This document shows, in pieces, positions 1 through 64,000 of a stretch of 64,000 nt of DNA. The stretch lies in IMG/VR virus record IMGVR_UViG_2935656913_000002; one strand, written 5' to 3'. The notes beneath the pieces were generated by a model. That model worked only from the letters and a program-made list of their open reading frames with translations. It was not told the DNA's origin and searched no databases. Within the stretch, counting starts at the first letter, position 1. Each line of letters opens with the position of its first letter. This DNA is from a virus. Made by a program: the position numbers and the translations under genes.

Positions 1-437
1 AAGACACGCCGCATTCCCCTGCTTTTCGCGAACCTTTGGTTGATGCGTTCCTCTAATTCTGGCTGATGTCTGCGGAGGTAACGGTCAACCAGTTCCGAAT
101 TCACTTCGCTCTCTGGGCGGATGCGGTACTCGTTTGCGGACGAATGCCCCGGCACTTCGCGGACCTCGATCAGGCCCTTACCCTTGAGATGCTTGAGACA
201 CTTGAGCAAGGTGGGTTCACTCATGTCGATTGGCCCAATGACCACCTCGCCGTCCGCGCTCAAGATGCCGTGCTTGAACTGGTTGAGCGAGATCGCTTCC
301 CATTCCTTTTGATAGAAGTGTGTTCTGCGGAAAATGAACCACAGAACCTCCCGCTCGTAGATGTCAGTGCAGAGATCGTATCCGTGCATGGTGCCCCGTA
401 GAATGCTCCATGACTCGCCCCAAGTCGGCTTAGCCAT
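1..437 (-). CDS. Replication initiator-like winged-helix protein, 5' part only (runs off the window start)
   Basis: Translated by hand; absent from the ORF track because there is no stop in the window. MAKPTWGESW...EREVLWFIFRRTHFYQKEWEAISLNQFKHG...LKHLKGKGLIEV resembles the N-terminus of lambda-O-like phage replication proteins. Confidence 0.6.
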   Translation of the reverse strand, partial: MAKPTWGESWSILRGTMHGYDLCTDIYEREVLWFIFRRTHFYQKEWEAISLNQFKHGILSADGEVVIGPIDMSEPTLLKCLKHLKGKGLIEVREVPGHSSANEYRIRPESEVNSELVDRYLRRHQPELEERINQRFAKSRGMRRV

Positions 438-519
438 ATACCCGCCCAAGAATGTAAGATGATCCGCCCTAATTGTACGGGCGGCGGCGAGGCTAACGCA
501 AGCGTAACGGGTTGGGTTG

Positions 520-876
520 TCAGCGCTTTTTGAGGCGGATGACGCGCCTATTTCGGAGACTTACAGTCGGCAGTTCGGGGGCCTGAGTTGCAGGGGCCTG
601 CACGGGAGAAATCCAGCTTAGCCCGACCAGCCGACAGAGCCGTTCGTGGTTGATCAGCGCGGCCTCGTAGTTATGGGCACGATATTCGCGGCCGCCATGT
701 TCGCCGCCGAATACCATGCTCTCGAACTGGCCGGTAATGTGGAGGAAGATGGTGCTTACGGAAGCGGGCTGGCCTTGAGTCGCCATGATCCGCCTCGATA
801 TAGGACGCTCGATTGCATCGAACATCAGTTCGGTTATCTCAACGCGGCAGAGCGTATCGTCAAGGACGAACGGCAT
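520..876 (-). CDS. Hypothetical protein
   Basis: ORF with likely start MPFVLDD; carries a palindrome copy (VQAPAT) and a basic C-terminal tail. Confidence 0.55.
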   Translation of the reverse strand: MPFVLDDTLCRVEITELMFDAIERPISRRIMATQGQPASVSTIFLHITGQFESMVFGGEHGGREYRAHNYEAALINHERLCRLVGLSWISPVQAPATQAPELPTVSLRNRRVIRLKKR

Positions 877-1024
877 CGAAGAACATCTGAGAGTATTGCC
901 ATGCCGCGAGGGCGAGGCCGCAGGCAATAAGGAACCAGAATAGAACCGGTGCCATATCGCCGCCCTTCTTGACCGTAGTCGGGGGTGGCGGCGGGGGAAC
1001 GATCTTGTGAGGGTTGCGTCTCAT
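860..1024 (-). CDS. Small membrane protein (54 aa)
   Basis: Hand-translated MRRNPHKIVPPPPPP...VLFWFLIACGLALAAW; its start overlaps the upstream stop (ATGA). Confidence 0.45.
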   Translation of the reverse strand: MRRNPHKIVPPPPPPTTVKKGGDMAPVLFWFLIACGLALAAWQYSQMFFDAVRP

Positions 1025-1122
1025 GTCAGCGCCCAATCCGCGAACCTACGCAAAAGGCCCGTGTTGTTGAGCAACACGAGCGCGCCGATGATGGTCAGCG
1101 AAATGATGACGAGATATTTCAC
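1021..1122 (-). CDS. Small membrane peptide (33 aa)
   Basis: GTG start overlapping the upstream stop; MKYLVIISLTIIGALVLLNN is hydrophobic. Confidence 0.4.
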   Translation of the reverse strand: MKYLVIISLTIIGALVLLNNTGLLRRFADWALT

Positions 1123-1550
1123 TGTGCAGGTTCCTGCAAGAACGGGCTGCTCAGAACGAAGGCGGCCAGATCGATGTCCTGCTTTGGCTGCTCTGCGGTG
1201 GCGAACGAATGACCGCGCTTACGGAGGTCGTTCACGGCCATTACCTCGTATTCGACCGCAGCCTCATACGATGCGAAGTAAAGCGTCTCGCCGTTGTCCC
1301 AGCAGGCGATGCACCGATTGGAGTAGTACCCGGGCGCGCACTCGCGGGCATTGAAACCGACGAGCGGCCCGGTCTCGGAAAGCGGCCCCTGCAACCAGCG
1401 AACATAGAACGACCGGCCGTCGTCAGTTGGCAGCACCTCGGAAAGACGCTCGATCTGGCGATCACCGAAAACTCGGGTGTCGAAAACCTGATCCTTCAGG
1501 ATGGTTTCCAGCGACCCGTTCGGGTGGATTGTAACGACGATCTTGCCCAT
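1119..1550 (-). CDS. Hypothetical protein
   Basis: ORF starting MGKIVVTIHPNG and ending LQEPAQ (palindrome-encoded). Confidence 0.55.
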   Translation of the reverse strand: MGKIVVTIHPNGSLETILKDQVFDTRVFGDRQIERLSEVLPTDDGRSFYVRWLQGPLSETGPLVGFNARECAPGYYSNRCIACWDNGETLYFASYEAAVEYEVMAVNDLRKRGHSFATAEQPKQDIDLAAFVLSSPFLQEPAQ

Positions 1551-1640
1551 AGCGCGCTCCGTTGATTGTGTAATGGAGGATAGCCGCCGCAAGCAGGGCG
1601 GACAAGAAAAATGCGACGCCCTTGTCCGCCGAGCGCGGGC

Positions 1641-1931
1641 TCATGTCAGTGCGCCGCCCGGCCGCATGGCGGTCTTGATATCCTTGATCAGGTCGGCGCC
1701 GGTCTTGGAAGCATTATGCTCCCATTCCGGGTTCTGCCGGACGGACAAGCACGCTGCCGGAAGAGTACCCTTCCCATCCCAGCCGTTTGCGGACCAATAG
1801 TACCTGATGATCTCTGTCCGTTGCTTCGTGGCGGGGTCGTCAACGAAAAGGACCTCCTGAACGACCAAGGGCGGACTTCCGGAGTTGAGATACACGATGT
1901 CGCCGGGCTTGCGGTTTGACGGGCTGAGCAT
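1641..1931 (-). CDS. DUF2158/YodC-like small protein
   Basis: KPGDIVYLNSGSPPLVV matches the GDxVxLKSGGPxMTV pattern. Confidence 0.5.
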   Translation of the reverse strand: MLSPSNRKPGDIVYLNSGSPPLVVQEVLFVDDPATKQRTEIIRYYWSANGWDGKGTLPAACLSVRQNPEWEHNASKTGADLIKDIKTAMRPGGALT

Positions 1932-1953
1932 TTCTATTTTCCTTTGACGTGAG

Positions 1954-1993
1954 AAAACCCCCACGGCGGAAATCGGGGAAACCGCCGTGGGGG
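1954..1993 (-). terminator. Intrinsic terminator
   Basis: 12-bp stem CCCCCACGGCGG/CCGCCGTGGGGG followed by TTTTCTC on the minus strand. Confidence 0.6.
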
Positions 1994-2040
1994 CCTGTTA
2001 GGGGCGAGGCGTAGTTGGCCCTCCGTCTCGCCCCGATCTG

Positions 2041-2241
2041 TTACCAAGCCGCCGTTTGCGACTGGGAAGCGGACGAGCCGGACGCCTCATCGAATTCCGG
2101 CTTCAGGTGACGCGCGCCGGGATTGCCCGCCAAGGCGGCTTCGACGCTGGCCGTCATTTCGACGCACCGGCCGCCCGTCTCGCCTTCGACTTCGACCTTG
2201 CTGTCACCGAGCTTGTTGATGGTGACCACGATTTTCGGCAT
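2041..2241 (-). CDS. DUF2997-family protein
   Basis: IVVTINKLGDSKVEVEGETGGRCVEMTASVEAALAG pattern; sits next to DUF1257 and an AAA ATPase. Confidence 0.65.
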   Translation of the reverse strand: MPKIVVTINKLGDSKVEVEGETGGRCVEMTASVEAALAGNPGARHLKPEFDEASGSSASQSQTAAW

Positions 2242-2271
2242 TGAGATTACTCCGAGTGGGGGGTTGCGGGA

Positions 2272-2706
2272 TTACGCGTATTCGGCGGTCAGGACGATCT
2301 CGCCGTCCTTGCCCTGCTCGCGGACCACGGCGTGACCGGCAAGCGCCAGTTCGTCCTCGGCCACGCACGTGGAGTAGCGCTGCAACAGCTTGCCGATGGC
2401 AACGCGCTCATCCCGCAGACCGCTGTCCAGCTTGCACGACACGTCGCTGCCGTCGTGCTTCATGCCATACGGATCGTAGTACGGCAGGTAACTGCCATCC
2501 GGCTGCTTGACCAAGCCGATGTCGTGGCGCTGGTCGGCCAGCACAATGGCGAAGTCGCACTTGTTCGGCTGGCCAGCGTAGGTGCGGAAGGTGGCCTGTT
2601 CCGCGAAGGCGACGTTGACGCCCTCGGCCTTGAGTTCGTTGATCGCCCGCTTGATCGCGTCGAGGCTGGTGATCTTGACGTTTTTTATCAAAACATTATG
2701 ACTCAT
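2272..2706 (-). CDS. DUF1257 (Ycf35-like) protein
   Basis: Starts MSHNVLIKNVKITSLDAIKRAINEL; context of AAA ATPase and DUF2997. Confidence 0.65.
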   Translation of the reverse strand: MSHNVLIKNVKITSLDAIKRAINELKAEGVNVAFAEQATFRTYAGQPNKCDFAIVLADQRHDIGLVKQPDGSYLPYYDPYGMKHDGSDVSCKLDSGLRDERVAIGKLLQRYSTCVAEDELALAGHAVVREQGKDGEIVLTAEYA

Positions 2707-3209
2707 TTTCGGTATCTCCGCTTGTTGCGTGCTTGAGTGAGCGCCGATGCCCAAACACAATTCTTGAGAAAGTAACCCAACCGATTTTCGACGCGCTCGA
2801 TAGAGTAAGAGCTTAGCGGCTTTTTGCCCATGTCCGCTAGGAAGTTTTCAAATACTAGCCAACGCTCGCAAACCCTAATGCCGCGACCGCCATAGTCTTC
2901 GTAATGCGGATGCTCCGGATTGGTGCATCGTTGGATCATGTTAGCCCACGAATTATATTCTCCGCTGGGCTGACCGCCGACATAGTGACCGTGCGTCCTA
3001 GTCGCCACAAGTTTGTAGCAACCGCACGACACCGCCTTACCAGCGACTAGCGCACTGGAACGTACGACGTTGGTCTTCCCACAATCGCAGTGGACGTTCC
3101 AGTATGCCGCCCGGCCTTTCAGTATGCCCGCGTAAGACGTGGCAATCAACATGCCAAAACGTGCGCCCGTAAGGTCTCGGACCCTAGCAGGAAGCACGTT
3201 GTGGCTCAT
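2703..3209 (-). mobile_element. Free-standing HNH homing endonuclease
   Basis: DLTGARFG, CDCG, SCGC, W..M.QRC, YGGRGIRVCERW, SIERVENRLGY..NCVW motifs; lower GC than its flanks. Confidence 0.85.
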
Positions 3210-3220
3210 GACCGTTGCTC

Positions 3221-3874
3221 CTATTTCTTCGGTCGGATGTTGATAACACGCCGGGCGGGTGTCCTAGTAACCTGAACGACCTTCCCGGTTTCGGTCGTAA
3301 TGGCCTCAGTGGTGGCAATCTGCGCGGGACGGGTCTCGCGTTCGACGATGATTTCCTCGAACCAGTCGCCGTCCTCGTTGTCGTACCAGAACTTGTCGGC
3401 GTAGGGCTCCGGAAACGTGATACCGAGTTTATCGAAATCGGTCGGTGGCACAAGGTCGAAACGTCCCTCAATGAGACCGTTGGGGAACGTGGCAAGGTCG
3501 GCCCCAGTGAAGGGGATACGCAACCTCCGCAGGGCGGCGCTCTCCCGCATGTGCAGGAGGAACATACCGTCCGTCCAAACGATCTCGCCGCCCATCCGCT
3601 TCATGATCTGAAGGACGACGAAAGAACCCTCCGGAACGTTCCAGCGAGACGTTACCCAGACCCCGTGATTGCGGTTCTGTTGTGAAGCCGGATGCTGCTC
3701 GGAGCGGCCAATCTCCGAGACCATGTTCGTGGGTTTCTTCCATGCGAACGGGAACGGCTCCATCGGAGACGCACGGTCGCGCATGAACCACTGCTGCATT
3801 TTGACGGTACCGGAATTCAACGGCGCATTGGCTGCGCTGAAGCTCTCCGATCCCGCGATTAGCCCGATTATCAT
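3221..3874 (-). CDS. Hypothetical protein
   Basis: 217-aa ORF with phage-like codon use and a basic C-terminal tail; start uncertain. Confidence 0.6.
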   Translation of the reverse strand: MIIGLIAGSESFSAANAPLNSGTVKMQQWFMRDRASPMEPFPFAWKKPTNMVSEIGRSEQHPASQQNRNHGVWVTSRWNVPEGSFVVLQIMKRMGGEIVWTDGMFLLHMRESAALRRLRIPFTGADLATFPNGLIEGRFDLVPPTDFDKLGITFPEPYADKFWYDNEDGDWFEEIIVERETRPAQIATTEAITTETGKVVQVTRTPARRVINIRPKK

Positions 3875-3887
3875 AACGTAGCTCCTG

Positions 3888-4262
3888 TTAAGTCGGCACC
3901 CCGTTCTTGATCAAGATCGTGGTTGCCGTGTCGCCGGTTGCATCGACGGTTGTAAGACGAGCTTCCTTGGATGACAAGACGGAATGAGCGAGCCTTATCG
4001 CCCGCTTCACTGCCTCCGACTTGTCGCATTCCCACCGCTCCATGCACTCGTCCAGCATGGCTTGGTGGTTGGCAGGCATACGTACCGTAAGGCTTTTGGT
4101 CTTACTGGGAGCCTCGGACGGTTCGGGTTCTGGTTCTGGTCCCCTGCCCCGCGCAGCGTCGATCAGCTTTTGTCCGACAGGGTTGCCCGAGTGAACCGTT
4201 TCCTTGCGAGCCAAGAGAACCGGGCCAACGGGCCTACGAAGTACGGGGAGTTTCAGAGCCAT
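3888..4262 (-). CDS. Ribbon-helix-helix DNA-binding protein with flexible N-terminal arm
   Basis: SLTVRMPANHQAMLDECMERWECDKSEAVKRAIR fits the RHH pattern; AGGA RBS before MALKLP. Confidence 0.6.
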   Translation of the reverse strand: MALKLPVLRRPVGPVLLARKETVHSGNPVGQKLIDAARGRGPEPEPEPSEAPSKTKSLTVRMPANHQAMLDECMERWECDKSEAVKRAIRLAHSVLSSKEARLTTVDATGDTATTILIKNGVPT

Positions 4263-4300
4263 AGAGGTAGCTTTCCTAGCTGTTGCAGGCGCCTGCAAGA

Positions 4301-6046
4301 TTAAACGTCGAGGTTGCTTCCGCCCTTCTTGGGACCAAGAGACGGCCTACGGATCATACGCCCTCCCGGGGCCGGACGCGATAGACCTTCGCCTGTAACC
4401 TTGGGCTGGCTGACGCCCTCGAAACGCATACCGGAAGACGCGGGCTTGGCATTGTTCTTGGCCCACTCGTGCATGGCGTTCACACGATCCGCGAATGCCT
4501 TGTAGAGCGGTTGCATGTTCTCGGCCTGCGCCGCGATGACAGCACCATTCGGCGCTTTCATCTTGCGGCTGTATGCCTCAAGCAAACCGTCCTTGACGAT
4601 GCTCTCAAGCTCCGCGCCGACGAACTTGTCCGTACAGGATGCAACCTTGGCAATCTCCGTATCCGAAATCTCGTGACCACGCTTCCGGAGATGGATTTTG
4701 ATGATCTCGATACGCTCCTCCTCGGAGGGGAACGTCACCGCAAAGATTTCATCGAGGCGACCCTTACGCATCAGTTCGGGCGGCAAGCCAGTGACGTTGT
4801 TGGCCGTCATGACCACGAACACCGGATAGCGGTCGTTGTTGCGCTCCTGCATCCACGTCAGGAATTGCCCGAACACGCGCTGGCCGATACCGCCGTCCCC
4901 TCCCCCGTTGGACATGCCGCCAAAGCCCTTGTCGATTTCATCGAGCAGCAAGACGCAAGGCGCCAAGCTTTCGATCATCTGAAGGGCTTGCCGCATGCGC
5001 CCCTCGGACTCACCGATGAACTTGCCGAAGACCTTGCCGATGTCGAACTTGACGAGAGGCACAAGCAACGTGCTGGATACCGCCTTGGCGAAAAGCGATT
5101 TGCCCGCGCCGGGAGGACCAACGCAGAGCACACCCTTGGGAACCTCGATGCCGTACTTGCGCGCTTCCTCGCTGTACGCTTTCGCGCGCTTTTCCAGCCA
5201 GCCCTTGAGCAGATCGAGGCCGCCCACGTCACTCATGGGTTGCGGGTCCATGAGTTCGAGCAGATCGGTTTTCTTGATCGCCTCGGTCTTATGCTTGAGG
5301 ATGACCTTGATGTAGTCCTCGGGATGCTGTTCTTTGTCCTCGCGACCGTCCAGCAAGTTCTGCATCTCGACGATGCCGAGAGAAAGCGCGGTCTCGAATT
5401 CAAGCCACGTCATACCGACCGCGTTCTGGATGATGGTCCCGATCTGCGCGTCATCGAAATCGGGCCGCGATCCCGGGTCGATCCCCTCGAATACCTGCTT
5501 GTAGCAGTCCAGCAATTCGGCATGGGACGGCGGCCGGAAGTCCATGACGTGAAGGTCGTCCTCGATCTCAATCGGGATTTTCACCGTGTCCGGAACGATG
5601 AGCACAAGACGCTGATCGAACTCGCGCGCCTTGAGGACGAAGTCCTTGATGTACTGGTGAATGAGCGGCTTCTCGAAATGGTGATGCGGATGCACCATGA
5701 CGTAGATACCATCGTGCGCTTCCTTGCAGATGCTATCGAACGCCTTACCGATATCGATGGTCCCCTCGACGGTCCCGGTGGGCTTGGTCACGTCCACAAG
5801 AGACGCATCCTGAAAGGATGATGGACGCGGGTAGTTCTGCCAGCCCTTGTTGCAAACCCAGACGCGATAGTAGCAATCGTCCTTGGTGAGGGAAATGTCT
5901 TGGACGGCGGACGTGCAGCGGCCAACCTCACGCGTCCGGATAATGAAGACGCCGATAGCGGCATCTGAGTTCCTGCGGAATTCCTCTTGGAATAAATCCA
6001 CGTTCCGCGCTTCACGGGAAGCGCTGGTAGTCATTAGAACGCTCAT
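4301..6046 (-). CDS. Ycf46-like AAA+ ATPase
   Basis: Walker A GPPGAGKS, Walker B LLLDEID, SRH MTANN..LPPELMRKGRLDEIF; degenerate N-terminal AAA-like domain. Confidence 0.9.
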   Translation of the reverse strand: MSVLMTTSASREARNVDLFQEEFRRNSDAAIGVFIIRTREVGRCTSAVQDISLTKDDCYYRVWVCNKGWQNYPRPSSFQDASLVDVTKPTGTVEGTIDIGKAFDSICKEAHDGIYVMVHPHHHFEKPLIHQYIKDFVLKAREFDQRLVLIVPDTVKIPIEIEDDLHVMDFRPPSHAELLDCYKQVFEGIDPGSRPDFDDAQIGTIIQNAVGMTWLEFETALSLGIVEMQNLLDGREDKEQHPEDYIKVILKHKTEAIKKTDLLELMDPQPMSDVGGLDLLKGWLEKRAKAYSEEARKYGIEVPKGVLCVGPPGAGKSLFAKAVSSTLLVPLVKFDIGKVFGKFIGESEGRMRQALQMIESLAPCVLLLDEIDKGFGGMSNGGGDGGIGQRVFGQFLTWMQERNNDRYPVFVVMTANNVTGLPPELMRKGRLDEIFAVTFPSEEERIEIIKIHLRKRGHEISDTEIAKVASCTDKFVGAELESIVKDGLLEAYSRKMKAPNGAVIAAQAENMQPLYKAFADRVNAMHEWAKNNAKPASSGMRFEGVSQPKVTGEGLSRPAPGGRMIRRPSLGPKKGGSNLDV

Positions 6047-6125
6047 AGTATTTCGCTCCGATTTTTGCGACCAACGGTTGAAGTATAGGTGGCCGACACT
6101 TGGGTAACAAGCTAAAAAACGGCGA

Positions 6126-6968
6126 TCAACGACGCCGAATGTTGATCTTCCTGCGCGACCCGAAGAAACCAACCGTTGCAGGTTCCTGCACGGGCGGCAC
6201 GATCATATTCTCGTCCGCAGTTATGATCGGGGTCTCTTGGTCATCGTCGAACACAGCCGTGAGAGAGTACGCGCCTGTCATGTTCTGGCTGCACTCGGTG
6301 ACCACATAGTAACCGTCCCGGGCTTCGCTTTGCCGTATGTTAAGGCGCGTCCCGGGTGAGATGGCACGTTCCATATTGAACGTGACGACATCGCGGGTCA
6401 TACGTCCCGTCACAGACTGCACAGTGTAGGTAGTATCCGGCAGCGGCTCTCCCGGCAGGAGCGGCCCACCCCCGAACAGCATGGCGCGATCAATGCTTTG
6501 CGACATTCTATTGCTAAGCTCATCGATGATCCCGGGCTCATCAAGGTATTGCCGCATCGCCTCGTTTAGATTGGTATCAACCCTGACACCCATGTCTCGC
6601 ATCATCATGGTGTGCGCCTCGACAGGATTATCTGGCAACCTGCGTCCCTGCACGGTGTAAGTCGGGAATGCTGGCACGTATCTGGGATTGGTGTGGCCAC
6701 GGGCGATCCAGTCAGGCAGCGCCAAACGAAATTCGCCATCGCCGTCTATATAAGTGATCGTGTGGGCCGCCTCGATAACCCGGAGGCAGCGCGCCTGCGA
6801 TCTCTCGGCTCCATCCAGCGCCCACGTAATGATGTTAGGCCATCGGCCTTGCTCGGTGACCAGCACAGTGCGGATGCGCTGCGATCCGCCCGGGAGGTTT
6901 TCAGTAGTCGTGAAGGTGACCCTGCCTTGCATAGGACTTTCCATATGGCTAGGGCGGAAACCGACCAC
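6126..6968 (-). CDS. Hypothetical protein
   Basis: 280-aa ORF downstream of a sigma70-like promoter; start uncertain. Confidence 0.5.
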   Translation of the reverse strand: MVGFRPSHMESPMQGRVTFTTTENLPGGSQRIRTVLVTEQGRWPNIITWALDGAERSQARCLRVIEAAHTITYIDGDGEFRLALPDWIARGHTNPRYVPAFPTYTVQGRRLPDNPVEAHTMMMRDMGVRVDTNLNEAMRQYLDEPGIIDELSNRMSQSIDRAMLFGGGPLLPGEPLPDTTYTVQSVTGRMTRDVVTFNMERAISPGTRLNIRQSEARDGYYVVTECSQNMTGAYSLTAVFDDDQETPIITADENMIVPPVQEPATVGFFGSRRKINIRRR

Positions 6969-7042
6969 ACGCCCATGGGGTCAGTTCCCGCCCTTTTTGC
7001 TGCCCGAACAACGAGGCCGAACGCCATTGCTGGCGGAGTTGA

Positions 7043-7071
7043 ATACTAGGCTATAACCGTTTGTTAGTCAA
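7043..7071 (-). promoter_or_regulatory. Sigma70-like promoter of the AAA operon
   Basis: TTGACT-N17-TAGTAT; a palindrome copy lies 4 bp upstream of the -35 box. Confidence 0.6.
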
Positions 7072-7090
7072 GATCGTGCAGGGACCTGCA

Positions 7091-7141
7091 AATGAAAAGG
7101 GCGCGTCACGATGGAATGGGATTACCTCGTGACGCGCCCTT
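7091..7141 (-). terminator. Intrinsic terminator ending the structural/lysis operon
   Basis: Perfect 15-bp stem AAGGGCGCGTCACGA/TCGTGACGCGCCCTT followed by TTCATTT. Confidence 0.7.
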
Positions 7142-7252
7142 GACCGGAGCCGCAGGTGCAACGGGCCGGAGCGACCCCCTGCGGTCGGTATAGAAAATAT
7201 AGTGCGGCGATCTCGCTATGGCAAGAGCGATGTCTTGTCCAATCCCGGGCAA

Positions 7253-7293
7253 GAAAAAACCCCTGCACCACGGGGACATCCGGATGCAGGGGT
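7253..7293 (-). terminator. Second, upstream terminator-like hairpin
   Basis: ACCCCTGCA/TGCAGGGGT stem followed by TTTTTCTT on the minus strand; long loop. Confidence 0.45.
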
Positions 7294-7380
7294 CGGAGGT
7301 TAATCCGCAAGTCTAGGGAGGAAACGCCCAAGGAGGGCAGCGGTAAAGAGTAACCCCTACCGCACGAAGAGGAGTATACG

Positions 7381-8703
7381 CTACGCCGCTACGACCGACA
7401 AGGGCTTGAACACCGCGTTGGTGCCGACAAGCGAGTTCAACGCCGCCGCCAGAGTGGCAACGTTGTTCCGGGTACCCGTAAGCCAAGTCTGCACGGCGGT
7501 ATTCAGCATCGTCACGGGAGTAGCCGCACCGACGCCGGTACCGGTCGCGGCCATCGACGCGATGGTGAGCGAAGCCGTACCCGCGAGCGCGTCTGCGACC
7601 AAGTCCTGCGAGCCGACCATGGCAAGCAGATCGTTGACCGAGGCCGCGACCGAAGACAGTGCATTGTTGACCGCAGTCATACGCGCGGTCGCCGTCACAA
7701 CGTCGAGCGCCACGGTGCCGGTCGAACCGTCCACGGCGGTCAGCGCAACCGTTTCGGCCGCCAGCGTGGTAGACACCGTACCGGTCGATCCATCCGTGAT
7801 GAGCGGCAGATCGTAGGTGGTACGGATATCGTTGACACGCTTCGTCAGGCTGGCGACGGCGTTGGCGATCACTGCCAGCGCGGTATCGAAGCCTGCCTTC
7901 GGGGCCGACGTGGTAGCGGCGCCAGCCGCAGCAGCCGGAACAGCGTTGGCCGCGAGACCCGTAGCGGCAACGGTCCCACCCGTGCTGTCGGTCAGAGCGG
8001 TGAAGCCACCCTGCACGAACACTTGGTTCCAGCGGAGCGCGAGCGAGGCCAACGCATTGGCCGCTCCGGCCAAGAACGCGGTCACGTCAGCGATGGCCAC
8101 GGCACTGGTTCCGGTAGCCGATGCGGTGACCGTGCCCGCCGCCGTCATGGTGCGGTTCAGCGCGGAGACGTTCGCGCGGAGGCCCATGGTCTGGCGGTTG
8201 TTGCCGAGCGCGTCGAGCACGTGCTGGAACGAATTCTCCAGAAGGTTGATGTTCGCCTTCAGGTTGGTCAACGCGCTCACGGTCGAGGCGTAATCGGCCG
8301 CAGCCGCGCCCGTGCCAGCCGAGCCGGTCAGGTCCAGCGCAGGAAGGGTGTTGGCCGCTGCGATGGTGCCCGAGACTGCCACGAGAAGCGGCAAACCAAC
8401 GCGACCGCGCACGTTGTTCAACGCCGCCGCTGCGACGCGGATGGCATTCTCGATCTTGCCGATGGAGGTATTCAGGCTGCTTGCGGTCACGCCGCCCGCA
8501 GCGGTCGCGTCGATAGCGAGCACCGGGAGAGGAATGTCCACGTATGCAGTGGCGTTCGCCGTGCCAGTGGTGTTGTCGGTCAGGTCCACGATACCGGCCG
8601 CTTCCAGCGTGCGGCGGGCCACGTCCTGTGCCATGCCGCGCAGAACGTCATACGTCTGCCCGCCGAGGGTGTACTTCATGCTTTCGTTGATGCGCTTAAC
8701 CAT
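7381..8703 (-). CDS. Ala/Thr-rich putative virion fibre or decoration protein (440 aa)
   Basis: Repeated TD(N/S/G)(T/S)(T/G)GT motifs separated by helical segments; strong RBS; virion-gene leader motif. Confidence 0.6.
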   Translation of the reverse strand: MVKRINESMKYTLGGQTYDVLRGMAQDVARRTLEAAGIVDLTDNTTGTANATAYVDIPLPVLAIDATAAGGVTASSLNTSIGKIENAIRVAAAALNNVRGRVGLPLLVAVSGTIAAANTLPALDLTGSAGTGAAAADYASTVSALTNLKANINLLENSFQHVLDALGNNRQTMGLRANVSALNRTMTAAGTVTASATGTSAVAIADVTAFLAGAANALASLALRWNQVFVQGGFTALTDSTGGTVAATGLAANAVPAAAAGAATTSAPKAGFDTALAVIANAVASLTKRVNDIRTTYDLPLITDGSTGTVSTTLAAETVALTAVDGSTGTVALDVVTATARMTAVNNALSSVAASVNDLLAMVGSQDLVADALAGTASLTIASMAATGTGVGAATPVTMLNTAVQTWLTGTRNNVATLAAALNSLVGTNAVFKPLSVVAA

Positions 8704-8760
8704 GGTCTCTTCTCCTGTTCGAAGTCTTGGTTCAAGTTTGATAGTCGAGAGAGTGTACGC

Positions 8761-8789
8761 AACTTACGCCGATTTGCAGGTGCCTGCAA
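8761..8789 (-). promoter_or_regulatory. Possible promoter using a palindrome arm as -35
   Basis: TTGCAG-N17-TAAGTT, followed 7 nt later by CTCTCTC. Confidence 0.35.
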
Positions 8790-9143
8790 CTAGAACAGCT
8801 TGAAGCCCTTCTTGTCGTACACCTGTTTCTGTGCATCGTAGAACGCGATCATCCGCCGACCGCATTCTGATTTCTCCAGATCAAGCCGTTCCTGCTGCCC
8901 GATGATGTCGAAGACTTGCTTCTTGGTCAGCTTCTTCTTGACGGCATCAGAAGTCAGCTTCGATCCGCCGTTCGTGGGCGGTGCGACGATCACCGCTGTG
9001 GGCAGCGCGATCATCTTATCGAAGCACTGTTCAATGTCGGCCGGAACTGGCGGCAGACTTGGACTGTCCGAGTAGGTCGAGCACTGCGTCAACATCGTCA
9101 TCGACAAAACAGTCACCATCCGAAACTTTGCGCTTAAGATCAT
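8790..9143 (-). CDS. Putative o-spanin (Rz1-like lipoprotein)
   Basis: Signal-like N-terminus ending at Cys21, Pro-rich linker, overlaps the upstream spanin gene. Confidence 0.6.
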   Translation of the reverse strand: MILSAKFRMVTVLSMTMLTQCSTYSDSPSLPPVPADIEQCFDKMIALPTAVIVAPPTNGGSKLTSDAVKKKLTKKQVFDIIGQQERLDLEKSECGRRMIAFYDAQKQVYDKKGFKLF

Positions 9144-9411
9144 TTGTCACCCTGTCCAGTACGTCGAGTTTGCCCTTGGTCTCCGCGAGAGCTTTTGAGT
9201 TCGCCGCAGCCGCCGCGTCCCTCGCCTCGATTTGCTTTTCGAGACGCACGATCTGTTCCTTTTCGTCGGCCGCAGTGTAGAACTTACTGACGACGATGCC
9301 GGTCGAAGTCCCGCCAGCGGCAAAAGCCACCGCGAGAGCGATGGCGATGGCCTGTAAGCTAACGCCGCCCGTGGCACCGCTCATGAAAAGCTTCCCGATC
9401 ATTCCAAGCAT
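9031..9411 (-). CDS. Putative i-spanin (Rz-like)
   Basis: N-terminal TM segment plus coiled coil; lies in the lysis cluster. Confidence 0.6.
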   Translation of the reverse strand: MLGMIGKLFMSGATGGVSLQAIAIALAVAFAAGGTSTGIVVSKFYTAADEKEQIVRLEKQIEARDAAAAANSKALAETKGKLDVLDRVTNDLKRKVSDGDCFVDDDVDAVLDLLGQSKSAASSGRH

Positions 9412-9848
9412 TATCGTCCTCCATTGCGGCTGATGGGCGGCCCATCGTTGTCCGGGGTGTTGTCGATGCCCACGGTCACGTTGATGTCCGGAGACTTGTT
9501 GTCCTTCTCACTCGGTGCATCACTCGTGTGGTGCCGATCCGGATCGATGTCCGTCTCGCTGTCGGTGTCTGCGTTATCGGTGTGCGACTTACGTCGGAGG
9601 TGATCGTCCAGCACGGCGCCGAACACGTACCCGGTAACGACTACCATGAGTGCGTTGAAAGCATTGGAGATCATGGTGTTCGCGGTCTCGACGCGCATCC
9701 ATCCGGCCGCCCATGTGATCCAGACACATGCGATGGCAATGATCCCAAAAACGATAATGCGCCGGTAGGTCCAATCCCGGCGCTTGTCGCTAACAGAAAG
9801 CCAATCGGAAACCAGATTGCGACGGACCCGCTTGCGAACAACGACCAT
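9411..9848 (-). CDS. Holin-like protein with two TM segments
   Basis: Two hydrophobic helices and an acidic C-terminal tail, located between endolysin and spanins. Confidence 0.5.
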   Translation of the reverse strand: MVVVRKRVRRNLVSDWLSVSDKRRDWTYRRIIVFGIIAIACVWITWAAGWMRVETANTMISNAFNALMVVVTGYVFGAVLDDHLRRKSHTDNADTDSETDIDPDRHHTSDAPSEKDNKSPDINVTVGIDNTPDNDGPPISRNGGR

Positions 9849-9866
9849 TGAGCCCCCTGCCCTATA

Positions 9867-10109
9867 CTAGTGTAAGTGACGCTTGGTGCGAGTGAACGGG
9901 ACGACGCTGTCGTTATGGACAATCCTGTCGTATTCGAGATTGTCGAGAAGACTGCCTAGCGCCTTGGCAGCGCGTTGGTTGGCCTCTCGATATCGCGCCC
10001 TCGCTTCGGCTAGCTCGTCACGAAATTCTTCATGCTGCCTTTCGCGGCGGGTCTCCCCGTAAAACAAGAGAGCGAAGAAGCATCGGATGATCTGCCAAGC
10101 ACGTAGCAT
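9867..10109 (-). CDS. Hypothetical protein in the lysis cluster
   Basis: 80-aa ORF with a hydrophobic N-terminus. Confidence 0.45.
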   Translation of the reverse strand: MLRAWQIIRCFFALLFYGETRRERQHEEFRDELAEARARYREANQRAAKALGSLLDNLEYDRIVHNDSVVPFTRTKRHLH

Positions 10110-10113
10110 GTGA

Positions 10114-10347
10114 TTAAACCTTCATGCGATCCGCTTCTCTTACGAAGCGTGTGAGCCTATCTGCTGCGTCTGCCCCGTCTTGGATCGTCTCAAGCATTAA
10201 TTTGCGATCCTCAACCAAGTATCTTTCCTTCTCATCCCGCGCTTTCATCAGGAGCGCAAACAGCCTGATGACCGTAAGGATGAGGAGAACGATAATGACG
10301 CCCGCGAGACCGTTCTCCAAAATCTGCGCGAGCGCCTTCTCGATCAT
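10114..10347 (-). CDS. Holin/antiholin-like membrane protein (77 aa)
   Basis: MIEKALAQILENGLAGVIIVLLILTVIRLF single TM segment; immediately after the endolysin. Confidence 0.5.
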   Translation of the reverse strand: MIEKALAQILENGLAGVIIVLLILTVIRLFALLMKARDEKERYLVEDRKLMLETIQDGADAADRLTRFVREADRMKV

Positions 10348-10358
10348 TCCCAGAAACC

Positions 10359-11237
10359 TTACTGAACCGAGATGCCGAGCGTGCTCAGCAACACGGTATC
10401 GATCCGCCCCATGGGCGAAAGACCGTTCTGGATTTCGAAGGCGTTGATCGCGGCGGCGGTCTTCGGCCCCATCCATCCATCGACCTTGATGCCCTCGCCG
10501 ATGCCCGGAATGGTGCTGAGCGCTGCCTGCACTGACGCCACGATCTTGCGATCGTTCTCGAAGCCCGGGTTGGTGACTTCGCCGCGGTACGGCGTCGCCG
10601 CGCTTTCGTTCGAGCGCTTCGTCGCCCACTTCGCCGCAAGCTGGCGATACTGGTTGGCCATCTTGGTATCGTACTGGTTCTGCGCGTAGGCCGGGCCGTT
10701 GAAGCCCTTGGCGAACGCCGCCCATTCATGGCCGCGCAACTCGTCGTCCAAATGGCGGGCCTTCAGATAGTTGCAGAACGCCTTGAGGTGATCGCCCGCC
10801 GAATGTGCCATGGCGGCGACGAAGTCCTCCAGCGAGGCGAACCCGGCGTCCTTGTATTCCGAGCCCAAAATCTGGAATGCACCGAAGGATGCCGAGTAGA
10901 CGGCGGCGACCGGGTCGCACTTCATGGCGGTATAGAGCCGAGTGTACTGCCACGCATGGGCCGCACCGTAAAGTGATTTGTCCCACGAATTCGAACTGAT
11001 CGGCTTGCCGTGGGGGTCGGTGACGTTGTTGTACTTGTGGCCGGTATTGCGGCCGAACACGTGAGCCTCGAACAGAATGTCGGGCCGCTTATCGGCCAAG
11101 AACGGGGAGCCGTTCGTTTCGACCATCGTCACCGTCTGAAGTTCGGCGGGACCGATATTGATGATCTTGGCGGCCGCGAGGTAGTCCGCGTCAGACATGG
11201 GGATCGCGGCGCCATAAAAGCTGTTCTCGTTCAACAT
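10359..11237 (-). CDS. Endolysin: N-acetylmuramidase (DUF3380-like) plus C-terminal peptidoglycan-binding domain
   Basis: VETNG..ILFEAHVF, SFGAFQILG, WAAFAKGFNGPAY..N.YD; C-terminal VDGWMGPKT..AI..F..QNGL..G.ID. Confidence 0.88.
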   Translation of the reverse strand: MLNENSFYGAAIPMSDADYLAAAKIINIGPAELQTVTMVETNGSPFLADKRPDILFEAHVFGRNTGHKYNNVTDPHGKPISSNSWDKSLYGAAHAWQYTRLYTAMKCDPVAAVYSASFGAFQILGSEYKDAGFASLEDFVAAMAHSAGDHLKAFCNYLKARHLDDELRGHEWAAFAKGFNGPAYAQNQYDTKMANQYRQLAAKWATKRSNESAATPYRGEVTNPGFENDRKIVASVQAALSTIPGIGEGIKVDGWMGPKTAAAINAFEIQNGLSPMGRIDTVLLSTLGISVQ

Positions 11238-11321
11238 GTGAGACCCGGGGGGCTAGGAGTTGCAGGTGCCTGCAATAGTACTCTCGGCCCCCGGGCCATT
11301 CTATCCTCGCAGATTTTTCGC

Positions 11322-11400
11322 TTACAACATCGCGTTCGCGGTCCAGTGCGCGACACCTGCACGCCTCTGTTGACGATGTAGTTCTTCTGAAACTGCTTAA
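11322..11400 (-). pseudogene. Collapsed relic of a third tail-fibre tip cassette
   Basis: KNYIVNRGVQVS is joined out of frame to WTANAML-stop; both ends match the start and end of the adjacent cassettes. Confidence 0.65.
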
Positions 11401-11414
11401 GTCCGCGTTCGAGA

Positions 11415-12434
11415 TTACATCCTTGCATTGTGGGCGATTACACCACCATAGAAAGAGACCTGACTTGCGGCCACCGAAATAGCATACAGCGAGAAGTTCG
11501 TGGCGGTGTTAACCCACGCAACAGGTTGGGCGCAGTTGTTTACGGTAAACGTCGTTACCACCGTCATCGTAGGCACTGCGCGCATTCGCACAGGATATGA
11601 GAATGTTGCTCCGATCGATTGCGATGCGGAATAGGCATTTCCGATGCCTGCAAGGCCGTATGTGGACAGATCGTTTTTGAAGAAGTATCGCTGACAGAGC
11701 GCCAATTCAGAGACATAGTCCGGAAGCTGGAATGCAGGCGCAGCAGTTCCCTCGTACAAACCGACGTCGAACAGTTCGAACACGTTGCCGTTGGTACCCA
11801 TGAGGTTGAACTGGTTGGACGAACCAATATTGCCTGTTGCGGCCCACGATCCGGCGGTCTGCTGGAAACTCGTCCCAGACATACCGGTCCAGAAAAGATC
11901 GATGCTTGACGTATTATCCTTTGCCCACGTTCCGGTCGTATCTCCGGGAATAATCACACTCTTGACGGTGTCGGTGTTAGCCTCGCCTGCCGAGATAGTG
12001 TATTCAGCGACGTAGGCTCTATTTGCTACGCCGTTACGGACTCCGACACAATAGGTTCCCGCAGGGGCCTTAACACCAAACTGAAGGATTACTGTCTTGG
12101 CGCTTGCGGTGCCCCACATAAGATCAGCGACACGCAAGCCCTCAATGGGCGTCCTTGCCAAATAGACAAGGTCGCCAGCCGCTACCGCCGCATCCGCACC
12201 CGTTACTGTAAACCTGATACGATTTGGGGACCCTCCCGGCGAGGGGCTAGCCACCTGTGCCACAGAGTAGGCGCCGGTCGTTCCTGAAAATCCCGCGAAG
12301 AACTGGTCAACGGGATAATAAGCGTTGGTCGCACCCGGAGTATTTGCGTTTTCCTGCGACACCATCATGCCGCCGTTGATGATGTAGTTTTTGTTAAGTG
12401 TTTTAGCCAGAGCCCGCGAGAGTGCGTTCGTCAT
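11415..12434 (-). CDS. Tail fibre / receptor-binding module, paralog of the C-terminal two-thirds of 12901-14409
   Basis: Shares NYI(I/V)NGGMMVSQE, FGVKAPAGTYCV, MGTNGNVFELFDV and ELALCxRY with that gene. Confidence 0.8.
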   Translation of the reverse strand: MTNALSRALAKTLNKNYIINGGMMVSQENANTPGATNAYYPVDQFFAGFSGTTGAYSVAQVASPSPGGSPNRIRFTVTGADAAVAAGDLVYLARTPIEGLRVADLMWGTASAKTVILQFGVKAPAGTYCVGVRNGVANRAYVAEYTISAGEANTDTVKSVIIPGDTTGTWAKDNTSSIDLFWTGMSGTSFQQTAGSWAATGNIGSSNQFNLMGTNGNVFELFDVGLYEGTAAPAFQLPDYVSELALCQRYFFKNDLSTYGLAGIGNAYSASQSIGATFSYPVRMRAVPTMTVVTTFTVNNCAQPVAWVNTATNFSLYAISVAASQVSFYGGVIAHNARM

Positions 12435-12450
12435 AGATCATGTCCTCGCG

Positions 12451-12891
12451 TTACAGGGCCGCCGCCGCACGGAAGAAATCATCAACCTGTCCGCTCGACC
12501 AGCCATAACCCATACCAATGGCAACGGTCATCGGATGGTCTCGAAGGAAGGTCGTAGCGCCGGATAGGATCATCTGCGCGTTGAACTGATCTGCGGTCGG
12601 CATGCCGCTCACAAGCGCCTGAAGCGCGGCGGGCACTTCGCCGGTCTTCACCGCAGCAAGCGCTTCAGCTTGGGTGATGATGCCCGAAATCGCGAGTTGC
12701 TGAAAAAACTGCCGATCAGATATGGACCCGGGAACTGGGGCCGGTGGCGCGACATAGGGCAGCGGCGTATTCCCGTCCGCAAGCCACGTCTCGTAGTCTG
12801 CGCGGTCACGATTGGCCGGGTCATTCGGAATGCAGGCGTTGTCAGCCAGACGGATGACGGTCTCGGTTTCGGTGAGTTGATAGGCAGACAT
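12451..12891 (-). CDS. Tail fibre assembly chaperone-like protein
   Basis: [16 protein letters not shown] motif and C-terminal [11 protein letters not shown]; directly follows a fibre gene. Confidence 0.65.
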
Positions 12892-12900
12892 GATTGTTCC

Positions 12901-14409
12901 TTACATTCGCGCGTTAGCGGTGACTTTGGTCTGGAAATAGCCACCGGCGACAGAGGAGGTGGACACTCGACCTTCGTTAAAGCCCTTTACCGTTCCTTGT
13001 AAGCCACCTACGGTTGCTGCAAATCCATTGTTGGAAATATTCACGCCCGAAAGAGTCGGAAGGGCGCGCTTTTCAGCAGTGTAGGCCGATGATTTGTAGT
13101 GGGTGGCTCCGGCTGTTACCGTGCCGCTAAAAATCTGAACTTGATCGTCGATAAACTCCCAATAGCGCTTACATAGCGCAAGCTCTGTAGGATAATCTGG
13201 CAACTGGAACGCAGGAGCTTGTGTCCCTTCCGTTAAGCTAACATCGAACAACTCAAAGACATTGCCGTTCGTGCCCATGAAGTTGAACTGGTTGGACGTT
13301 GCGAGGAACGACCCGGCTTGCCATGCGCCGCCAGTTGTTTGGAATGTTGCGCCTGCCATGAGGCACCAGCTTACAACCATCCCAAGACCGTTATCTTTGA
13401 GCCATGTTCCGGCTTGGTCGCCGGGAATGGTGACACTTTTCACGACATCGGTGTTGGCTTCGCCACCGCTGATTGTGAATTCGCCAACAAACGAACGAGT
13501 AGCGGAAAGAGCGTTACGAATTGCAACGCAGTACGTTCCCGCAGGTGCTTTAACACCGAATTGAAGAGTGACCGCTTTAGCTGCTGATGCCCCGTACAGT
13601 AAGTCAGCGCCACGCAGACCTTCGATTGACTGCATGATCCACGTTAGATCGCCCGTCGCAACCGCAGCATCAGCCGTGGTAACTGTGTAACGTAAACGAT
13701 TGGGCGAGCCGCCCGGCGTAGGCGACGCGACTTGCGCCGCTGAGAATGCGCCGCTGCTTTGCGTTCCTACAAAGAATTGATCAACTGGATAATAATTGAC
13801 GGTCGTTCCGGCACTTGTGCCATTTTCCTGCGACACCATCATGCCGCCATTGACGATGTAGTTCCTCTTGGTGACGCCGATGTTGGCCCGAAACTTGGGC
13901 TTGTCGATCACGTCCGCGCCGTTCTGCGATTGCGTGAGCACGTCAACAACGTTGAACGGTGCCAAGCACTGAAGATAGACCGACTGTCCCTTGCTCGTGC
14001 CCGCGTTGAGTACAAGGCTCGTGCCATCGGTCGCCGTGTAATCGTCGGGAGCGAGCCAAACGCCATCAACGGCCACCTCTGCAAAACCAGCCGTGTACGC
14101 CAACGTGAGGCCGTTCTTGTCCGCGCCCGTGAACGTCGTCTGTCCTTGCGTCGCGGTGTATTGGAAGCGCGAGAAGTTCAGCGAGTTGTTGAGGTTGTCG
14201 GACTGCACCCATACGGCCGGTCCCGTCGAGCGCAACCGAAACGTTTTCTGGAGATCGGTGCGGTAGCACGTCATGCCGACCGCAATGTTCGTCACCGGGA
14301 ATGCCGTACCCGAAAACGAAGTCAGCAACGCGTCAGCATTATTGTTGAGCGCCGACCGTGATGCCGTCAGCGTATCCGTGCCAGCGAGCGGAACAAAAGA
14401 CTGTGACAT
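12901..14409 (-). CDS. Tail fibre protein
   Basis: Anchor domain shared with 14442-15728; ATQGQTTF/V.VDGV.L..DY repeat module; C-terminal tip domain. Confidence 0.8.
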   Translation of the reverse strand: MSQSFVPLAGTDTLTASRSALNNNADALLTSFSGTAFPVTNIAVGMTCYRTDLQKTFRLRSTGPAVWVQSDNLNNSLNFSRFQYTATQGQTTFTGADKNGLTLAYTAGFAEVAVDGVWLAPDDYTATDGTSLVLNAGTSKGQSVYLQCLAPFNVVDVLTQSQNGADVIDKPKFRANIGVTKRNYIVNGGMMVSQENGTSAGTTVNYYPVDQFFVGTQSSGAFSAAQVASPTPGGSPNRLRYTVTTADAAVATGDLTWIMQSIEGLRGADLLYGASAAKAVTLQFGVKAPAGTYCVAIRNALSATRSFVGEFTISGGEANTDVVKSVTIPGDQAGTWLKDNGLGMVVSWCLMAGATFQTTGGAWQAGSFLATSNQFNFMGTNGNVFELFDVSLTEGTQAPAFQLPDYPTELALCKRYWEFIDDQVQIFSGTVTAGATHYKSSAYTAEKRALPTLSGVNISNNGFAATVGGLQGTVKGFNEGRVSTSSVAGGYFQTKVTANARM

Positions 14410-14441
14410 TGCGATTTCCTAAGTTGCAGGTGCCTGCAAGG

Positions 14442-15728
14442 TTACAGCTTGATGTGGAAGGTCACGAGGAGGTGCGGCTGGAGGTTGTTGTGAGCGCCGC
14501 CGCTGCCCGCGCTATACGTCGTATCTAGACCGTTGGAACTATTGATACGAACTCCCGTCGCAGCCCCTGTAGTACCTACGCCCGTAGTTCCATCGACGCC
14601 CGGAGGGAAGCCCCATGCTTGTGCGCCGCCCGATGTACTATAGCCGCGATAGCCGACAGTGATCGCATGCGAGTGGGTGGGATCGTAAATACCTGCAACA
14701 TGGTAGTGCGCGGGCATCTCACCTTGCGTCAGCAAATGGTACTGCTCGCCAAACATGTCGCCAAGGGTATTATAGTTACCCTGCGTCATGATCCCGGCTT
14801 GGCCGGTGATCGAGTTGTAGTCCATACCAACCAAATGTCGTCCCCGCGTATCGGGCAACGTCACTCTCTTATGCGCGGCCCAATCGACAGCGGCCGAGGC
14901 GCCCCTGCCGCCCACGACGGCCGCACCCCTGTTCCACAACCAATTGAAAAGGTTTTGACAGTCTGGGTTTGCACGGGTGTTGGCAGCGGAAGATGCATCA
15001 CCAATGGTACCGCCATTCAACGGCACGTAACCTGCGATTGTCTCGTTGTACTGCGCGAAGAAGATACCAAGCTGGCCCGTGGACGGCAGTGAATTCGTCG
15101 CGCCAATGGCCGCCAGAACTGCCGCGCTATCGGCGGCGGCGAGGACCGACAGGCCCCCCGCCCCCGGCGTCGTGCCTCGGAGGACATCCGCGTCGAGCCC
15201 GGACCCGGAACCGTCATTCAGCGAGTGCCAGACCGTGCCACCTTGAGACTTGAGCACGCCTGTCGAGTTATCAATGCTGATCGGATTGTCGACAAACAGT
15301 CCGCTGCTATCGTACCTGCTTAGGGCAAACGTTTGGTTCTGATCCTTGCCGAGCGACCAACGCGCGGCGCCGGGGTTGTCATAAAAGTAGACCGCGACCG
15401 TGTCCCCACCCGCTGCCGCGACCCCCTGCAACATCAGATAAGATTTAACCGGCGTGCCTTGCTGGAAATACCTCGCGTCCGCGAGTTCTTGCGAAAGATA
15501 GCTCTGCCCCGTGTTCTCCACGAGCGACCACACAGACGGGCCGGTGCTCTTGAGCCGATAGGTCTTGTTCTGATCCGAACGATAGCAGGCCATACCCACC
15601 ACAAGGTTCGTGGTTGGGAAACTCGTGCCTGACATGTTCGAAAGCAGGCACACCAAATTCTCATTGAGCACCGGTAACGATGCAGCAAGAGTGTCGGTTG
15701 ACTGGATCGGCGTAAAATCTTGTGCCAC
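14442..15728 (-). CDS. Tail fibre protein with tail-collar domain
   Basis: GYVPLNG.TI, LPDTRGR, GEQYH.LT..EMPAH.H and HNNLQP collar motifs. Confidence 0.8.
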   Translation of the reverse strand: MAQDFTPIQSTDTLAASLPVLNENLVCLLSNMSGTSFPTTNLVVGMACYRSDQNKTYRLKSTGPSVWSLVENTGQSYLSQELADARYFQQGTPVKSYLMLQGVAAAGGDTVAVYFYDNPGAARWSLGKDQNQTFALSRYDSSGLFVDNPISIDNSTGVLKSQGGTVWHSLNDGSGSGLDADVLRGTTPGAGGLSVLAAADSAAVLAAIGATNSLPSTGQLGIFFAQYNETIAGYVPLNGGTIGDASSAANTRANPDCQNLFNWLWNRGAAVVGGRGASAAVDWAAHKRVTLPDTRGRHLVGMDYNSITGQAGIMTQGNYNTLGDMFGEQYHLLTQGEMPAHYHVAGIYDPTHSHAITVGYRGYSTSGGAQAWGFPPGVDGTTGVGTTGAATGVRINSSNGLDTTYSAGSGGAHNNLQPHLLVTFHIKL

Positions 15729-15738
15729 GTTATTCCCC

Positions 15739-16929
15739 TCAGTAGCCCAGCGCGTTCCAGCTTACAGTTCCGGTAATTCTGGCGTTGGCCGTATTGATCA
15801 ATTCCACGTCGAAGCCGGTCACGGTGATGTTGCTGACGCGCGCCTGACCAAACTGCGAAGCGGACACGCCCACAACGGTTACTTCCGGTATCGCCACGAA
15901 TTTGCGGTTGAACAGGACCGGCGTTACCCCCGCCGTGCTGGTGATCGGCATGCGGCCCTTGTCGTTGACATCGGGCACGTCCACGTAGACCTTGCCGAGT
16001 TTGACGCGGATATCCTGCGACAGGTTTTCACGAGTAAGTACGACCTTGATGTTCGCCTTCTGGACGGTGTAATCGCCCGGAATAAAGGGCACGTACTCGG
16101 CAAAGCTGATCGGGAGACCGGATGCCATGTTCGCAAGGAAATCGGAGTACGCGAGGGCGCCTTCACGGAGGAGAAGATCGGACGTGACTATTCGACCTTT
16201 CATCACCCACGTATCTTGAGCTGAGAAAGCCTCCGGCATTTTTTTGCCAATGGCTTTCCTAAGCACATCCGCCACGGACCATGCTTCCGTGTATGTCCTC
16301 TGAAAAGATATAGTCCGCGCGAACGCGTCCACCGTTTGGAACGTTTCCGGCACGCTCTTGGCGTAGGCCACCGAGCGTTGTTCGGCAAAATTGAAGGCAT
16401 CGTTCAATGACTTGGAGAACGATAGCTTCCATACATCCGCGACTGAGACCGCCTCGGCTATGTTTTTGCCAGTGTCTTTTTTGAGCACGTCGGCCGTGGC
16501 AAATGCTTCGGGGACGTTCTTGCCAAACGTCACCTGTTTCACGTCGAGGGTAGTGAGCACTTCGGTGAGTTTCTTTGTCACGATCTTCGTGAGTACGTCC
16601 ACCGTGGCGAAGGTCTCTGCGAGCGTGCGAAGAAAGGCCACTGTTCGACTATACGCGTCCGTGGTCGCCAGCGTCTCGGCCGTTTTCTTGCCGATCCCCC
16701 ACCCCGCTTTGGCGTCAACCATGCCAAATGCATCCGACAGCGGCTTGGTAAGCGCTTTCGGGTTAAGGTCGGCGGTGTTGACCGGTTCATCGACGCCCAA
16801 CGTGTAGACGTTGTTAGCGTTGGCGGTGTCCCACGACAATGCACCCGAGGAAGTCGCAGCCCATGTATCAGGATACGAATTCCACGAGTACGCCGTGCCC
16901 GGGGTATAGCCGACAGTGGCGGTGGTCAT
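15739..16929 (-). CDS. Virion structural protein with about 19-aa tandem repeats
   Basis: About ten E(T/A)F.T.D...K...K repeats; located in the tail-fibre region. Confidence 0.65.
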   Translation of the reverse strand: MTTATVGYTPGTAYSWNSYPDTWAATSSGALSWDTANANNVYTLGVDEPVNTADLNPKALTKPLSDAFGMVDAKAGWGIGKKTAETLATTDAYSRTVAFLRTLAETFATVDVLTKIVTKKLTEVLTTLDVKQVTFGKNVPEAFATADVLKKDTGKNIAEAVSVADVWKLSFSKSLNDAFNFAEQRSVAYAKSVPETFQTVDAFARTISFQRTYTEAWSVADVLRKAIGKKMPEAFSAQDTWVMKGRIVTSDLLLREGALAYSDFLANMASGLPISFAEYVPFIPGDYTVQKANIKVVLTRENLSQDIRVKLGKVYVDVPDVNDKGRMPITSTAGVTPVLFNRKFVAIPEVTVVGVSASQFGQARVSNITVTGFDVELINTANARITGTVSWNALGY

Positions 16930-16953
16930 TGGTTTGCAGGTGCCTGCAACGCG

Positions 16954-17490
16954 CTAGGACAGCGTGAACGTAAACGTCGCGGCCAACGTGTCGAGCGCGC
17001 CCTTGTTGATGACCGAGTAGGTCACGCGATTGAGCAACGTACCCACCGTAACAGCATTGAGTACGCCAGCTTCCGTCAATGCCGCCGTCGCAGTACCCGC
17101 CGCGAACGTGTACGTCAGCGTGGCGACCTTCGTTGCATAGCTGTACGAAACGAGACCACGTGCTGACTCCGCGCCCAGCGCCGTATTGCCGATGGCCGCC
17201 GCCGTCGCATCCGTGCCCACCGCGATATACGAGGCGACTGCCGGACGGCTGGACTGAACGAACAGCGCATCCGAGATAAGCTGGAAGCCGACAGTGGTGA
17301 TAAGGTTCTTCTTCTCACGGCGATCCTTGAGCTTGCCGTTCTCATCGAACAGATCGAAGACCCAGTTGCCCGTGACTTTCAGCTTCTCGTTGCGAACGTC
17401 GTCGTCGCTGGCACCTTCGAAGTGCTTGGGGACGATCAGCCCCGACGCGTGCTGAAGATAGTCATCGGGAATGGTCATGATCGGGCTCAT
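16954..17490 (-). CDS. Tail-tip/fibre-attachment structural protein
   Basis: KNLITTVG, YIAVGT, LTEAGVLNA motifs of a small phage structural family. Confidence 0.6.
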   Translation of the reverse strand: MSPIMTIPDDYLQHASGLIVPKHFEGASDDDVRNEKLKVTGNWVFDLFDENGKLKDRREKKNLITTVGFQLISDALFVQSSRPAVASYIAVGTDATAAAIGNTALGAESARGLVSYSYATKVATLTYTFAAGTATAALTEAGVLNAVTVGTLLNRVTYSVINKGALDTLAATFTFTLS

Positions 17491-17505
17491 GCGGAAGGCT
17501 CCTGT

Positions 17506-20500
17506 TCAAGCTGCGAGAGAGTTGTATGATCCAGCGCTTGGTGCGCTGTTGGAAACTTGTGACGCTATCGTACTATCCCAGTCATACATATACAAGGATC
17601 GGGAAGAGGTATCCTGTACCACGGCGAACGTACAACGATGTTGACCGTCTCCGGCGATGTCGATACTGAGGTCGTTCCCCGGGTTACCATCGGTCAACAG
17701 AACGCGGGGCGTGGTGTGGTCGCGAATGTACAACAACCGCATGAACTTCCCTGCCCCGGTCACTTTCGCGAGCAACAGAACCTTGTCGAGATAAGTTGCC
17801 GCAAGCGCATTCGATATCTTGAATTCCACCTCTGTGATATGCGGGGCCGCACTTGTCGATCCGCCCGTCATTCTCAACCGGAAGTAACGGAAGCGGGCCT
17901 TGGTAAGCGGCGTGATCGTGATCGTGGTAGTCAACGCGCCGCCGAGCGGGATAGCTGTCTGTATCGCCGTATATGTGGCGTTGTCGTTTGAACCCTCAAA
18001 CGTCCACGTTCCTTCGATGGCCGTTGTGTCTTGCTTCCAGACGAATTCGTCTATGAAGTTTGACGCCCCTACGCCGAAGTCGAAGACAATGTTGCCGGAT
18101 GTTTGGCCTGCGGTGAGTACCAAACCGCCAGAGGTCGAGCCGTCAACGAGCAGGGAAGTGGCACCCGTCACCGCGAACGTCGTTGTGACCGTGCAGGTAC
18201 CTGCACGATTTCCGCTGCCACCGACGCCACCGTACGAGGTCGGAGACTGGTATACCTCGGACGCGGTCCAGACACAGCTAAGCTGCACAGTGAAGGTGTT
18301 CGTGACAGTGATGTCGTAGGATGGCTCAGTTCCCGTAACGTAGGTTCCGATAGCCGGGACGCCTTGCCCCGTTACCCATTTGCCTTGTGTCGGAAGCGTA
18401 CCGGCCGCGTCACCCGTCAGGGTCGTGTCAAATGGCCAAGCCTCGATTACCGATGGTCCGTATCCTGCTTTATTGACGGAGATATACCAATCAACGTGCG
18501 CCGCGCCCGTATCCAGAAGCGGTTGCCACGCTACGTCCGCCTGCGGATCGCCCCACGTAAACGTAGCTGCCCCCCACTGCGGGGTAAGCGCGTCGGACGT
18601 GAACGTGTAATCAAACCAAATTCTGGCACGAATGGGTGCAGCATATCCAAGGATGATTTGAAAAGTCTGACTACCGGTGATCGCGCCAGCCTGAAGCAAC
18701 AATTCGGTGTTGCCAAATCCACCGGGTTGGACACCGAAGTTCGCCCCCGGCCATCCGAGCGCGGCGCGATCAGACGTGTACACGAGGTTACGGTTCTGGA
18801 CTACGGTAAGGCTGACTTCGGAGAACGACGCGCTAATGCTGTAGAGGCCGACCGACGAGAGCGCCTTGATCCAGAAAATACGATCCCCTTCCAAGGGATA
18901 CATTGCATTGGCCGTGTTGCCCGATACGAGAGCAACGCGCCGACCGACCGCGAACGTCTCGCCTTCTCTGATTTCGTAGCGAATGTCCTGCCCTTCGACC
19001 TTGTCCCAATTGAACTGCACACGGTCGTTGTCTTGGACAGCAAAGAAGTTAGAGACGTTGGCCGGAGCCGCAACCGCCGTAACCACCGATGAGGCATTGA
19101 CGCTGTAGTGGCTGGTATCGTCCAGCGCCTTGATAAAGAACGTATGTTGGAGCGTATCATTGAGCAGAATGAATTCGGTAGTGCCGTTCATTTCGGTCGT
19201 AATGATTGCACCGCTATCCCACGACAGACCTTCGCGGATTTCATATCCGACCACGTCCAGATCGTCCACCGCCGTCCAATTCAATTGCGTTCCGTTGACA
19301 GTACGGATCGCAACGAAGTCCGACACGTCGGCGGGAGGTGCGTTCTTGCCGAGCGCAGTATAGTTCTTGTATACGAATGGTCCGGATGCGGTCACCGAAG
19401 AGATCGGGCGCACTCCGAAGATGTAATCGCCCGGCACTTCATCGACCATGTCGTACGTGGTGTCAGACGTTCCGGCGAGCAATTGGTATGGGCCACCATT
19501 GTAAGAGTACACAAGTTGGTAGTACGTCACTCGCCCGTCGCGGAGCGGCGTCCAGCTAATCGTCAGTCGCGTCCTAAGCTGGTTGTTCGCCTTATAGATC
19601 GTTTCCTTGCAGGCAATTGTCTCGATGGCGTCCAGCGGCGTGGAGTTGTCGATAAGCTTCTTGGTGGTTTTCGCCTGATATCCCGTCTCGACGCGAGCGT
19701 ACTTGGTGGGGTCGTATTCGAGTGCCGAGATTTCGAAAGTGTCCGGACCAACTTCCTTGTTGCCGATGATCCGGAACAGACGAGGCGCAATGTCTGTGCC
19801 CGTGATGACGAACGGAACACCGTTGTTCGGCACCATAGGGAGATTGGCCGCGAGCGGCACAGTAACGAACGCACCGTCGATGCTGGCCTGAATTTCAACG
19901 TCGATCACGACGATGAGCGAACTCATCAGCAGAACGCCGCCGCGAAACACAGAGTAGTTGGCTCCGCTCCGCGTGGCCCCTGCGTACGGAGCCGTGAACG
20001 TCAGATGCTCATTGTCGGCAACAGATGCCACCGTGTACTGCGTTGCATCGTTCTCGAACACGAATACGTCGCCAACATGAAGTGGTTTGATCGCATTCAA
20101 GAACGAAGTGCGGTCCCCGATGACCGTGACATTTGATCCATTGTTGATGCAGCTAACCCGTCCCCACGTGGGGATGACTACACTCATCGTATACGTCTCA
20201 AGTTTGGAGAACGTATACGGGGCGTCCATCGTGATTGAGTTGACCGTGGCAGAGATGACCCGGCCGCCTTGACGCAATCCAGCATAGGCAGGATCGCTCA
20301 CTGCGATGATTTCACCCGGCCGCGCCTCTGCATGATCCCAGCCTGCCCGGTAGGTCACAACGTCGGTCGCGTACTTCTCGGTGTCGAGTATCCACCGCCC
20401 CGTACGGATGGCCTGCCCTCGCGAGGTGCAGCCGAAGGCTTGAACGGACGTGACGATGTAGCCAAACCTCGCCTTGAGTTCGGGGTCCTCGACCACTTCA

Positions 20501-22089
20501 ACGGCTTGATTGTAAAAATCGTCGGGGTCATTCCACGTCACCGCGCAAACGGAATGCCGCGCGTTCAAGGGCACGCCAGTGTAGCTGAAGCTGCCGCCAA
20601 CCACGTTCGCACGGGTAACAACGCGACTAACCGGCCCGGGCGCATCCTGCGTGGTGGACACTTGCCCTGCCGCCCAGTAGATCATCCCTCGGAATACGCT
20701 CACCAGCGAATTCAGGACCGTGTAGGCTTGCTGCGCCGAAGTGATTTGCGTGTTGAACGTGAAGCGAGGTTCGGTGCCGCCCTTCCCATCCGGAACCATC
20801 ACGTCGCAATACTTCGCGATAATGTACAACGACGAGAAGTCGCACAGATCGTCGTCAATCCACTGCCCTGCCCCATAGCGTTCATGGGTTAGCAGATCGA
20901 GAAAACACCAGACTGGATTGTTCGTCCACGAGAGTTTGAACGTGCCGTCCCAAACACCGGTATAGGTGCGCGCGTTCGCGTCGTAGTTGGACGGCACTCG
21001 AACGATCCGGCCGAACACATCGTAACCACGGGTAGGCAGTCCACTTCCGGAGAAGTATTGCGTGTCGATAGTGATCCCGTACACCGCCGTGTCGCTGTAC
21101 ATCAGGCGAGAGTCAATGATCTCCGTGTAGCCCGAGAACGTGATCTCGTCTTGCGTGTAAGTCGCGCTTGTCGCATTGCCTGTGAAGTCGGTGGCGTCGG
21201 CAGTCAGACGCAGCACTCGAATTTGCCATGGCCCGCCACTCTTCGGGATTTCCATCCGGTATGCTTCTTCATACCCAGACGTGGTTTTGCCGCTGATGGT
21301 GATCGTTGCGTTGCTGTTGTGGTACAGCAACTGGCTCTGCGCCGCCCCGAATGCGTTGCCGAGAGTTTCCGTGATCATAACGTCGTACTGCGTCATAGGC
21401 AGTTCAAGGACGCTAAGGACCGGATATAGCCATTGTGCCGGGCCAGAATTGCCCCCTGAGAACGTGGCGCCCAATATCCAAGTTGACGTGCCATAGGGGC
21501 GGTAGAACAGTTGAAGATTGTACTGGCCGTTTGCAGGCGCCAGCACCGATCCGCGCCACTTGATACCGGTCGTCGCGGCCGGGGTCGGGTTGCTATAGTA
21601 CGGAACGAACGCACTTTCGAAATAGCCAGTGCGCCAACTGCCGGAACCCGTGCTGGTGTACTGGATCGCAAAGCTTACGCTTGTCTCATAGACGTTGCCC
21701 TTGGCGTCCCCGCGCTCGAACTGTCCAAGACGGATTTTGATCCGCACAGCATCGCACGTGTTGTTCTGTAGCGATTGAACAACGGGACCAACCGCTTGTT
21801 TAACGACCACGCCAACCTGATACTCTGACTCTACGTCAGTGATGCCCGAGAGCGGGTCCTGTATCGGGTAGCCAAGGCGTTGCTCAAGGACTAGCCCGAG
21901 CGCGTTCTGCGTGCCGCTGGGGCCTACGGCGGGAACCTTGTCCAGATAGAACGAACGGAGCCCGTTGACGAGACCGCCAATCGGACCTTCCGACACCACG
22001 TCCACAAGACGAGCAACCGTCTTGGACCGCAACGTATTTGCGGCTACGTATGCTGACGGTTCCGGATCAGACCCACCGAACTTGCCCAT
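17506..22089 (-). CDS. Central tail fibre / host-specificity protein (lambda gpJ-like)
   Basis: DVVSEGPIGGL, WTNNPVWCFLDLLT..RYG, EPRFTFN, AVEVVED, GCTSRGQA.R.GRW.L; FN3-like domains; C-terminal carbohydrate-binding-like domain. Confidence 0.9.
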   Translation of the reverse strand: MGKFGGSDPEPSAYVAANTLRSKTVARLVDVVSEGPIGGLVNGLRSFYLDKVPAVGPSGTQNALGLVLEQRLGYPIQDPLSGITDVESEYQVGVVVKQAVGPVVQSLQNNTCDAVRIKIRLGQFERGDAKGNVYETSVSFAIQYTSTGSGSWRTGYFESAFVPYYSNPTPAATTGIKWRGSVLAPANGQYNLQLFYRPYGTSTWILGATFSGGNSGPAQWLYPVLSVLELPMTQYDVMITETLGNAFGAAQSQLLYHNSNATITISGKTTSGYEEAYRMEIPKSGGPWQIRVLRLTADATDFTGNATSATYTQDEITFSGYTEIIDSRLMYSDTAVYGITIDTQYFSGSGLPTRGYDVFGRIVRVPSNYDANARTYTGVWDGTFKLSWTNNPVWCFLDLLTHERYGAGQWIDDDLCDFSSLYIIAKYCDVMVPDGKGGTEPRFTFNTQITSAQQAYTVLNSLVSVFRGMIYWAAGQVSTTQDAPGPVSRVVTRANVVGGSFSYTGVPLNARHSVCAVTWNDPDDFYNQAVEVVEDPELKARFGYIVTSVQAFGCTSRGQAIRTGRWILDTEKYATDVVTYRAGWDHAEARPGEIIAVSDPAYAGLRQGGRVISATVNSITMDAPYTFSKLETYTMSVVIPTWGRVSCINNGSNVTVIGDRTSFLNAIKPLHVGDVFVFENDATQYTVASVADNEHLTFTAPYAGATRSGANYSVFRGGVLLMSSLIVVIDVEIQASIDGAFVTVPLAANLPMVPNNGVPFVITGTDIAPRLFRIIGNKEVGPDTFEISALEYDPTKYARVETGYQAKTTKKLIDNSTPLDAIETIACKETIYKANNQLRTRLTISWTPLRDGRVTYYQLVYSYNGGPYQLLAGTSDTTYDMVDEVPGDYIFGVRPISSVTASGPFVYKNYTALGKNAPPADVSDFVAIRTVNGTQLNWTAVDDLDVVGYEIREGLSWDSGAIITTEMNGTTEFILLNDTLQHTFFIKALDDTSHYSVNASSVVTAVAAPANVSNFFAVQDNDRVQFNWDKVEGQDIRYEIREGETFAVGRRVALVSGNTANAMYPLEGDRIFWIKALSSVGLYSISASFSEVSLTVVQNRNLVYTSDRAALGWPGANFGVQPGGFGNTELLLQAGAITGSQTFQIILGYAAPIRARIWFDYTFTSDALTPQWGAATFTWGDPQADVAWQPLLDTGAAHVDWYISVNKAGYGPSVIEAWPFDTTLTGDAAGTLPTQGKWVTGQGVPAIGTYVTGTEPSYDITVTNTFTVQLSCVWTASEVYQSPTSYGGVGGSGNRAGTCTVTTTFAVTGATSLLVDGSTSGGLVLTAGQTSGNIVFDFGVGASNFIDEFVWKQDTTAIEGTWTFEGSNDNATYTAIQTAIPLGGALTTTITITPLTKARFRYFRLRMTGGSTSAAPHITEVEFKISNALAATYLDKVLLLAKVTGAGKFMRLLYIRDHTTPRVLLTDGNPGNDLSIDIAGDGQHRCTFAVVQDTSSRSLYMYDWDSTIASQVSNSAPSAGSYNSLAA

Positions 22090-22104
22090 CTAATCAGTCC
22101 CCAA

Positions 22105-22854
22105 TCAATGCCAGTAGAGATCGCGACCCGCTGCAACAAGCTGCGCAGGGGAGATCGAATTGGACGCTGCGTTCATTTTCTCGGTGTAGAGACCGCCGCT
22201 GACAACGACCGAACCGGCGATGACCCGGCCGTATACCAAGGGGACGACAACGCCCTCTCTCACGGTGTTTGTTGCACCGTTGAAAAAGAAACTATTGTCA
22301 TCGGTTGTTCCGGAGTCCGCTGCTTTCGGCGTCGGCGTCAGCATGATCGACACACCCGCGAACAGAACGGCTGCACCGAACAAAGCCGCCGTGCCCCACG
22401 TAATGCCGGTGCCAAAAATCGACGTGCCCATGCCCGCTGCGATGCCGCCAGAGAGCGCCGCGCCACCAACAGAGGTGCCGCCGAGTGCGAAACCACCCGC
22501 CGCCAAACCACCCGTGAAGGCAATGGCAAGGATCGAGACGCCGATCACCGCCATCATCAGACCCTTGCTCATGCCGGAGCCCGCCAGAACCGGAACGAAA
22601 TGGATGTCCCCTTCCGGAAACTGAAAGTTCAAGAACGGCTCATCGCAATAGATGCCTCGGTCCGGTTCGCCAACCACGACCTGATATAGCCCGTCCTTCA
22701 TGGCCCCGCTAAACACGCCGGGAAAGTTCGCCTCAAGCAGCCGCACAGCCGCCGCTGGGCTACTTGCAGCCAGCACGAATTCGGACTGGCCCAAGGCTTG
22801 CGCCAAGTGTCCATGAAGAATGACTTTACGCTTGCGTACGGCGAGCGGCTTCAT
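22105..22854 (-). CDS. Tail assembly protein (lambda gpI-like)
   Basis: LHGHLAQALG, IHFVPVLAGSG, FFFNGATNT..EG..VPLVYG. Confidence 0.85.
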   Translation of the reverse strand: MKPLAVRKRKVILHGHLAQALGQSEFVLAASSPAAAVRLLEANFPGVFSGAMKDGLYQVVVGEPDRGIYCDEPFLNFQFPEGDIHFVPVLAGSGMSKGLMMAVIGVSILAIAFTGGLAAGGFALGGTSVGGAALSGGIAAGMGTSIFGTGITWGTAALFGAAVLFAGVSIMLTPTPKAADSGTTDDNSFFFNGATNTVREGVVVPLVYGRVIAGSVVVSGGLYTEKMNAASNSISPAQLVAAGRDLYWH

Positions 22855-23651
22855 GTTGCAGGTCCCTGCAAGAAACTTTTGTGGCGTAGAGCGTGAGTGG
22901 CAAAGCGGCGCCAGTTGTAGACCGGCTCCTCCGTGGACAACATGATCCGCTTGGGCGATCCGGCGAGATGGTGGAGCACCAACCCATTGCCCGTGTAGAC
23001 GCCGCAATGATTGATCTTGTCGGACCCCGCAAAGCGACACATCAGCGCGTCCCCCGGTCGCATCTCATTGAAGCCAACAGGCACGAAACCTGCCGCTTCG
23101 AAGTTCTCTTCAAGAAGATTGGTGTTGGCACCCGTGTGGAGCCACCACTCCGCGTCTCGGGGAAAATTCGGCAGGACGAGACCGTACTTCGCGCGGAGAT
23201 AATCGCGGCCGAGCGCGTAGCAGTCGTACACACCGTGAATGAACGGCCGCCCTACCTCCGGGGCAATCGGGACAGTGTCCCCGAAAAACACCACGTCCTG
23301 AAGGTGGTGGTCAGGGATCACGATGATGCCAAACGGAACGCCCGCATTCTGTTGATAAATCATGTCAGCGCGGCTAGGCCCCGGCTGTCCCTGCGGATGA
23401 GAGTGAATGACTGCCTGTAGCGGCCCGCACCTTTCGATGTGGCCGATGTACTCGCCGGGGCTGATGTAGAAGTCCTCGTTCGGCCGCATGTGTCCGTTGA
23501 TCATCGGCCAGTACTTGTTGTCGATGACGACGCCGCAACTCTCCTGCGGGTATACGTCCTCGGCGTGCTTGACCGCATCTAGCACCACCGACATTGCAAC
23601 CGGATAAAGACCGTTTCGCTCTTGATAGAATGCGTACATATCAGCCCCCAA
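22851..23651 (-). CDS. Tail tip protein K-like (JAB/MPN plus NlpC/P60)
   Basis: ESCG, HSHP....PS.AD; GVYDCYAL, NHCGVY..G.VLHH. Confidence 0.9.
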   Translation of the reverse strand: MGADMYAFYQERNGLYPVAMSVVLDAVKHAEDVYPQESCGVVIDNKYWPMINGHMRPNEDFYISPGEYIGHIERCGPLQAVIHSHPQGQPGPSRADMIYQQNAGVPFGIIVIPDHHLQDVVFFGDTVPIAPEVGRPFIHGVYDCYALGRDYLRAKYGLVLPNFPRDAEWWLHTGANTNLLEENFEAAGFVPVGFNEMRPGDALMCRFAGSDKINHCGVYTGNGLVLHHLAGSPKRIMLSTEEPVYNWRRFATHALRHKSFLQGPAT

Positions 23652-24351
23652 ACCTTCCCGCGCCCCAGAATGCCCACGTCGGCATCGGGGAGTTGCCGAA
23701 CCTGGCCCTGCAACACGTTTCGTCTTTCGCGGCGAAATCCTTGTCCGGCGTAGTCAACACACCGAACCGGTCGAAGCTGGCCGCGCCTGTGTAGGGGCAC
23801 TGCGCTCGGGTGTAGTCGAAGGTGCCATTGCGCTCCACCCAGACACGGTAATCCCGCTGGCAGTAATTCCGCTGGACGTTTCGGCGGGGTAATTTCTGCC
23901 CCTCAAGATCGATGGCCGCTTGCAGCGAAAATTCCAGCAACATCGGGTCTTGCGTGACCTTCTGCGCGATCTTGAAGACATCGATTGGAAAGTGCGCGCT
24001 GGGGTTCGGGGTAACCCCGTTATCTAGATATTTCGACAACGTGCGCAATCGGGTGACAGTGCAGCCGACTAGGTCGTCGAAGTTCGCGACAAAGCCGGTC
24101 AGGGCTCGGCTGATGTTCGCGATCTTGAACGTGGGTGTCGGCAACGACCCTTGGCTGCTAACCTCGAAGCCATCCACAAGGATATCGACCGCCGCGTACT
24201 CGATACCGCCGAAAGTGAGGAAGCCTTCTTCGGGATCAATGCTCGTCGTGAAGTAGCGCTTCCCCTGCCCGATGATCGTCATATCGAGCGTAAACAGGCT
24301 GACGACTTCGCCAAATGCTGCGCGGTGTACGTCTTGCTCAAGCTCGCTCAA
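23641..24351 (-). CDS. Minor tail protein L-like
   Basis: LPTPTF.I.N, LPRR..Q.N.C...YR, C.Y.G, CC..RFG Fe-S-type cysteines. Confidence 0.88.
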   Translation of the reverse strand: MSELEQDVHRAAFGEVVSLFTLDMTIIGQGKRYFTTSIDPEEGFLTFGGIEYAAVDILVDGFEVSSQGSLPTPTFKIANISRALTGFVANFDDLVGCTVTRLRTLSKYLDNGVTPNPSAHFPIDVFKIAQKVTQDPMLLEFSLQAAIDLEGQKLPRRNVQRNYCQRDYRVWVERNGTFDYTRAQCPYTGAASFDRFGVLTTPDKDFAAKDETCCRARFGNSPMPTWAFWGAGRFGG

Positions 24352-25160
24352 AGGTCGAACTCCTGCCTAAATGTAGAGGTGATCGACCAGTAGCCCACGT
24401 CTTGCGGAGTGAACTTCAGATCCCGTGCGGACCAGTTTAGCGGCGCTGCATCGCCGGGGGCGGTCCAGCTAAACGCGCGATACCCCTTCATCGTCCGGAT
24501 GAACTTGACGATGGTTTCCTTTTCGCGAGTGCTGACGTTCGTCCAACTGGCCGACCACGTATCACGGACGTTGTTCATTCCCTGTGCAGAGCGCTGGGAA
24601 AACCCGTCTCCGAACTCGTTCTCGTTGATCGCGAATGACACCGAGTCCGATACCTTCCAATCACAGCCCGGGACGGGTATGGCCTGCGAGTTCATCGCGA
24701 TCTTGAAATCGATTTCCCCGATGCTGCCCGCCGCCGTACGCCCGCCTGCGTCGAGCACAAAACGGTAATACAGGTAAGCGATGGTGTTGACCGGCGTCAG
24801 CGGAATTTTCGTGAACGACTGGGCCAAGAACGTGATGTCGTACGCGTAGTCTACCCAATCCGCGCCGTTCTGTGACGCCTGAAGCACGAACGGGCCTTGG
24901 GAAGTGACCGCATCCGCATAGACGGTCATCTCCTCGATGAACTGGGGGACCGCGAACTGGATCGTAAGATTGCCGGTCGTGTGGGCTGCGAACGAGAACG
25001 TTCCTGTGCTGTAGTCCCCATCAAAGAGCTTCGTGGGGTCATCAGCGCTGAATGTCGTGGTGACGCTCATAAGCGCGCCGCTGACGACACGCTCACCTCT
25101 CCCGCCGACATTATTGTAATCGGCAAGAAAAGACTGCGTTGGAAAGTTGAGCATGACCAT
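24348..25160 (-). CDS. Distal tail protein (lambda gpM-like C-terminus) with an N-terminal discoidin-like domain
   Basis: C-terminal FGDGFSQR...G.NN....W..SW...F.WT.P; N-terminal LFDG...QASQNG.DW..YRF. Confidence 0.75.
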   Translation of the reverse strand: MVMLNFPTQSFLADYNNVGGRGERVVSGALMSVTTTFSADDPTKLFDGDYSTGTFSFAAHTTGNLTIQFAVPQFIEEMTVYADAVTSQGPFVLQASQNGADWVDYAYDITFLAQSFTKIPLTPVNTIAYLYYRFVLDAGGRTAAGSIGEIDFKIAMNSQAIPVPGCDWKVSDSVSFAINENEFGDGFSQRSAQGMNNVRDTWSASWTNVSTREKETIVKFIRTMKGYRAFSWTAPGDAAPLNWSARDLKFTPQDVGYWSITSTFRQEFDL

Positions 25161-25188
25161 GTTGGTTGTCCCGTGCAGGTGCCTGCAA

Positions 25189-28100
25189 TTACGCCGTACG
25201 CATCAATGGGCCGCCCGGACGCTGGTATTTCCGGATGACCTTTCCGACCGATAGTTCGGTCTCGCGCTCGATGTCGCGCTTCATCGCGATCATCTGCTCG
25301 CGCTGCTGCCGATTGCTGGTGCTCTGCGGCTGGGCCGTACCATCGCCGCCCATGTTGAGATTGTACGTCGGGTTGAACACCATGCCGACGCCGCCACCTC
25401 CCCCGCCGCCGTTACCTCCGGTCGGGACCATGGCCACGCCAAGTTTACCATCGGTACCGCGCTTCAGAGGCATGATCGCTTCCGGCCGGTTGCCCTCGGC
25501 CATCGAGCCGACACCGCCGTTTGCCATCTGGAAAAATGTTTGCTGCCCGATCACGCCCCCATTGGCGAACGGAACGACGTTGCCGCCCATGAATACATTG
25601 CCATTGGCGCTGGGAACGACGTTGCCTACCCCGCCGAACACAGAGGAGATCGAACGCAGGATCAGCGCCTTGAGGATCGTATTGGCGATATCCTTCGCAA
25701 TGTTCGCCAAGGCGACGTGCCAATCCTTTTGCTGCCCCGTGATGAGATCGGTAAGGTTCGACGCCGCCGAATTGGCGAACGTCTCAAATGCCGCGCCCGC
25801 GATTTGGAAATCTGTCTGCGCAGTATGTGCAACCTTGGCGATACCGTACTGCAAGCCCTGCACAGCGGTACCGTTGCGCTCGTACAGTTCCTTGAATTTG
25901 TCGAGGCTCTGCTGCTCCTGCTGATACGCCTTATTAGCCTTGTCGGCCGCAAGCTGTACGCCCGTCCCCGCCAATTCATTGCGCTTTTCAAGAAGGGCGA
26001 TATTCGCCTTCAGCAATTGCGCTTCTTTCTGCATTGCCGCGAGCGCGGCCGACTGCCCGGCCGGATCGACGGTCGCAACTGCGCTAGCGCTGCCCTTCTC
26101 GCTTTGCTTCGCTTGCTGTGTCTGCTCGATCTCCTCTTTCTTCGCGGCAATCTTGCGCTGAATAGCGGCGAGCGCACGACCGGTGGCCTCAAAGTCACTC
26201 TGGGCGGCGGATGCGCTACCGTTCTCGTTAAGTTGCAGAACGCGTTGAAGACTGGCGGCCTGCTTAGCGGTATTGGCCGCTTGCTGCTCAAGGTCTTTTA
26301 GTTCCTTGGTCTTGATAACGAATGCGCCGTCGTCACCAACTACGTTTGCAGGTGCCTGCACGGAGAGGTCGGAAGACGCCGCCCCGAGACCGGCGCGAGA
26401 CGCCTTCAGCCCATCCATCGTCGCCTGAAGATCGCGTAGTGCCTTCTTGGCAGTCTCGATCTGCTGAAGGTTCTTCTCGTACGTTTCGTTGGTGATACCC
26501 TGCCCGGCCGTATCGCTGATGTTCTTGGGCGTATAAGCGCCAGTAGCACTGAGGAACGCCGCGATCTCGGACGCCACAGTCGATTTGCCCGAAGTGGTCG
26601 AAGCAGCATCCTGTTTCAGCTTGGCGATAAGGTCCGCCTGCTGGTTGTTCTTGATCGTGCGAATGTTGATGAGGGCCTGCGCGGTGCCCCGATCCGCAGC
26701 CTCCTTGATCGCCGCTTCCGTCTTTTCCCATTCCGCCTTGATAGCCGCGTCCCAGTGCGTCGGATCACCGAAGCGCGTCATGTACTGGGCCATCAGGTTG
26801 CTAAGCTGCTGGTTCGCGTCCTCTTGGCGTTTGCGCACACCGATCAGATCGATGGCCGCCTTGGTCGTGGGGTCGTTTCCGCTGGCCGATAGCAGGTTGT
26901 TCAAGAAATCGACTTGGTTCTGCCGGAACAGATCGCGGATGCTCTGGACGAACGTCTGGTTCTCGCGCTGTTTCGCCATACGATCGATGAGGTTCTTGTC
27001 CCGCTCGGCCTGTACTTGGCCGATGGAATTCACGATCATCTCGGCTTGGAATTCTCCGTACTTCCGGATGCGCTCAAGGATTTGCGGGTCACTGGACCCG
27101 CTCTGTTGCGTAAGGTAGTCGAGCGCTTTCTGAAGCGACTGCAACGCGTCGTCTTTCGTTCCGCCGCCCTGAATGATGGAAATCCAGTTCTGCGTCTTCT
27201 GCATCTCGTTGCCGACGCGGGCGGTGTAGTCCTGTCCGCTCAGTATCTTGGCGAAATCGGTGAAGTCCGCGAGCCGCTTGCCGAAGTCAGTCTTGATAAC
27301 CTCCTCATGGCGCGTGGCCTCATCGAGCAGTTGTTTGGCTTTCGCCAACTGCGCGTTTTGGTTGTTCGTCATCTCGACTTCGATAGGATCGCCCTTGATG
27401 ATCGCCTGCGCCGACCGAAGCTGCAACTGAGCCGCGCGAATATCCTTCTCGTACTGCTTGATAAGCGTCTGCGAGAAATAGGTGAACGTGCCCGGCTTGT
27501 TCGGGTCGTCGAACTCTTTCTGCCTATCGGCCGCGATCTTGTCGCTAGCGAAGCCGGGCAAGTTCTGAATGTCGATCAACGCCTTCTGCTTGGCGTTGAT
27601 AGCGGGCTTGACCGTCTCAATCTGCTTTGTCAGGTCGTTGATCTGAAACTTGGCATCTTCGACCGCCTTCTTGGCGCGTTCGATCTGCGGCGTTTCAACG
27701 ATATCGACGTTGCCCTCTGGGCCGATGTTGATCTGCGGCGCGTTGTCCGGATTGTTGCGCAGGTCAACGAGCGACTTTTGCGCCGCCTCAAGCTGGTTCT
27801 TTTGCCCCTGCAAGAGCGACTGCAAGTCGTCATAGATACCGCTGTCAGACTTGATCAAATCCTTGATCTGGCCGAACTTCTCAGTCGGGCGAGCGCCGCT
27901 GATCATCGTGCTCTGGATTTGCTGCTTACCCTTGTTGACGAGATCGAGATCGCCAACCAACTTGTCCGGTGCGTTGAAGTTCTTGACGTAGTCGTAGATG
28001 ACAGGAACGACTTGGGCCGCGATGAGTGCAATGGTGGCAACCGTGAAGATGGTGCCGACGATACCAACCGCAGCGCCTGCCATGCTGCCCGCGCCAGCCG

Positions 28101-29592
28101 CCGCGCCAGTGAATGCGTTAACGCGACTGGTATCAACCTGACTTGGTGGTATGAAACGATTGGTCGTGGGGTTGAAAAAGTCCGGGCGACCACTGGGGCG
28201 AAAAGTCCGGGTAAGGATGTCGCCGGAACTCCTCTGGACAAACTGATCCACTTGGCGCAATTCGCCAGCCAGCGTCCTGACGTTCGTAATGGCCGCCCGC
28301 ACACCGAACAAGTCACCGCGCTGGGCAAGCGTCGTGGTGGACGCCAGCATGAACCCAACGGCCTTGCCCGCCGCGAGCAAACCCGCCGCGAGCAACGGCA
28401 GATCGACGATCAACGCGCGCTGGCTCTCCGTCAGGCTCCGGAAGCCGATAGCTGCATCCACGATCTTGTTCGAAATGCCCGCGAGGCCCGGGGCAAGCTG
28501 GTTGCCCAACTCGATGCCGAACTCGGTGACGCCATTCTTTGCGCGAGCGAATGATCCCGCCAGCGTCGTGATCTGCATCATGGCCGTACGGGACGCGGCG
28601 TTCGTGTTGGAGATCGCAACTTGGACGAGTTCGAACCCGTTCTTGATGCTCTCTTGCGATACGTTCGCCTGACGGGCCACGTTGGCGACTTGATCGGCGT
28701 ATTGCTTGTCCTGTTCGATACGGCGCTGGAACGTGCCCTCATCCAAGGATTGCAGGATAGTCTGCGCGCCCGCAAGGTTGCGGTCATGGAATAGCGTGCT
28801 GAGCGAGCCGGTGGACAGATGCAGATTGTTGATATCCTTCAGGATATCGAACGCGTTCCGCATCGAGCCATCGGCCTTTTGCGTGGCGATGCCAAGCTCG
28901 GCCATCATCACCGCAGCTTCCCGCGCCGGGTCCGCCAGCTTCACGAGAATTTCCCGCAGCATGGAGCCGGACGGCTGGCCGCGATTACCCGAGTTGAACA
29001 GCACCGACAGCGCCGTGACACTCTCCTCAAGGGAGATGTTCATCGACTGCGCGACCGGAGAAACCTGCCGCATCGAATACGACAGCTTGTCCATAGACGC
29101 TTGGGTGAAGTTCATGGACGCGCTGAACAGGTTCGCAACGCGCGTGCTATCGCCAGCCTGCAAGTTGAACGATGACAAGGTGCTGGCGACAATGTCCGAG
29201 GTCGAGGACAGGTCCGAAAGGGACGCCTGCGCAAGCATCATCACGCCGTTGAGCGCGGTCAACGATTGGGTGGTGCTGAAGCCCGCCGATGCGAGGAAGT
29301 ACAGCGCGGACGCGTTCTCGGTTGCGGAAAACTTGGACGCCAGCGAGAAGTCGCGGACGGCCTTGGACATCTTGGTAAGCTGGTCGGCGGTACCCTGCGC
29401 AACCGAGTTCGTCAGCGTCAGGGTTTGTTCAAGCTGCGCGAACGCTTGCGTCGCAGCGGACATCGAGTACATCGATGCCGAGATTGCCGCGAAGTGTGTC
29501 GCCATCTGCGCGACGGAAAGAGCCGCCTGTGTGGCGGTGTCGGAGATGGACTTGAACTGCGAGGATACCGCGTAGCCGCCCTCTGCTGCCAT
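25189..29592 (-). CDS. Tape measure protein (1467 aa)
   Basis: TP901-type core near the N-terminus, long helical body, lambda-type C-terminus FANGG...MAEG.PEAIMPL. Confidence 0.92.
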   Translation of the reverse strand: MAAEGGYAVSSQFKSISDTATQAALSVAQMATHFAAISASMYSMSAATQAFAQLEQTLTLTNSVAQGTADQLTKMSKAVRDFSLASKFSATENASALYFLASAGFSTTQSLTALNGVMMLAQASLSDLSSTSDIVASTLSSFNLQAGDSTRVANLFSASMNFTQASMDKLSYSMRQVSPVAQSMNISLEESVTALSVLFNSGNRGQPSGSMLREILVKLADPAREAAVMMAELGIATQKADGSMRNAFDILKDINNLHLSTGSLSTLFHDRNLAGAQTILQSLDEGTFQRRIEQDKQYADQVANVARQANVSQESIKNGFELVQVAISNTNAASRTAMMQITTLAGSFARAKNGVTEFGIELGNQLAPGLAGISNKIVDAAIGFRSLTESQRALIVDLPLLAAGLLAAGKAVGFMLASTTTLAQRGDLFGVRAAITNVRTLAGELRQVDQFVQRSSGDILTRTFRPSGRPDFFNPTTNRFIPPSQVDTSRVNAFTGAAAGAGSMAGAAVGIVGTIFTVATIALIAAQVVPVIYDYVKNFNAPDKLVGDLDLVNKGKQQIQSTMISGARPTEKFGQIKDLIKSDSGIYDDLQSLLQGQKNQLEAAQKSLVDLRNNPDNAPQINIGPEGNVDIVETPQIERAKKAVEDAKFQINDLTKQIETVKPAINAKQKALIDIQNLPGFASDKIAADRQKEFDDPNKPGTFTYFSQTLIKQYEKDIRAAQLQLRSAQAIIKGDPIEVEMTNNQNAQLAKAKQLLDEATRHEEVIKTDFGKRLADFTDFAKILSGQDYTARVGNEMQKTQNWISIIQGGGTKDDALQSLQKALDYLTQQSGSSDPQILERIRKYGEFQAEMIVNSIGQVQAERDKNLIDRMAKQRENQTFVQSIRDLFRQNQVDFLNNLLSASGNDPTTKAAIDLIGVRKRQEDANQQLSNLMAQYMTRFGDPTHWDAAIKAEWEKTEAAIKEAADRGTAQALINIRTIKNNQQADLIAKLKQDAASTTSGKSTVASEIAAFLSATGAYTPKNISDTAGQGITNETYEKNLQQIETAKKALRDLQATMDGLKASRAGLGAASSDLSVQAPANVVGDDGAFVIKTKELKDLEQQAANTAKQAASLQRVLQLNENGSASAAQSDFEATGRALAAIQRKIAAKKEEIEQTQQAKQSEKGSASAVATVDPAGQSAALAAMQKEAQLLKANIALLEKRNELAGTGVQLAADKANKAYQQEQQSLDKFKELYERNGTAVQGLQYGIAKVAHTAQTDFQIAGAAFETFANSAASNLTDLITGQQKDWHVALANIAKDIANTILKALILRSISSVFGGVGNVVPSANGNVFMGGNVVPFANGGVIGQQTFFQMANGGVGSMAEGNRPEAIMPLKRGTDGKLGVAMVPTGGNGGGGGGGVGMVFNPTYNLNMGGDGTAQPQSTSNRQQREQMIAMKRDIERETELSVGKVIRKYQRPGGPLMRTA

Positions 29593-29602
29593 AGTGTGCC
29601 CC

Positions 29603-29998
29603 TCAACCGCTAGATCGCGGCTTCTTTCCTAGAACGCTGACCCCTTCGCCTGACTCCTTACCGCGCTCATCTTCGGCTTTGTCGCAAGCCGACATGGTCG
29701 TATCGATAGCGGTCATAACGAACGGGAACAACGCAGGTTGATTGGCCACACCCCCCGCATGGGGCAGGAAACCATTCTTGTAGGAATTATACGCGGTGAT
29801 TATCTGATTAAACCAATCAAGGTTTTCGAAGATAGGACGCCGGGGACACCTACCCCGGGGGAGGCCATCGATATCCGTCCAGTACAGGTACGGCTCTCCC
29901 CCGAGAATAAATTCGGTCTCGCATCCCCTCTCCGCTTGCTTGCCCTTCTTGATACAGTCGGCACAATCAAGGTTCTTGAAGAGACGAACCGATACCAC
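29603..29998 (-). CDS. Tail assembly chaperone, frameshift extension (gpT-like)
   Basis: Lies in the -1 frame relative to 30007-30423; LPHAGGVANQP motif; directly precedes the tape measure gene. Confidence 0.75.
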   Translation of the reverse strand: MVSVRLFKNLDCADCIKKGKQAERGCETEFILGGEPYLYWTDIDGLPRGRCPRRPIFENLDWFNQIITAYNSYKNGFLPHAGGVANQPALFPFVMTAIDTTMSACDKAEDERGKESGEGVSVLGKKPRSSG

Positions 29999-30006
29999 GG
30001 CGTCGG

Positions 30007-30423
30007 CTATTTTTTTCGGAGACCATCCGATCCGGTGTTCTTGGAGATGATCTCGTCCGCGAGTTCACCGATGATCAGGTCAGGGATTTGCGCCATCGTC
30101 GCGTCGGACACGACTTGGTATTCCGATCCCGCGAGGATGCGGCGCACGAATTCGCACTTGATATCCGCGCCCTTGGCATCCTTGAAATTGGTGAAGCCCT
30201 TGAGGCCGAAACGGACGATCTCGATGTTCCGGAGCGAATTCCGGTTCACCAGAACCATTCCGCCTTCACCGTTGACCCACGTCTGGGCGTTGTCCTGAAT
30301 GGCGGATCGCGCGATAACGTCAACCGCGCCGAGAACCCAGCCGGTCTTTTCGGCTTCGGTTTCGCCGTGATCGAACTTGGAGTAGTGCGTCCAGTTTTCG
30401 ACGAGAGTGATACCTGTCAGCAT
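30007..30423 (-). CDS. Tail assembly chaperone (gpG-like)
   Basis: Position before the tape measure gene; ends at a slippery site. Confidence 0.75.
   Translation of the reverse strand: MLTGITLVENWTHYSKFDHGETEAEKTGWVLGAVDVIARSAIQDNAQTWVNGEGGMVLVNRNSLRNIEIVRFGLKGFTNFKDAKGADIKCEFVRRILAGSEYQVVSDATMAQIPDLIIGELADEIISKNTGSDGLRKK
30010..30016 (-). other. Programmed -1 frameshift slippery site A_AAA_AAA
   Basis: CGA AAA AAA TAG; a -1 shift reads KKIADAVVSVRLF into the downstream ORF, and the frames check out. Confidence 0.75.
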
Positions 30424-30484
30424 TCTGATGCCCTTTCGGCTTCTTGATGCGAGAGAGAGAGTAGGTTGCAGGTTCCTGCAATTT

Positions 30485-30658
30485 TTATTTGTCGGCGTAG
30501 TGCTTGATTACTTCGGTCCCCGGGTTAGCGGCGGCCTTCAGGTCTGCGGCACTTCGCGAAAGCTTGGTGTCGAAGATGATGGTCAATTCTCGTCCTTCTT
30601 CATCGAAAAGTCCAGTCTTCTTGATGACGAGATAGACGGGTATCCGGTCGTATGCCAT
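30485..30658 (-). CDS. Hypothetical protein (57 aa)
   Basis: MAYDRIPVYLVIKK start. Confidence 0.5.
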   Translation of the reverse strand: MAYDRIPVYLVIKKTGLFDEEGRELTIIFDTKLSRSAADLKAAANPGTEVIKHYADK

Positions 30659-30707
30659 CGGCTCACCCCAGTTGAAAAGGCCCCAGTTTCCCGGGGCCTT
30701 TCTGAAG

Positions 30708-31007
30708 TTACGCGACGGGCTTGAAGTAGCTCGCGTTGGCCGAGACAGATGCGCTGTTGAGCGGGTTGCTATAGTCGGCAGTCGTGTCTCCACGCCAACC
30801 GACATAGCCATTGCACGCAACAGCGATCATATGACCTTCGGGCGCCTCGGGAGCGAGAAGATCGATGACTGCGTTCGCGTTGGCAAGAGCAGCGGCCTTG
30901 TCGCGGGCATGGATCGGCTGCTGAGAAACAACCTTGTCGAACTCGGCGGCAACCACCGCCTTGGCTTCGTCCTTGGACGCGGCCTTGACGTTGAACGAAT
31001 AGCTCAT
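30708..31007 (-). CDS. Hypothetical protein (99 aa)
   Basis: GGAG RBS; MSYSFNVKAASKDEAK. Confidence 0.65.
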   Translation of the reverse strand: MSYSFNVKAASKDEAKAVVAAEFDKVVSQQPIHARDKAAALANANAVIDLLAPEAPEGHMIAVACNGYVGWRGDTTADYSNPLNSASVSANASYFKPVA

Positions 31008-31050
31008 TGTTAATCTCCATGTTGAGCAGATTACTGCTTACATTAATAGC

Positions 31051-31082
31051 AAAACGGCCACCCCTCCCCCGAGAAGTGGCCG
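31051..31082 (-). terminator. Terminator after the tail tube gene
   Basis: CGGCCAC/GTGGCCG stem followed by TTTTGC. Confidence 0.45.
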
Positions 31083-31116
31083 CTCGCCAGTCACGTAGTG
31101 CAGCGGCGAAACCAAA

Positions 31117-32670
31117 CTACGCGAAGACAATCCTCAACTCGTCGTCGCCCGCGTCCTTGTCCTGAACGAAGTGGATGGACATGTCGTAGACGCGCTGGGT
31201 GTTGCGGGTCGAGTACGCGACGTTCGTCAACTGGATCGTGTTCGAGACGAAGTACACGATGTTGCCCGTCACGGTGCCGACGCGAGCGTAGAACCGAAGC
31301 AGCGTGGCCACCGCCAAGTTCCGCCAGTAGGGCTCGACGCTCTCGAACTCCATTTCGGGGTTGAAGCCGCCCTTCGGATCGCGGCCACCGTACAGCACGC
31401 CATTGTAGCCGTCCGGATGCGAGACGGACTCACGCGGGTTGACCGTGATGCCCATGTCGATATTGAACGACTGCGCAGCGATGTTCTCCGCGCCGCCGAC
31501 CGCAAGACCGGCAAGCTCAACCTGCACCGGAGCGCTGGGCTCGAACACAGAGGTGAGCGGCAACGGCTGGTCGTCAGGGTCGTTGTACTGGCCCGTGAAC
31601 GTGAACTGGGCCATACCGAACGCGCCTGCCGTCGCGGTGAACTGCACGGTACCGATGCAGCCGGTCAGACGATGCAGCGTGCCGTCGTAGTACATGTACA
31701 TCGTCATGGACTCAAAATTGGCCGACACCGGCGTGTAGTGGTAGCCCGGCCGCAGACAATCCACAGTCCAGCTATCCCCGAGGACCAAGCTGCCGGTCCA
31801 AGTCATGTTGACCTGACCGCCGCTGACGCCCAAGTTGATGTTCGTGGTAGCCGTGGTGACGACCGTCACGCCGCCAACAATGGTTGCGGTGACAACAGCG
31901 GTTGCGGCTGCAACAGTGAACCGGGTGTCGGCGTTGGCCGTCATGACCGCAGTGATCGCCGCCGCCAGCGCGGTTGCCTCGGTGGCCGCAACGGCAGAGG
32001 CGATGGTGTACTTGATACGGATGCCGTAAATGCACACCACGACCACGTCACCGATCTTGGGCGTAGCAACGGTGAACGTTGGCGCGAGCGGAGCAGTCTT
32101 GTCCACGGCAATGGTCGTGGTCTTACCCGGCCCCATGACCGTTGCCGATACTTCGTCGGACGGCAGGATCGAAGTTTCGTTGTACTCGGCCGGATTGCCA
32201 GTGACCATGACCTTGGCCGTGGCGGAAGCGCCCCCGAGAACAACCTTCACCTTGTAGCGCGTGAAGCCGGTGGTTGCCGCCGCCGCCTTCGTCCACGTGA
32301 CGGCCGGGCCAGTGTTCGCGCTGCTCGCAACGGGGTTCTGGATGACCGCCGCAGCGGTTGCGCCGATGAGGGTCTGTGCGAAGCCGCACGCCCGCAACAG
32401 AGCGCCCAATTTCGGGGAGCCCGCGCCGCCAGCGCCCTTGATCTCGCTGCTGAACGTGAGGCTGGCCAGTTTACGGCCAACCGCGCTCGGAAGCTTCGAC
32501 ATGGATGGCCGATAGAAGTCCCGGGTCAGGACGTTCGGATTGATCTTCACGTCGGCGTTGGAGACGAGGAAGGCGTCCGTCGCGGGGACCGGGAGTGAGT
32601 CCACGTTATACGTGGTCTCGATCTTGGCGAGCATCAACGCCCGCTGAGCGAGAATGGGGCCGGTGGGCAT
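31117..32670 (-). CDS. Major tail tube protein with an internal extra domain
   Basis: LAKIETTY, LLRACG, YTPVS..S.T.Y...DG motifs; position before the chaperones. Confidence 0.8.
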   Translation of the reverse strand: MPTGPILAQRALMLAKIETTYNVDSLPVPATDAFLVSNADVKINPNVLTRDFYRPSMSKLPSAVGRKLASLTFSSEIKGAGGAGSPKLGALLRACGFAQTLIGATAAAVIQNPVASSANTGPAVTWTKAAAATTGFTRYKVKVVLGGASATAKVMVTGNPAEYNETSILPSDEVSATVMGPGKTTTIAVDKTAPLAPTFTVATPKIGDVVVVCIYGIRIKYTIASAVAATEATALAAAITAVMTANADTRFTVAAATAVVTATIVGGVTVVTTATTNINLGVSGGQVNMTWTGSLVLGDSWTVDCLRPGYHYTPVSANFESMTMYMYYDGTLHRLTGCIGTVQFTATAGAFGMAQFTFTGQYNDPDDQPLPLTSVFEPSAPVQVELAGLAVGGAENIAAQSFNIDMGITVNPRESVSHPDGYNGVLYGGRDPKGGFNPEMEFESVEPYWRNLAVATLLRFYARVGTVTGNIVYFVSNTIQLTNVAYSTRNTQRVYDMSIHFVQDKDAGDDELRIVFA

Positions 32671-32754
32671 AGAGGGTAACTCCTGTTCGAGCTTTTCGAG
32701 AGAGGACGTTTGTTTTGTTGTAGTTCGGCCGGGACCTCTACGGGTCTCCTAACC

Positions 32755-32934
32755 TTAGACGCGAACGCGGATACCGGTCACGGGGTTGATGATATAGGCG
32801 CCGCCCTGCCCGTAATTCGGGTCGGCAATCGTCACGGGCTCACCATCGGTGTAAACCACAGCGGGCTCCGGAGTTGCAGGTTCCTGCACGGGGCTAACGA
32901 CCGGCGGAACAATCTTGGTTTCTTCTTCAGCCAT
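32755..32934 (-). CDS. Small protein (59 aa)
   Basis: Hand-translated MAEEETKIVPPVVSPVQEPATPEP...GQGGAYIINPVTGIRVRV; just below the ORF-track cutoff. Confidence 0.6.
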   Translation of the reverse strand: MAEEETKIVPPVVSPVQEPATPEPAVVYTDGEPVTIADPNYGQGGAYIINPVTGIRVRV

Positions 32935-33442
32935 AGTTCGATGTCTCCGATGGTAGGTGGTATGGGTCGCCCTGTACTATTCGGTAGAGCACTTGGAATG
33001 TCAGCAAACCCCCGGGGCTCGGGTCGGTGTCGCTTTCGATTTGCGGCTGATTATTGGTCTCGACAACGTTTATCGAGAGACCGCCAAGTTGACGATTAAC
33101 TAGAGTACCGAACAGCACTTGCTGTAACCTGCCAAGATAGTAACGGAACACCGTATACGGATCAAGGTCCATGAACGGCGTGAAGGCCCATTCGATGTAG
33201 AGCGTAAGCACCTTGTGCTCCATCGGCCAGAGCGAATTGTCTTCGGTCTGCTCGGGGCCTTGCTCTATCGAGTACTTGGGGAACGACAACGCGTCCGCGC
33301 CGACGATGCTTCCCTGCCCCCGCCCGTTCCAGAACTGTGCGGTCGCGCCCTGCCCGTTGATGTTGTCGATGTCCACCATTGCATCGAGCTTGGTGCGAAT
33401 GGCTTGGACGATACGATCCTGAACCGTTTGTGGCATCGCCAT
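32927..33442 (-). CDS. Tail terminator-like protein
   Basis: Position and size; alternating beta pattern. Confidence 0.6.
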   Translation of the reverse strand: MAMPQTVQDRIVQAIRTKLDAMVDIDNINGQGATAQFWNGRGQGSIVGADALSFPKYSIEQGPEQTEDNSLWPMEHKVLTLYIEWAFTPFMDLDPYTVFRYYLGRLQQVLFGTLVNRQLGGLSINVVETNNQPQIESDTDPSPGGLLTFQVLYRIVQGDPYHLPSETSNYG

Positions 33443-34173
33443 CAGTATTTCGGCACAAGCCGCTCCCCGTGTAGTTCGGCAGATGGGACAACCGACGGCA
33501 CTTTCCGCATCTTGAGTTGCGGATCAATGCTATCGAGCGCTGCCTGAAATTGTTGATTGTAGACTTGAACGACGGCGTCCTGAACGAACAGAACGAACAA
33601 CTCCATTAGCTCCGGCAGGCGGCGGTCGTAGGCATTCCGGATAATACGCTGTTCTTTGAGCTTCACCGCATCCACTAACAGGTAGAGCAGCTTGAGCTTG
33701 CCGTCCGTCTTGGACTTATAGGCGATGTAGACGTTGTTGTTCTTCTTGGACTTGTAGACGAAGCTGCCGAGAGACTTCCACGACAACGGCCCTTTGCGCT
33801 TGGGCTGACCGTCCGGAAAGCAACCGTCCAAGATCGGGATGGCCAGCTTCTTCGCCTTCTTGGGGAAGATCGCCGGGGGATTGGAGCCGTACTCGTTTAC
33901 GGCGATCTCTTGGCTAACGAGGAAGTACCCACGCAGACTATCGAGCGAATTACCTGTCGTGCGCGATGACGCCGGGAGCATGGTGGCGCTGCGGCCCGTC
34001 TTACGCGGCCAGTCTTGCGCAACGCCGATGGCGATCTCTTTAAGCCACTGCTTGAAATAGGCAACCATATCGGGCGTAACGAGTGCTTCAATCTCCCGGC
34101 CAAACTTGAGTGCCCGCAAACGCGATAGCGCTAGCGGGTCAACCCTCGCATTGACTATCCGGAGATTAGCCAT
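33442..34173 (-). CDS. Neck/tail-completion protein (HK97 gp10-like)
   Basis: WPRKTG, NEYGS...IFPKKAKKLAIP motifs. Confidence 0.65.
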   Translation of the reverse strand: MANLRIVNARVDPLALSRLRALKFGREIEALVTPDMVAYFKQWLKEIAIGVAQDWPRKTGRSATMLPASSRTTGNSLDSLRGYFLVSQEIAVNEYGSNPPAIFPKKAKKLAIPILDGCFPDGQPKRKGPLSWKSLGSFVYKSKKNNNVYIAYKSKTDGKLKLLYLLVDAVKLKEQRIIRNAYDRRLPELMELFVLFVQDAVVQVYNQQFQAALDSIDPQLKMRKVPSVVPSAELHGERLVPKY

Positions 34174-34812
34174 TTATGACGTTCCAATCAACGCGGCGCG
34201 GAAGGGCACTAGCATCCCCTGTACTTCTGATAGAAGCCCTGTAGCTGCCGAAACAGTGAACTTAGACAGGCTTTGGCGGGCCTTCTCTTGCTGTTCCTCG
34301 CCCATCTGCACGGAGCGAATGCGGCGCAACAGGAATGCTGCCTGCATGCCAGTCGCCCGCGCAATGGTTGCAGGTACCTGCACGATGGGCGGCGAGGAGT
34401 TGTCGGGATCGTATCCCGCCGTCGCCACGATCTTTAGACCTCGCTTATGATATTCCATCCACGGGTTGAGGATGGTCACCATGCCGGTCTCATAGTCGAT
34501 GGAATAGTCGGTATCGAGCACCAACGGCGTGAGGTTGGATGAGACGAGGTGCGCGCCGGTCGCGTCATAGGTGATCACAACTGATCCCGTGACGACGGGC
34601 CACTCCGGCAGACGGGTGGTGAATACCCCTGCCCGTGTCATGACGTAGCTCGTCACAACCCGCTTGTCGAACTTGCGCCGGCAGAAGTTGCGCACAAGAT
34701 CAGAGGCAATCCCGATCTGTTCCGCGAGCGGCGCATCAAGCCCGGTAAAGCCCGAACTAATTGGCGTCATACCGCGAGCGGTGGCGGGGCTGCACAAAAC
34801 GCTATCGACCAT
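34174..34812 (-). CDS. Head-tail adaptor protein
   Basis: ASDLVRNFCRRKF, DYSIDYETG.V, ATAGY; follows the capsid genes. Confidence 0.7.
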   Translation of the reverse strand: MVDSVLCSPATARGMTPISSGFTGLDAPLAEQIGIASDLVRNFCRRKFDKRVVTSYVMTRAGVFTTRLPEWPVVTGSVVITYDATGAHLVSSNLTPLVLDTDYSIDYETGMVTILNPWMEYHKRGLKIVATAGYDPDNSSPPIVQVPATIARATGMQAAFLLRRIRSVQMGEEQQEKARQSLSKFTVSAATGLLSEVQGMLVPFRAALIGTS

Positions 34813-34885
34813 TTGCCATCTCCATGCACGAAGGGCCGCGACGTATTACGGTCGCAGCCCTTCGATAGCGTCTAGTTGTCGAGGG

Positions 34886-35224
34886 TCAGCGACGGAGCGG
34901 CAACACGGGCAGACGGCGAACCGGCCGCGCTTGCTGCGCCTTGGAAGCATCAGTCGTCGGGGCGACTTGATTGCGCTGAACATGGAAAAGAGGCTTCCCG
35001 AAAACCTCGCCGTCCGCGTCGGTCGTCTCGTCGTGGAGTTCTTCCAGCGCGGCGGCGACATCTTCAGAGACCGGCTTGGGAATGCCAATCTCGAAAGGCG
35101 TCTCTTTGAAGTAGTAAATCCGACCCCGCACCAACGTTGCAGTGGTAACAAGTTCACCCTGCGGCGCTGGTGCGGTGGCGGCTGTTGCTGCGGTGGTCTG
35201 CCCAACCGGTCGTGCTTTCAACAT
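34886..35224 (-). CDS. Hypothetical head-associated protein
   Basis: 112-aa ORF directly after the major capsid gene. Confidence 0.6.
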   Translation of the reverse strand: MLKARPVGQTTAATAATAPAPQGELVTTATLVRGRIYYFKETPFEIGIPKPVSEDVAAALEELHDETTDADGEVFGKPLFHVQRNQVAPTTDASKAQQARPVRRLPVLPLRR

Positions 35225-35291
35225 TAGAGCAATCCTCAGTTCACAATTAGGGGCGTGTATTGATTACGAACAGATGGGCAGCTTGGCCGTC

Positions 35292-36245
35292 TTAGCCGAT
35301 GTTGATGGCCTTGACGGTCATGTCTTCTTCTTCGAACTGGACGGCGAGGCGCATCGTGACCACGATGATGAACGCACGCTCGCGGATGTCCTTGTCGAAC
35401 TCCATGCGGAGTTGACGCTGAACGCCGATGATCAGGTTGTTCGGGATCATCAGCACCGCGTTCGAGGACGGCATCAGAGCCGCCGACGACAACGGCACGC
35501 CGAGGACGCTGATCGGGAAATTGCCCTGCAACGTCGCGTCGCCAAGCTGCGTCTGCCGCTGAGCGATCGTCATGCGGTAGTCGATTTCCTTCGGCTTCGA
35601 CGTGTAGAAGCGGTAGCGGTTGAGCAGCTTGTAGTACTTGGTCGGCAGCGCCTTGATCATGTTGCCGAACAGGGTCGGACCCATCGGGTCACCGGCCTGA
35701 TTGACGATGTTCGAGACGGACTGCTTGATGACGCCGTTCTGGAGCGCCAGATAGCTGTCGCCCGAGGACGTGTCACCGAGAATGACCAGTTCCTCCAGAT
35801 CGAGGGCGATGCGCTGCGCCATCATGTCAAGGATGGTCTGCTGGAACACCGAACTGTCCAGATCGCCGCCCTCGATGGAGTCTTCGATGGCTTCGTACGG
35901 AAGGTCGATCTCCGCGATGATCTCCGAAGTCTGGAGGGTCACGCGTTCCGTCGTCGGCTTGTAGCGCTGCGCACGGGTCAGTGCGCGGGTGCCGGTCTCG
36001 CCCATTTCCGGGGTGGAAATGGTGCCCTGCGTCGCCGCCCGCAGAATGCGGGAGCCGAAGCCGATCTTGTTGATCTCCATCTTCGGGCGAGCCATCGGGA
36101 CGACGCGGGCGTCCTTCAGGATCGTGGGCTCGTCCATCATCTTGCGGAAGAACTTGTTGGACTGCTGGGTGGTCAGATAACCACCCGTGCTCACGAGGTC
36201 GGACAGAGCCAAGTCTGCCCGGGAGATAAGTTCCTGTTCGTTCAT
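35292..36245 (-). CDS. Major capsid protein (HK97 fold, XkdG-like)
   Basis: GGYLTTQQSNKFF, IEDSIEG, LEELVILGD, IIVVTMR....EEED. Confidence 0.88.
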   Translation of the reverse strand: MNEQELISRADLALSDLVSTGGYLTTQQSNKFFRKMMDEPTILKDARVVPMARPKMEINKIGFGSRILRAATQGTISTPEMGETGTRALTRAQRYKPTTERVTLQTSEIIAEIDLPYEAIEDSIEGGDLDSSVFQQTILDMMAQRIALDLEELVILGDTSSGDSYLALQNGVIKQSVSNIVNQAGDPMGPTLFGNMIKALPTKYYKLLNRYRFYTSKPKEIDYRMTIAQRQTQLGDATLQGNFPISVLGVPLSSAALMPSSNAVLMIPNNLIIGVQRQLRMEFDKDIRERAFIIVVTMRLAVQFEEEDMTVKAINIG

Positions 36246-36335
36246 GGTAACTCCGTCCGTTGCCGGTGCTTTTCGAGAGAGATGGGATTTTTTGTTTTTT
36301 ACGCTTTTACTGGGCAGTCTTGTAGGTGGTGGGGA

Positions 36336-37574
36336 TTAAATCCCCATCACCCCTTTGAGCACGTTCCGACCGCGCTCAGAACGCTCCTCGGCCGCCTTCA
36401 CGGCAACCTGATCCGGGGCATTCTCGGCGCCGGTGTCGGTGCTGCCCTTCTTGGTGATCTGGGTGGATGCGATCTTGTTGAGTTCGTTGACCGCCTTCGT
36501 GGCCTTCTCAGAGGCAGCGGTCGCCGTCTCGTTGGCAACCTTCACGCTCGCGGTGAGCGTATTCAAGGTCTCCAAGATCGGAGCGTTGGCCTTGGTGATC
36601 GCCGCACCGAGCGCGGAAGCGAGGGCTTCAGCATCGATGGTCGCAGCCGGGGCCGGAGGCGCAACAACCGGAGCCGGAGGAGTTGCAGGTTCCTGCACGA
36701 CCGGATCGGTCTTGGCGGCGACGGGCGGCACAACCGCCGCAACCGGCGCAACAACCGGGGTTTCCGGCACGACGGGGGCTTCCGTCTTGGTCGTGATCGT
36801 CGTCAATGCGGTAACTCCTGCTTTGTGGGCCTCGATGAACTTCTTGACGTTCTCGTGCTTCTCCACGGCTTCCGAGCCGAGCGCTGCCGAGAACATGGTG
36901 TCGATGGCGACGATGATGCCGCCCATCTCGGTGCAGATCGAGGCAATCTTGGTGGCCTTGTCGCCATCCTCGTTGCCGAGCACGTTGCTCAGTGCGGTGA
37001 CGCTGGCGCTGATGACTTCCTGCACGCCGGGCGGAATGCCATCGACCATGCCCGCCTCGATGACATCGGAGACGTTCTCGGCCTTGGAGGAATACGCGGC
37101 CCACCAGTCGAACTTGAGGACGGTGTCGGCGCCCTTGGCGACCTTCTCGACCACTTCGCGCTTGCCGACGTAGCCGGTGACACCCGGCTCCATGACGACG
37201 GAACGAACGCCCGCGAACTCGGTCTCGGCGGTATCCGCGCCCTTGGCGACGAATTCCTCGTCCTTCTTCTCGATCACGAAGCCGTCGTAGCCGTTGCCGG
37301 TGAGATAGGTGTTCACCGCTGCCTCGTCCTTGAAGACGCTGGCATCGAAGACGATCTTCTGAACCGCAACAGCGGTCTTCTTGGTGGTGGCCTTCTGGGC
37401 AGTTCCGGCAATCGGCTTGATCGGCATAGTCGAGTCCCCTTCGGGTTTCTGGGCGTGTTTGAGGGTGGTGAACGGCTCTTGGATTGCCCCGTGATTGACC
37501 ACCGACACGAATGTCGGATGCGGATTGGTCAGAACCTTGACCTTACGGGTAACGGTTGTGGCGATCTGTTTCAC
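36336..37574 (-). CDS. Capsid scaffolding/maturation protein
   Basis: Between protease and capsid genes; low-complexity linker and helical C-terminus. Confidence 0.6.
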   Translation of the reverse strand: MKQIATTVTRKVKVLTNPHPTFVSVVNHGAIQEPFTTLKHAQKPEGDSTMPIKPIAGTAQKATTKKTAVAVQKIVFDASVFKDEAAVNTYLTGNGYDGFVIEKKDEEFVAKGADTAETEFAGVRSVVMEPGVTGYVGKREVVEKVAKGADTVLKFDWWAAYSSKAENVSDVIEAGMVDGIPPGVQEVISASVTALSNVLGNEDGDKATKIASICTEMGGIIVAIDTMFSAALGSEAVEKHENVKKFIEAHKAGVTALTTITTKTEAPVVPETPVVAPVAAVVPPVAAKTDPVVQEPATPPAPVVAPPAPAATIDAEALASALGAAITKANAPILETLNTLTASVKVANETATAASEKATKAVNELNKIASTQITKKGSTDTGAENAPDQVAVKAAEERSERGRNVLKGVMGI

Positions 37575-38179
37575 GGGAGGCGATACCTATGAGCGTGCTT
37601 CTCGGCCATATCCGTAGCGGTGCCGAAGGTGATCTTATGGACGTGACCGTCCTCACCCGCTGACGTTTCGCCACCATTGATTTTGCCGTCAGCATCTATT
37701 TGTATGAAAAAAACGTGATCGTGTCCATCCGTCTTTTCCGTGTGCCCGAACACATGAGGATAGAACGTCAACTCAACGTCGGCATCAACCTTCGTGATGT
37801 AGGTCTCGACGGAGTATCCGTTGTACTTGCCGCTCTCGATATCGCCCCAGAGCTTGGCGTCGTCAACCTTGATCGACATGACCCACGCGCCTTCCGGATA
37901 ATCCGGATCGCCTGCCCTAGCGATAAAGCTTTCAACCGCAGTGGCCTGCACCACGCGGTTGCCGTGCATCAAATCGATCTGGTTGTTCTTGAGGCCGAGC
38001 ATGAAGCGATGAGCCATAAGCTCAACGTCCGCCGCCAGCATCATTTCGTCGTGGGTATCGAGCACATTGGGGACGTACACGATGCCGGTGGCAATGTGCT
38101 TCTTGGCGTCAACCTTCTTCAGGGCAACTTGAAAGCTGCTCTGATCCGAGGCCGTCGCTATGAGTTCGTCCGGTGTCAT
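37571..38179 (-). CDS. Prohead protease (XkdF-like)
   Basis: G.VYVP...D.H, MAH.F, IDLMH, VES.IA, GAW....KV.D..LW..I..GKY.GYS. Confidence 0.85.
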   Translation of the reverse strand: MTPDELIATASDQSSFQVALKKVDAKKHIATGIVYVPNVLDTHDEMMLAADVELMAHRFMLGLKNNQIDLMHGNRVVQATAVESFIARAGDPDYPEGAWVMSIKVDDAKLWGDIESGKYNGYSVETYITKVDADVELTFYPHVFGHTEKTDGHDHVFFIQIDADGKINGGETSAGEDGHVHKITFGTATDMAEKHAHRYRLP

Positions 38180-40101
38180 CGTGCAGGTGCCTGCAATTCT
38201 TGCGTAATGTGGTGCTTCAGTTCGGACGAAATCATCCGCATTTCCTTTCTTACCATATTCTGCAAGAAGTAGTTACCCACAATCGGCGTCGCTGTTTCTT
38301 CGCCCTTCTTGCTGATCGAAGTGTTCTTCGACTTGCTCTTGGCGGGGACGCGGGGCGGCTTCTTGCCTGCGGGGGCAGGCTTGCCGCTGCCGGGTTCGAC
38401 CGGGTCGGGCTGAAGGTCTTGCAGCGCCGATGCCATGTTGAGGGACCGTTCGTCCGCCATGTCGGCCTTCTCGGCTTCTGCCTCGATATCGACGATGAAC
38501 TCAGTGAGACCCCTGACCTCGCGGCCAGCGACGACATATTGCATGACCGCCGCGAACGGGAAGTCGCCCCACTCCTCGGTCACCGGCTTGATATCGATGT
38601 CCAAAATCTTGTTGGCGATCTTGATCACCGCGTTGGGCGTCAGCGCACCGGTCGCGTCGAGCGTCGTCAGCATCACTGCGAGACTATCCGGATCGGCCAG
38701 AGGAACGCCAAGAGACTTGAACCGCCAGTATCGCGGACGGTAGGTCCGGAGTATCTGGTTGTTCATCACATCGTCGAACGCTTGACGCTCCGGCCCGAAA
38801 ATCTGCTGTTCTGCCGTCACCATCGAGGCAAAGGCGCTAGCTCGGGTGTAGTCTTCCGCCCTGCCCGCATAGATCGGAGGCAGGCGGAACGATGAGCGGA
38901 TTTTCTGCTGATTGGCTGCGTCGTAGTCCTTGAACAGGCCGTCCTGCTGGCGCTCCGAGATCATCGGCTTCATATCGATCTTGGGCGCGGAAATCGAGTG
39001 GTCCGTCGAGCCCGCCGTATCGTCTCCCGATGCTTCAAGCACCAGAATACGGTTCATGGCCGTACGGCCCTTGAGCGCGGTGATGTAGCTCTCGATGGTC
39101 TGGAAGCTCTCTTGAGTAAGAGCACCACCGGAGATCAGAACGGCCATTGCCGGGATCGCGTTCTCACGGAAGAAGTTGAGATTGACCATTTCGGACTCAC
39201 GCGAGCCGAGGATTGAGGGCAACTGACCAATCCAGCGCGGCAGGCCGTAAACCTGTCCCGGCGTGTACAGCGATAGCATGAGAATTTCAGTTGCCTGATC
39301 CTCGAATGCGATGGTGTTGTCTTCCTCGCCTGTCTTGGGGTTGATGCGGCGGGGATCACCGAATTCCTTGAAGTAAACCCGGCTCCACGCTTGGTTGGCG
39401 TACACATACTGCACGTAGCGGCAGAAGTAACGCAGCGCCGTTTTCTTGATCATTTGCGACGGGTCAGCGGGGTTTGGTACCTCAAGCGTGACTTCGGTCG
39501 GTATGGTATCACGCAACGTCCGGCGCATGGTTGTGCCCGGAACGTGATCCATCATGACGATGCGACCGGCTAGGTCGCGGCTCATCTCAAAGAAACCTTG
39601 CCCCATGGTTTCCTTGTCCCAGCGGTAGCGCTCCCGCACTTCCTTCAGGGACCATTCCGGGCTGCACAGCGAGACAAAGTTCTCAAGCTGCACCTTTTCG
39701 GCCTGAACGTCGGGGGTGCTTTCCTGCCCTTCCGGTCCGACGTACTCGAACATGTGGCCGTAGCTCTCGATGTTCACCACGTAGGCTTCGATGCACTGCC
39801 GTAGCGTATTCGAGTTCTGGACGAGACGGGCAAGCGTCTCAAAAGGGTAGCTGGGCGTAACGCCGTACATCGTATTGCCGGTGATCCCGGCCGCGTTCGT
39901 GGAGTACGGCATAGCGTCCGGGGCCGCGTTGCTGTGCAGCGCGGGAGCGGATGACGCTTTGGTGAGGATGTCCGAGAACGCCGCCGTATGGCCTTCGGCT
40001 TGCGAGGTATTGAGCCGAATGTTGCGAACGCCGCGCTGGGTGCGGGGCACGGCCTTGGTGACCGGCTTCATGGCCGGACGCTGAATTGTTTTAATCGGCA
40101 T
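38176..40101 (-). CDS. Portal protein
   Basis: G.GFFE..RD, YGLPRW, NLNFFRE.AIP, IRSSFRLPPI. Confidence 0.88.
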   Translation of the reverse strand: MPIKTIQRPAMKPVTKAVPRTQRGVRNIRLNTSQAEGHTAAFSDILTKASSAPALHSNAAPDAMPYSTNAAGITGNTMYGVTPSYPFETLARLVQNSNTLRQCIEAYVVNIESYGHMFEYVGPEGQESTPDVQAEKVQLENFVSLCSPEWSLKEVRERYRWDKETMGQGFFEMSRDLAGRIVMMDHVPGTTMRRTLRDTIPTEVTLEVPNPADPSQMIKKTALRYFCRYVQYVYANQAWSRVYFKEFGDPRRINPKTGEEDNTIAFEDQATEILMLSLYTPGQVYGLPRWIGQLPSILGSRESEMVNLNFFRENAIPAMAVLISGGALTQESFQTIESYITALKGRTAMNRILVLEASGDDTAGSTDHSISAPKIDMKPMISERQQDGLFKDYDAANQQKIRSSFRLPPIYAGRAEDYTRASAFASMVTAEQQIFGPERQAFDDVMNNQILRTYRPRYWRFKSLGVPLADPDSLAVMLTTLDATGALTPNAVIKIANKILDIDIKPVTEEWGDFPFAAVMQYVVAGREVRGLTEFIVDIEAEAEKADMADERSLNMASALQDLQPDPVEPGSGKPAPAGKKPPRVPAKSKSKNTSISKKGEETATPIVGNYFLQNMVRKEMRMISSELKHHITQELQAPAR

Positions 40102-40127
40102 ATTTGCCCCACTGAGAGAGTGAGGCA

Positions 40128-40156
40128 ATAGTACGATCAGCGAGTCAGGAAAGCAA
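40128..40156 (-). promoter_or_regulatory. Putative promoter of the head operon
   Basis: TTGCTT-N17-TACTAT; shares TGACGTTGCTTT with the promoter at 57149-57177. Confidence 0.5.
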
Positions 40157-40158
40157 CG

Positions 40159-40644
40159 TCAGCGACTGTCGCGACGATTATGGCGCTGCTGAACACGATT
40201 GGCCCAACGACAATTATCGGGCTCATAATTCCCGTCAACGTCTGGGTAGCGATCAAGAGTAGTTCCGGCTGGTCGTTCCCCCATGTCGGTCAGAAAGTCA
40301 TTAAATGAGTTTAGCCACCGCTCGCAAACACGTATGCCGCGCGCACCATAATACTTATAGTTATCTGCGTCGGGATTGGTGCATCGCTTTTTCATACTCT
40401 GCCATGACAGATACGTTCGTGACGGAGATCGTTGCTTGTTGTGGCCATGGGTAACTTCTCGCGCCAAACAACCACACGACTTTATGTTCCCGGTCTTTAG
40501 ATGCGCCGCGCGCACGTCGATCAGTTTGCGACAAGCGCACCGACACATAAGTCTTGTATGGGTACCCGCATCTGGAATGACATGCAGTACCGTCAAGCGC
40601 CCGAACATCGAACCGGGTGAGTAAGTCGCACGCGGCCTCGCCAT
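40159..40644 (-). mobile_element. Second HNH homing-type endonuclease
   Basis: FGRLTV, CRCAC, SCGC, WQSMKKRC, YGARGIRVCERW, TLDR....GNYEPDNCRW; lower GC. Confidence 0.85.
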
Positions 40645-40648
40645 GGCG

Positions 40649-41023
40649 TCACTTCCGGTTACGCAGCGGGTTGGAGCCCATACGAAAAGCCCATAACGGG
40701 CAGACAACGTCCGAACACATGCGAGCACCTTTGGCGCCGCCCGCACAAAGAACGCAGAATGCGCGAATGCCCGTGGCCTTGCTGCGGATGCGGTTGCGGT
40801 AGGACTGCTCCATGTTGTCGCCTTTGTTCTGGGCGTTCCGCAACATGAGCACAAGATCGTCGGTTGGTACCGATGTGGGGTCCGCGCCAGCGTGAGCAAG
40901 ATAGCTGCACACTCGCAAGCCCGGCTTGTCGATCCCAGTAAGCACCGCGTCCGGACTTGGGATGTAGACCTTGGGCGTTTCAGTTGCAGGTGCCTGCAAT
41001 TCGCCGCGCTTCTTAATCGGCAT
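40649..41023 (-). CDS. Cys4 (putative zinc-binding) protein, paralog B
   Basis: IRAFCVLCAGG...RMCSDVVCPLWAFRMGSNP. Confidence 0.65.
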   Translation of the reverse strand: MPIKKRGELQAPATETPKVYIPSPDAVLTGIDKPGLRVCSYLAHAGADPTSVPTDDLVLMLRNAQNKGDNMEQSYRNRIRSKATGIRAFCVLCAGGAKGARMCSDVVCPLWAFRMGSNPLRNRK

Positions 41024-41552
41024 CGCTCGCTCCTTCTTCCGCCGCGTCCTCTTCCACAAGCGCGTCGTCGGCATCGAGTTCGAACTCGACACTCTCTACC
41101 GGTGCGAGCACCTTGCCAAAGAACGGGTTCGCGCCGAGGCGGAACGGCCACAAGGGGCAAGCAATAGCCTCACATGCGCGGACCTCAGAAGTCTGGCCAC
41201 CCATACAGTAGATGCAGAAGGCCCGAATGGCCGTTCCTTGGTTCTTAATACGCTTACGCGCTGTCTTGGTGACGTGATCACTAACCGCACTGTCATGGAT
41301 CAGTTCCTTCAGGGCTTTGACCGGTATCTCCTTCGGGTTCTTACCCTGATAGAGCAGCCTAAATTCGAGCGGCGCGATCCGCTCCTCAAGATCGAGGATG
41401 CGTTCGAAGTCTTTCTTGTTGTTGGCGTCGTCAAGTTCGACCAACAAGCCATAGTAGCCGCTCTCCGCGCGACGGAATTGCTTAAGGTCTTCCGCGCCGA
41501 AGCCATCGGACTTGAGTTGTTCGTCCGAGCGTATTTGTTTTTTCGTGAGCAT
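41013..41552 (-). CDS. Cys4 (putative zinc-binding) protein, paralog A
   Basis: IRAFCIYCMGG...RACEAIACPLWPFRLGANP. Confidence 0.65.
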   Translation of the reverse strand: MLTKKQIRSDEQLKSDGFGAEDLKQFRRAESGYYGLLVELDDANNKKDFERILDLEERIAPLEFRLLYQGKNPKEIPVKALKELIHDSAVSDHVTKTARKRIKNQGTAIRAFCIYCMGGQTSEVRACEAIACPLWPFRLGANPFFGKVLAPVESVEFELDADDALVEEDAAEEGASDAD

Positions 41553-41679
41553 GATTGGTTATCGCACGTTCGAACTAGCGAGTGGTGCGGAGTTTTCTTG
41601 TCTTGTTAGGTGCGAAGCGCCAAACTTACAACGCACGCCGTCCATAGTGGTCTTGCCGCATCGGCAAACGCCGTTCCAC

Positions 41680-42315
41680 TCAATCATCCCGCGCAATGGC
41701 GCGGTTCTCGATAAGGGTCTTCCAATTATCGGGAGGGGCACTCTTTTCATAATGCCGGGCTTGGGCAGGATTTTCATAGCGCGGGTGCTCCGAAAGGGCT
41801 ATGGGGAAAAATGTCCTCCGGTTCGCCCGTTGCCGGGGCTTGCGCCGGAAGATGTAATGCTCGTCAACAGTGACGAGGTAGAACCGGTCAATGAACAGAT
41901 CGGGAAGTAATGCACCGTCTATATCGAGGTCGAGTTCGCGGCTGATCCACGGGTCGTACTCCCGCAAATCGTCAGGTATCTCGATTTCAACACGGGCACC
42001 CCCTTTCGGAGGTCGCAAGGAGAAACCGGGCGCTACCGGCCCGTCTGGTACGAACTTGCTGGCAAGGCGAGCAACGTGATCCGCCCTTCCCGATGTTGCG
42101 AGGGCGTTCAACCATTCATCAGAGATGAGACGGTGGACGCCCAGATGCTCCGCGAGTTCGAAATCCCCGTACTCGTGCCCGTGCTTGAAATGCTGGGAGA
42201 TCGCGCGATGAAAAAGCTCAAGGCCCTCATCCCATATTTGATTATTCTCGATATACGGAGATGCCGACAAAGTAAGCGCGGCGGCCTTGGGCTTATTAAG
42301 GATAGGTAGCGGCAT
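41680..42315 (-). CDS. Hypothetical protein
   Basis: Starts MPLPILNK; the 3' end overlaps another small ORF. Confidence 0.5.
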   Translation of the reverse strand: MPLPILNKPKAAALTLSASPYIENNQIWDEGLELFHRAISQHFKHGHEYGDFELAEHLGVHRLISDEWLNALATSGRADHVARLASKFVPDGPVAPGFSLRPPKGGARVEIEIPDDLREYDPWISRELDLDIDGALLPDLFIDRFYLVTVDEHYIFRRKPRQRANRRTFFPIALSEHPRYENPAQARHYEKSAPPDNWKTLIENRAIARDD

Positions 42316-42317
42316 CG

Positions 42318-42593
42318 CTACTCCGGATCGTTGAGCAGCGGCACATGGAACGATACCGGCTGCACGTCGGGGATTTCCGCGATCTCGTGCACTGCTTCCG
42401 GGTGCTTGAACTCCTCCGGCTTCGGCGCGTTCTTGGTGTTCCACTCATTGACCATCGGGTCAAAGACGCTGGTGCTCACAGGGTGCCACGGGCCAGCACC
42501 GCAACGACAGGAAAGGCGATGAAGCTCGCCCTCCCCTCGGCTGTTCTCTAGCTTGGGTTTTTGGCCGCAAACCAAGCACTTAATCGCATCCAT
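42318..42593 (-). CDS. Small zinc-ribbon protein (Lar-like, tentative)
   Basis: CLVC...CRCG...EWN pattern. Confidence 0.45.
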   Translation of the reverse strand: MDAIKCLVCGQKPKLENSRGEGELHRLSCRCGAGPWHPVSTSVFDPMVNEWNTKNAPKPEEFKHPEAVHEIAEIPDVQPVSFHVPLLNDPE

Positions 42594-42616
42594 AGTCCGC
42601 CCTCCGATTTGAAAGC

Positions 42617-42645
42617 ATTATACCGTATCGCAGATTTTTCGTCAA
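42617..42645 (-). promoter_or_regulatory. Near-consensus sigma70 promoter
   Basis: TTGACG-N17-TATAAT, then a GGAGG RBS before 42593. Confidence 0.75.
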
Positions 42646-42648
42646 TGA

Positions 42649-44775
42649 TTAGCGACGGTTAGTTGCCCGTCGGAACACCGACTTGCGCAGCGTGATATGT
42701 CGCGCAGTCTCGACCGATTTTGCAGGTTCCTGCACCGCTTCGCCATCCTTGGGCTTGGCGTCCGAACCGACGTTGATCTTGTTGAGGATCGGGCTCCACG
42801 CCACGCGGCGCTTCAGGAGGAACGATGTCACGCCGCAAACAGCGTCGGCAACGTCCTTAGTGCCATTGGATCGGTGATCGACCTTGTCCGGCTTGGTGCC
42901 CTGACTACGGACATACTCAAGACCGGCAAGCTCGTTCGCCAAGAACTGGAGCCGGGGCAGATACATCGCCCTGTCGTACATCGAGTCACGCAATGACCGG
43001 TAAGGATCGATCTGCTCGACCGAGAGGTAGTCCGCCTTGAAGCCCTTCGTCCGCAAAATCTGGCGGCTGTCCACCGACTGGAAGCCATCGAAGGTCACGT
43101 ACTCGATGGGCAACCCGAACTGGTCCCGCATCATGATCAGGAATTCACGGATGTGAGCGAACTCGATTTCACCATTCGGCGGTGGAATGCAACGCAAGAT
43201 GCAGTCAAAGCCCACAATCGGCTTCAATTCGCTGATCTTGAGCTTGGTAACGGGGTCAAACCGCTCAATGAGTTTCTGCCCGGCAATGTGGCCGATGGCG
43301 ATGCCGCAGGCGTCACGCGTGAGACCCATGTCGATATGGGCTGTGCGGAAAATCTTCAGATTGGTCTTGAGCAGTTCTCGCTTCGGCTTGGGGATGCCAA
43401 AATGGAAATCATATTGCTCATATTCGAACGGATTGACGTAGCCGTTCTCTGCCCCGTCGTTCATGCAGTCGTGGATGGAACTACGGCGGTTGATGAAAGG
43501 ACGAGAAGCAAGGATGGTGCGGCCAGCGTAGTCTCGCAGCGACCCGTCCAAGTCCCGCTCAAAGTCCACCCGAAAATCTTCTGGCACCTCGATAACGTCG
43601 CAGTCCGCAACGGTCGGTTCGTCCGCCGAGAGTATCTTGGATCGCACCATACTGTTGCCGACCATGACGCGGAACGTTTCGGGCAGGAACTGGTCCCTCC
43701 CCTTCACGTCCCAGATCGCCTTGGACATAACAAAGATGTTCGGGTCTGTGCCGCCCTGCATAGCGCTTTCGGCCGCCTTCGTTTCCGTGAAATCATCAGG
43801 GAAGCGAGACGACGAGATCAGGAACAGGAGGCCCGGCAGCTTGCCCTTCTTGGCGAAACGCGAGCGGCGACGGCGAGAGATGGCTTCGTAAATCGATTTT
43901 GCCTGACTAAACGAACCGTCGAGCCCCGCGTTCTGCGACTTCGATTTGAGCACCTTCTGCATGAAATTCATTTCGTCCAGAACGCCGCCGAGGATGTTCA
44001 TGGAGATAGCGCCGGTCGAGGATGACGACACTGGCAGCACGCGCAGCTTGTGTTCCGGAAAGATCATTTCGGTGGTGATCAGCTTGTTGTACGGGAAGAT
44101 GTATTTGAAGTACGGGCTCTGCTTGATCAGGCCGCCGAGTTCGTCAAAGACCGCTTTCTTGGCGGTCGCAAGTCGGATCGACTGAATAGAGAAAGCGATA
44201 CTGGCTCCCGACCGGATGCCGAACGTGGACTGCGGATGGCGCATGCAAGACAGCTTGTGGATGCCACGCACCATCATGATGTTCGACATGGTGGTCTTGC
44301 CGTAGCCGAGCGCGCCCTTGAGCACCGCTTCGACGTACTTGTCAGTATCGAGTTCAAGCATGGCCTCCAGGACACCCGGGAAGATTTCATCCCGTTTGAG
44401 TCCAAGATAGAAATTGCCGAAAATGAATTCCTCAAGATCGACGACCTTACGCCGGAACTCGGTCATTTCGATCAGAGCTTCGATGTTGCCGCTTTCGCGA
44501 AAAGTATCGACGCCGTCGAGCCAGAGATCGCGGGTCTCGTCGTCATCGAGTTGGTGCGCCTCCTCAATGATCTGATTGAGAATGAGCTGCGTCCGCTCGT
44601 CTAGACTCTTGTTAAAGTCGGCCGGAGATGCATGCTCAACCGGGCGCTTAAGATTGATCTTGCGGATATGCACGGCCGGTGCAGGCACCTGCAAGGTGAC
44701 CGCCTTGGGCAGGATGAGCCGGGGCTTCGGCAGGATACGGAAGCCGCTTTCCTTAACGATGGTGATCCCGACCAT
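42649..44775 (-). CDS. terL: Terminase large subunit
   Basis: Walker A GALGYGKT, Walker B VLDEMNF, RNase H-like nuclease HIDMG..RD, TFDGFQS, KDVADA. Confidence 0.92.
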   Translation of the reverse strand: MVGITIVKESGFRILPKPRLILPKAVTLQVPAPAVHIRKINLKRPVEHASPADFNKSLDERTQLILNQIIEEAHQLDDDETRDLWLDGVDTFRESGNIEALIEMTEFRRKVVDLEEFIFGNFYLGLKRDEIFPGVLEAMLELDTDKYVEAVLKGALGYGKTTMSNIMMVRGIHKLSCMRHPQSTFGIRSGASIAFSIQSIRLATAKKAVFDELGGLIKQSPYFKYIFPYNKLITTEMIFPEHKLRVLPVSSSSTGAISMNILGGVLDEMNFMQKVLKSKSQNAGLDGSFSQAKSIYEAISRRRRSRFAKKGKLPGLLFLISSSRFPDDFTETKAAESAMQGGTDPNIFVMSKAIWDVKGRDQFLPETFRVMVGNSMVRSKILSADEPTVADCDVIEVPEDFRVDFERDLDGSLRDYAGRTILASRPFINRRSSIHDCMNDGAENGYVNPFEYEQYDFHFGIPKPKRELLKTNLKIFRTAHIDMGLTRDACGIAIGHIAGQKLIERFDPVTKLKISELKPIVGFDCILRCIPPPNGEIEFAHIREFLIMMRDQFGLPIEYVTFDGFQSVDSRQILRTKGFKADYLSVEQIDPYRSLRDSMYDRAMYLPRLQFLANELAGLEYVRSQGTKPDKVDHRSNGTKDVADAVCGVTSFLLKRRVAWSPILNKINVGSDAKPKDGEAVQEPAKSVETARHITLRKSVFRRATNRR

Positions 44776-45392
44776 TAGCCCTTGGCTTCCACAACCTGTT
44801 TGACCATATTGTGCATGCGGTCGCGACTGGCCTGATCTTTCTTGACCCGGTTAAGGTCTTCCATGACCCCCGCCTCTTCCGCCGCTGCGACCGGCCGTCC
44901 GCCCTCGTTGATCCGGCCCCGCAACTTGCCAATCGTCTCGATGAGCTTCGTCGTGGCCTCAACGTCCTTAACCGTCGTCTGGAACAGCTTGCCCAAGTTC
45001 TTTTCGAGACCGACTTCGATCCCGAGACGGAGTTGCTGTATCTTCAGCAATTGCATCGCCGCCTGAAGCTCGTCAGGCATCGGCTGGTTCGGCTCGACTA
45101 ACCCGTCAAGGCCCTCCGCTTCGGCTTCCGCAATTGCTTCCGGATGCACCTTTCGGAAAGCACGGATGGCCTCCGCGAACGTACGCTCGTTAACATCGAT
45201 CCAGCCCTCGCGCGCCCAATGCGCCGCGACCTGCGCTGGCCCGACACCCGACTTGAGCGACGCGATCAGCAACTTGAACTTGGGATTGTTCGTGACAAGG
45301 CGCAGGAAGTACTTTTCCTGCGCCACTTTCTGACTTACGAGGCCCGGCCCGGTGAGGTTACGGGGTGGCAGTTTACGGACGGTGAGTGCCAT
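44775..45392 (-). CDS. Putative terminase small subunit
   Basis: Helical 205-aa protein translationally coupled to terL; called on position only. Confidence 0.55.
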   Translation of the reverse strand: MALTVRKLPPRNLTGPGLVSQKVAQEKYFLRLVTNNPKFKLLIASLKSGVGPAQVAAHWAREGWIDVNERTFAEAIRAFRKVHPEAIAEAEAEGLDGLVEPNQPMPDELQAAMQLLKIQQLRLGIEVGLEKNLGKLFQTTVKDVEATTKLIETIGKLRGRINEGGRPVAAAEEAGVMEDLNRVKKDQASRDRMHNMVKQVVEAKG

Positions 45393-45396
45393 GGCC

Positions 45397-46242
45397 CTAC
45401 TTCTTGGCTAGACGTGTTTCTCTGCGTTGAGCAACTTTATCCGATTTCTTGACCTTGCTCAAATCCGCGGTAGCGACGATCTGCTTCATGACATCCGCCA
45501 TGAGGAGCCCCTGCGATTTTACCCGCTCCTCAAGAGCTTCCATCATCTTGTTGAGTTGGTTGTCCGACTCAACGTAGTGATGCTTCTTGCCGCCGTAACT
45601 GAAAACAACAAACCCGTGATCCAGATCGGAGCCGTGCTCCTTGAAGATCGTGTGGATCACGGAGGACAACCCGTCCACGCTGGTGATGGTTTCTCGCGCC
45701 TCCTCCAGCTTTTTCTTTTGTGCCGGGTTGAGCGTCTTTTCGATGTTCTTATAGACCCGCTTGAACGCTTCGTCCTTCGTGAAACCCATTTGGAGCTTCA
45801 GGATCGAGGGGTCGTACTTTTTGGAAAGCTCGTTGTACAGTTGCGTGAACCTTTCCGGATTGAGGTTGCCGCGCATCTGGTTATCGCGGACTAGCGCGAA
45901 CTTCCGCTCGTCTTCGGTCCAGCCTTCTCGAACGACGCAAGGCACGTGAGTAAATTTGAGGACTTTCGCCGCCTTGAGGCGATGGTGGCCCGAGTACACA
46001 ATGTACTTGCCGGGCTCTTTGAGAGAAGGGATGACTTTGATTGGTTCGTCAAATCCCTTGTCCTTGATGACTTGGACGAGTTGATCGAACGTTTGCTCGT
46101 CTTGCTCATTCGGGTTTTCCTTGGACTCCAAAACGTCCTCAATCGGAATATCAAACACCTCAACGATGGTGCTCCGCTTAAGGACGGGCCTTGCTGCCAC
46201 GGTCGGGCGCTGGGCGGACAACTTCTTGATCGCGAGGGCCAT
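45397..46242 (-). CDS. ParB/Srx N-terminal-domain protein
   Basis: NPNEQD...F..L...I...GFDEPI.V, YSGHHRL.AAK.L, DNQMRG. Confidence 0.85.
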   Translation of the reverse strand: MALAIKKLSAQRPTVAARPVLKRSTIVEVFDIPIEDVLESKENPNEQDEQTFDQLVQVIKDKGFDEPIKVIPSLKEPGKYIVYSGHHRLKAAKVLKFTHVPCVVREGWTEDERKFALVRDNQMRGNLNPERFTQLYNELSKKYDPSILKLQMGFTKDEAFKRVYKNIEKTLNPAQKKKLEEARETITSVDGLSSVIHTIFKEHGSDLDHGFVVFSYGGKKHHYVESDNQLNKMMEALEERVKSQGLLMADVMKQIVATADLSKVKKSDKVAQRRETRLAKK

Positions 46243-46244
46243 GA

Positions 46245-47864
46245 TTACTTTGCCTTCTTAAGGATGACGGGACGTTTCTTAGTTGCAGGTCCCTGCAATT
46301 CGATTTTCTCGTCGGCGGTGAGAGGGATTGCCGGTATAGCCGCCGTATCAGGCATGATAGCACTATCGAATACATCGCGGCGAACAAAGGTATCAAGAGG
46401 ACCATCACAAGGGTCCACGAAACCGGCCAGCCCCATAGTGTGGTGAATGGCTCCGCGAGCGTAGGTAAAGGTTGTTCTGATCCCCATATCCCCAATGCTG
46501 ACCCCCATGTGCCCGGCCTTCTGAAGATAGGCAACCACGTCTGCGAACGTGTACTTTTTGCCCTTGAGTTCTTGGCAGAACCGGATGACCGCGCCGGAGG
46601 TCTTGAACCGGTTGATATGCCCCCTCGCCTGCACTTCGATCTCATCCGCGAGCGCGCTGATGCTCTTTTTGGCGTTGTACTTCTCGCGGATGGTATCCCG
46701 CCATGGCAGGATCATATCGCGAGCCTCTTGCTTGTTCTCCCTGATCCACATGAGGGTCGCTAGTAGAGCCGCCTTGTCCTTCGGCTCAATGACAAAAGGG
46801 TAATCCTTGAAGAAGGATTGCTGATAGTCAGAGACCGGAATAACACCGGGAAGCCCCATGTAAAGAGCCTCAAACAGTCCGGTAGGATGATCAAGATGAG
46901 ACATAGGGCAAATAAAAGCATGGTAACCCCTCAGTTGCCGGATAAAGTTTGCCCGATTGTTATTTTCGAGGATGCGGAACTGTTTCCCAAGGTTAGCAAA
47001 ATCAAATCCAATCTTGCTAAGTTTGCTGCGCATCGGTCCCCCAAGCGCACCAGAGAGGGAGATGGTGAGACGTACGTCTTCCATCCCCGACTTGAACAGG
47101 TAATCAAACCAAGGAAGGTACTCAATATAACTAACGCCAAAAATGCGACCGATACTAACAACGTTAAAACCACTCTCGTATTTCCAGCGGTCGGGGTCGT
47201 AGAGGGGATCGAGTTGGTCGCACTCGATACCTGCCGGGATAATTTTCGATTGCTTGTGCGCGAATTCATTGACCCGGCTCGTTACAAAGATTTCCGCCAT
47301 TTCCTTAGTGACTTCCGCCCGATTGTGGTCGGAGAGGAAGACGGTCGAGTCAGAGGCAAGGTACCCAAGGCACTGGGAAAGCCAGTACGCCTCGCCGGAA
47401 TTCTGTCGCTGCTGCGTCTGCGGGAATTCTTCGATAAGAACAACGGGCATTCCATAGCCCTTGTCAGTGTAATTGCCACCATTGTCGTGGAACCGTGGCG
47501 GCTCCAAGATACGTTTGTAATGGGCGGCGAGAGAGTTCCGCGAGGTACATAGCACGTCAACGTGATACTTGCCCGCAACTCGATTGAACAGATTAAAAAA
47601 CTCGTCCGTAACCAGCCCATCCACCACGAACTGATCTTGAATAGCAGTGGTACGGATGATCCCGACATGAGGGTGGTTCTCGATTTCGTCGGGGGTGTAC
47701 TTGGCTTCGTCAGGTACCATCCAGTAGACATAGTGACCTCGCTTAACGAGTTCGCGGACAAGCGTCACGTACTTGCGGTAGGTGCTGGACCCTGAGAGAT
47801 TGCTGATTTGAACGTAGACAGGGTCGATCAATATCCGCAAACGCGGCCTATAGACTTCGGGCAC
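46245..47864 (-). CDS. GT-B (GT4-like) glycosyltransferase
   Basis: LV.RGH.V, IIPAGI, SIGRI, AFICP......PTGLFEALYMGLPGV (EAxxxGxPV motif). Confidence 0.75.
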   Translation of the reverse strand: MPEVYRPRLRILIDPVYVQISNLSGSSTYRKYVTLVRELVKRGHYVYWMVPDEAKYTPDEIENHPHVGIIRTTAIQDQFVVDGLVTDEFFNLFNRVAGKYHVDVLCTSRNSLAAHYKRILEPPRFHDNGGNYTDKGYGMPVVLIEEFPQTQQRQNSGEAYWLSQCLGYLASDSTVFLSDHNRAEVTKEMAEIFVTSRVNEFAHKQSKIIPAGIECDQLDPLYDPDRWKYESGFNVVSIGRIFGVSYIEYLPWFDYLFKSGMEDVRLTISLSGALGGPMRSKLSKIGFDFANLGKQFRILENNNRANFIRQLRGYHAFICPMSHLDHPTGLFEALYMGLPGVIPVSDYQQSFFKDYPFVIEPKDKAALLATLMWIRENKQEARDMILPWRDTIREKYNAKKSISALADEIEVQARGHINRFKTSGAVIRFCQELKGKKYTFADVVAYLQKAGHMGVSIGDMGIRTTFTYARGAIHHTMGLAGFVDPCDGPLDTFVRRDVFDSAIMPDTAAIPAIPLTADEKIELQGPATKKRPVILKKAK

Positions 47865-47968
47865 CTTGGCACCTACCGGATTATGAGCAGAAGAAGGGAC
47901 GGAGGCACCACGGACAGCGCGGTTTGCGGCCGTTCGGTAAGCGCCCCCGCCAGTGACAGTGAGGCGTT

Positions 47969-48355
47969 TTACACGCTACGATTGGACATGAAGTCATTGA
48001 GCTTGTGCTCCACCACGTCCTCAAGAAGCGCGAGATTTTCGCCCGCGAGTTCCTTCGCCAGCATGAGTAGATGCTTGCCCTCGGCGTCGCGGCCGATCAC
48101 GTCGCCCGGGATGATAACGAAGCCATCGACCTTGAGACCGACGCCGATATCGCCGCCCTTCTCGGTGATCACGACGTTGGGCCAGAACGCCGAGCGCTTC
48201 GCCTCATCGAGCGTCAGCCGCTTGCGGCGCGGGGTGGCGAGTACTTCCCCGTTTTCGTCGGGAGTTGCAGGGGCCTGCAATTCGAGCTTCGCCACATCCG
48301 CTGACGTGACGGTTTCCGAGATCGAGAGAGATTTATCGGCCATAATCGGCTCCAC
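47969..48355 (-). CDS. Hypothetical protein
   Basis: 128-aa ORF with normal codon use. Confidence 0.6.
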   Translation of the reverse strand: MEPIMADKSLSISETVTSADVAKLELQAPATPDENGEVLATPRRKRLTLDEAKRSAFWPNVVITEKGGDIGVGLKVDGFVIIPGDVIGRDAEGKHLLMLAKELAGENLALLEDVVEHKLNDFMSNRSV

Positions 48356-48382
48356 ATTGATTTGTGGGCCAATCTTACATTT

Positions 48383-48757
48383 TTAGATCACTGGGCACAA
48401 GATGACGCGCTTCTTGAGCACCATGCAGCGCTGTAAGAGCGGGACCATGGCCGCGAACAGCCCGTCCCAGAACACGACGACCGCATCCGCTTCGTTGATG
48501 ATCGCGAGGTTGCGCGTATCGAACACCTGTTGCGCGGTGATCTTGACCCCGCTATCGCTCTGGTAGTTTGGGGGGATGGGAGTGAAGTCGATGCCGTTCT
48601 CCTTGGCGTACGCTTCCGCGAGTGCTTCGACACCCTTGCCGCCGCCCGCGATAATGCCCGTTAGATCGGGAATAGCCCCCAAGCAACCGGCCACATGTTG
48701 TTTGTTGGTGTACAACTGGAACCGCAACTCGCGAGGGCCGAACACTGCATAGCGCAT
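48383..48757 (-). CDS. SLOG-superfamily (YspA/DUF2493-like) protein
   Basis: AVFGPR, IIAGGGKGVEALAE.YA...GI, RN..I...D.VVVFWDG. Confidence 0.75.
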   Translation of the reverse strand: MRYAVFGPRELRFQLYTNKQHVAGCLGAIPDLTGIIAGGGKGVEALAEAYAKENGIDFTPIPPNYQSDSGVKITAQQVFDTRNLAIINEADAVVVFWDGLFAAMVPLLQRCMVLKKRVILCPVI

Positions 48758-49069
48758 TGATCTCAGTCCTATAGCGAAGCAACCTTAGCGCTATAGGACT
48801 TGATTTTGCAGGTTCTTGCAATCCTTGCAGATTTTTAGGCGATGACCACGCGATTAGCCGAACGTGACGGGCGCGGCGGCTTCTTATTCGGATGCGCTTT
48901 GATCTCTGTTGGTTCGCCATCCACTAGGCGGAAAGTCACAAGACTGCCTTTTTGGCACCCACCGTGATCCACGCGGACCCGTTGCCATTCGTTACGCGCT
49001 CGCCGTTGTGGTGCACGGCAATCGAACGAAAATATCTGTGGACCGCATTTTCGAGTTCGGTAGGCATCA

Positions 49070-49606
49070 CTAATCTCCATCGATGACAGAAAAATCACCG
49101 TCGATCACTGTCCCCTCGCCGTCCGAAGGAACGCCGCCCTTGAATTCCTTGTCGAACATTTGCCGCGTCTTGGCGGGCTCACTGGGCCGGGGTACCGCGA
49201 TATAGTGCCGGTGCACGTGCACGGGCTTAGGTTCGTCCTCAGTGGCGGTAGGCAGTTGGTTGATGACGCGGGAGATGGCCGAGTACTCGCCGTACGCGTT
49301 GACGTATACCGTAGTCTCGATCTCGACCTTGTCGCGGGCAAAACTCGTCTCGTTCTCGGTGACGGCCCGAACCATGCTGACCGTACGGTTGCCCTTTTGG
49401 GTCGGGACCGAGATAACCAGCCCCTCGCTCTTGAGCCGCTGCACTTGCGCGTTGACGCTCTGATATTCTTCCTTGAGGGAGTTCGCGATCTGGGTGATGG
49501 TCATGTCACCCTTCTCTTTAAGCTCCCGGAAAATGCGGCCTGAAAGCATCCCGATCTTGAGGAGCGGATGGCGGCCCTTGGTGACGCGGCGGTTCTGTAA
49601 ACTCAT
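49070..49606 (-). CDS. Winged helix-turn-helix protein
   Basis: MTITQIANSLKEEYQSVNAQVQRLKSEGLV. Confidence 0.7.
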   Translation of the reverse strand: MSLQNRRVTKGRHPLLKIGMLSGRIFRELKEKGDMTITQIANSLKEEYQSVNAQVQRLKSEGLVISVPTQKGNRTVSMVRAVTENETSFARDKVEIETTVYVNAYGEYSAISRVINQLPTATEDEPKPVHVHRHYIAVPRPSEPAKTRQMFDKEFKGGVPSDGEGTVIDGDFSVIDGD

Positions 49607-49609
49607 GGC

Positions 49610-49852
49610 TTAGTCTGTGACCTCGACGTAGTCGCTTCCGAGTTCGTCTTGCAGGTATTTCTCGATGCGATCGAACTGTTCCTCTTGCGCATCCGAGACG
49701 TACGCATGCCGCTTGTATTGCTCGAATTTCTTGTGATAGTCGAGCAAGAATTTGTGGTCAAACTCGGTGAGCAAATGGTCGTTGGTCAATCCATGAAAGA
49801 CCACTGCGCGCAAACGATCAAATTCAGATTTGGGGAGAAGCGTATCGGCCAT
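49610..49852 (-). CDS. Hypothetical protein
   Basis: ATG immediately follows a palindrome copy; MADTLLPK. Confidence 0.6.
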   Translation of the reverse strand: MADTLLPKSEFDRLRAVVFHGLTNDHLLTEFDHKFLLDYHKKFEQYKRHAYVSDAQEEQFDRIEKYLQDELGSDYVEVTD

Positions 49853-49870
49853 GTTGCAGGTCCCTGCAAA

Positions 49871-49911
49871 TAAAAGGCCCGCCAGCAGGGGGTAACCTAT
49901 AGCTGGCGGGC
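49871..49911 (-). terminator. Intrinsic terminator
   Basis: 10-bp stem GCCCGCCAGC/GCTGGCGGGC followed by CTTTTATTT. Confidence 0.6.
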
Positions 49912-49985
49912 TAGTCACTCTCTCGAAAGCTCGAACAGGTAGTCGGAGCCTTCGGGTTAATTATTATCGCAGATTATTAGCCGTG

Positions 49986-50216
49986 TCAAGCCGCGAGAAC
50001 CGGCGCGAGATGTTTCACGTATTCGTGGCCGTGCCTCGTAAGGACCAGAAGCATCGATGTACAGTCGAGCTTGATCAGGTTCTCATGCTTCAGCAGGTAA
50101 ATAGCGTTCTGCTCCATTTGCGCCTTACTGCGCGTCGGCTGTTGGCCCTTGGAAATCTCCACAAGGATACGTGTCGCTATTGCCCGCACGTTCTTGGTTG
50201 GTTTTTCATTTCTCAT
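49986..50216 (-). CDS. Small hypothetical protein (possible wHTH)
   Basis: 76-aa ORF; LLKHENLI pattern. Confidence 0.5.
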   Translation of the reverse strand: MRNEKPTKNVRAIATRILVEISKGQQPTRSKAQMEQNAIYLLKHENLIKLDCTSMLLVLTRHGHEYVKHLAPVLAA

Positions 50217-50230
50217 GGGTGATGCTGCCC

Positions 50231-50258
50231 TGTGGATAAGTCCCGGAAGTTATCCACA
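50231..50258. promoter_or_regulatory. Inverted pair of consensus DnaA boxes
   Basis: TGTGGATAA (50231-39), 10-bp spacer, TTATCCACA (50250-58). Confidence 0.7.
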
Positions 50259-50291
50259 GTATACCCCGCGCCGACACTTGGGCCAATGCGG

Positions 50292-50320
50292 TTGTGACAA
50301 GGAACCTAGAAGACTACAAT
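50292..50320 (+). promoter_or_regulatory. Putative promoter for the lone plus-strand gene
   Basis: TTGTGA-N17-TACAAT. Confidence 0.5.
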
Positions 50321-50360
50321 CGCGTTGTTAGTTACTCTCTCAAAACCTCAAGAGGATCAC

Positions 50361-51149
50361 ATGGCTATCAAGTCCATCGACGAACGCGCTGCCGAAAACG
50401 AAACGGCCGCCTCGACGGATACTCCTGCTCCGGTCGTTGCGCCGACCGAGACCCCTGCCCCCGATGCTCCCGCTCCCGTGGTCGCGCCGACCGAGCCGAA
50501 ACTTGCCGAGGCCGACGGCGTGACCAAGACGCCCGCCGAGGCTGTGACGAACAGCGACGGCACGAAGACCGCTGATCTCGGCACTGTCGAGCAGCCGAAG
50601 GACGAGACCCTGCCCGGTACCGGCACGGACAACTCCCCGGCAGTCGCCCTCTCCGATCCGGCCGTGACCAAGACGCCGGTTGCCGAGGTCGAGCAGGCTG
50701 CGATGTTCGCGCCGGACGAAGTCAGTCATGCGACGGCTGTCCCGCCCGCTCCGATCATCCAGCACATGGACCCGTCTGCGGTGATGCCGACCAACGTTTC
50801 GGAAAGCATCTCGGAGACGCCGACCGCTTCCGTCGCCACCGGTGCTCCCCCGGCCAGCGGCATGGCGGCCGAGACCGGCGAACTCGCGAATATCGAAGTG
50901 GCAAAGCTGCCGGTCATCACCGACCCGGCCGACGTTCGGCAGCTTAAGGACGGGCAGCACTTCCTCGCGAAGTTCGCTCACGATCCCGAAGGCGACACCG
51001 GTTGGAGCGCGAGGCAAATCCTCAAGGAACTGATGAGCGGCCAGATGATCCGGCACGGCATCTCGGTTTTGTTCTGGCAGGCCGGGCACCATCTGTGGCG
51101 CTCGCCCATCGCCCGCAAGCAGGGTCGCAATTTCATTATGATCGACTGA
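50361..51149 (+). CDS. Acidic Pro/Ala/Thr-rich protein with a small C-terminal globular domain
   Basis: GAGG RBS, GC3-rich codons, own promoter and terminator. Confidence 0.75.
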   Translation: MAIKSIDERAAENETAASTDTPAPVVAPTETPAPDAPAPVVAPTEPKLAEADGVTKTPAEAVTNSDGTKTADLGTVEQPKDETLPGTGTDNSPAVALSDPAVTKTPVAEVEQAAMFAPDEVSHATAVPPAPIIQHMDPSAVMPTNVSESISETPTASVATGAPPASGMAAETGELANIEVAKLPVITDPADVRQLKDGQHFLAKFAHDPEGDTGWSARQILKELMSGQMIRHGISVLFWQAGHHLWRSPIARKQGRNFIMID

Positions 51150-51175
51150 AGTTGCAGGCACCTGCAAGCAAAATT

Positions 51176-51204
51176 AAACCCCGGAGTGATCCGGGGTTTT
51201 TTTA
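51176..51204. terminator. Bidirectional intrinsic terminator
   Basis: AAACCCCGGA-GTGA-TCCGGGGTTT with a T run; lies between convergent genes. Confidence 0.85.
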
Positions 51205-51237
51205 TTGTCACACTTCCACTGTCCCTGAAGCGGCGCG

Positions 51238-52566
51238 CTAGACGCCGAAGTTAGCGGCGTCCACCGTTGCCCATAAGGCGCTACCCGGCCCGATCGGATG
51301 CAGCAGATCGCCCGCGAGATTGCTGGAAAGACTCGCCCCCAAGGCGTCAAAAGCCGCATAGGCATCGATAAAGCCCCAACGTTGGCCTGCCCATCCAGAT
51401 CGGATTGTTGCGAACCGATCTGCCGCCGCAGCCGCCCCGGCATCCAACCGCTTATTCTCAGCGGTGGCGACCCAAGGGATCGTCGCGCTTGGGAAAATTC
51501 CTCGGATATCTGAAACCAGACCCTGATACGACGTGAAGAACTTTGCTGTCGTGTCGTCAGCCGCATCGTTGTTGTGGCCGAGGCTTCCAATGACGATATT
51601 CGGCTGCTCCGGAACCATTATGCTGGCTCTGGTCCGGTGATAACTGATGGTCGCTCCTGCAATGCTACCGTTATAGATTTTCAGAACGCGCGAGTTCGCA
51701 AGCGTGTAGATCGAAATTCGGTCGATAATTCCCGTCGAAACTGGAGCGCCGTAATAGGACGTGCTGCCGAGGTCTGCATTTTGCGCAGATGTCAGAAAAC
51801 GTCCACAGGAAACGCCATTGAGAGAGGCACCAACCCAGAGGCCGTTACAGATCAACTTGACGGTATATGTATCGCCTACCGTCAAAGTCGTCGAGACAGA
51901 GGCAAGGTTGACCGTTCCAGCGCTCGTCTTTACGAACAAGGTGACACCTCCTGATGTCACCTGGATGAACACCCGATAGTCACTTGCCGCGTTAACTCTC
52001 CCCATGAATTGATATGTGCCAGAGGAAAGGGCCACAAAATCGATCTCGTAGATCAACTTCGTGCCGCTGGTGGCGAAGGTGGTTTGAAGGATGGCGCTCG
52101 CGGCCGGTGCAATCGCACGATTGCTGCTGATCGTCCATGAGTTAGCATTCCAGGTCTGGCCGCCGCTCGTGACAGTCCCGGCTGAACCGTCCGCGCGATT
52201 AAAAGTATCCTCGAATTGAAGCGCGCCGCGCTGCTCGTTGAAGGTGCTGCTAAAGCTGTTTGTGTTGTGGTCGTAGGTTTGCAGTGTATCCGAAAACGTC
52301 ATGAACTCGCCGAGATAGGCGGGAAACACGGGAAGCAGCCTCTGCGAAACGAACAGCGCTATATGCTCATCCAGCGCATTCGACGTGCTATCAGAAATCA
52401 CCGTCAAATTCAGATCAGAGACCCCCGCCGCCATCTGCGCCGTGAAGGCGCGAGCAATCGCGGCTGGGTTACTCCCTCCCCCAAAAGGACCGAGTGAGCC
52501 ATGTTTTGCGCCCGGCAAATACAAGCCGCGATTGCTCTTGATGATACCGGGTGCCTGCACAGTCAT
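51238..52566 (-). CDS. SGNH-hydrolase-like fibre/spike protein with an inserted beta-sandwich domain
   Basis: Blocks ISDST, GSIAG, LGHNND, DLLHP. Confidence 0.65.
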   Translation of the reverse strand: MTVQAPGIIKSNRGLYLPGAKHGSLGPFGGGSNPAAIARAFTAQMAAGVSDLNLTVISDSTSNALDEHIALFVSQRLLPVFPAYLGEFMTFSDTLQTYDHNTNSFSSTFNEQRGALQFEDTFNRADGSAGTVTSGGQTWNANSWTISSNRAIAPAASAILQTTFATSGTKLIYEIDFVALSSGTYQFMGRVNAASDYRVFIQVTSGGVTLFVKTSAGTVNLASVSTTLTVGDTYTVKLICNGLWVGASLNGVSCGRFLTSAQNADLGSTSYYGAPVSTGIIDRISIYTLANSRVLKIYNGSIAGATISYHRTRASIMVPEQPNIVIGSLGHNNDAADDTTAKFFTSYQGLVSDIRGIFPSATIPWVATAENKRLDAGAAAAADRFATIRSGWAGQRWGFIDAYAAFDALGASLSSNLAGDLLHPIGPGSALWATVDAANFGV

Positions 52567-52616
52567 CTATTTTTGCCTTTGTTAGTTGCAGGTACCTGCA
52601 AAGTTTGAGAGATTGG

Positions 52617-53939
52617 CTACGGGGACAGGCCGAGAACCGTCCGAATACCGGAAGCGTACAACGGTGCGAGGCCGGGGCACCCCACGTCCGGTGTGCGGTG
52701 CGAGCCATCCGGGCCAACCCAAGTATCTGCATTGCCGTTACCCGTCGTCGCACCGACGTGCCCGGTGCCGTGTTCGAAATCGGCGGCATAGCCGTCAACG
52801 TTGAAGACAAGTCTCCCATAGCGAGGATCAGCTGCAACGGCATTCTTCATCGCGTCATACCGGGCTTGCGTGATGATATAGGCCCCCGCAATGCCACGGC
52901 GAGGGGGAGATAATTTGATGACCGGAACGTCGGGCCATACCGCTCCCAGCGCATTGTAGAACAGCGTAACCTCGGCCCCAATCGCAGCCGGTGTTTGCGC
53001 GTCGTCATTGGCCCCGGCAAAGTCAAGAATTAGATCGGGCTTGGTCCGGTTCGTGACTTCGTTGGGTAAGCGAGCCCGCATGGTCTCGGTGCCCGCGATA
53101 GATGTGAACAGATAGCCGCTTCCGCCCTGCCCCTGACACCTGATGTTGGCAACGCCAAGCTGCTGTTTCAGCAAGTGAGCGTGGCCAATGAACCGCGAAA
53201 TCTGTGGTGATGTCGTTCCAGCCGGATGGCTGTCGCCCAGCACGAGAATGAGCGGCCCACCCGGATCGTATTTCTGGATCGTGCCCTGAACATCAACGCC
53301 TGCAAAATACAGGAAGTTGTCGCACTCAATGCGATACTTGCGGCTCAACACAGAACCGTTGGCGATTTTGACTCGGTGAGCGGAGTAGTCTGCAAGCGCC
53401 TGAATATCAGTACGCGGCGCGGTTGTGGCACCCGCTACTCGGAACCCGTTGCCGTCGCCGATATCAATGGAGATACGATAGGTCGCGTCGAAAATGTTGA
53501 CGGCATTGAAGGACAAATCGATGTCCGCATCAGAACATTGGAAATAAACATCGAACGTGCCCTGATAGCCGTTGCCGGTGCCAAAGTTGGAGCCGACCCC
53601 CTTTGCTCTGGTAGGTCCGGGCGGGCCTCCAGTTGCCTCGGTCGCAACCGCGCCAGCTACATAGGTAAACAGCGGATCGGTTGCGGCGTATTTGGCATCG
53701 TAGTTGCCAGGAACTACTGTGCTGGTAGCGTTTGCCGAAGCGTTCATGGTGATGGTCGGCGGGGACGGCATCGCCGTAAGCGTCTTTGCCGCCAACCCAT
53801 TCGCTCGCAAAAGCGCAATTTTCGCCGGGACCGCTGCCCCCGCCGTCCGTAAGGGACCGAGTGAGCCATCAGCTTGTTTTGCCCCGGGAACATGAAGACC
53901 GTGACGGCACTTGATGATGCCCGGGGCAAAGAGTGACAT
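52617..53939 (-). CDS. SGNH/GDSL-hydrolase fibre/spike protein
   Basis: LGDSH, GQGGSGY, AGAND, DGSH. Confidence 0.78.
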   Translation of the reverse strand: MSLFAPGIIKCRHGLHVPGAKQADGSLGPLRTAGAAVPAKIALLRANGLAAKTLTAMPSPPTITMNASANATSTVVPGNYDAKYAATDPLFTYVAGAVATEATGGPPGPTRAKGVGSNFGTGNGYQGTFDVYFQCSDADIDLSFNAVNIFDATYRISIDIGDGNGFRVAGATTAPRTDIQALADYSAHRVKIANGSVLSRKYRIECDNFLYFAGVDVQGTIQKYDPGGPLILVLGDSHPAGTTSPQISRFIGHAHLLKQQLGVANIRCQGQGGSGYLFTSIAGTETMRARLPNEVTNRTKPDLILDFAGANDDAQTPAAIGAEVTLFYNALGAVWPDVPVIKLSPPRRGIAGAYIITQARYDAMKNAVAADPRYGRLVFNVDGYAADFEHGTGHVGATTGNGNADTWVGPDGSHRTPDVGCPGLAPLYASGIRTVLGLSP

Positions 53940-54262
53940 TAGATGCCCTCGATCACAACAAGAGTGGTGCCGAGGGTCGAAATGGCGTTGATAGCATTGC
54001 TGGGGACCATCGCGGGTTCCCAGCTACCGCCCTGCCCGCCCGCTGCCGTGGTCGCGGGATCGAGGCCCATGCCGTCGGCCTGCGCACTCGGATTGGTGTC
54101 CGTCTTGATCGTGGCCGGGTTGGCGTTGCCGACGTTCTGCACCAGCAGATAACGACGACCCTTGTTCTGGGCCGCGATCTGACGAGCTACGCCCGGCGCG
54201 AGCACGTAGACGCTGGTGGTGCAGGTAACGCGGTTGTCAGTACCGGGGCTGAATGGCGGCAT
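53939..54262 (-). CDS. Small beta-rich putative structural protein
   Basis: RRYLLVQN motif; MPPFSPG start. Confidence 0.6.
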   Translation of the reverse strand: MPPFSPGTDNRVTCTTSVYVLAPGVARQIAAQNKGRRYLLVQNVGNANPATIKTDTNPSAQADGMGLDPATTAAGGQGGSWEPAMVPSNAINAISTLGTTLVVIEGI

Positions 54263-54302
54263 CTTGGTAGTCCTCTCTTGTTGTTGCAGGTACCTGCAAG
54301 GT

Positions 54303-54605
54303 TTACGAAGCGGCCCTGCCCCACACCGGGGCGGTCGCGGGCGGCGGATCACACACGGCTGCGCCGAAGTCAGGGCAAGTGCTTTCGTCCCCGTCCCAGA
54401 GGAAGCCACAATAGAAGCCGGGCAGTTGATTGTTATTTTCGTCAAACAACACACCCGAAGCGCCGTTGTAAGCGTCGATATTGAAATAGGTCCCATTGAC
54501 ACGACCATCGGGCGGAAAGCCATAGCTTGTATCAATACCGATTGCGGTCAATGCCGCTTTCGCCGCCGTGTCATCGTCATAATGCAAAACAAGTGCAACA
54601 CTCAT
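54303..54605 (-). CDS. Hypothetical protein
   Basis: 100-aa acidic ORF directly after the large fibre-like gene. Confidence 0.55.
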   Translation of the reverse strand: MSVALVLHYDDDTAAKAALTAIGIDTSYGFPPDGRVNGTYFNIDAYNGASGVLFDENNNQLPGFYCGFLWDGDESTCPDFGAAVCDPPPATAPVWGRAAS

Positions 54606-54620
54606 AGTGGCTTCCTTTTG

Positions 54621-56702
54621 TTAGGCGTAAGCGACGGATTGGGCCTGTAGCTGAGCGCTAGTTAAGCGCGACGCATAGATTACTTCTTCATCATAGAAGC
54701 CGTCACCGTAACTATAATTGATGCTGTTGCGGGCAAGGTATGAGTTAGAGCGGTTGAACGAGCCAATCGGGGACGCTGCGATGTTAGACCCTACTGCGCC
54801 CAAATAACCCGCTTGGCTTCCCGATGCGTCACCGGCTAACGATGCACCGAATGGTGTTCGCATATCCGTCGCACCAACGGGTGAAACAACAGCGGTTGTT
54901 CCATTCCAGCCGCGCGATGTTTTGTCAGTATGCCCGCCGACCAACCATTGCGCCCCTACTAGACCAAGCAAATTATTATCCTGTATCGCTTGTGACGTTT
55001 GGGCGTGCACAATCGTGGTCAACTGCGCTCTCTGTATGATCGCTTCAACCAGTGGCGAGTGCTCGCACGTTTCAACAGCTCGGGTTACGGGAGACAACGT
55101 GTCGTTGGGAATGACGGGACCGGCAAACGTATTATCTTCGAATTGATTGAGGATAAAATACACGACAGAACCGGCCGTCGCCTCAATCCACATGACATCG
55201 GCTGTATTCAAAGCACCGGCTGTAAGGGACGCCAATGTAACCGATTGGCGCACATAATTTGTCGTCACGGTGCGAGCCATCCCGGTGGGTGCGCAGAAAC
55301 CCGTACGAAGATTTATAGCACCACTGCCGCGAACGTATGCAGATAGTGCATGAATATTTAGATTTGATGTTTGCCCGCTAAAACTCGCCTGTGCCGTTGT
55401 TGAACCAGCGCTATTATCAAGTTTATAAACCTTGCCGCTTGTGCAAATGTTAGACAACCCCGCAGCCGTCAATGCTGCGCTATCATCAACGATCGTCAAT
55501 GTTGCGGCAGCATCCCCTGTTTTTGCTACGTTGGTTGTTGCGGTCGGATTGGCGTTTTTGTTGGTTGATTTGCTTGCAACAGAGTTATTCAACGCAAGTT
55601 GCCGAACACCATTCTCGAACGTATATCGCGGTTGATGCGCGACAAGATCATTCTTTGTTACACCGCTGCTGTCTTTGTAAGTACGGCTTGTCGTTCCGGA
55701 CGCTGTGAATGAATAAACATCGCTGAACGTCGCAGAGCGCAACGTCGGACGGGCAGTCCAAGAGCGCAGCGAGATATTGCTCGCCGACGAGGTACCTACC
55801 GAAGTCTTATAGAACCGAACCCATGTCGTCGTTGACTTCGCAATGAACGATTGGAAGAATTGCCCACTGACCGCCGTCACGTTCACCGCCGCAACTACGT
55901 CAACACCGCCCTGCGTGGTGCCAATGGCCAAGGTCACAGACCCCGCGCCTATAGTGATGTTCTCACTTAGCGTGTAGGCTTGCCCGACGACGGTTGCAAA
56001 ACTCTGGTCAGCGCTGGCGTTGTTGGTTCCGTCGCCAGTCAGGTTGAGCGTGCCCGAAGGTGCATTGGTCGCCGTACCCGTGCCGCCGTTGACCGACATT
56101 GACCAGTTGGCGTTGTTGATCAACTCGGCGCCCACGTCGCCAAGCATTACCTCTTGGACGGAAATCGCGCCGAAAGTGGTAAACCCGGCAGAGGTGTTTG
56201 AATTGTTATCCACCTGAATGCTAACGACCGTCGAAGTCGAAAGGAAATAGGCGGCGTTGACGCCATTGGCCGACCAAGCAACTCGCGTCGTTCCGCTAGA
56301 CACGAAAACACCGGTGTTGGAATTGGCTTGGAACGCGCCCGTTGCACTGCTGGCCGCGATGCGGTTGACGGAAACTTTGTAGAGCTTGCCGGGGACCGTG
56401 TTGAAGCTCTGAGAGGCGCTCGCGTTGTTTGCCGACGTGTTGGTCAGAGTGACGTTATTGGCGCCATTCCAGACGAAGCTGGTGTTCGCGCCTTGAGTCC
56501 AACCGGACACGTCCGTCGCGAATGCGCCATTAACGACAATCTCCGGCCCAAGCTGCGGCACGGAATAGAGATTGCGGCGGAAGTCCGCGATCACGGCGGG
56601 AAGCTGATCTCCCGTGTTATAGCGTGCCGTGGAGAGCCAGAACGAGGAAAGATTGGCGAGCAGTGCTCCCGCAACGCCCGCTTTGATTGCTATCGACGGC
56701 AT
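54621..56702 (-). CDS. Large fibre-like protein with carbohydrate-binding-like repeats and a LamG-like C-terminus
   Basis: Duplicated LG(P/A)E...N...W...ASQSF.TV.G..Y modules; C-terminal YGDGFYDE..IY..RL. Confidence 0.65.
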   Translation of the reverse strand: MPSIAIKAGVAGALLANLSSFWLSTARYNTGDQLPAVIADFRRNLYSVPQLGPEIVVNGAFATDVSGWTQGANTSFVWNGANNVTLTNTSANNASASQSFNTVPGKLYKVSVNRIAASSATGAFQANSNTGVFVSSGTTRVAWSANGVNAAYFLSTSTVVSIQVDNNSNTSAGFTTFGAISVQEVMLGDVGAELINNANWSMSVNGGTGTATNAPSGTLNLTGDGTNNASADQSFATVVGQAYTLSENITIGAGSVTLAIGTTQGGVDVVAAVNVTAVSGQFFQSFIAKSTTTWVRFYKTSVGTSSASNISLRSWTARPTLRSATFSDVYSFTASGTTSRTYKDSSGVTKNDLVAHQPRYTFENGVRQLALNNSVASKSTNKNANPTATTNVAKTGDAAATLTIVDDSAALTAAGLSNICTSGKVYKLDNSAGSTTAQASFSGQTSNLNIHALSAYVRGSGAINLRTGFCAPTGMARTVTTNYVRQSVTLASLTAGALNTADVMWIEATAGSVVYFILNQFEDNTFAGPVIPNDTLSPVTRAVETCEHSPLVEAIIQRAQLTTIVHAQTSQAIQDNNLLGLVGAQWLVGGHTDKTSRGWNGTTAVVSPVGATDMRTPFGASLAGDASGSQAGYLGAVGSNIAASPIGSFNRSNSYLARNSINYSYGDGFYDEEVIYASRLTSAQLQAQSVAYA

Positions 56703-56706
56703 TGTG

Positions 56707-57114
56707 CTAACCCGCGCCGATAACGGTGATTGCCCGGGTTGCCGTTTGATTGACCGGCGCGGCAGAGGTGCCGCTACGCAGTTGCAGGTACCTGCACGCG
56801 ATGAAGTCCACGACCGGGATGGTGGTGAGCTTTCCGGCAACGGGCGTCACGGAATACTCGGTGCCGTCCGCCTTGTACATGTCGTACCACGTGGTACCGT
56901 CCGGCGACCACTGGAACGTGACAACGGCGGCGAGCCAAGCAGCGGGAACGATGATCCCGGCGAGCCGATAGCCCGCGCGGAAATCAAGAATGTCGGAGAT
57001 GCCGGTCGCGCCAGCGGGAATGTTGACGACCGCCGAACTGGGGGCGGACGCTCGCACAGCGATGCTTGCAACGTCGTCAGCGCCCGAGGCGAGCGCCATC
57101 TTGACAGTAGCCAT
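56707..57114 (-). CDS. Small beta-sandwich putative structural protein
   Basis: TFQWSPDG.TW motif; first gene after its promoter. Confidence 0.6.
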   Translation of the reverse strand: MATVKMALASGADDVASIAVRASAPSSAVVNIPAGATGISDILDFRAGYRLAGIIVPAAWLAAVVTFQWSPDGTTWYDMYKADGTEYSVTPVAGKLTTIPVVDFIACRYLQLRSGTSAAPVNQTATRAITVIGAG

Positions 57115-57148
57115 GAGAGAGTGACCTTTTGTTCGACCGTTTCATTAG

Positions 57149-57177
57149 AGTGTATGAAAAACGGGGAACAAAAGCAA
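57149..57177 (-). promoter_or_regulatory. Putative promoter of the accessory fibre module
   Basis: TTGCTT-N17-TACACT. Confidence 0.5.
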
Positions 57178-57179
57178 CG

Positions 57180-57407
57180 TCACTTCTTCTTACGGCCCTC
57201 GATCTCGGCAAGAACCCATCCGCGTTGCGAACAAATTTCGCGCACCTTATCGTAACGATTGCCGATGAATGAGTGCAGTTGCGGATCAATGCCCGCAATC
57301 CGTTCCCGCACGACCCTCACGTGACAAACGTATTGCGGCGTCGTGATCGTATGTGTCCACCGGGTATTAGTCTCGGCGGGGGCTACTTCTCTGCGTTTGA
57401 TAGGCAT
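57180..57407 (-). CDS. Hypothetical protein
   Basis: 75-aa ORF, MPIKRR start. Confidence 0.5.
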   Translation of the reverse strand: MPIKRREVAPAETNTRWTHTITTPQYVCHVRVVRERIAGIDPQLHSFIGNRYDKVREICSQRGWVLAEIEGRKKK

Positions 57408-57487
57408 CTCGTATCCATTGGTCTACGTCGCAAACTTCACAAGGCAAACGGCGAGGTTTGGGGACCTCGCCGCGCCGGGGGAATGGA

Positions 57488-57886
57488 TCAAACCGCTCCC
57501 GCGTTGTCGTTGGCCGTGTCTGAGTCTGCGCGTTCGTCTCGGCACATAGCATCGAGACGCCGACGAGCATCAATAGTGGCGATACCGTCAAGACGCTGTT
57601 GCACAGCTTGAGGAAAGCGTGGCCGCCGAAGCGTGTCATAGACCGTGAGCAAAAAGGCGATGTCGTCCTGCAAACTCGCGATGGAATTCTTGGCGGAGTT
57701 CGTGACGACCTCAAGATGAGCGGTGAGCCGCTTAACTTGCTCGACGGCTCGCATCTGATGGGTTGTGGCGGGTGCACCGAACGTCGCCTCAGAGGTAGAT
57801 AGGTTGGAGGGCGGGCTCTGGCGGGGGTGGCGGCCCCTTGCCTTCTTTGGCGTAGCGGCGGCTTGCTTCCGGATCGATCTGGCCAT
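57488..57886 (-). CDS. Hypothetical coiled-coil protein
   Basis: 132-aa ORF; overlaps the upstream ORF end. Confidence 0.45.
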   Translation of the reverse strand: MARSIRKQAAATPKKARGRHPRQSPPSNLSTSEATFGAPATTHQMRAVEQVKRLTAHLEVVTNSAKNSIASLQDDIAFLLTVYDTLRRPRFPQAVQQRLDGIATIDARRRLDAMCRDERADSDTANDNAGAV

Positions 57887-58397
57887 CGTGAGTGATCTCC
57901 ATGTAAATATGATTAAGGGCTTCGGGAATGGGCAAGAGGTACGGCTCCCAGTGCGGTGGATCGATCACGAAGGCCATCGCCCAACGCAAACCGTGCAGCG
58001 CGCGGCGGATGATCCTGTGATTGCCGTCAATGATCACGTCGCACTCACGTTGACCGTCCCAATCGGGCACGCGGCACACCAAGATCGGGCGTCGGCAAAT
58101 GTGATAGGTCAATCGATCGACCTTCCACTGCTCGACGCCTTGGTTTTTGTAGATGTGCTTCAGATCGACGCCGCGAAAGTGGTAGCGATCCACATAGTGG
58201 GCCACCTTCCCCGCTTTTAAGTCCTCATAGAGCATCGTCGCATCGAAGTGACGGACTTTGCCGGTCATGTGATCGACATGAGTGAAGACTTCGTGGGTCT
58301 TGCAGCGCTCAAAAAGTGGGCTGCTAAACCACGCGAGAACTTCCGGCGATGCGAAAGGGTCGAAATGTCCCATTGAATTAGGCTCCGGTCGTTGCAT
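57789..58397 (-). CDS. Second ParB/Srx N-domain-like protein
   Basis: RPILVC...DVIIDGNHRI. Confidence 0.6.
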   Translation of the reverse strand: MQRPEPNSMGHFDPFASPEVLAWFSSPLFERCKTHEVFTHVDHMTGKVRHFDATMLYEDLKAGKVAHYVDRYHFRGVDLKHIYKNQGVEQWKVDRLTYHICRRPILVCRVPDWDGQRECDVIIDGNHRIIRRALHGLRWAMAFVIDPPHWEPYLLPIPEALNHIYMEITHDGQIDPEASRRYAKEGKGPPPPPEPALQPIYL

Positions 58398-58441
58398 GAC
58401 CCGCCGATGATAGCCGCGCCGCCCCGACGGCGCAGCAACGT

Positions 58442-58675
58442 TTATCTTTTCTTGCTCGTCGCCGCCGAAGATGACTTCTTGCGGGCGTTGTCGAGCATCT
58501 TTTTGACTTGGCCGATGCTCTCGCGGACAACGAGACCGCCATACATCGTGTAGAGAACGGTGTCTCCGGTGTCCTTGAGACCGAACCAAGCCTTGATGAT
58601 GCCGGGATCGACAAAGACCGGCTCGCCCTTGTTCTTGGGGTCGGTGAATTCCAGAAAATTAGTCTCATTGCTCAC
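58442..58675 (-). CDS. Hypothetical protein
   Basis: 77-aa ORF. Confidence 0.6.
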   Translation of the reverse strand: MSNETNFLEFTDPKNKGEPVFVDPGIIKAWFGLKDTGDTVLYTMYGGLVVRESIGQVKKMLDNARKKSSSAATSKKR

Positions 58676-58856
58676 GTGGGAATTTCCTTTCGGTCCATTC
58701 GATCAACTCCGCGAAGGCAATTCCTGTCGCGAAATACAGGAGGTAGACGAACGGCCGGTCAACCCACTCCTCGGCATAACTGAGGAACGCAAGTACGGCC
58801 ATTAAGCCGACCGCCGTTGTGGATGCGCGGTAAAACCGGACGATTAGAGCATTCAT
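58665..58856 (-). CDS. Small membrane protein
   Basis: Two hydrophobic segments. Confidence 0.5.
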   Translation of the reverse strand: MNALIVRFYRASTTAVGLMAVLAFLSYAEEWVDRPFVYLLYFATGIAFAELIEWTERKFPREQ

Positions 58857-58929
58857 GATTTTGCAGGTTCCTGCACGGGTGTGCTGATTGCAGATTTTAA
58901 GTATACGAAATTTCGGTCATCGAGACAAG

Positions 58930-59217
58930 CTATCCCGGCGAGTCATCCAGCGTCCGCAAGAGCGTCCAAACCGATGTCAGTTGTTGCTCCACGAACTTGC
59001 CGAACGGGCCAAATGCCTTGACGATGGCCGGTCCTTTGAACGACGGGTTGCGGCGCATCTGATCGTAAATCTCGCGCACCTCACGTGACGTGGTCTCGCC
59101 GTAGCCCCCTGCCCTCGCGAGCGCGGCAATATGGTTGAACACGTCCGTCTGCTCTAACTGTGACGGCTTGACTGCGTCCGCCGAAAGTACACGCACCTTG
59201 CCCCAATCAATCCCCAT
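58930..59217 (-). CDS. Hypothetical protein
   Basis: 95-aa ORF. Confidence 0.5.
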   Translation of the reverse strand: MGIDWGKVRVLSADAVKPSQLEQTDVFNHIAALARAGGYGETTSREVREIYDQMRRNPSFKGPAIVKAFGPFGKFVEQQLTSVWTLLRTLDDSPG

Positions 59218-59401
59218 TGTGCGCTCCGATTACCTTGAGGAAGTCCGGCACCGTGTACTCGCAGAACGACTCGGGTATGCGGTACGGGTCCTCGCGGCAA
59301 TCGTTGCACAAGGCAATGGCGCGTTGAGTGGGTACGCCCGTCGTCAGGACTGTTTCGGCCGCCATCGTGCAGCCGTCGCACTTGAGCTTAACCACGGGCA
59401 T
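59207..59401 (-). CDS. Small Cys-rich protein
   Basis: CDGC...CNDC. Confidence 0.5.
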   Translation of the reverse strand: MPVVKLKCDGCTMAAETVLTTGVPTQRAIALCNDCREDPYRIPESFCEYTVPDFLKVIGAHNGD

Positions 59402-59576
59402 GTTCTTGCCTTTCTTTTTCGTCCTCTGCGAGAACAGCCTCAAGTTCCGCCCGCGCCTCACGGAGCTTCGACGTGCTGATGCCGTTCTTGGACATGAGCA
59501 CTTCAACGCCCTTGATGAGTTCGAACGAGAGACGCATTGCCGCCTCCTCGCGCCTTCTGTAATTCATGGTGACCCC

Positions 59577-59807
59577 TCAGTTGATGCGAACGCCGCTGGC
59601 CTTGGTGCACGAGATGACCAGCCGTGGCTTTTTCTTACCCGGGCGCTTCTCATGCGCCACGATGCATCCATCGAACGTAATGTTGATCGACGGCTCCTCG
59701 TCCTTGACCATGTCGCTGGATCGAGTAGCGGCCCTGATCGCAACGTATGGCAAGAGGAGGAGCACAATGAGTATCCCTCCCAGAATGAGAATGATCGCGG
59801 CGCGCAT
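59577..59807 (-). CDS. Small protein with N-terminal TM/signal segment
   Basis: MRAAIILILGGILIVLLLL. Confidence 0.5.
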   Translation of the reverse strand: MRAAIILILGGILIVLLLLPYVAIRAATRSSDMVKDEEPSINITFDGCIVAHEKRPGKKKPRLVISCTKASGVRIN

Positions 59808-59871
59808 GAAAAAAGCCCTAGCTGATGAAGCTAGAGCTTACCACGTCGGGGACTTTGCTGGAACCGCTGCG

Positions 59872-60132
59872 CTACCTGAAGCGAAGCTCTCGGGCGAAGT
59901 CGTATTCACGGTCCACAAGCGCCTGTACGCAGTCCGGCACCTTGCCCCCGAGTACGCGCGTAGTGGCCGCCGTATCGGAGGCGCGCTGTGACAGCTTATA
60001 CCAATGATAGAGATCGTTGAATTTCATTGCCCGTATCTGGGCAAGGTTCGGCGGTGTCGCCTTGGGGTCGGTGCATTCCGCCCGCGCCCCTGTCGTAATA
60101 AGCAAAGCTACAAACAAAACAACGCAACGCAT
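59872..60132 (-). CDS. Small exported protein
   Basis: Signal-peptide-like N-terminus ending ARA. Confidence 0.45.
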   Translation of the reverse strand: MRCVVLFVALLITTGARAECTDPKATPPNLAQIRAMKFNDLYHWYKLSQRASDTAATTRVLGGKVPDCVQALVDREYDFARELRFR

Positions 60133-60135
60133 ACG

Positions 60136-60408
60136 CTACTCCACAGTCGGGGCCGGTGCTTCCTTGATGTCCTTGGCCGGTATGAACTTCGTCAGGTTCT
60201 TCTCGGCATAGATCGGGTCGATATACCAGAGTTCACCCGCGCAATGGGCTTCACGCTGGGCCGCCATGGTAGCCAGCGCTTGGTCCGTTCTTGTGGGATC
60301 GGTAGCCGTGATCTTGCCTATCGTGTCGGCCGTGAGACCGCGATGCACGCCGGAATGATCCAGCAAAATGAGCAGCATCTTAATTCGCTGCGGCGCCATT
60401 AAGGACAT
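60136..60408 (-). CDS. Hypothetical protein
   Basis: MSLMAPQ start with RBS. Confidence 0.5.
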   Translation of the reverse strand: MSLMAPQRIKMLLILLDHSGVHRGLTADTIGKITATDPTRTDQALATMAAQREAHCAGELWYIDPIYAEKNLTKFIPAKDIKEAPAPTVE

Positions 60409-60712
60409 TAAGACCCCTTCTCTCTTTCCAGCTATCGACGTACGGCACAAGCGCCTCCGGTTCGGCCGTCTCGAAATCCGCCTCACACATGCAGAGATCG
60501 AGCGCGACCTCGTACGAATGGTTATCCCGCAGGAATGCAAGATAGCCGCCGTCCTCCGCACGCGTTAGCGCATCGTGAACCAGCTTCTCGGTGTTGGCGT
60601 GCTCGGCAACAGTGACACTCACGGCGAACCCTCCGAAGGTTGTTCCATTCGAAAAAATGCGGGACCGCTTTTTACCGCGATCCGCGCCGAGGAACAACGC
60701 CGAAAATGAATT

Positions 60713-60967
60713 TTAGTTGCTACTTAGATTTGCAGGTCCCTGCAAGTCAGCGGGTAGCACGATGTTGTCGATGATGGGACGCTTGGAGTCAACGTAAACC
60801 TTAAGCTCCGAGAGAACGTCAAGCTGGTTGTTACCGGACATGAACAGTCCGTAGAACGCAACCGCTCCGGTGAAGTAGACATTCCGTAGTACTTCTTGAT
60901 CCTCAGTCGAAAGCTTATCGTAACCGTTAAGCCGTACAACTTCTTCCCAATGGGATTGAAGCGACAT
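60713..60967 (-). CDS. Hypothetical protein
   Basis: 84-aa ORF; palindrome copy at its C-terminus. Confidence 0.55.
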   Translation of the reverse strand: MSLQSHWEEVVRLNGYDKLSTEDQEVLRNVYFTGAVAFYGLFMSGNNQLDVLSELKVYVDSKRPIIDNIVLPADLQGPANLSSN

Positions 60968-61077
60968 CGGTGGTACTCCCGTTACACAACTATAAATTGA
61001 TCGTCAACCGATTTTTCCTGCGGTGGCAGCTTATCACGGATTTTTTGCAGTGCAAGAGAAATTGGTTGCATTTTAAC

Positions 61078-61311
61078 TTACTTCCTCCGGTTGTTGCGAG
61101 CCCCCCGACTCAATACCGGACTCATAGCACCGCCCAAAGTAAAGGACAAACCGTACTTCAAGAAAGAGTCGTAACCCTTCCCTGCCGTGTTCCATGCGGC
61201 GCGGCGACTTGCCGCAGCGATCTGGGGGCTAGCCCAGACCATTTCCAGTTTTTCCCGAAGGGTCGGTTCCCTTGTAAGTTTGGCGTCAGGGAACCGCTTT
61301 TTTATGGGCAT
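61078..61311 (-). CDS. Hypothetical protein
   Basis: MPIKKR start. Confidence 0.45.
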   Translation of the reverse strand: MPIKKRFPDAKLTREPTLREKLEMVWASPQIAAASRRAAWNTAGKGYDSFLKYGLSFTLGGAMSPVLSRGARNNRRK

Positions 61312-61535
61312 GGCACGTACCCGTTCCCGTCCCACACCTGAAGATCGTAGCGCTTTGCATGGGCCGATGACCGCAGGGCCGAGCGCATGGCGTCGTCGTC
61401 ACCGACGGCACCGATCATGATCCAACCGAACCGGCCCCTGCACCGGTAAGACCGCAGCCCGTGACCCGCGAGCGGACGATCATGCATAGGCAGGTGCGAG
61501 TAATCCCGCGCCGTATATCGTTTAAGAATGGGCAT
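61302..61535 (-). CDS. Hypothetical protein
   Basis: MPILKRY start; YRCRGRFGWIMIGA. Confidence 0.55.
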   Translation of the reverse strand: MPILKRYTARDYSHLPMHDRPLAGHGLRSYRCRGRFGWIMIGAVGDDDAMRSALRSSAHAKRYDLQVWDGNGYVPCP

Positions 61536-61861
61536 CGTCTTACTCGTTGGTTTATTCCGATAAACGAAGGTTTGCACGCGCCCTCTCCCGCTGCAAAGGT
61601 TAATGCGCTTCCTCCAACTGTAAGACCGTGTCCGCGAACGCGTAGAACCGTGCACAAGACGGGTCACTACGAACGTACTCCCACCGCGCCACAAGAGAAA
61701 TGTAGTTCGTCGGCGTAATCTCGATCTTGTTCGCTAGGCACCAAGTGCGCATCGCTATCTGTTGCCGAATATCCATGTCTTCTCCTGTTAGGCCGCGTCC
61801 GAAACCCAGTATACCCGCGACGCGCGATTTTGTAATACTAGGGCCGTGCAGGAACCTGCAA

Positions 61862-62059
61862 CTATTTGGGCACGACTTTGAGCGAATGCACGCCTCGCTC
61901 GACATATTGACGATAAAGATCGCGCGCCATCGCATACGTGTAGCTGTCAGGATGCCGGTCAATCTTCTTGCCGTTGATCGCGAGGAAGCCGTTATGCATG
62001 ACCAGCATGAACCGCGTATCACCGTCACGTATGACGAGATCGAAATTGTCGATGTCCAT
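61862..62059 (-). CDS. Hypothetical protein
   Basis: Translationally coupled small ORF. Confidence 0.5.
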   Translation of the reverse strand: MDIDNFDLVIRDGDTRFMLVMHNGFLAINGKKIDRHPDSYTYAMARDLYRQYVERGVHSLKVVPK

Positions 62060-62313
62060 TACTTACCCTTCATGAAGTAGAGTTCGATCAACGCCGCTTG
62101 CGTGTCGTCGTCAGAAATCTCGCCGATAGTCGTGCCCTCTCGATAGCCCCACTCAATTCCACCGTTAGTGAGGTAGAAGCAATCGTAAGTAGTAAAGAGC
62201 TTGTCGAGAAACGCCGCTTTCTTCCGCAGAAGGTCGATGTCCTCCGCAGGCACGGGATCAGCCGTCTTAGGCAAGACGACCGTCCCTTTGATGCGTAGCT
62301 GTCGCCGCACCAT
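62059..62313 (-). CDS. Hypothetical protein
   Basis: Translationally coupled small ORF. Confidence 0.5.
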   Translation of the reverse strand: MVRRQLRIKGTVVLPKTADPVPAEDIDLLRKKAAFLDKLFTTYDCFYLTNGGIEWGYREGTTIGEISDDDTQAALIELYFMKGK

Positions 62314-62519
62314 CAGTTGGCTACCCCCTTGTGCCGCATGTGCTTGATGATGCCGCCGATGATCGAGCCAAACGTTTCGAGTTGATCGAGCGTCATAGTC
62401 GTGCTGATTTCGTTTTCCATGGTGTGTTTCTCAGCAGGCATGACCATGAGTTCGATTTTGCTCGCATCGGTGTATTCGAATTCAAACACCGTGCCGCCGA
62501 TAGTAACGGGAACCTTCAT
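62313..62519 (-). CDS. Hypothetical protein
   Basis: GGAG RBS; first gene after the promoter at 62568-62596. Confidence 0.55.
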   Translation of the reverse strand: MKVPVTIGGTVFEFEYTDASKIELMVMPAEKHTMENEISTTMTLDQLETFGSIIGGIIKHMRHKGVAN

Positions 62520-62567
62520 CGTACCGCTCCGGTTGTATTGCTGTGGTATTACAGTGATTGCTGGTGG

Positions 62568-62596
62568 ATTTTACCGGATTTTTTTGATTGGGACAA
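62568..62596 (-). promoter_or_regulatory. Putative early sigma70-like promoter
   Basis: TTGTCC-N17-TAAAAT with an A-tract spacer. Confidence 0.45.
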
Positions 62597-62916
62597 TGGG
62601 ACGAACCATGTCTTGCAAGTGCAACCACTGCGCTTCGCTTGTCTTACGGCTCGGGACAAACCGGGATTTATGGATTGGCGATCTGGTCAAACCTGTAAGA
62701 CAGTCTTTTCGGGGGAATTTGCTAGGGATTTTCGTACTTATACATATAGGGAGGGGTATGTGGCGTCCCTTTGGTTTTGCTGCACGTGCGAAGGCAAGCA
62801 TGTGGCAATGCCGTACGGGGATGATGTGCTAGGGGATGCATGCATATGGGTATGGCATAGGATTGGTTATGGGCCGCGCTAAGAGGCTTTGGCATGGTGG
62901 TGGTAGGTGGATAGGC

Positions 62917-62943
62917 AAAAGAAAAGGAGGCCCGTAGGCCCCC
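62917..62943 (-). terminator. Intrinsic terminator
   Basis: GGGGGCC-TACG-GGCCTCC followed by TTTTCTTTT. Confidence 0.7.
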
Positions 62944-62969
62944 CGTAGTAGCGTGTATGGTGGGAGGTG

Positions 62970-63428
62970 CTATCCCCGGGCGTAGGCCGCGAGGGACCGC
63001 GCGCTATCGGTAAAGGTGAAGCCGTGCCCGTCCGCAGTAGAGGTAAGCAGACCGGCTTTGCCGAGGCGGACGATAACGCCCGCATCGTGAGGCTTGGCGG
63101 AACCGGCATAGTCGGGACCGCGACCGGAGGCAACGATACCCGCAATGGTGACGGTGCCGTCCGTAGCGGCTTTGGCAAGGGACGCGTAGAACGTGAGGTA
63201 CGCATTGTCCCGGTCGCTGAGGCCGCCGAAGTTGGTACGCTGTGCCGCGACGGTTGCGGCGGTGCGGGTGATACGCGCCGACGGCTTGGCGACGGTGACG
63301 GCGGGAACGTCCGCGACGACGGGTGCAGCAACCGCAACCGGCTTGGCAGCAACCGCTTTCGCGGGCTTGACCGGCTTGGCAGAGGTCGAGGCAGAGGTGA
63401 CGATTTTGCGGGTTGAAAGCTTAGCCAT
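62970..63428 (-). CDS. Basic Lys/Ala/Pro-rich protein (152 aa), putative DNA-binding
   Basis: MAKLSTRK...KPVKPAKAVAAKPV arm plus a compact C-terminal domain; GGAG RBS; own terminator. Confidence 0.7.
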   Translation of the reverse strand: MAKLSTRKIVTSASTSAKPVKPAKAVAAKPVAVAAPVVADVPAVTVAKPSARITRTAATVAAQRTNFGGLSDRDNAYLTFYASLAKAATDGTVTIAGIVASGRGPDYAGSAKPHDAGVIVRLGKAGLLTSTADGHGFTFTDSARSLAAYARG

Positions 63429-63614
63429 GATACGTGCTCCGTAGGTAGGGGCAGGATTGCCCGGTGCCGGGTTGCAACCGGCTTGTGCATAAAGCCAGCC
63501 CGGGAATGAACGTGCAAGGGAATTCGCGTCCCCATAATGCCGTGCAATCCTGACGTGTACGCATAGCAGTTGCAGGTACCCGCAAGTCGGGGCGGCACGA
63601 TAAATGCAGACGCC

Positions 63615-63729
63615 GCAGCGCACCTCCTGACGCAGTGCACCTCCACCCTGCTGCACAACACCTAACGCAGCGCACCTACCGCACAACACCTACTGCACGT
63701 GCGTCTTCTTGTGCACAACACCTACTGCA
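63615..63729 (+). repeat. Short direct repeats GCACAACACCTA (x3) and GCAG(C/T)GCACCT (x3)
   Basis: GCACAACACCTA at 63653, 63681 and 63713; GCAG(C/T)GCACCT at about 63615, 63632 and 63667. Confidence 0.75.
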
Positions 63730-63840
63730 TCGCACTATCACGCGGACTGTAACAATCCATCAAGTTCCATTACAACTGAAGTGTGACTACCGCCACGCAC
63801 CTACCGCGATGCCCTGTCTGCTGCGTTACACGCTGACAAC

Positions 63841-63983
63841 ACGTTACTCCACGGTCACGTTACTCCATGGGCACACGTTACTGTAAGACAACAGTGTTAC
63901 TCCACCACATCAGTGTTACTCCATGACAACAAAAGCACGGTGTAACTCCATGACATCATTCTACTTTAGTGGTGTTACTCCAC
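63841..63983 (+). repeat. Array of seven RYGTTACTCCAY-like 12-mers
   Basis: Copies at 63841, 63857, 63875 (partial), 63894, 63913, 63940 and 63972. Confidence 0.85.
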
Positions 63984-64000
63984 CACAACAACTCCTTCTC

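Follow-up and report, generated by a model that had tools for sequence, protein, structure and literature searches.

The array in the window

The window analysed here is a 64,000-nt stretch of a 101,364-bp record from a soil phage (G000 in our genome comparisons). All genes lie on one strand, and the record begins with a tyrosine integrase gene. Along this sequence runs a palindrome, KTGCAGGNNCCTGCAM, present in 31 exact copies in the window (none in 100 dinucleotide shuffles) and 49 in the full record. Each site is a perfect 16-bp dyad: two invariant 7-bp arms and a free 2-bp centre. Beyond these 16 bp the flanks are unconserved. Exactly three copies in the window deviate at one of the 12 fixed bases, and these are located in the largest gaps of the array; copies with two or more mismatches do not exceed the chance level. 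Table 1 lists all sites along with the genes discussed below.

Table 1. Palindrome copies and selected genes in the window
Feature	Coordinates	Strand	Remarks
Exact copy	588-603	.	small gene, phase 0; encodes VQAPAT
Exact copy	1124-1139	.	stop of gene 1119-1550 five codons further; encodes LQEPAQ
Exact copy	4283-4298	.	intergenic; stop 2 nt before, next start 20 nt after
Exact copy	6176-6191	.	junction upstream of AAA-ATPase gene 4301-6172; upstream ORF tail, VQEPAT
Exact copy	7076-7091	.	intergenic; sigma70-like promoter 4 nt downstream (TTGACT-17-TAGTAT, coding strand)
Exact copy	8774-8789	.	intergenic; adjoins preceding stop codon
Exact copy	11260-11275	.	start of gene 10359-11237 lies 22 nt downstream
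Exact copy	14424-14439	.	intergenic, tail-fibre region; stop 2 nt before, start 14 nt after
Exact copy	16934-16949	.	intergenic; stop 4 nt before, start 4 nt after
Exact copy	18191-18206	.	codon ~1295, deep in 1527-aa tail gene; sole clear internal other-phase copy
Exact copy	22856-22871	.	likely ATG start 1 nt downstream
Exact copy	25173-25188	.	intergenic; touches stop of 1467-aa gene, next start 12 nt on
Exact copy	26346-26361	.	codon ~1078 of 1467-aa tape-measure-like gene; VQAPAN
Exact copy	30466-30481	.	intergenic; stop 3 nt before
Exact copy	32874-32889	.	P/A-rich stretch; encodes VQEPAT
Exact copy	34368-34383	.	within gene 34174-34812; encodes VQVPAT
Exact copy	36683-36698	.	Pro/Ala-rich linker of gene 36336-37574; VQEPAT
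Exact copy	38181-38196	.	final 6 codons of portal gene; overlaps protease gene start
Exact copy	40984-40999	.	~8 codons past likely start of HNH-endonuclease gene
Exact copy	42720-42735	.	TerL stop 28 codons further; encodes VQEPAK
Exact copy	44679-44694	.	TerL codon 28, LQVPAP; same position in G001 holds variant TGCA-N6-TGCA
Exact copy	46283-46298	.	glycosyltransferase gene, stop 16 codons further; LQGPAT
Exact copy	48265-48280	.	small ORF between SLOG and glycosyltransferase genes
Exact copy	49854-49869	.	intergenic; terminator-like hairpin before, start 1 nt after
Exact copy	51152-51167	.	intergenic; adjoins preceding intrinsic-terminator-like hairpin
Exact copy	52586-52601	.	intergenic; stop 15 nt before, start 19 nt after
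Exact copy	54284-54299	.	likely start with RBS 21 nt downstream
Exact copy	56782-56797	.	5' end of 739-aa gene
Exact copy	58861-58876	.	intergenic; start 4 nt after; copy and flanks identical in G001
Exact copy	60730-60745	.	final 10 codons of small gene
Exact copy	61846-61861	.	adjoins preceding stop; sigma70-like promoter 10 nt downstream (TTACAA-17-TATACT)
One-mismatch copy	21532-21545	.	divides 4665-bp gap caused by 1527-aa gene
One-mismatch copy	48807-48820	.
One-mismatch copy	63571-63584	.
TerL, large terminase, 708 aa	42649-44775	-
Putative small terminase (TerS), 205 aa	44775-45392	-	assigned by position only
ParB/KorB/Noc-fold protein, 281 aa	45397-46242	-	best candidate reader
GT4-like glycosyltransferase, 539 aa	46245-47864	-	most conserved protein of the family
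SLOG/YAcAr ("DprA-like") protein, 124 aa	48383-48757	-
Winged-helix protein, 178 aa	49070-49606	-	weaker candidate reader

The first-pass annotation had counted the same exact copies at the same positions, and likewise three one-mismatch copies. Its further figures also reproduce: a mean gap of about 2.04 kb (2042 bp between exact copies), two of 30 gaps below 1 kb (536 and 900 bp), and 17 of 17 gaps between 30466 and 61846 within 1116-2803 bp. Its division into 14 intergenic and 17 genic copies is roughly right: crude gene calls leave 11 clearly intergenic, and four to five more become so once over-extended start codons are corrected.

As that annotation had proposed, the array disregards module boundaries. 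The genic copies fall mostly in protein tails or Pro/Ala linkers and in one benign reading phase, encoding (L/V)QxPA. This points to selection on the DNA, with the cost borne by the proteins.

Spaced about 2 kb apart along the whole chromosome, the palindromes lie far too evenly for chance. The coefficient of variation (CV) of gaps in the full record is 0.47, versus 0.98 +/- 0.13 under random placement, a regularity that not one of 20,000 random placements reached; the smallest gap measures 444 bp, whereas random placement has a median minimum of 29 bp. Intergenic preference does not account for this: when as many sites as observed are put at randomly chosen gene ends, the CV is 1.00, with a minimum of 0.65.

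Relatives and hosts

Relatives were found through TerL. Eleven related genomes, including the cultured phages RcDurkin, JP1, and DLP5, carry 15-68 array copies each, at mean spacings of about 1.5-3.1 kb; among the cultured array-bearing relatives, the hosts are Rhodobacter, Agrobacterium, and Stenotrophomonas. The array is a family trait, and nobody has reported it in these phages. Even spacing recurs in several independent genomes, with CVs of 0.47-0.70 in G000, G001, JP1, RcDurkin, G005, G408, G409, and DLP5. A junction-aware null applied to five of these eight gave P values from <0.0002 to 0.011, and none of 20,000 random draws equalled the regularity of DLP5.

The motif drifts between lineages around a common core, TGCA-N6-TGCA, whose inner bases are lineage-specific. 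All lineages but one carry this core (13-68 copies versus 0.2-2.5 expected). DLP5 has 31 copies of a subset of it, TGCAA-N4-TTGCA, although its TerL is only 34% identical. The exceptional sub-lineage replaces the core with ATAAC-N2/3-GTTAT; the spacer in G005 varies between 2 and 3 bp. Finally, one nested lineage (G006/L070) lacks the array: its nine core sites (0.8 expected) cluster within 10 kb.

Site positions are stable as well. At about 60% protein identity, 24 of the 31 mappable G001 sites occupy positions orthologous to those in G000. This stability tells against recombination linkers, or a self-spreading REP/MITE-like palindrome, accumulating at module boundaries without any whole-genome reader. 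Many sites do lie where G000-G001 DNA similarity stops, and at gene junctions, and two deletions between repeats are known in the Cluster O mycobacteriophages (Cresawn et al., PMC4351075). However, conservation is limited to the 16 bp and excludes the flanks, no REP-associated transposase turned up, and neither even spacing nor copies within long genes would be expected. We regard this explanation as very improbable.

The motif is not a host element. The 401 sampled bacterial genomes contain 0-3 core copies each, no different from a reversed control motif; in a metagenome-assembled genome (MAG) carrying a relative phage, 45 of 45 copies are on its two phage contigs. These counts also bear on a host reader (a LacI-, CRP-, or FNR-type regulator, or a nucleoid protein) that the phage recruits or titrates. 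The motifs of several relatives (GCAAACGTTTGC, TGCAATCGATTGCA) match a generic LacI/PurR-type operator with its central CG, and the phages encode no LacI-type helix-turn-helix of their own. Yet the window motif has no fixed central CG, and one core serves phages of Rhodobacter, Agrobacterium, and Stenotrophomonas while inner bases differ between close relatives. A host reader is hard to credit.

Candidate readers

The 45397-46242 protein has a genuine ParB/Noc/KorB fold. It matches Pfam ParB_N (E 1.2e-8) and phrog_26387 (E 7e-59) and carries the motifs SGHHRxKAA and RNxLRG. Foldseek aligns its model with ParB-CDP, Noc, KorB, and ParB-parS structures (E about 1e-8, 180-240 columns), and the match extends from the NTPase domain through the helical domain behind it. 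Among the binders listed in the first-pass annotation, it alone accompanies the core in every core-carrying genome; its counterparts include RcDurkin gp23, JP1_007, and DLP5 gp114. Of the G000 proteins, no more than 16 can be detected in DLP5, and it is the sole one among them with a sequence-specific DNA-binding fold. Moreover, the ATAAC-N2/3-GTTAT lineage has undergone fixed substitutions in this protein where the sister class is invariant, including R to H in RNxLRG.

Most of the other binders proposed there fare poorly. Homologues of the "ParB-N" (57789-58589) and RHH (3888-4262) proteins occur only in the closest relative, G001, and for the basic protein (62970-63689) only G001, G005, and G002 give matches, all of them partial; with such narrow distributions, none can read a core shared with DLP5. 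TerS is unlikely, because cultured relatives package from a single pac-type start (PMC8601537). The first-pass reading is supported in part: the DNA-level array and the ParB-like candidate find support, and the remaining binders are unsupported or, like the winged-helix protein, weakened.

The ParB-like protein is the most likely reader by elimination, an argument that fails if the true reader evolves beyond BLAST or HMM detection. It is not sufficient: the array-less lineage G006/L070 retains the gene, and Arthrobacter phage KellEzio has it beside a glycosyltransferase gene without any array. Its putative helix-turn-helix helix (residues about 157-170) varies among phages with an identical CAATCGATTG site, which is unusual for a base-reading helix, and the 2/3-bp spacer of G005 fits poorly with a rigid dimer on B-DNA. 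Phage ParB-N domain proteins beside terminases are commonly regarded as nucleases or DNA-modification helpers.

A distinctly unlikely explanation is that the sites are targets of a phage enzyme instead of a passive binder. They might serve for site-specific nicking, for base modification or glycosylation (with the glycosyltransferase and SLOG genes close by), for starting recombination, or as lagging-strand priming signals at Okazaki-fragment distances. The 12 fixed bases behave as all-or-none, like restriction/modification-type recognition, and ParB-like proteins help DNA modification in dpd and dnd systems. The glycosyltransferase gene always lies directly upstream of the ParB-like gene, and the glycosyltransferase-ParB-TerS-TerL block is kept in phages ranging from those of Arthrobacter to those of Stenotrophomonas; DLP5 has sugar-synthesis genes upstream of it. 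However, the glycosyltransferase and ParB-like genes persist in array-less phages; the SLOG gene was lost along with the array in one lineage, yet is missing from array-bearing DLP5. The variable G005 centre suits a hairpin or cruciform substrate, and the phage or its relatives encode RecA-like, Cas4-like, and RuvC-like proteins, a primase, and a gp32-like SSB. Against this, mean spacing ranges from 1.6 to 3.1 kb among relatives, which implies no fixed ruler, and 3-nt signals suffice for known primases.

Rather unlikely, too, is that another phage repressor, such as the winged-helix protein or a fast-evolving regulator, blocks RNA polymerase at the sites. Transcription would halt within about 2 kb, serving prophage silencing or late-gene timing. 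Cluster A stoperators have a density of about one per 2 kb. The stoperators (L5, Bxb1) and phiC31 inverted repeats resemble the array in their tens of near-identical sites, that density, their frequent location in short intergenic gaps, and motifs that differ between sub-lineages. Here, the genes all run in one direction, a gene end is no more than 60 nt away for 38-64% of sites (18% at random), and a few early-region copies stand beside sigma70-like promoters or just past terminators. The array-less lineage's core sites cluster like ordinary operators. The integrase would suit a prophage, and the relative DLP5 is temperate (PMC5834331), whereas no indication of lysogeny is seen in RcF phages (PMC8601537). 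All close relatives have the winged-helix gene in syntenic position, and the class with the greatest inner-motif change has the most altered recognition helix; but that helix also varies between phages that carry one and the same motif and was not detected in DLP5. A stoperator is asymmetric and follows the direction of transcription, whereas these sites are symmetric and about half lie in coding sequence. Most are away from promoters, and the model itself does not require sites inside long genes. Finally, stoperators and phiC31 repeats are repressor sites; no cognate repressor was identified here.

Comparison with known systems

The closest published case comes from Cluster O mycobacteriophages (Corndog and relatives), whose unexplained 17-bp dyad repeat is TGTTCGG-NNN-CCGAACA; Cresawn et al. 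(2015, PMC4351075) concluded that a dimeric binder acts there in a role other than promoter control. Both repeats combine invariant 7-bp inverted arms with a variable 2-3-bp centre, exceed 30 copies with an average density near one per 2 kb, mix intergenic, 5'-proximal, and internal positions, include a few one-mismatch copies, and are absent from the host. Both phage types encode a ParB-like domain protein and glycosyltransferases. The phages are otherwise unrelated, as are host phylum and repeat sequence, with an AAA-ATPase alone in common. Corndog sites crowd the right arm, and their gap CV, computed here as 1.07, is random; our array is evenly spaced, occurs across a much deeper clade, and has a motif that drifts from lineage to lineage.

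ParB, SopB, and Noc bind palindromes of 14-16 bp. Sites for KorB, which acts from 12 OB operators on plasmid RK2, and for Noc (NBS) lie scattered across the replicon instead of in clusters. The candidate shares with KorB, Noc, and ParB the fold and a GxxRxxA-type motif, and the array's sites resemble theirs as 13-16-bp palindromes. By contrast, one site per 2 kb (n=49) and such evenness go beyond anything described for those systems; the candidate gene adjoins glycosyltransferase and terminase genes, and no ParA-type or KorA partner was identified in the phage. In the temperate phage N15, a linear plasmid prophage, SopB (ParB-family) binds scattered 16-bp palindromes with 7-bp arms and a 2-bp centre, at four sites versus 30-70 here. 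The present record has an integrase and no SopA/ParA gene; the relative DLP5 is maintained as a phagemid (PMC5834331).

Proposed mechanism

Most likely, the copies are docking sites for a phage DNA-binding protein that would have to cover the entire genome. A dimeric, phage-encoded protein would dock at them with high affinity, and selection would maintain one site within roughly 1-3 kb of any point on the chromosome, because the reader would act at short range and must reach the whole genome.

We tentatively favour the conserved ParB/KorB/Noc-fold protein as the one that loads there. By analogy with ParB-parS, Noc-NBS, and KorB-OB, its dimer would bind specifically at the 16-bp palindrome, shut as a nucleotide-dependent clamp, and from there slide or spread over a limited stretch. 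With loading sites in an even 2-kb lattice, the genome would receive a uniform coat, which may silence, compact, or mark the DNA, for example in a lysogenic or phagemid state or before packaging.

A regularly spaced palindrome array

The first-pass annotation described a palindrome spread evenly through the window and proposed that it might belong to a DNA-marking system. The motif, KTGCAGGNNCCTGCAM, has 31 matches in the window and none in 100 dinucleotide shuffles; three further copies carry one mismatch among the 12 fixed bases. The annotation's figures hold throughout: the mean gap is 2042 bp, only two gaps fall below 1 kb, and 17 consecutive gaps lie between 1116 and 2803 bp.

The window corresponds to bases 7770-71769, minus strand, in a 101,364-bp IMG/VR record (G000) labelled 'provirus'. 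The full record contains 49 copies of the 16-bp palindrome, spread over bases 3681 to 99858. The coefficient of variation (CV) of their gaps is 0.47, against 0.98 ± 0.13 for random placement, a regularity that not one of 20,000 random placements reached. The shortest gap is 444 bp (random median, 29 bp). Copies with one mismatch number seven in the record (0.17 expected) and fall preferentially in the largest gaps; counting them in lowers the CV to 0.44. Two-mismatch copies are at chance level.

The regularity remains after gene-end positions are allowed for. With the observed number of sites placed at random gene ends, the CV is 1.00 and the minimum 0.65. This null is far less regular than the array, and therefore the spacing itself is selected.

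Placement relative to genes

Nearly all genes in the record lie on one strand. About half of the palindrome copies occupy short intergenic gaps, and 47% of all copies have a stop codon within 60 nt (18% for random positions). Almost every genic copy is read in one and the same phase, as (L/V)-Q-x-P-A, and lies within a few dozen codons of either end of its protein or in a Pro/Ala-rich linker. Copies deep inside a gene are confined to the two giant tail genes and a small number of others, the same genes that cause the largest gaps. Proteins bear the cost of the selected spacing. That the copies are recombination linkers or mobile palindromes is highly improbable.

On the coding strand, the free central dinucleotide reads NA in 26 copies and TN in 6. 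Codon choice can account for this bias (GNA encodes E, A, G or V; GTN encodes V only), and the site was therefore treated as symmetric. Avoidance of GTG or AGGTG may contribute.

Two further roles were considered. An association with terminators was rejected: a terminator-like hairpin precedes only one or two sites per genome. An RNA-level hairpin or processing site is unlikely: copies lie within ORFs, for example at TerL codon 28, and the stem sequence is conserved rather than the pairing. In the early region, good sigma70-like promoters follow copies ending ...CCTGCAC at a distance of 4-10 nt, and this handful of copies may also serve as ordinary operators.

Features discussed in the text (window coordinates unless stated otherwise)
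Feature	Coordinates	Strand	Remark
Candidate binder	3888-4262		homologues in G001 only
AAA-ATPase	4301-6172		matches Corndog gp96
Promoter-adjacent copies	7060-7130	coding	early region
HNH homing-type endonuclease	40159-41160	-	phrog_374, E 5e-54
TerL	42649-44775	-
Putative TerS	44775-45392	-
ParB-like protein	45397-46242	-	Pfam ParB_N
GT4-like glycosyltransferase	46245-47864	-
SLOG/YAcAr protein	48383-48757	-	'DprA-like'
Winged-helix protein	49070-49606	-
Candidate binder	57789-58589		homologues in G001 only
Promoter-adjacent copies	61800-61862	coding	early region
Basic protein, candidate binder	62970-63689		partial matches only, in G001, G005 and G002
Tyrosine integrase	G000:C1:1-1074; L124:1-1074	minus	outside window, on the opposite strand; PF00589, E 4e-16
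TGCA-N6-TGCA cluster in G006	50.4-60.5 kb of G006		9 sites
GCAA-N4-TTGC units in G006	55.19-55.66 kb of G006		8 units

Relatives and their motif variants

Cultured phages yielded no megablast hit to the window. When IMG/VR was scanned for the pattern, one further contig with many copies emerged, G001, which is 94.5 kb long and syntenic with G000 at protein identities of 40-80%. Its 42 copies always have AA or TT at the centre (CV 0.53), and 24 of the 31 mappable sites are orthologous in position to sites in G000. Searches with TerL and the glycosyltransferase then added about 30 loci, almost all with a palindrome of their own at similar density, and arrays are present in three cultured phages, including the more distant, temperate DLP5.

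Palindrome arrays in relatives of the window phage
Genome or locus	Motif	Copies	Gap CV
L066	TTGCAGGTACCTGCAA	8 in 18 kb
G408	KTGCAG-CCGT-CTGCAM	62	0.54
G002	TTGCA-N-ACGT-N-TGCAA	17	0.47
G003	TGCA-NNCGNN-TGCA	15	0.44
L072, L078, L079, MAG G007	GCAAACGTTTGC	45 in G007
Many loci, including G409	CAATCGATTG	34 in G409	0.67
G005, L073, L074	ATAAC-N2/3-GTTAT	37 in G005	0.70
Rhodobacter phage RcDurkin		40
Agrobacterium phage JP1		33
Stenotrophomonas phage DLP5	TGCAAT-CA/TG-ATTGCA	31	0.49 (0/20,000 random draws as regular)

Each genome carries solely its own motif. The core TGCA-N6-TGCA is common to all classes except ATAAC, at 13-68 copies against 0.2-2.5 expected. The array is a real, strongly selected, family-wide feature.

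Two lineages depart from this pattern. The sub-lineage of G005 (IMGVR_UViG_3300001605_000015, 90 kb) is nested in the CAATCGATTG clade and has switched to the ATAAC motif; its spacer is 3 bp in 25 copies and 2 bp in 12, an unusual flexibility for a dimer on B-DNA. The other lineage, comprising G004/G006 and L070, has no array, and in the glycosyltransferase tree it is nested within the array-bearing clade. G006 (IMGVR_UViG_3300043446_004967) has nine core sites against 0.8 expected, all within 10 kb, and the GCAA-N4-TTGC units lie inside 500 bp. This cluster resembles an operator, iteron or tandem-promoter region made from the same half-site.

Host and lifestyle

Among 185,579 bacterial and archaeal species genomes, the glycosyltransferase family is present in one, the MAG G007 (labelled Rickettsiales, JALZUV01). 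Its motif copies are confined to two phage-like contigs (C44 and C87, together about 95 kb and of the same phage family), with none in the other ~2.1 Mb; these contigs are therefore probably mis-binned. Across 401 genomes of the MAG's class, which may not be that of the host, both the 12-base core of the window motif and a reversed control have 0-3 copies per genome. By contrast, REP/BIME-type host repeats have high chromosomal copy number. On these counts the palindrome is not a host element, an alternative that the first-pass annotation had raised, and sites for a host factor are very improbable.

Window sequence was found in soil metagenomes of several studies. The first gene of the record encodes a tyrosine integrase, which agrees with the 'provirus' label; even so, hardly any of the species genomes contains the family. 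No lysogeny was seen in the cultured relatives that make up the RcF cluster (PMC8601537), and DLP5 reportedly persists as a phagemid (PMC5834331).

Comparison with known repeats

The nearest published case is the 17-bp dyad repeat of the Cluster O mycobacteriophages (PMC4351075). Both it and the array described here have more than 30 copies genome-wide, invariant 7-bp inverted arms, a short variable centre and the same gene context, and both are absent from the host. The likeness is one of kind and not of homology: sequence and phages are unrelated. Spacing in the Cluster O phage Corndog is irregular, with a CV of 1.07 as computed here. One AAA-ATPase (32% identity over 337 aa), encoded by the array-less G006 as well, is all that Corndog and the window phage have in common at the protein level.

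Literature searches found nothing on these motifs or on evenly spaced phage palindromes beyond Cluster O, and no later paper explaining the Cluster O repeats; the word stem 'palindrom' is absent from the RcF cluster and DLP3 genome papers. The array is a previously unreported variant of a known but unexplained kind of dispersed dyad.

Cluster A-type stoperators offer a second comparison. These sites are asymmetric and oriented with transcription, whereas the array site is a perfect dyad. Stoperators are bound by the cognate immunity repressor of a temperate phage; here there is an integrase at the record end, no repressor is linked to the motif, and variation in the winged-helix protein does not follow the motif classes. 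That the array consists of symmetric roadblocks, in the manner of stoperators, for another repressor is conceivable but rather unlikely.

Candidate readers

The sites are probably docking points for a dimeric phage protein whose action must span the whole genome. Several candidate binders named in the first-pass annotation fare poorly across relatives, with homologues that are restricted or partial (see the table of features). The winged-helix protein was rejected: its recognition helix differs inside one motif class, and no homologue was detected in DLP5. A LacI-type reader was rejected as well. PF00356 is absent from G000, G001, G005 and G006, and the LacI/PurR operator has a central CG step, whereas the centre of the window motif is free (NN).

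All array-bearing close relatives with sufficient flanking sequence have the SLOG/YAcAr gene, and it is missing from the single array-less lineage; its loss together with the array counts as one evolutionary event. A high-confidence model predicts a generic SLOG fold resembling DprA, YpsA and LOG. As a required array factor it was rejected: DLP5 has 31 sites and no SLOG homologue. The FWDG motif of this protein, otherwise invariant, is altered in G005.

Only 16 G000 proteins are detectable in DLP5, and the ParB-like protein is the only one of them with a sequence-specific DNA-binding fold. It, too, was among the binders first proposed. Its Pfam ParB_N match (E 1.2e-8) is above the curated cutoff and marks a ParB-family N-terminal NTPase domain. 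The GxxRxxA-type (box II) and box III-type arginine motifs are kept, with SGHHRxKAA and RNxLRG conserved in 15 orthologues. In Foldseek, the predicted structure scored best against ParB-CDP, Noc and KorB, at probability 1.0 and E about 1e-8, and ParB-parS is also matched; alignments of the model span 180-240 columns and reach the helical domain. In ParB/KorB/Noc systems the cognate sites are palindromes of 13-16 bp on the same replicon, a range that includes the 16-bp site of the record. The core is enriched in all genomes with the ParB-like protein, bar G005, in which the motif has switched, and KellEzio. Conservation of the core over such depth argues for a conserved reader, and so favours the ParB-like protein.

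However, three observations weigh against this assignment: the Arthrobacter phage KellEzio has the ParB-like and glycosyltransferase pair and no array; the putative recognition helix is variable among phages with one common site; and a rigid dimer would not easily accommodate the variable spacer of G005. The annotations of RcDurkin, JP1 and DLP5 show no obvious ParA-like gene. The sites could instead be enzyme targets, for nicking, modification, recombination or priming; we consider this quite unlikely.

The ParB-like gene belongs to a conserved block before the terminase, in the order winged-helix, SLOG/YAcAr, glycosyltransferase, ParB-like, putative TerS and TerL. The glycosyltransferase is the family's most conserved protein (80% identity to G001, 54-77% to other close relatives), exceeding TerL, portal and capsid; it may act on DNA, the virion or the host surface. 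The part of the block from glycosyltransferase to TerL reaches Arthrobacter phages, and in Delepquintavirus sugar-synthesis genes precede it. Terminase and portal genes flank the HNH endonuclease gene, whose closest G001 copy is at a different genomic position.

A possible mechanism

The ParB-like protein suggests a model, which we hold tentatively, in which the sites form a lattice of loading sites for a ParB/KorB/Noc-type clamp. From each palindrome the protein would slide or spread over a short range, and with even spacing the coverage would be uniform. Such a coat might silence, compact or protect the DNA, or couple it to glycosylation or packaging.

The model in its fullest form is more doubtful. 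Here, a virus-encoded clamp of the ParB/KorB type would be loaded every ~2 kb, with spacing evolved to match its sliding range, so that the genome is uniformly coated. This phage 'chromatin' or self-marking layer, common to phages of Alpha- and Gammaproteobacteria, would silence the DNA, protect it, or pass it to the adjacent glycosyltransferase and terminase machinery.

Significance

Dispersed dyad repeats in phages have been in print since 2015, without an assigned reader or function. The present results add, first, statistical proof from several independent genomes that the spacing itself is under selection, which points to a short-range process that needs to reach the whole chromosome. Second, they provide a natural series of motif variants and one lineage in which the array was lost, material from which the reader can be identified. 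Third, the array is present in three sets of cultured, tractable phages (the Rhodobacter RcF cluster, Agrobacterium JP1 and Stenotrophomonas DLP5/DLP3), so the question can be put to a direct test. Should the ParB-like protein prove to be the reader, this would give a function to the very common, unexplained ParB-like genes that adjoin phage terminases.

Follow-up and report, generated by a model that had tools for sequence, protein, structure and literature searches.

A probable homing-endonuclease-type cassette at the start of a phage DUF1257 gene, with a captured native start and a diverged replacement copy

How does a gene that is annotated as a nuclease come to open with the first residues of the gene behind it, and why are the two copies of that opening written in different codons? 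The question is raised by one locus of the phage record IMGVR_UViG_2935656913_000002, of which we analyzed the whole 64,000-nt stretch (here called the window). All genes of the locus lie on the minus strand. An HNH-like open reading frame (ORF) begins ATG AGC CAC AAC GTG CTT (copy 1), with an AGGAG 8 nt upstream that overlaps the TAG of a 217-aa gene. The DUF1257-family gene behind it begins ATG AGT CAT AAT GTT TTG ATA AAA AAC GTC (copy 2), with a GGAG 9 nt upstream that lies inside the 3' end of the HNH-like ORF, and its ATG (2704-2706) overlaps the HNH TGA (2703-2705) as ATGA. Both proteins begin MSHNVL; the two 18-nt copies differ at six positions, all synonymous, and five of the six are T in copy 2. 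A preliminary description of this DNA had reported the MSHNVL start of the HNH-like ORF, its AGGAG, the AT-rich DUF1257 copy and the ATGA overlap, and we confirm both its coordinates and its wording. The features on which our argument rests are these (L003 to L006 are contigs and X4 is a sequencing run, all described below):

2041-2241, minus strand: DUF2997 gene, conserved downstream operon partner (Pfam DUF2997, E 1e-08; same order in L004, L005 and L006)
2272-2706, minus strand: intact DUF1257-family gene, 144 aa, the insertion target (full-length relatives P0001-P0003)
2683-2706, minus strand: replacement DUF1257 start, codons 1-8, ATG AGT CAT AAT GTT TTG ATA AAA (divergence from the X4 allele and L003; outlier in third-position G/C)
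2683-3195, no strand: segment missing from the HNH-free allele (2682 joined to 3196 in the X4 contig)
2703-3209, minus strand: HNH-like homing-endonuclease-type ORF, 168 aa (PHROG 374; domain and fold comparisons)
about 2706-2993, minus strand: PacI-like domain of the HNH-like ORF (predicted-structure comparison)
2716-2719, minus strand: cassette-borne GGAG ribosome-binding site (RBS) for DUF1257, in the final HNH codons (sequence)
about 3012-3176, minus strand: CapR-like zinc-ribbon domain of the HNH-like ORF (Pfam CapR, below threshold)
3153-3205, minus strand: predicted mRNA hairpin (minimum free energy and inverted repeat I1)
3196-3209, minus strand: native start ATGAGCCACAACGT (M S H N V), the displaced 5' end of DUF1257, captured and joined in frame to the HNH body (same as the X4 empty allele up to 3196)
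3218-3222, minus strand: native AGGAG RBS of DUF1257, now used by the HNH-like ORF (sequence; gaagaaataggagc context also in the HNH-free L003)
3221-3874, minus strand: 217-aa gene, function unknown (ORF list; synteny with L003, L004 and L005; DNA alignment to L003)
3888-4298, minus strand: 136-aa gene (gene order at the locus)
about 4301-6046, minus strand: AAA+ ATPase (gene order at the locus)

Ownership and composition of the two starts

The DUF1257 protein is full-length against its relatives P0001, P0002 and P0003 (89%, 72% and 63% identity, respectively), and its match to Pfam DUF1257 has an E value of 0.0034, below the threshold of that family. In an alignment of 28 DUF1257 relatives, S2, H3 and N4 never vary, and M1 and V5 hardly do. 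Members of the HNH-like family, in turn, usually begin with M and three to seven variable residues, followed by DLxGxRFGRL, and just 2 of the 352 HNH-family proteins that we retrieved start with MSHN: the window protein and a sister, P0029. Because MSHN is invariant in the DUF1257 family, the peptide is DUF1257's own, and the HNH-like ORF, to which it has been attached, begins with DUF1257's start. The peptide match extends as far as 3192. A chance origin of the shared start was rejected on these same counts.

The two copies differ in context as well as in composition: copy 1 is contiguous with the native RBS region, and copy 2 is preceded by HNH coding sequence. Over codons 2-7, five of the six third positions in copy 1 are G or C; in copy 2 one of six is, as against a fraction of 0.88 in the remainder of the DUF1257 gene. 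Copy 2 is the most AT-rich start in the window, and none of its 44 probable genes is as low. Over whole genes, the third-position G/C content (GC3) is 0.60 for HNH and 0.85 for DUF1257, with a genome mean of 0.725 (sd 0.068). The arrangement is a duplicated gene end that flanks a nuclease-type ORF, one copy being native and the other diverged.

Empty and filled alleles

The preliminary description had predicted that relatives free of the HNH gene would run from a GC-rich start directly into the DUF1257 body, and such relatives exist. In L003, L004 and L005, whose DUF1257 proteins are 89%, 72% and 63% identical to that of the window, a homologue of the 217-aa gene is followed directly by DUF1257 after a gap of 10-13 nt. 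The junction in L003 reads gaagaaataggagc..GTG AGC CAC AAC GTT CTC ATC AAA AAC GTC AAG ATC AC, with the RBS context and the GC-rich codons that also open the HNH-like ORF in the window. Copy 1 matches L003 at 15 of 18 nt, whereas copy 2 differs from it at five of six comparable codons, as against 38% in the remainder of the gene (P about 0.03).

A far closer empty allele emerged when public soil-metagenome contigs were compared with window positions 2000-4000. A contig from run X4, which belongs to another soil study, joins 2682 to 3196, skipping 513 nt and carrying 10 other letters between. This near-identical empty allele is one 151-nt Logan contig of depth 2, and its flanks of 81 and 60 nt, with two mismatches each, are about 97% identical to the window. 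Its coding-strand sequence is ATG AGC CAC AAC GTA CTC ATC AAG AAC GTC. The net insertion is therefore 503 nt (513 nt replace 10 nt), and the left junction falls after nt 14 of the DUF1257 coding sequence, within codon 5, rather than after about codon 6 as had been proposed. The filled allele is on record in runs X2 and X3, from other studies again, with 100% identity over both junctions, so that one precise site is polymorphic for presence (X2 and X3) and absence (X4, L003, L004 and L005) of the cassette. The site lies in highly conserved sequence, at the codons for the invariant S2-H3-N4, where the DNA pattern ATG-NNN-CAC-AAC-RT is common to L003-L012. Since the captured start is identical to the X4 allele up to 3196, and L003 shares the RBS context, the earlier proposal that the native RBS and start were captured in frame stands.

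Codons 5-8 of the X4 allele (GTA CTC ATC AAG) resemble L003 and match neither copy 1 nor copy 2, so that this empty allele is not a deletion product of the filled one. Copy 1 (3192-3209) differs from it at 2 of 18 nt, both adjoining the junction. Copy 2 (2683-2706) differs from it at 8 of 24 nt while encoding an identical peptide, as against about 3% in the flanks; a short tract of donor-type sequence, codons 1-8, thus lies directly beside the element, as co-conversion would leave it. From the divergence of copy 2 and the low GC3 of the HNH-like ORF we conclude that the cassette, copy 2 included, probably came from a donor of lower GC content. The preliminary description had called copy 2 recoded. 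It is indeed a synonymous replacement, but we read the AT-rich codons as the donor phage's version of the same conserved residues and not as purposeful recoding.

No terminal inverted repeats lie at the borders 2683 and 3195, and the ORF list shows one ORF in the insertion, HNH-like, and no transposase; the two marks by which a transposable element would be recognized are both absent. An exact sequence search of viral contigs found no donor with the AT-rich DUF1257 start, and a search of the viral_contigs collection with the single DUF1257 protein gave no matches. Searches of genome_contigs with DUF1257 returned no relevant match and one irrelevant Microbacterium match. Nucleotide comparison with phage GenBank entries (blastn) returned fragments of the AAA-ATPase and of the HNH family only, at 65-78% identity, and no close relative.

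One other element shares the layout. P0029, the best match of the window HNH protein (57% identity), lies on contig L006 from a distant phage, where the order is again HNH, DUF1257 (54-56% identical to the window's) and DUF2997. Its N-terminus is MSHNV, six variable residues and DLIG, with the same spacing as in the window. In a profile search of 6746 proteins, the window protein and P0029 score 382 and 356 bits and the next protein 237. The two (the known membership of the MSHN-tagged lineage) thus form a separate lineage, and the MSHNV fusion predates their split. The two start copies of L006 (ATGTCTCACAACGTT), however, show no difference over 15 nt; the HNH ORF and the start of DUF1257 overlap by 26 nt, with a GGAG 7 nt ahead of the second ATG. 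Divergence between the copies is therefore not an obligatory feature of the element, and this identity also argues against recoding, which the preliminary description took as probably destroying the cleavage site, as what protects the filled allele. We infer that interruption of a junction-spanning site would suffice for such protection.

Translation signals and the HNH-like protein

The HNH-like ORF lacks both an RBS and a start that belong to it: it is read from the AGGAG and ATG of the target, its body joined in frame to the target's first five codons. An internal HNH start was considered and rejected: in L006 no start codon other than the captured ATG precedes the conserved DLxGxRFG motif. 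The sole alternative start in the window, the GTG of codon 5, is itself part of the captured segment and lies 20 nt from the RBS. At its other end, in its last codons, the cassette supplies a GGAG and, overlapping the HNH stop, a second ATG with the replacement codons behind it, so that the DUF1257 ORF remains intact and still gives a full-length protein with its MSHN N-terminus. The preliminary description had likewise held that the cassette carries a synonymous replacement start. With the RBS and start of DUF1257 inside the cassette, its imprecise loss would kill the DUF1257 gene; a review of T4 homing (PMC2988022) gives this reason for the retention of T4 elements with embedded host promoters, and signals needed by a downstream host gene are there thought to favor retention.

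A predicted hairpin (3153-3205) begins 4 nt past the captured ATG, its arms (3153-3164 and 3194-3205) bringing codons 2-5 together with the RFG codons. Its minimum free energy is -37 kcal/mol (z -3.47), and inverted repeat I1 lies there. The start region of L006 has a comparable hairpin (z -3.39), as opposed to none in the HNH-free L003 (z -0.41). The hairpin may throttle translation of the HNH-like ORF and so keep the nuclease level low, much as RNA structures limit translation of T4 homing endonucleases (PMC2988022). A promoter and terminator scan of 1900-4400 gave no signal above shuffled sequence; since none stands out in the operon, the HNH-like ORF is probably co-transcribed with it.

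What does the cassette encode? The earlier name, HNH endonuclease, agrees with PHROG 374 ("HNH endonuclease"), which the protein matches at an E value of 7.5e-55, and with PHROG 3377, 2081 and 953 of the same annotation, which also match strongly. The protein is not, however, a canonical HNH enzyme. None of 26 members (the window protein and 25 relatives) matches the Pfam HNH family at E up to 1, and the position of the general-base His, at the end of the first strand, is occupied by Arg139, which is invariant in alignments A2 and A5. NCBIfam likewise gave no HNH match for these proteins. The window protein keeps all 26 invariant columns of A2 (26 sequences). His73, Tyr146, Asn150, Gln159 and Asn162 are invariant in the family, and any of them could substitute for the catalytic His; PacI, an atypical HNH enzyme, is thought to use a Tyr.

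The N-terminal half of the protein is a zinc ribbon with invariant CxC...CxC cysteines, which is often tandem-repeated in family members. Its match to Pfam CapR (E 0.0064) scores 17.1 bits, below the threshold of 24.2. In the secondary structure of the model, strands at 136-139 and 151-154 precede a helix at 156-163. Modeled alone, the C-terminal domain has a pLDDT of 89.7 and finds its best match in PacI (PDB 3m7k and 3ldy; Z 6.1, rmsd 3.2, 81 of 97 residues aligned); across models the PacI matches have Z scores of 6.2 and 6.1, values that unrelated folds can also attain. With this domain no more than ten chains have a Z of at least 2, Gme HNH and I-PpoI among them, and colicins are among the weaker HNH entries. 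Foldseek found no significant PDB match for either model, its list consisting mostly of the HNH domains of colicin, pyocin, Cas9 and Cas8, and a profile search of PDB sequences found no match. PacI and the window domain both lack the usual His, but they share 15% sequence identity at a middling Z score, and PacI is a restriction enzyme with two zinc sites within its domain. Atlas neighbors of the domain carry NUMOD1, NUMOD3, I-HmuI-NUMOD-like and AP2 modules. Taken together, the profile and model comparisons indicate that this is probably a homing-endonuclease-type protein with an atypical His-Me finger. CapR-type zinc fingers are known from phage homing-endonuclease genes, where they serve to bind DNA (Barth et al. 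2023, PMC10448857); the T5orf172 genes described there share an N-terminal zinc module with CxC...CxC, whereas here the CapR match is below threshold and the nuclease domain paired with it is a different one from T5orf172. The HNH-like family, very large and unstudied, comprises at least 125,873 representative clusters (E up to 0.001), and is annotated "HNH" although it lacks the canonical His, so that activity data for it would inform much phage annotation.

Origin of the arrangement and its relation to known elements

The reading that we consider well favored, and probably right, is that of a free-standing, intron-less, homing-endonuclease-type cassette specialized for the start of the phage DUF1257 gene. 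The CapR-like zinc ribbon would bind DNA and the PacI-like His-Me finger would cut or nick the empty allele near codons 5-8, in the gene's most conserved DNA. Double-strand-break repair would then copy the cassette from a filled allele. Recipient sequence kept up to the break would become the GC-rich copy 1, and the nuclease body through the far side of the break would come from the donor, bringing the AT-rich copy 2 and converting at least ten nt on the right side. The same codons taken from two diverged phages would look "recoded," and the reliance of DUF1257 translation on cassette signals would make a clean loss of the cassette costly. We extend this reading only tentatively, and with more doubt than belief, to a lineage permanently without translation signals of its own: its protein would arise solely in fusion with the target's first five codons, under a hairpin formed partly of captured codons, and would hold the target's RBS and start in its own 3' end, so that element and essential-looking gene are locked together by translation, with divergence of the copies further blocking excision.

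Other histories would leave some of the same traces. A target-site-like duplication of the first 14-15 nt, made locally by a staggered cut or template switch, could have been followed by recoding of copy 2 in place under selection against repeat recombination or self-cleavage. The identical 15-nt copies that flank the L006 HNH speak for such an event, and the lineage's first insertion had to create a duplication of this kind somehow. In the window, however, copy 2 departs from the empty allele far more than the flanks do, and it is unlikely that eight synonymous changes became fixed in that time; of the eight differences, moreover, seven are A or T in copy 2, in keeping with a donor that, like the HNH body, is lower in GC, and the segment has neither terminal inverted repeats nor a transposase. 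We judge this local origin highly improbable. Of similarly slight probability is an old passenger, a cassette that entered the ancestor of the window phage and L006, was precisely deleted in the HNH-free relatives and no longer moves. The HNH proteins of the two filled alleles have indeed diverged much as their DUF1257 proteins have, and direct repeats could mediate excision. But the three nearest DUF1257 relatives (89%, 72% and 63-64% identity) and the roughly 97% identical X4 allele are all empty, which would call for many independent losses, recombination between copies 1 and 2 would not yield the X4 allele, and the GC3 of the HNH-like ORF has not drifted to the genome value.

A third alternative is a disarmed or domesticated protein. 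Such a protein would no longer cut, would perhaps serve as a DNA binder or regulator, and would be kept since the RBS and start of DUF1257 lie inside its gene, as is thought of T4 homing-endonuclease genes with embedded host signals (PMC2988022). Arg at the general-base position, the lack of a Pfam HNH match and the 168-aa form, which lacks the C-terminal HTH/NUMOD tail of longer A2 homologues, would all suit it. That Arg, however, is invariant across the A2 sequences of a family of this size, a family trait rather than decay; the invariant columns are all kept; and the filled/empty polymorphism between nearly identical flanks, together with the foreign composition, points to recent movement. 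We regard a disarmed protein as unlikely.

The locus is a phage case of a gene-end trick known from fungal mitochondria and yeast, and its new part is the in-frame capture of the target's start. Fungal mitochondrial mORF gene hybrids, in atp6 of Allomyces macrogynus and in atp6, atp9, cox2 and nad3 of Glomus, likewise have an endonuclease ORF inserted close to the end of a conserved gene, along with a foreign copy of the end that was displaced; there, too, the native end is close to relatives and the inserted end is diverged in DNA but not in protein, and the ORF is sometimes in phase with the host gene (PMC3630166). In mORFs, however, it is the 3' end that is replaced and translation runs into the ORF from the host gene body, in an organelle; in the window, a phage genome, the 5' end is replaced over 14-24 nt only, and the displaced native start is the nuclease's initiation signal. 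The WHO elements of yeast, as described by Coughlan et al. (2020, PMC7282813), home into the conserved FBA1 gene and replace its end at each integration, with no splicing; they differ in replacing the 3' end, in residing in a eukaryotic nuclear genome and in building clusters by repeated homing, as against the single cassette here. The nucleases are of different families, LAGLIDADG or GIY-YIG in mORFs and intein-derived in WHO, as opposed to CapR plus PacI-like here; the window element resembles these two kinds in how it works but belongs to neither family.

Free-standing seg and mob nuclease genes of T4-like phages (PMC2988022) resemble the window element in riding a host operon, using upstream host signals and overlapping their neighbors, but sit in intergenic positions or split genes into two polypeptides. 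In the searched passages of that review we found neither a duplicated gene end nor in-frame capture of the target's start codon. Our literature searches found no phage description of a gene-end-duplicating, start-capturing layout, which is not proof of its absence. Distinctive of the window element is that the displaced start is the invader's initiation signal and not a dead mini-ORF, that this state is kept in two diverged copies of the element, and that a near-identical empty allele is on record. The wider matter is by what route a selfish nuclease gene can get into coding sequence when it has neither intron nor intein: it supplies a duplicate of the short gene end displaced by it. The phage version does so also at the 5' end, and reuses the displaced start to express the invader. 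It is a tractable case as well, with filled and empty alleles about 97% identical in soil metagenomes, a conserved target of 30-40 nt and a small protein.

How widespread is the layout? An exhaustive search of representatives returned multi-repeat family members only and no new sister, and a metagenome scan with the alignment of the two HNH proteins returned 80 family loci and no additional MSHN-type element; the second HNH paralogue of the window has no flanking duplication. We also scanned 155 family loci, drawn from collections of viral and metagenome sequence, for peptides that recur on both sides of the HNH ORF, and only three rose above a mismatched-pair control: the window, L006 and L088. 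The HNH-like family thus replaces gene ends at either side, but rarely, with most members intergenic. For annotation, a short peptide shared by the starts of neighboring genes can serve as a signature of such insertions. L088 is a mirror image of the window: its upstream gene ends ...DKESYYRHIKLTSSGV, and a second copy, DKESFYRHIKLTSSGV plus a stop, lies just behind the HNH stop. Its copies differ at 13 of 16 codons, a saturated synonymous duplicate of the 16 terminal codons.

A mirror-image locus in a large HNH-like family

On L088, a contig carrying another locus of the HNH-like family, a 261-aa gene lies upstream of the HNH gene, and its final 16 codons recur directly behind the HNH stop.

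L088:1357-1407 and L088:2447-2497, repeated 16-codon gene end (end of the 261-aa gene and copy behind the HNH stop)

The two copies differ in 13 of 16 codons and in a single residue; the repeat appears to reflect a swap of the gene's 3' end, as known from mORF elements of fungal mitochondria and WHO elements of yeast. L088 shares the HNH-like family with the window but is its mirror image, with the 3' end rather than the start of the gene involved. The family comprises more than 125,000 representative clusters. In many of its members (family set P0148-P0292), 3 to 11 tandem CapR-like zinc-ribbon repeats precede the conserved C-terminal domain, for which there is no Pfam model, and such repeat-bearing proteins reach about 900 aa.

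Captured starts and the DUF1257 operon

Both filled alleles, those carrying the cassette (the window and L006), have a stable hairpin that begins within the captured start codons and may restrict translation of the nuclease; the hairpin is absent from the start of the empty allele L003.

Window 3153-3205 (-), stable hairpin, z about -3.4
L006:480-541, stable hairpin, z about -3.4

Phage contigs with DUF1257 identities of 63-72% keep one gene order: AAA+ ATPase, a gene of about 112 aa, a gene of about 217 aa, DUF1257 and DUF2997.

Window 2041-6046, L004:1186-4671 and L005:1191-4679, conserved operon

The N-terminus of DUF1257 is invariantly MSHN, which suggests that it carries a functional residue.

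The second paralogue and other repeated termini

Window 40159-40644 (-), second HNH-like paralogue, 43% identical, GC3 0.53
Window 40649-41552 (-), two small tandem genes (179 and 147 aa), 80-nt overlap

This paralogue has its own ATG and is free-standing, between the 147-aa gene and a portal-like gene; it lacks a flanking duplication. The tandem gene products (36% identity, 80 residues) share a C-terminal Cys-rich motif, ..IRAFC..C.GG...C....CPLW.FR.G.NP. Because the paralogue directly follows the second tandem gene, that gene may be a copy imported along with the element.

Several candidate ORF starts share hexapeptides (e.g., MQAPAT, MQVPAR and MQVPAT) at many window sites, among them minus-strand positions near 4298, 41000 and 48280, which fits a genome-wide 16-bp palindrome. 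Two SGNH-module genes of the window have the N-terminal tags MMVSQEN and MGTNGN in common.

Follow-up and report, generated by a model that had tools for sequence, protein, structure and literature searches.

The evidence supports a functional pairing between the glycosyltransferase (GT) and the ParB-like protein that are encoded just upstream of the terminase genes in this phage. Our leading interpretation, which we hold at a probability of about 0.4, is that the two are components of a single system acting on the phage's own DNA, in which the ParB protein would assist DNA glycosylation. The window that we analyzed, a 64,000-nucleotide stretch of a soil phage, is part of a 101-kb provirus that encodes an integrase and is kin to Agrobacterium phage JP1 and the Rhodobacter RcF phages.

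Both genes are present in all 30 related loci of the clade, and each distant GT homologue with a readable context (loci L035, L037, L039, and L042, and phages DLP3 and DanielleIgnace) is adjoined by a ParB homologue that is 28–37% identical to the present one (E 1e-32 to 1e-53). In the reverse direction, this ParB subfamily is represented in 22 cultured-phage records spanning six host genera, and a GT4-like gene of 480–530 aa lies directly upstream of ParB in all 11 contexts examined. The full order of GT, ParB, an ORF of ~200–270 aa, and TerL is found in 9/9 of the cultured proteobacterial phages examined with this subfamily, and both of the Arthrobacter phages examined (KellEzio and DanielleIgnace) have GT followed by ParB as a pair only. 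Unrelated metagenomic phages have the pair as well, frequently together with genes for sugar tailoring; in L039 and L040, for example, ParB is encoded within a full NDP-sugar pathway, with the GT on one side and a sugar reductase on the other. Tailoring genes near the GT in relatives encode a deacetylase, epimerase, aminotransferase, or methyltransferase, and downstream of the GT relatives encode a PIG-L deacetylase, in some cases together with a GNAT or ATP-grasp enzyme. The present genome has the minimal form, GT and ParB without tailoring genes.

The four ORFs of the array are found where the original prediction had placed them, all on the minus strand and transcribed in the order GT, ParB, TerS-like, TerL, and the tight coupling that it described (0–4 bp) is confirmed, the successive junctions being gaps of 2 nt and 4 nt followed by a TAATG overlap of 1 nt. 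The 281-aa ParB-N (ParB/Srx) protein (45397..46242, minus strand) is correctly identified, with a Pfam ParB_N match above cut-off (1.2e-8, 35.4 bits) and a match to phrog_26387 (7e-59). Its N-domain carries a GHHR motif and an NxxR resembling Box III; next comes a degenerate HTH-like stretch, which can be aligned with the HTH region of chromosomal ParB, and the C-terminal domain has a basic tail. A phmmer search of the PDB recovers residues 29–172 of Helicobacter pylori ParB at 6e-10, and also Noc, KorB, and sulfiredoxin, and the N-domain matches phrog_498 as well, where it is fused to DNA methyltransferases. The putative TerS is a helical 205-aa ORF (44775..45392, minus strand) whose stop overlaps the TerL start, and ORFs of 200–270 aa occupy the same place in DLP3, RHph_TM16, RcZahn, KarBoss, and VH2_2019. 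It has no Pfam, PHROG-function, or PDB match, and beyond position and size the label draws on language-model (atlas feature) similarity of 0.91–0.93 to clusters of Terminase_5 and Mu gp27, taken as leads. The divergent 708-aa large terminase subunit (42649..44775, minus strand) has no Pfam or PHROG match either, and its identification stands on motifs, DLP3 homology, and position upstream of the portal gene. It has an invariant Walker A (G154..G159 K160 T162), Walker B (D267 E268), SSS321-323, and nuclease-type Asp residues 482, 563, 633, 641, and 644; it shares 34% identity with the DLP3 protein annotated as terminase (tblastn 1e-100), hhalign matches it with a probability of 58% to a Terminase_6 TerL in the nuclease end of the latter, and its counterparts in JP1 and the RcF phages are annotated as terminase. 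An HNH gene is located between TerL and the portal gene, and a promoter-like site, a consensus match only, lies right behind the TerL stop (42617..42645, minus strand).

The GT gene (46245-47864) encodes 539 aa, and its GT4-like identity is borne out by structure despite a sub-threshold Pfam Glycos_transf_1 score (E 0.002 only). The AlphaFold model (pLDDT 80, pTM 0.84) matches GT4/GT5 GT-B enzymes by Foldseek at E values of about 1e-11, NCBIfam EpsE GT4 matches the sequence at 2.5e-7, and H323, D325, and E332 are invariant across 26 homologues. The catalytic part comprises residues 1 to about 419 (46608..47864, minus strand; model me36fbf216bd4). It is followed at residues about 420–510 by a winged-helix-like domain (46335..46607, minus strand; domain model mc195c5c48113, pLDDT 79) that alignment shows to be kept in distant members of the family, and then by a basic C-terminal tail (46245..46334, minus strand). 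For the winged-helix-like domain the best VIA-align match has a Z of 5.9 (rmsd 3.6, 77 aligned), nearly all rows being winged-helix, and the Foldseek rows, although weak (E 0.2 or worse), are winged helices too. A match at this level (Z below 8) is weak, and winged helices bind proteins as well. The middle of the gene is indeed AT-richer than its ends, as noted originally (GC 0.48–0.49 at 46800–47250 versus 0.55–0.57), and the dip lies in third codon positions (GC3 0.44–0.58 over codons 201–350, against a genome median of 0.70). Within the module the GT is the most conserved protein, at 54–80% identity compared with 46–75% for TerL and 34–69% for portal, and one family member contains an intein.

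The PDB enzymes that the GT matches, at E values of 9e-12 to 1e-9, are sucrose-phosphate synthase, BshA, PglA, PimA, and WaaG, and these closest solved folds have small molecules, lipids, or sugars as their substrates, which counts against DNA as the acceptor. They suggest instead that the acceptor of the GT might be a small molecule, or else a glycan or lipid of the host envelope, such as a BshA/MshA-like GlcNAc conjugate or the LPS core, with ParB as an incidental packaging or partition accessory. The combination in relatives of a GT4 enzyme with a PIG-L deacetylase and a GNAT or ATP-grasp enzyme resembles the mycothiol and bacillithiol pathways, the DLP3 authors proposed LPS modification, and lysogenic conversion is conceivable for an integrase-bearing provirus such as this one. 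We nevertheless consider this alternative unlikely, since "moron" genes are normally variable, whereas this GT, the most conserved protein of its module, also occurs in the virulent RcF phages. No membrane segment is present, nor any flippase or Gtr-type partner, a winged-helix domain is particular to the family, and the pairing of one ParB subfamily with the GT across unrelated phages, including its insertion within the sugar operon of L039, is hard to explain as coincidence.

On the preferred reading of ParB-assisted DNA glycosylation, the ParB-fold protein would be a nucleotide-gated DNA clamp or loader that binds replicated phage DNA and opens access to, or activates, the GT4-like enzyme, and the winged-helix domain and basic tail would keep the GT on nucleic acid. 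The sugar may be a hexose or an N-acetylhexosamine, which the GT would move onto DNA from an NDP-sugar of the host, and in relatives the deacetylase, epimerase, aminotransferase, and methyltransferase would tailor the sugar. The mark would be placed after replication and before packaging, because the GT and ParB genes would share an expression block with TerS and TerL. Published work describes ParB-like proteins as activators of phage thymine dioxygenases that act on double-stranded DNA, and the top neighbors of those dioxygenases are GT (31%), ParB (27%), and terminase (19%) (PMC13229309), which supports the view of GT and ParB as a functional pair. In favor of a DNA target we count the pairing, ParB-N as a recurrent partner of DNA modifiers, the winged-helix domain, and the conservation of the GT together with the intein. 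Against it, ParB genes often adjoin terminase genes, maybe for reasons independent of a GT, and the winged-helix match is weak.

The same domain could also be a docking module for a GT that glycosylates protein, either a virion protein, as with mycobacteriophage capsid or tail-tube, or DNA-bound ParB, TerS, or portal. Protein-binding winged helices (cullin WHB) rank equal to DNA-binding ones, the genes head the late/packaging block, and the methyltransferase, deacetylase, and aminotransferase genes beside the GT in relatives are as in protein glycosylation systems. Glycosylated mycobacteriophage capsids have Ser/Thr-rich C-terminal extensions, and the capsid and tube candidates here have none, which we count toward a DNA target. 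Virion glycosylation also leaves the obligate ParB partner unexplained, and in the part of the DLP3 virion-protein table examined neither the GT nor this ParB is found, so we regard a protein acceptor as improbable too.

Upstream of the array, a promoter-like site (TTGACA, 18 nt, AATAAT; 11/12, consensus match only) at 49960..49989 on the minus strand precedes the gene block that reaches TerL. The same block includes, all on the minus strand, a 178-aa MarR/TrmB-like winged-helix regulator (49070..49606; weak Pfam HTH_24 and MarR_2 matches), with homologues in JP1 and several relatives, palindrome-free ones included; a 124-aa SLOG-superfamily (YAcAr, "DprA-like") protein (48383..48757; Pfam YAcAr E 1.2e-5, below cut-off); and a 128-aa ORF between the SLOG gene and the GT that has no family match in searches (47969..48355). 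The SLOG protein, a predicted binder or processor of nucleotides or NAD derivatives, is a conserved upstream neighbor of the GT in the clade, and JP1 and RcKickapoo have a gene annotated "DprA-like" in the corresponding place. This suggests that the GT, with the SLOG protein, might glycosylate RNA or a free nucleotide, for example a modified tRNA base, like the GT4-family queuosine mannosyltransferase, or a defense signaling nucleotide; weak GT4-conflict matches occur in relatives, and the winged-helix domain and basic tail would suit RNA too. We find this highly implausible, as the palindrome-free relatives L018, L031, and L033 and the distant GT-ParB phages lack the SLOG gene while ParB is constant, no queuosine or 7-deazaguanine genes were found, and ParB-family proteins are DNA clamps.

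No base hydroxylase or hydroxymethylase had been seen in the window, and this is also true of the entire 101-kb genome. A search of the rest of the genome for TET/JBP or hydroxymethylase genes found nothing: six-frame searches with Tet_JBP and Thymidylat_synt return no match even at E values as high as 10, and Pfam scans of about 110 ORFs detect no ThyX, TGT, DNA methyltransferase, 5-hmU kinase, or amino-acid:DNA transferase. No GT-B enzyme is known to glycosylate a canonical DNA base, and the lack of an acceptor-making enzyme counts against DNA as the target, as does restriction-site avoidance, which suits unmodified DNA and hence a protein acceptor. The genome has 0 sites for PstI, XhoI, BglII, BamHI, SacI, and ApaI, observed/expected ratios of <=0.11 for SacII, NaeI, PvuI, AatII, and SalI, and 57 GANTC sites versus 378 expected, and this depletion is the pattern expected of restriction-exposed DNA. 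Of the proposed hypermodification at packaging, the GT-ParB pair is supported, and the nearly complete avoidance of many 6-bp palindromes and GANTC speaks against the "hyper" part; the coupling to packaging is suggested by gene order only. If DNA is the acceptor, a sparse or context-specific mark is more likely than a global shield, because restriction sites are so strongly avoided. DLP3 and DLP5, which carry the GT-ParB array, have DNA reported to be refractory to restriction enzymes (PMC7326821, PMC5834331), but the DLP3 resistance is largely trivial, and counts against the DNA reading, as 10/15 enzymes have no site in 71% of the DLP3 genome. We take as hints from relatives the array together with refractory DNA in DLP3/DLP5, the SmaI and ClaI sites (44 and 15, respectively, in the 69 kb of DLP3 examined), and the lack of a true thymidylate-synthase homologue in DLP3.

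The "2-kb palindromes" through which ParB had been proposed to target modification are not 2 kb long but are 14-bp TGCAGGNNCCTGCA sites spaced about 2 kb apart, and no inverted repeats >=40 bp were found. In the window 31 sites match exactly, and 34 do so when one mismatch is allowed, versus 0.19 expected, and the genome contains 49, with a mean spacing of 2004 bp (CV 0.46); one, at 46284-46297, lies in the basic tail of the GT, read as LQGPA. Palindromes occur clade-wide, this genome having its own variant. They are real but separable from GT-ParB: the pair is kept without palindrome excess in L018, L031, and L033 and in the distant L035, L037, and L039, and the HTH-like part of ParB shows no covariation with palindrome class, so targeting by this route is not upheld.

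The T4 alpha/beta-glucosyltransferases (PF11440, PF09198), invoked originally, are comparable as an analogy only, in being phage GT-B enzymes with a UDP-sugar of the host as donor; folds closest to the GT are those of GT4 enzymes (such as BshA, PimA, PglA, and sucrose-phosphate synthase). The GT has no sequence match to either T4 family, and neither T4 enzyme is among its best 50 structural matches. The T4 enzymes have no ParB partner or winged-helix domain, and T4 needs hydroxymethylcytosine before replication, which this genome cannot make. BshA/MshA, which act with the PIG-L enzymes BshB/MshB, are the best structural class, and the PIG-L enzymes of relatives, with or without GNAT/ATP-grasp, suggest GlcNAc transfer, de-N-acetylation, and re-acylation; however, the identity to BshA/MshA-type enzymes is only 12–16%, the GT family is phage-borne, has an extra winged helix and an obligate ParB, and lies at packaging genes, and the present genome has no deacetylase. 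The ParB-dependent phage thymine dioxygenase clusters 5mYOX176/ParB176 (O'Toole et al., PNAS 2026, PMC13229309) and the 5mYOX/ThyS-associated phage DNA glycosyltransferases (bioRxiv 10.1101/2023.12.21.572611) are alike in having a ParB-N gene beside a DNA-modification-type enzyme, and the 5mYOX systems share a GT in the same block just upstream of terminase, tailoring genes in relatives, and modification that is expected to be post-replicative. They differ in that this genome has no 5mYOX/TET-JBP or thymidylate-synthase homologue and ParB is partnered with the GT itself; in addition, this ParB keeps an HTH-aligning stretch, whereas the published activators are described as having no DNA-binding domain, and the GT is GT4-like with a winged helix rather than a JGT-like GT-A or T4-beta-GT-like GT-B. 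Finally, arrays annotated as GT, ParB-like nuclease, hypothetical, and terminase, and so far uncharacterized, are found in the cultured phages JP1, RcDurkin/RcTiptonus/RcKickapoo, RcZahn, RHph_TM16, DLP3/DLP5, VH2_2019 (from Vibrio), and KarBoss. Although the present genome differs from these in its own palindrome variant, its HNH gene, and its minimal form, it has the same gene order, a GT 59–66% identical to those of JP1 and the RcF phages, a ParB 28–43% identical across array-bearing phages (26% for RcZahn), and a TerL homologous to that of DLP3.

Nearly all genes in the window lie on its minus strand, and these include the four that the original prediction treated as a coupled block, namely a 539-aa glycosyltransferase (GT; 46245-47864), a 281-aa ParB-N protein (45397-46242), a 205-aa ORF labeled TerS-like from its position and size (44775-45392), and a 708-aa large terminase, TerL (42649-44775), all on the minus strand. 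Their coordinates, order, and tight spacing all hold, with gaps of 2 and 4 nt at the first two junctions in the direction of transcription and a TAATG overlap at the third, and promoter-like sites on the coding strand bracket the block (49989-49960 and 42645-42617). Upstream of the GT are a SLOG/YAcAr gene and a MarR-like winged-helix gene, and downstream of TerL are an HNH endonuclease gene and the portal gene. The HNH endonuclease (40159-41160, minus strand), which sits between TerL and the portal gene and matches phrog_374 at 5e-54, has a homolog in only one of 30 related loci (L007), and for that reason looks like a recent insertion. The proposal that glycosylation may be coupled to packaging has gene order as its sole basis. 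One 101,364-bp viral contig contains the window, as the reverse strand of its positions 7770-71769; IMG/VR lists this contig as a provirus with 93% completeness, and the window's sequence is present in Logan contigs of 2025 soil metagenomes. A tyrosine integrase gene lies at the contig end (genome 1-1074, minus strand, outside the window); the related RcF phages of Rhodobacter are reported to be virulent.

The closest cultured relatives are the Agrobacterium phage JP1 and the RcF phages RcDurkin, RcTiptonus, RcKickapoo, and RcMenchie, the latter group having been described as siphoviruses with a virulent lifestyle, genomes of about 94 kb, and headful packaging of the P1 type (PMC8601537). In JP1 and the RcF phages the gene order is DprA-like (SLOG), GT, small ORF, ParB-like nuclease, hypothetical protein, and terminase. 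The GT is 52 to 87% identical in more than 120 metagenomic relatives, and in the 30 related loci it is the best-conserved protein of the module, with 54 to 80% identity to this genome, compared with 46 to 75% for TerL, 34 to 69% for the portal protein, 38 to 68% for ParB, and 23 to 57% for the TerS-like ORF. In more distant loci the order is GT, GNAT, amine oxidase with PIG-L deacetylase, then methyltransferase, ParB, and the terminase region (L035); GT, PIG-L, and ParB (L037 and L038); GT followed by ParB within a complete NDP-amino-sugar pathway (L039 and L040); and GT, a small Cpn10 (GroES-like) ORF, and a ParB homolog that is absent from the precomputed Pfam list (L042). In the reverse test, which started from the ParB subfamily in cultured phages and looked for a GT, the subfamily was found in 22 cultured-phage records, from phages of Rhodobacter, Agrobacterium, Rhizobium, Stenotrophomonas, Vibrio, and Arthrobacter, and a GT4-like gene encoding 480 to 530 aa lay directly upstream of ParB in every context read. 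Downstream of ParB, an ORF of about 190 to 270 aa and TerL followed in nine of the nine proteobacterial phages read; in the circularly permuted Rhodobacter phage RcZahn, the array spans the arbitrary genome start. Since the context tests from the GT side and the ParB side agree, GT and ParB are a fixed pair. The module belongs to an annotated but uncharacterized array of many cultured phages, of which this genome carries a minimal form without tailoring genes. The tailoring genes of relatives bear on a substantial alternative, in which the GT acts on a small molecule or on the envelope, as the recurrent sets of GT4 enzyme, PIG-L, and GNAT or ATP-grasp protein resemble thiol-cofactor pathways. 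A pyruvate-phosphate-dikinase-like gene was also seen near the terminase in DLP3, RHph_TM16, VH2_2019, and RcZahn (L045, L049, L051, and L053) and was not found in this genome.

The AlphaFold model of the GT (pLDDT 80, pTM 0.84) has a clear GT-B fold, the architecture of two Rossmann-like domains in which the C-terminal domain holds the nucleotide-sugar site. Foldseek comparison of the model with the PDB returned GT4 enzymes at E values of 9e-12 to 1e-9 and TM-scores by target of 0.69 to 0.77, the best matches being the GT4/GT5 enzymes sucrose-phosphate synthase, BshA, PglA, PimA, and WaaG, at E values of about 1e-11. That the nearest solved GT4 enzymes act on small molecules, lipids, and sugars counts against an action on DNA and in favor of the small-molecule or envelope alternative. 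With Pfam Glycos_transf_1 (PF00534) the GT scores 18.1 bits, below the gathering cut-off of 26.4, and its relative from the Arthrobacter phage KellEzio passes at 38 bits. Residues H323, D325, and E332 (D-x6-E) are invariant at the position where an acidic motif of the E-x7-E type would be expected. The catalytic fold is followed by a domain of about 110 residues that is winged helix-like when folded alone (pLDDT 79); its best VIA-align match has a Z score of 5.9 and an rmsd of 3.6 over 77 aligned residues, nearly all the VIA-align matches are winged helices, none of them strong, and Foldseek with this domain alone gave no match better than an E value of 0.19. The domain is kept in distant members of the family, whose profile, run against 1.8 billion proteins, returned no more than 444 representatives, mostly of 460 to 510 aa with the winged-helix domain included. 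Basic C-terminal tails were considered as a family-wide mark of DNA binding and were rejected, being found in the close clade only and missing from distant members. One family member (P0219) carries an intein with a LAGLIDADG domain. The middle of the GT gene is, as had been noted, richer in AT than its ends, and the difference is real but modest (GC of 0.48-0.49 compared with 0.55-0.57); the dip is located in third codon positions, so that a mosaic origin or weaker codon adaptation is a likelier cause than amino acid composition.

The ParB protein passes the Pfam ParB_N cut-off (35.4 bits compared with 26.3) and matches phrog_26387 at 7e-59, and its N-domain has another PHROG match, to a group of fusions between this domain and DNA methyltransferases. 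A GHHR sequence (GxxR motif) and a Box-III-like N..RG (NxxR) are conserved in the alignment. Among solved structures it matches Helicobacter pylori ParB over residues 29-172, reaching the HTH region, with which residues 130-172 align, as well as Noc and KorB; sulfiredoxin is a weak match from the structure database. TerL has the motifs of a large terminase, a Walker A/B ATPase and the nuclease-type Asp residues of an RNase H-like domain: Walker A (G154..GKT162), Walker B (D267 and E268), and D482, D563, D633, D641, and D644 are invariant in 17 sequences. It gave no family match in Pfam, PHROG, or PDB-profile searches, but it is 34% identical to the annotated TerL of the Stenotrophomonas phage DLP3, and hhalign matches it with a Terminase_6 TerL at the nuclease end (probability 58%, E value 1e-4). 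The putative TerS had no match in Pfam, NCBIfam, or PDB, and its label draws on position, size, and Atlas feature leads. Other module genes of relatives carry selfish insertions as well: the TerL of L037 has an intein (L037:18708-21026), and the RcKickapoo terminase (L002:2580-5720), grouped with these, is 1046 aa long.

The original prediction had found no base hydroxylase or hydroxymethylase in the window, and this now holds for the whole genome. Six-frame searches of the genome with Tet_JBP (PF12851) and with Thymidylat_synt (PF00303) gave no match at E values up to 10, the controls for the PF00303 search being positive in 10 of 14 genomes, and neither the ORF scans nor the six-frame search found a dCMP or dUMP hydroxymethylase route to a hydroxymethylpyrimidine. 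Pfam searches of about 110 ORFs recovered a replication module (DnaB, PolA, primase, helicase, RecA, and RuvC) together with an AAA protein, DUF1643, PC4, and an integrase, and no ThyX, TGT, DNA methyltransferase, or kinase; the annotation of JP1 likewise has no acceptor-making enzyme, and no PF12851 dioxygenase occurs among the neighbors of distant GT homologs. This lack of an acceptor-making enzyme counts against glycosylation of DNA, although a very divergent dioxygenase may be present among the unannotated ORFs. Three candidates were pursued and set aside. In L035 and L037 an ORF of about 310 aa directly precedes the GT; these ORFs, which have no Pfam match and could have been hidden dioxygenases, are homologous not to an oxygenase but to a protein of this genome that combines a SWIM zinc finger with an MgsA_C-like region; that protein, of 486 aa, is encoded at genome 90276-91736 (plus strand; L005:77-1537), outside the window. 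The gp141 of DLP3 (L045:28757-29533), annotated as a thymidylate synthase, matches dual-specificity phosphatase families only. DUF1643, considered as a DNA glycosylase-like enzyme, is without a solved relative, and the sole lead to its role comes from bacterial proteins in the Atlas that fuse it to an ADP-ribosylglycohydrolase; the DUF1643 gene of this genome (74946-75608, plus strand, outside the window; L004:3647-4309) lies immediately before that for DNA polymerase I and also occurs in DLP3.

The restriction sites of the genome bear on what kind of mark the pair might make. There are no sites for PstI (CTGCAG), XhoI (CTCGAG), BglII (AGATCT), BamHI (GGATCC), SacI (GAGCTC), or ApaI (GGGCCC); the observed-to-expected ratio is 0.11 or less for SacII (CCGCGG), NaeI (GCCGGC), PvuI (CGATCG), AatII (GACGTC), and SalI (GTCGAC); and GANTC occurs 57 times against 378 expected. 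Such extreme avoidance is a signature of DNA that is visible to restriction enzymes and argues against a global protective coat, while a sparse or context-specific mark is possible. The DNA of DLP3 and DLP5, both carriers of the array, has been reported to be refractory to restriction enzymes (PMC7326821, PMC5834331). As proof of hypermodification this is weakened because most of the tested sites are absent, 10 of the 15 enzymes in the published test having no site in 69 kb of the DLP3 genome; SmaI and ClaI, with 44 and 15 sites there, should still have cut. The R21Y paper makes no mention of DNA modification.

The suggestion that ParB might target the modification through "2-kb palindromes" is not supported. 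The sites are indeed spaced at about 2 kb, but they are 14 bp long (TGCAGGNNCCTGCA), and no inverted repeats of at least 40 bp were found. In the window the exact copies number 31, and allowing one mismatch brings the count to 34, compared with 0.19 expected, over a span of 589-63584; the genome has 49 exact copies at a mean spacing of 2004 bp (CV 0.46), more even than chance. GGTACC is enriched in the genome because it is a common center of the palindrome. In relatives the outer TGCA is constant and the inner bases differ, with TGCAAACGTTTGCA in JP1, TGCAATCGATTGCA in RcKickapoo, and further versions elsewhere; the palindromes are a clade-wide feature with a putative co-evolving reader. As the palindrome classes track the phylogeny of every gene, trees cannot single out that reader. 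There is no palindrome excess in the sublineage of L018, L031, and L033, where the sites were lost, or in the distant GT-ParB phages L035, L037, and L039; the palindrome-free relatives retain the pair as well as the HTH-like stretch of ParB, which does not covary with palindrome class in the alignment. The palindromes are thus separable from the GT-ParB pair. The SLOG/YAcAr ("DprA-like") gene (48383-48757, minus strand), immediately ahead of the GT, persists in relatives that have the palindromes and is the only gene seen to be missing in L018, L031, and L033, where 10 kb of upstream flank is present; as a single loss event, this is only a lead.

Taken with these observations, ParB-assisted glycosylation of phage DNA is the best single explanation of the pair, at a probability that we place near 0.4. 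It is preferred because the GT is in a fixed pairing with a protein of a DNA-clamp family, because fusions of the same ParB-N domain with DNA methyltransferases occur in other phages, because the winged-helix domain is specific to the family, and because the GT is unusually strongly conserved. The predicted DNA hypermodification gains from the fixed pair and loses from the lack of an acceptor-making enzyme and from the restriction-site avoidance, which speaks against a global coat. Glycosylation of protein is another substantial alternative, and one weak point against its mycobacteriophage-type capsid form is that the capsid and tube candidates lack a Ser/Thr-rich C-terminal extension; beside it, an action of the GT on RNA or on a nucleotide is a minor alternative. 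A more specific form of the DNA glycosylation reading, which we consider unlikely, is that a ParB-loaded enzyme combining GT4 and winged-helix domains glycosylates DNA without a hydroxymethylated base, by new acceptor chemistry. The sugar might then go directly onto a canonical base, onto an end or nick in the DNA, or onto a base that an unrecognized enzyme has prepared. The sparse mark would distinguish phage DNA so that it is packaged, or is protected from nucleases of phage or host, without forming a global antirestriction coat. Such a module would be common to phages of at least six bacterial genera in the Alpha- and Gammaproteobacteria and the Actinomycetota. As the module is present in easily grown phages, including the RcF phages and RcZahn (on Rhodobacter capsulatus), JP1, the Rhizobium RHph phages, DLP3 and DLP5, and Vibrio and Arthrobacter phages, standard means would suffice to test the question. 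In practice, such modifications affect sequencing and cloning as well as restriction mapping, and also the range of hosts open to therapeutic candidates such as DLP3.

The closest likeness in function is to the ParB-dependent clusters of 5-methylpyrimidine dioxygenases (5mYOX) and to the phage DNA glycosyltransferases linked to 5mYOX or thymidylate synthase homologs. In published work, ParB-like proteins serve as activators of one subclass of phage thymine dioxygenases acting on double-stranded DNA, and the commonest neighbors of these dioxygenases are GT, ParB, terminase, and endonuclease genes (PMC13229309). Phage GT-A and GT-B enzymes encoded beside 5mYOX or thymidylate synthase homologs glycosylate hydroxymethylated bases, and about 65% of the mined GT contigs were without such a neighbor and were left unexplained (bioRxiv 10.1101/2023.12.21.572611); the GT-ParB module, which has neither neighbor, belongs to that class. 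With the 5mYOX clusters it shares a ParB-N protein and a GT encoded together near the terminase, but it differs from both linked systems in that this genome is without the oxidase or hydroxymethylase that defines them, and its GT, which is GT4-like with a winged helix, comes from another family. In the case of the T4 alpha- and beta-glucosyltransferases, PF11440 and PF09198 gave no Pfam match at E values up to 0.01, and neither enzyme is among the 50 Foldseek matches listed for the GT, though a distant relation may exist; compared with the T4 system, the genome encodes no route to a hydroxymethylpyrimidine acceptor. What surprises is a strictly conserved GT-ParB pair without a known acceptor. 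Even if the pair does not act on DNA, its strict conservation at the packaging genes still wants an explanation. If it does, phage DNA glycosylation would be widespread without either of the two known base-preparing routes, the thymidylate synthase-type hydroxymethylases and the TET/JBP dioxygenases, and the newly found role of ParB-like helpers would extend from oxidases to glycosyltransferases.
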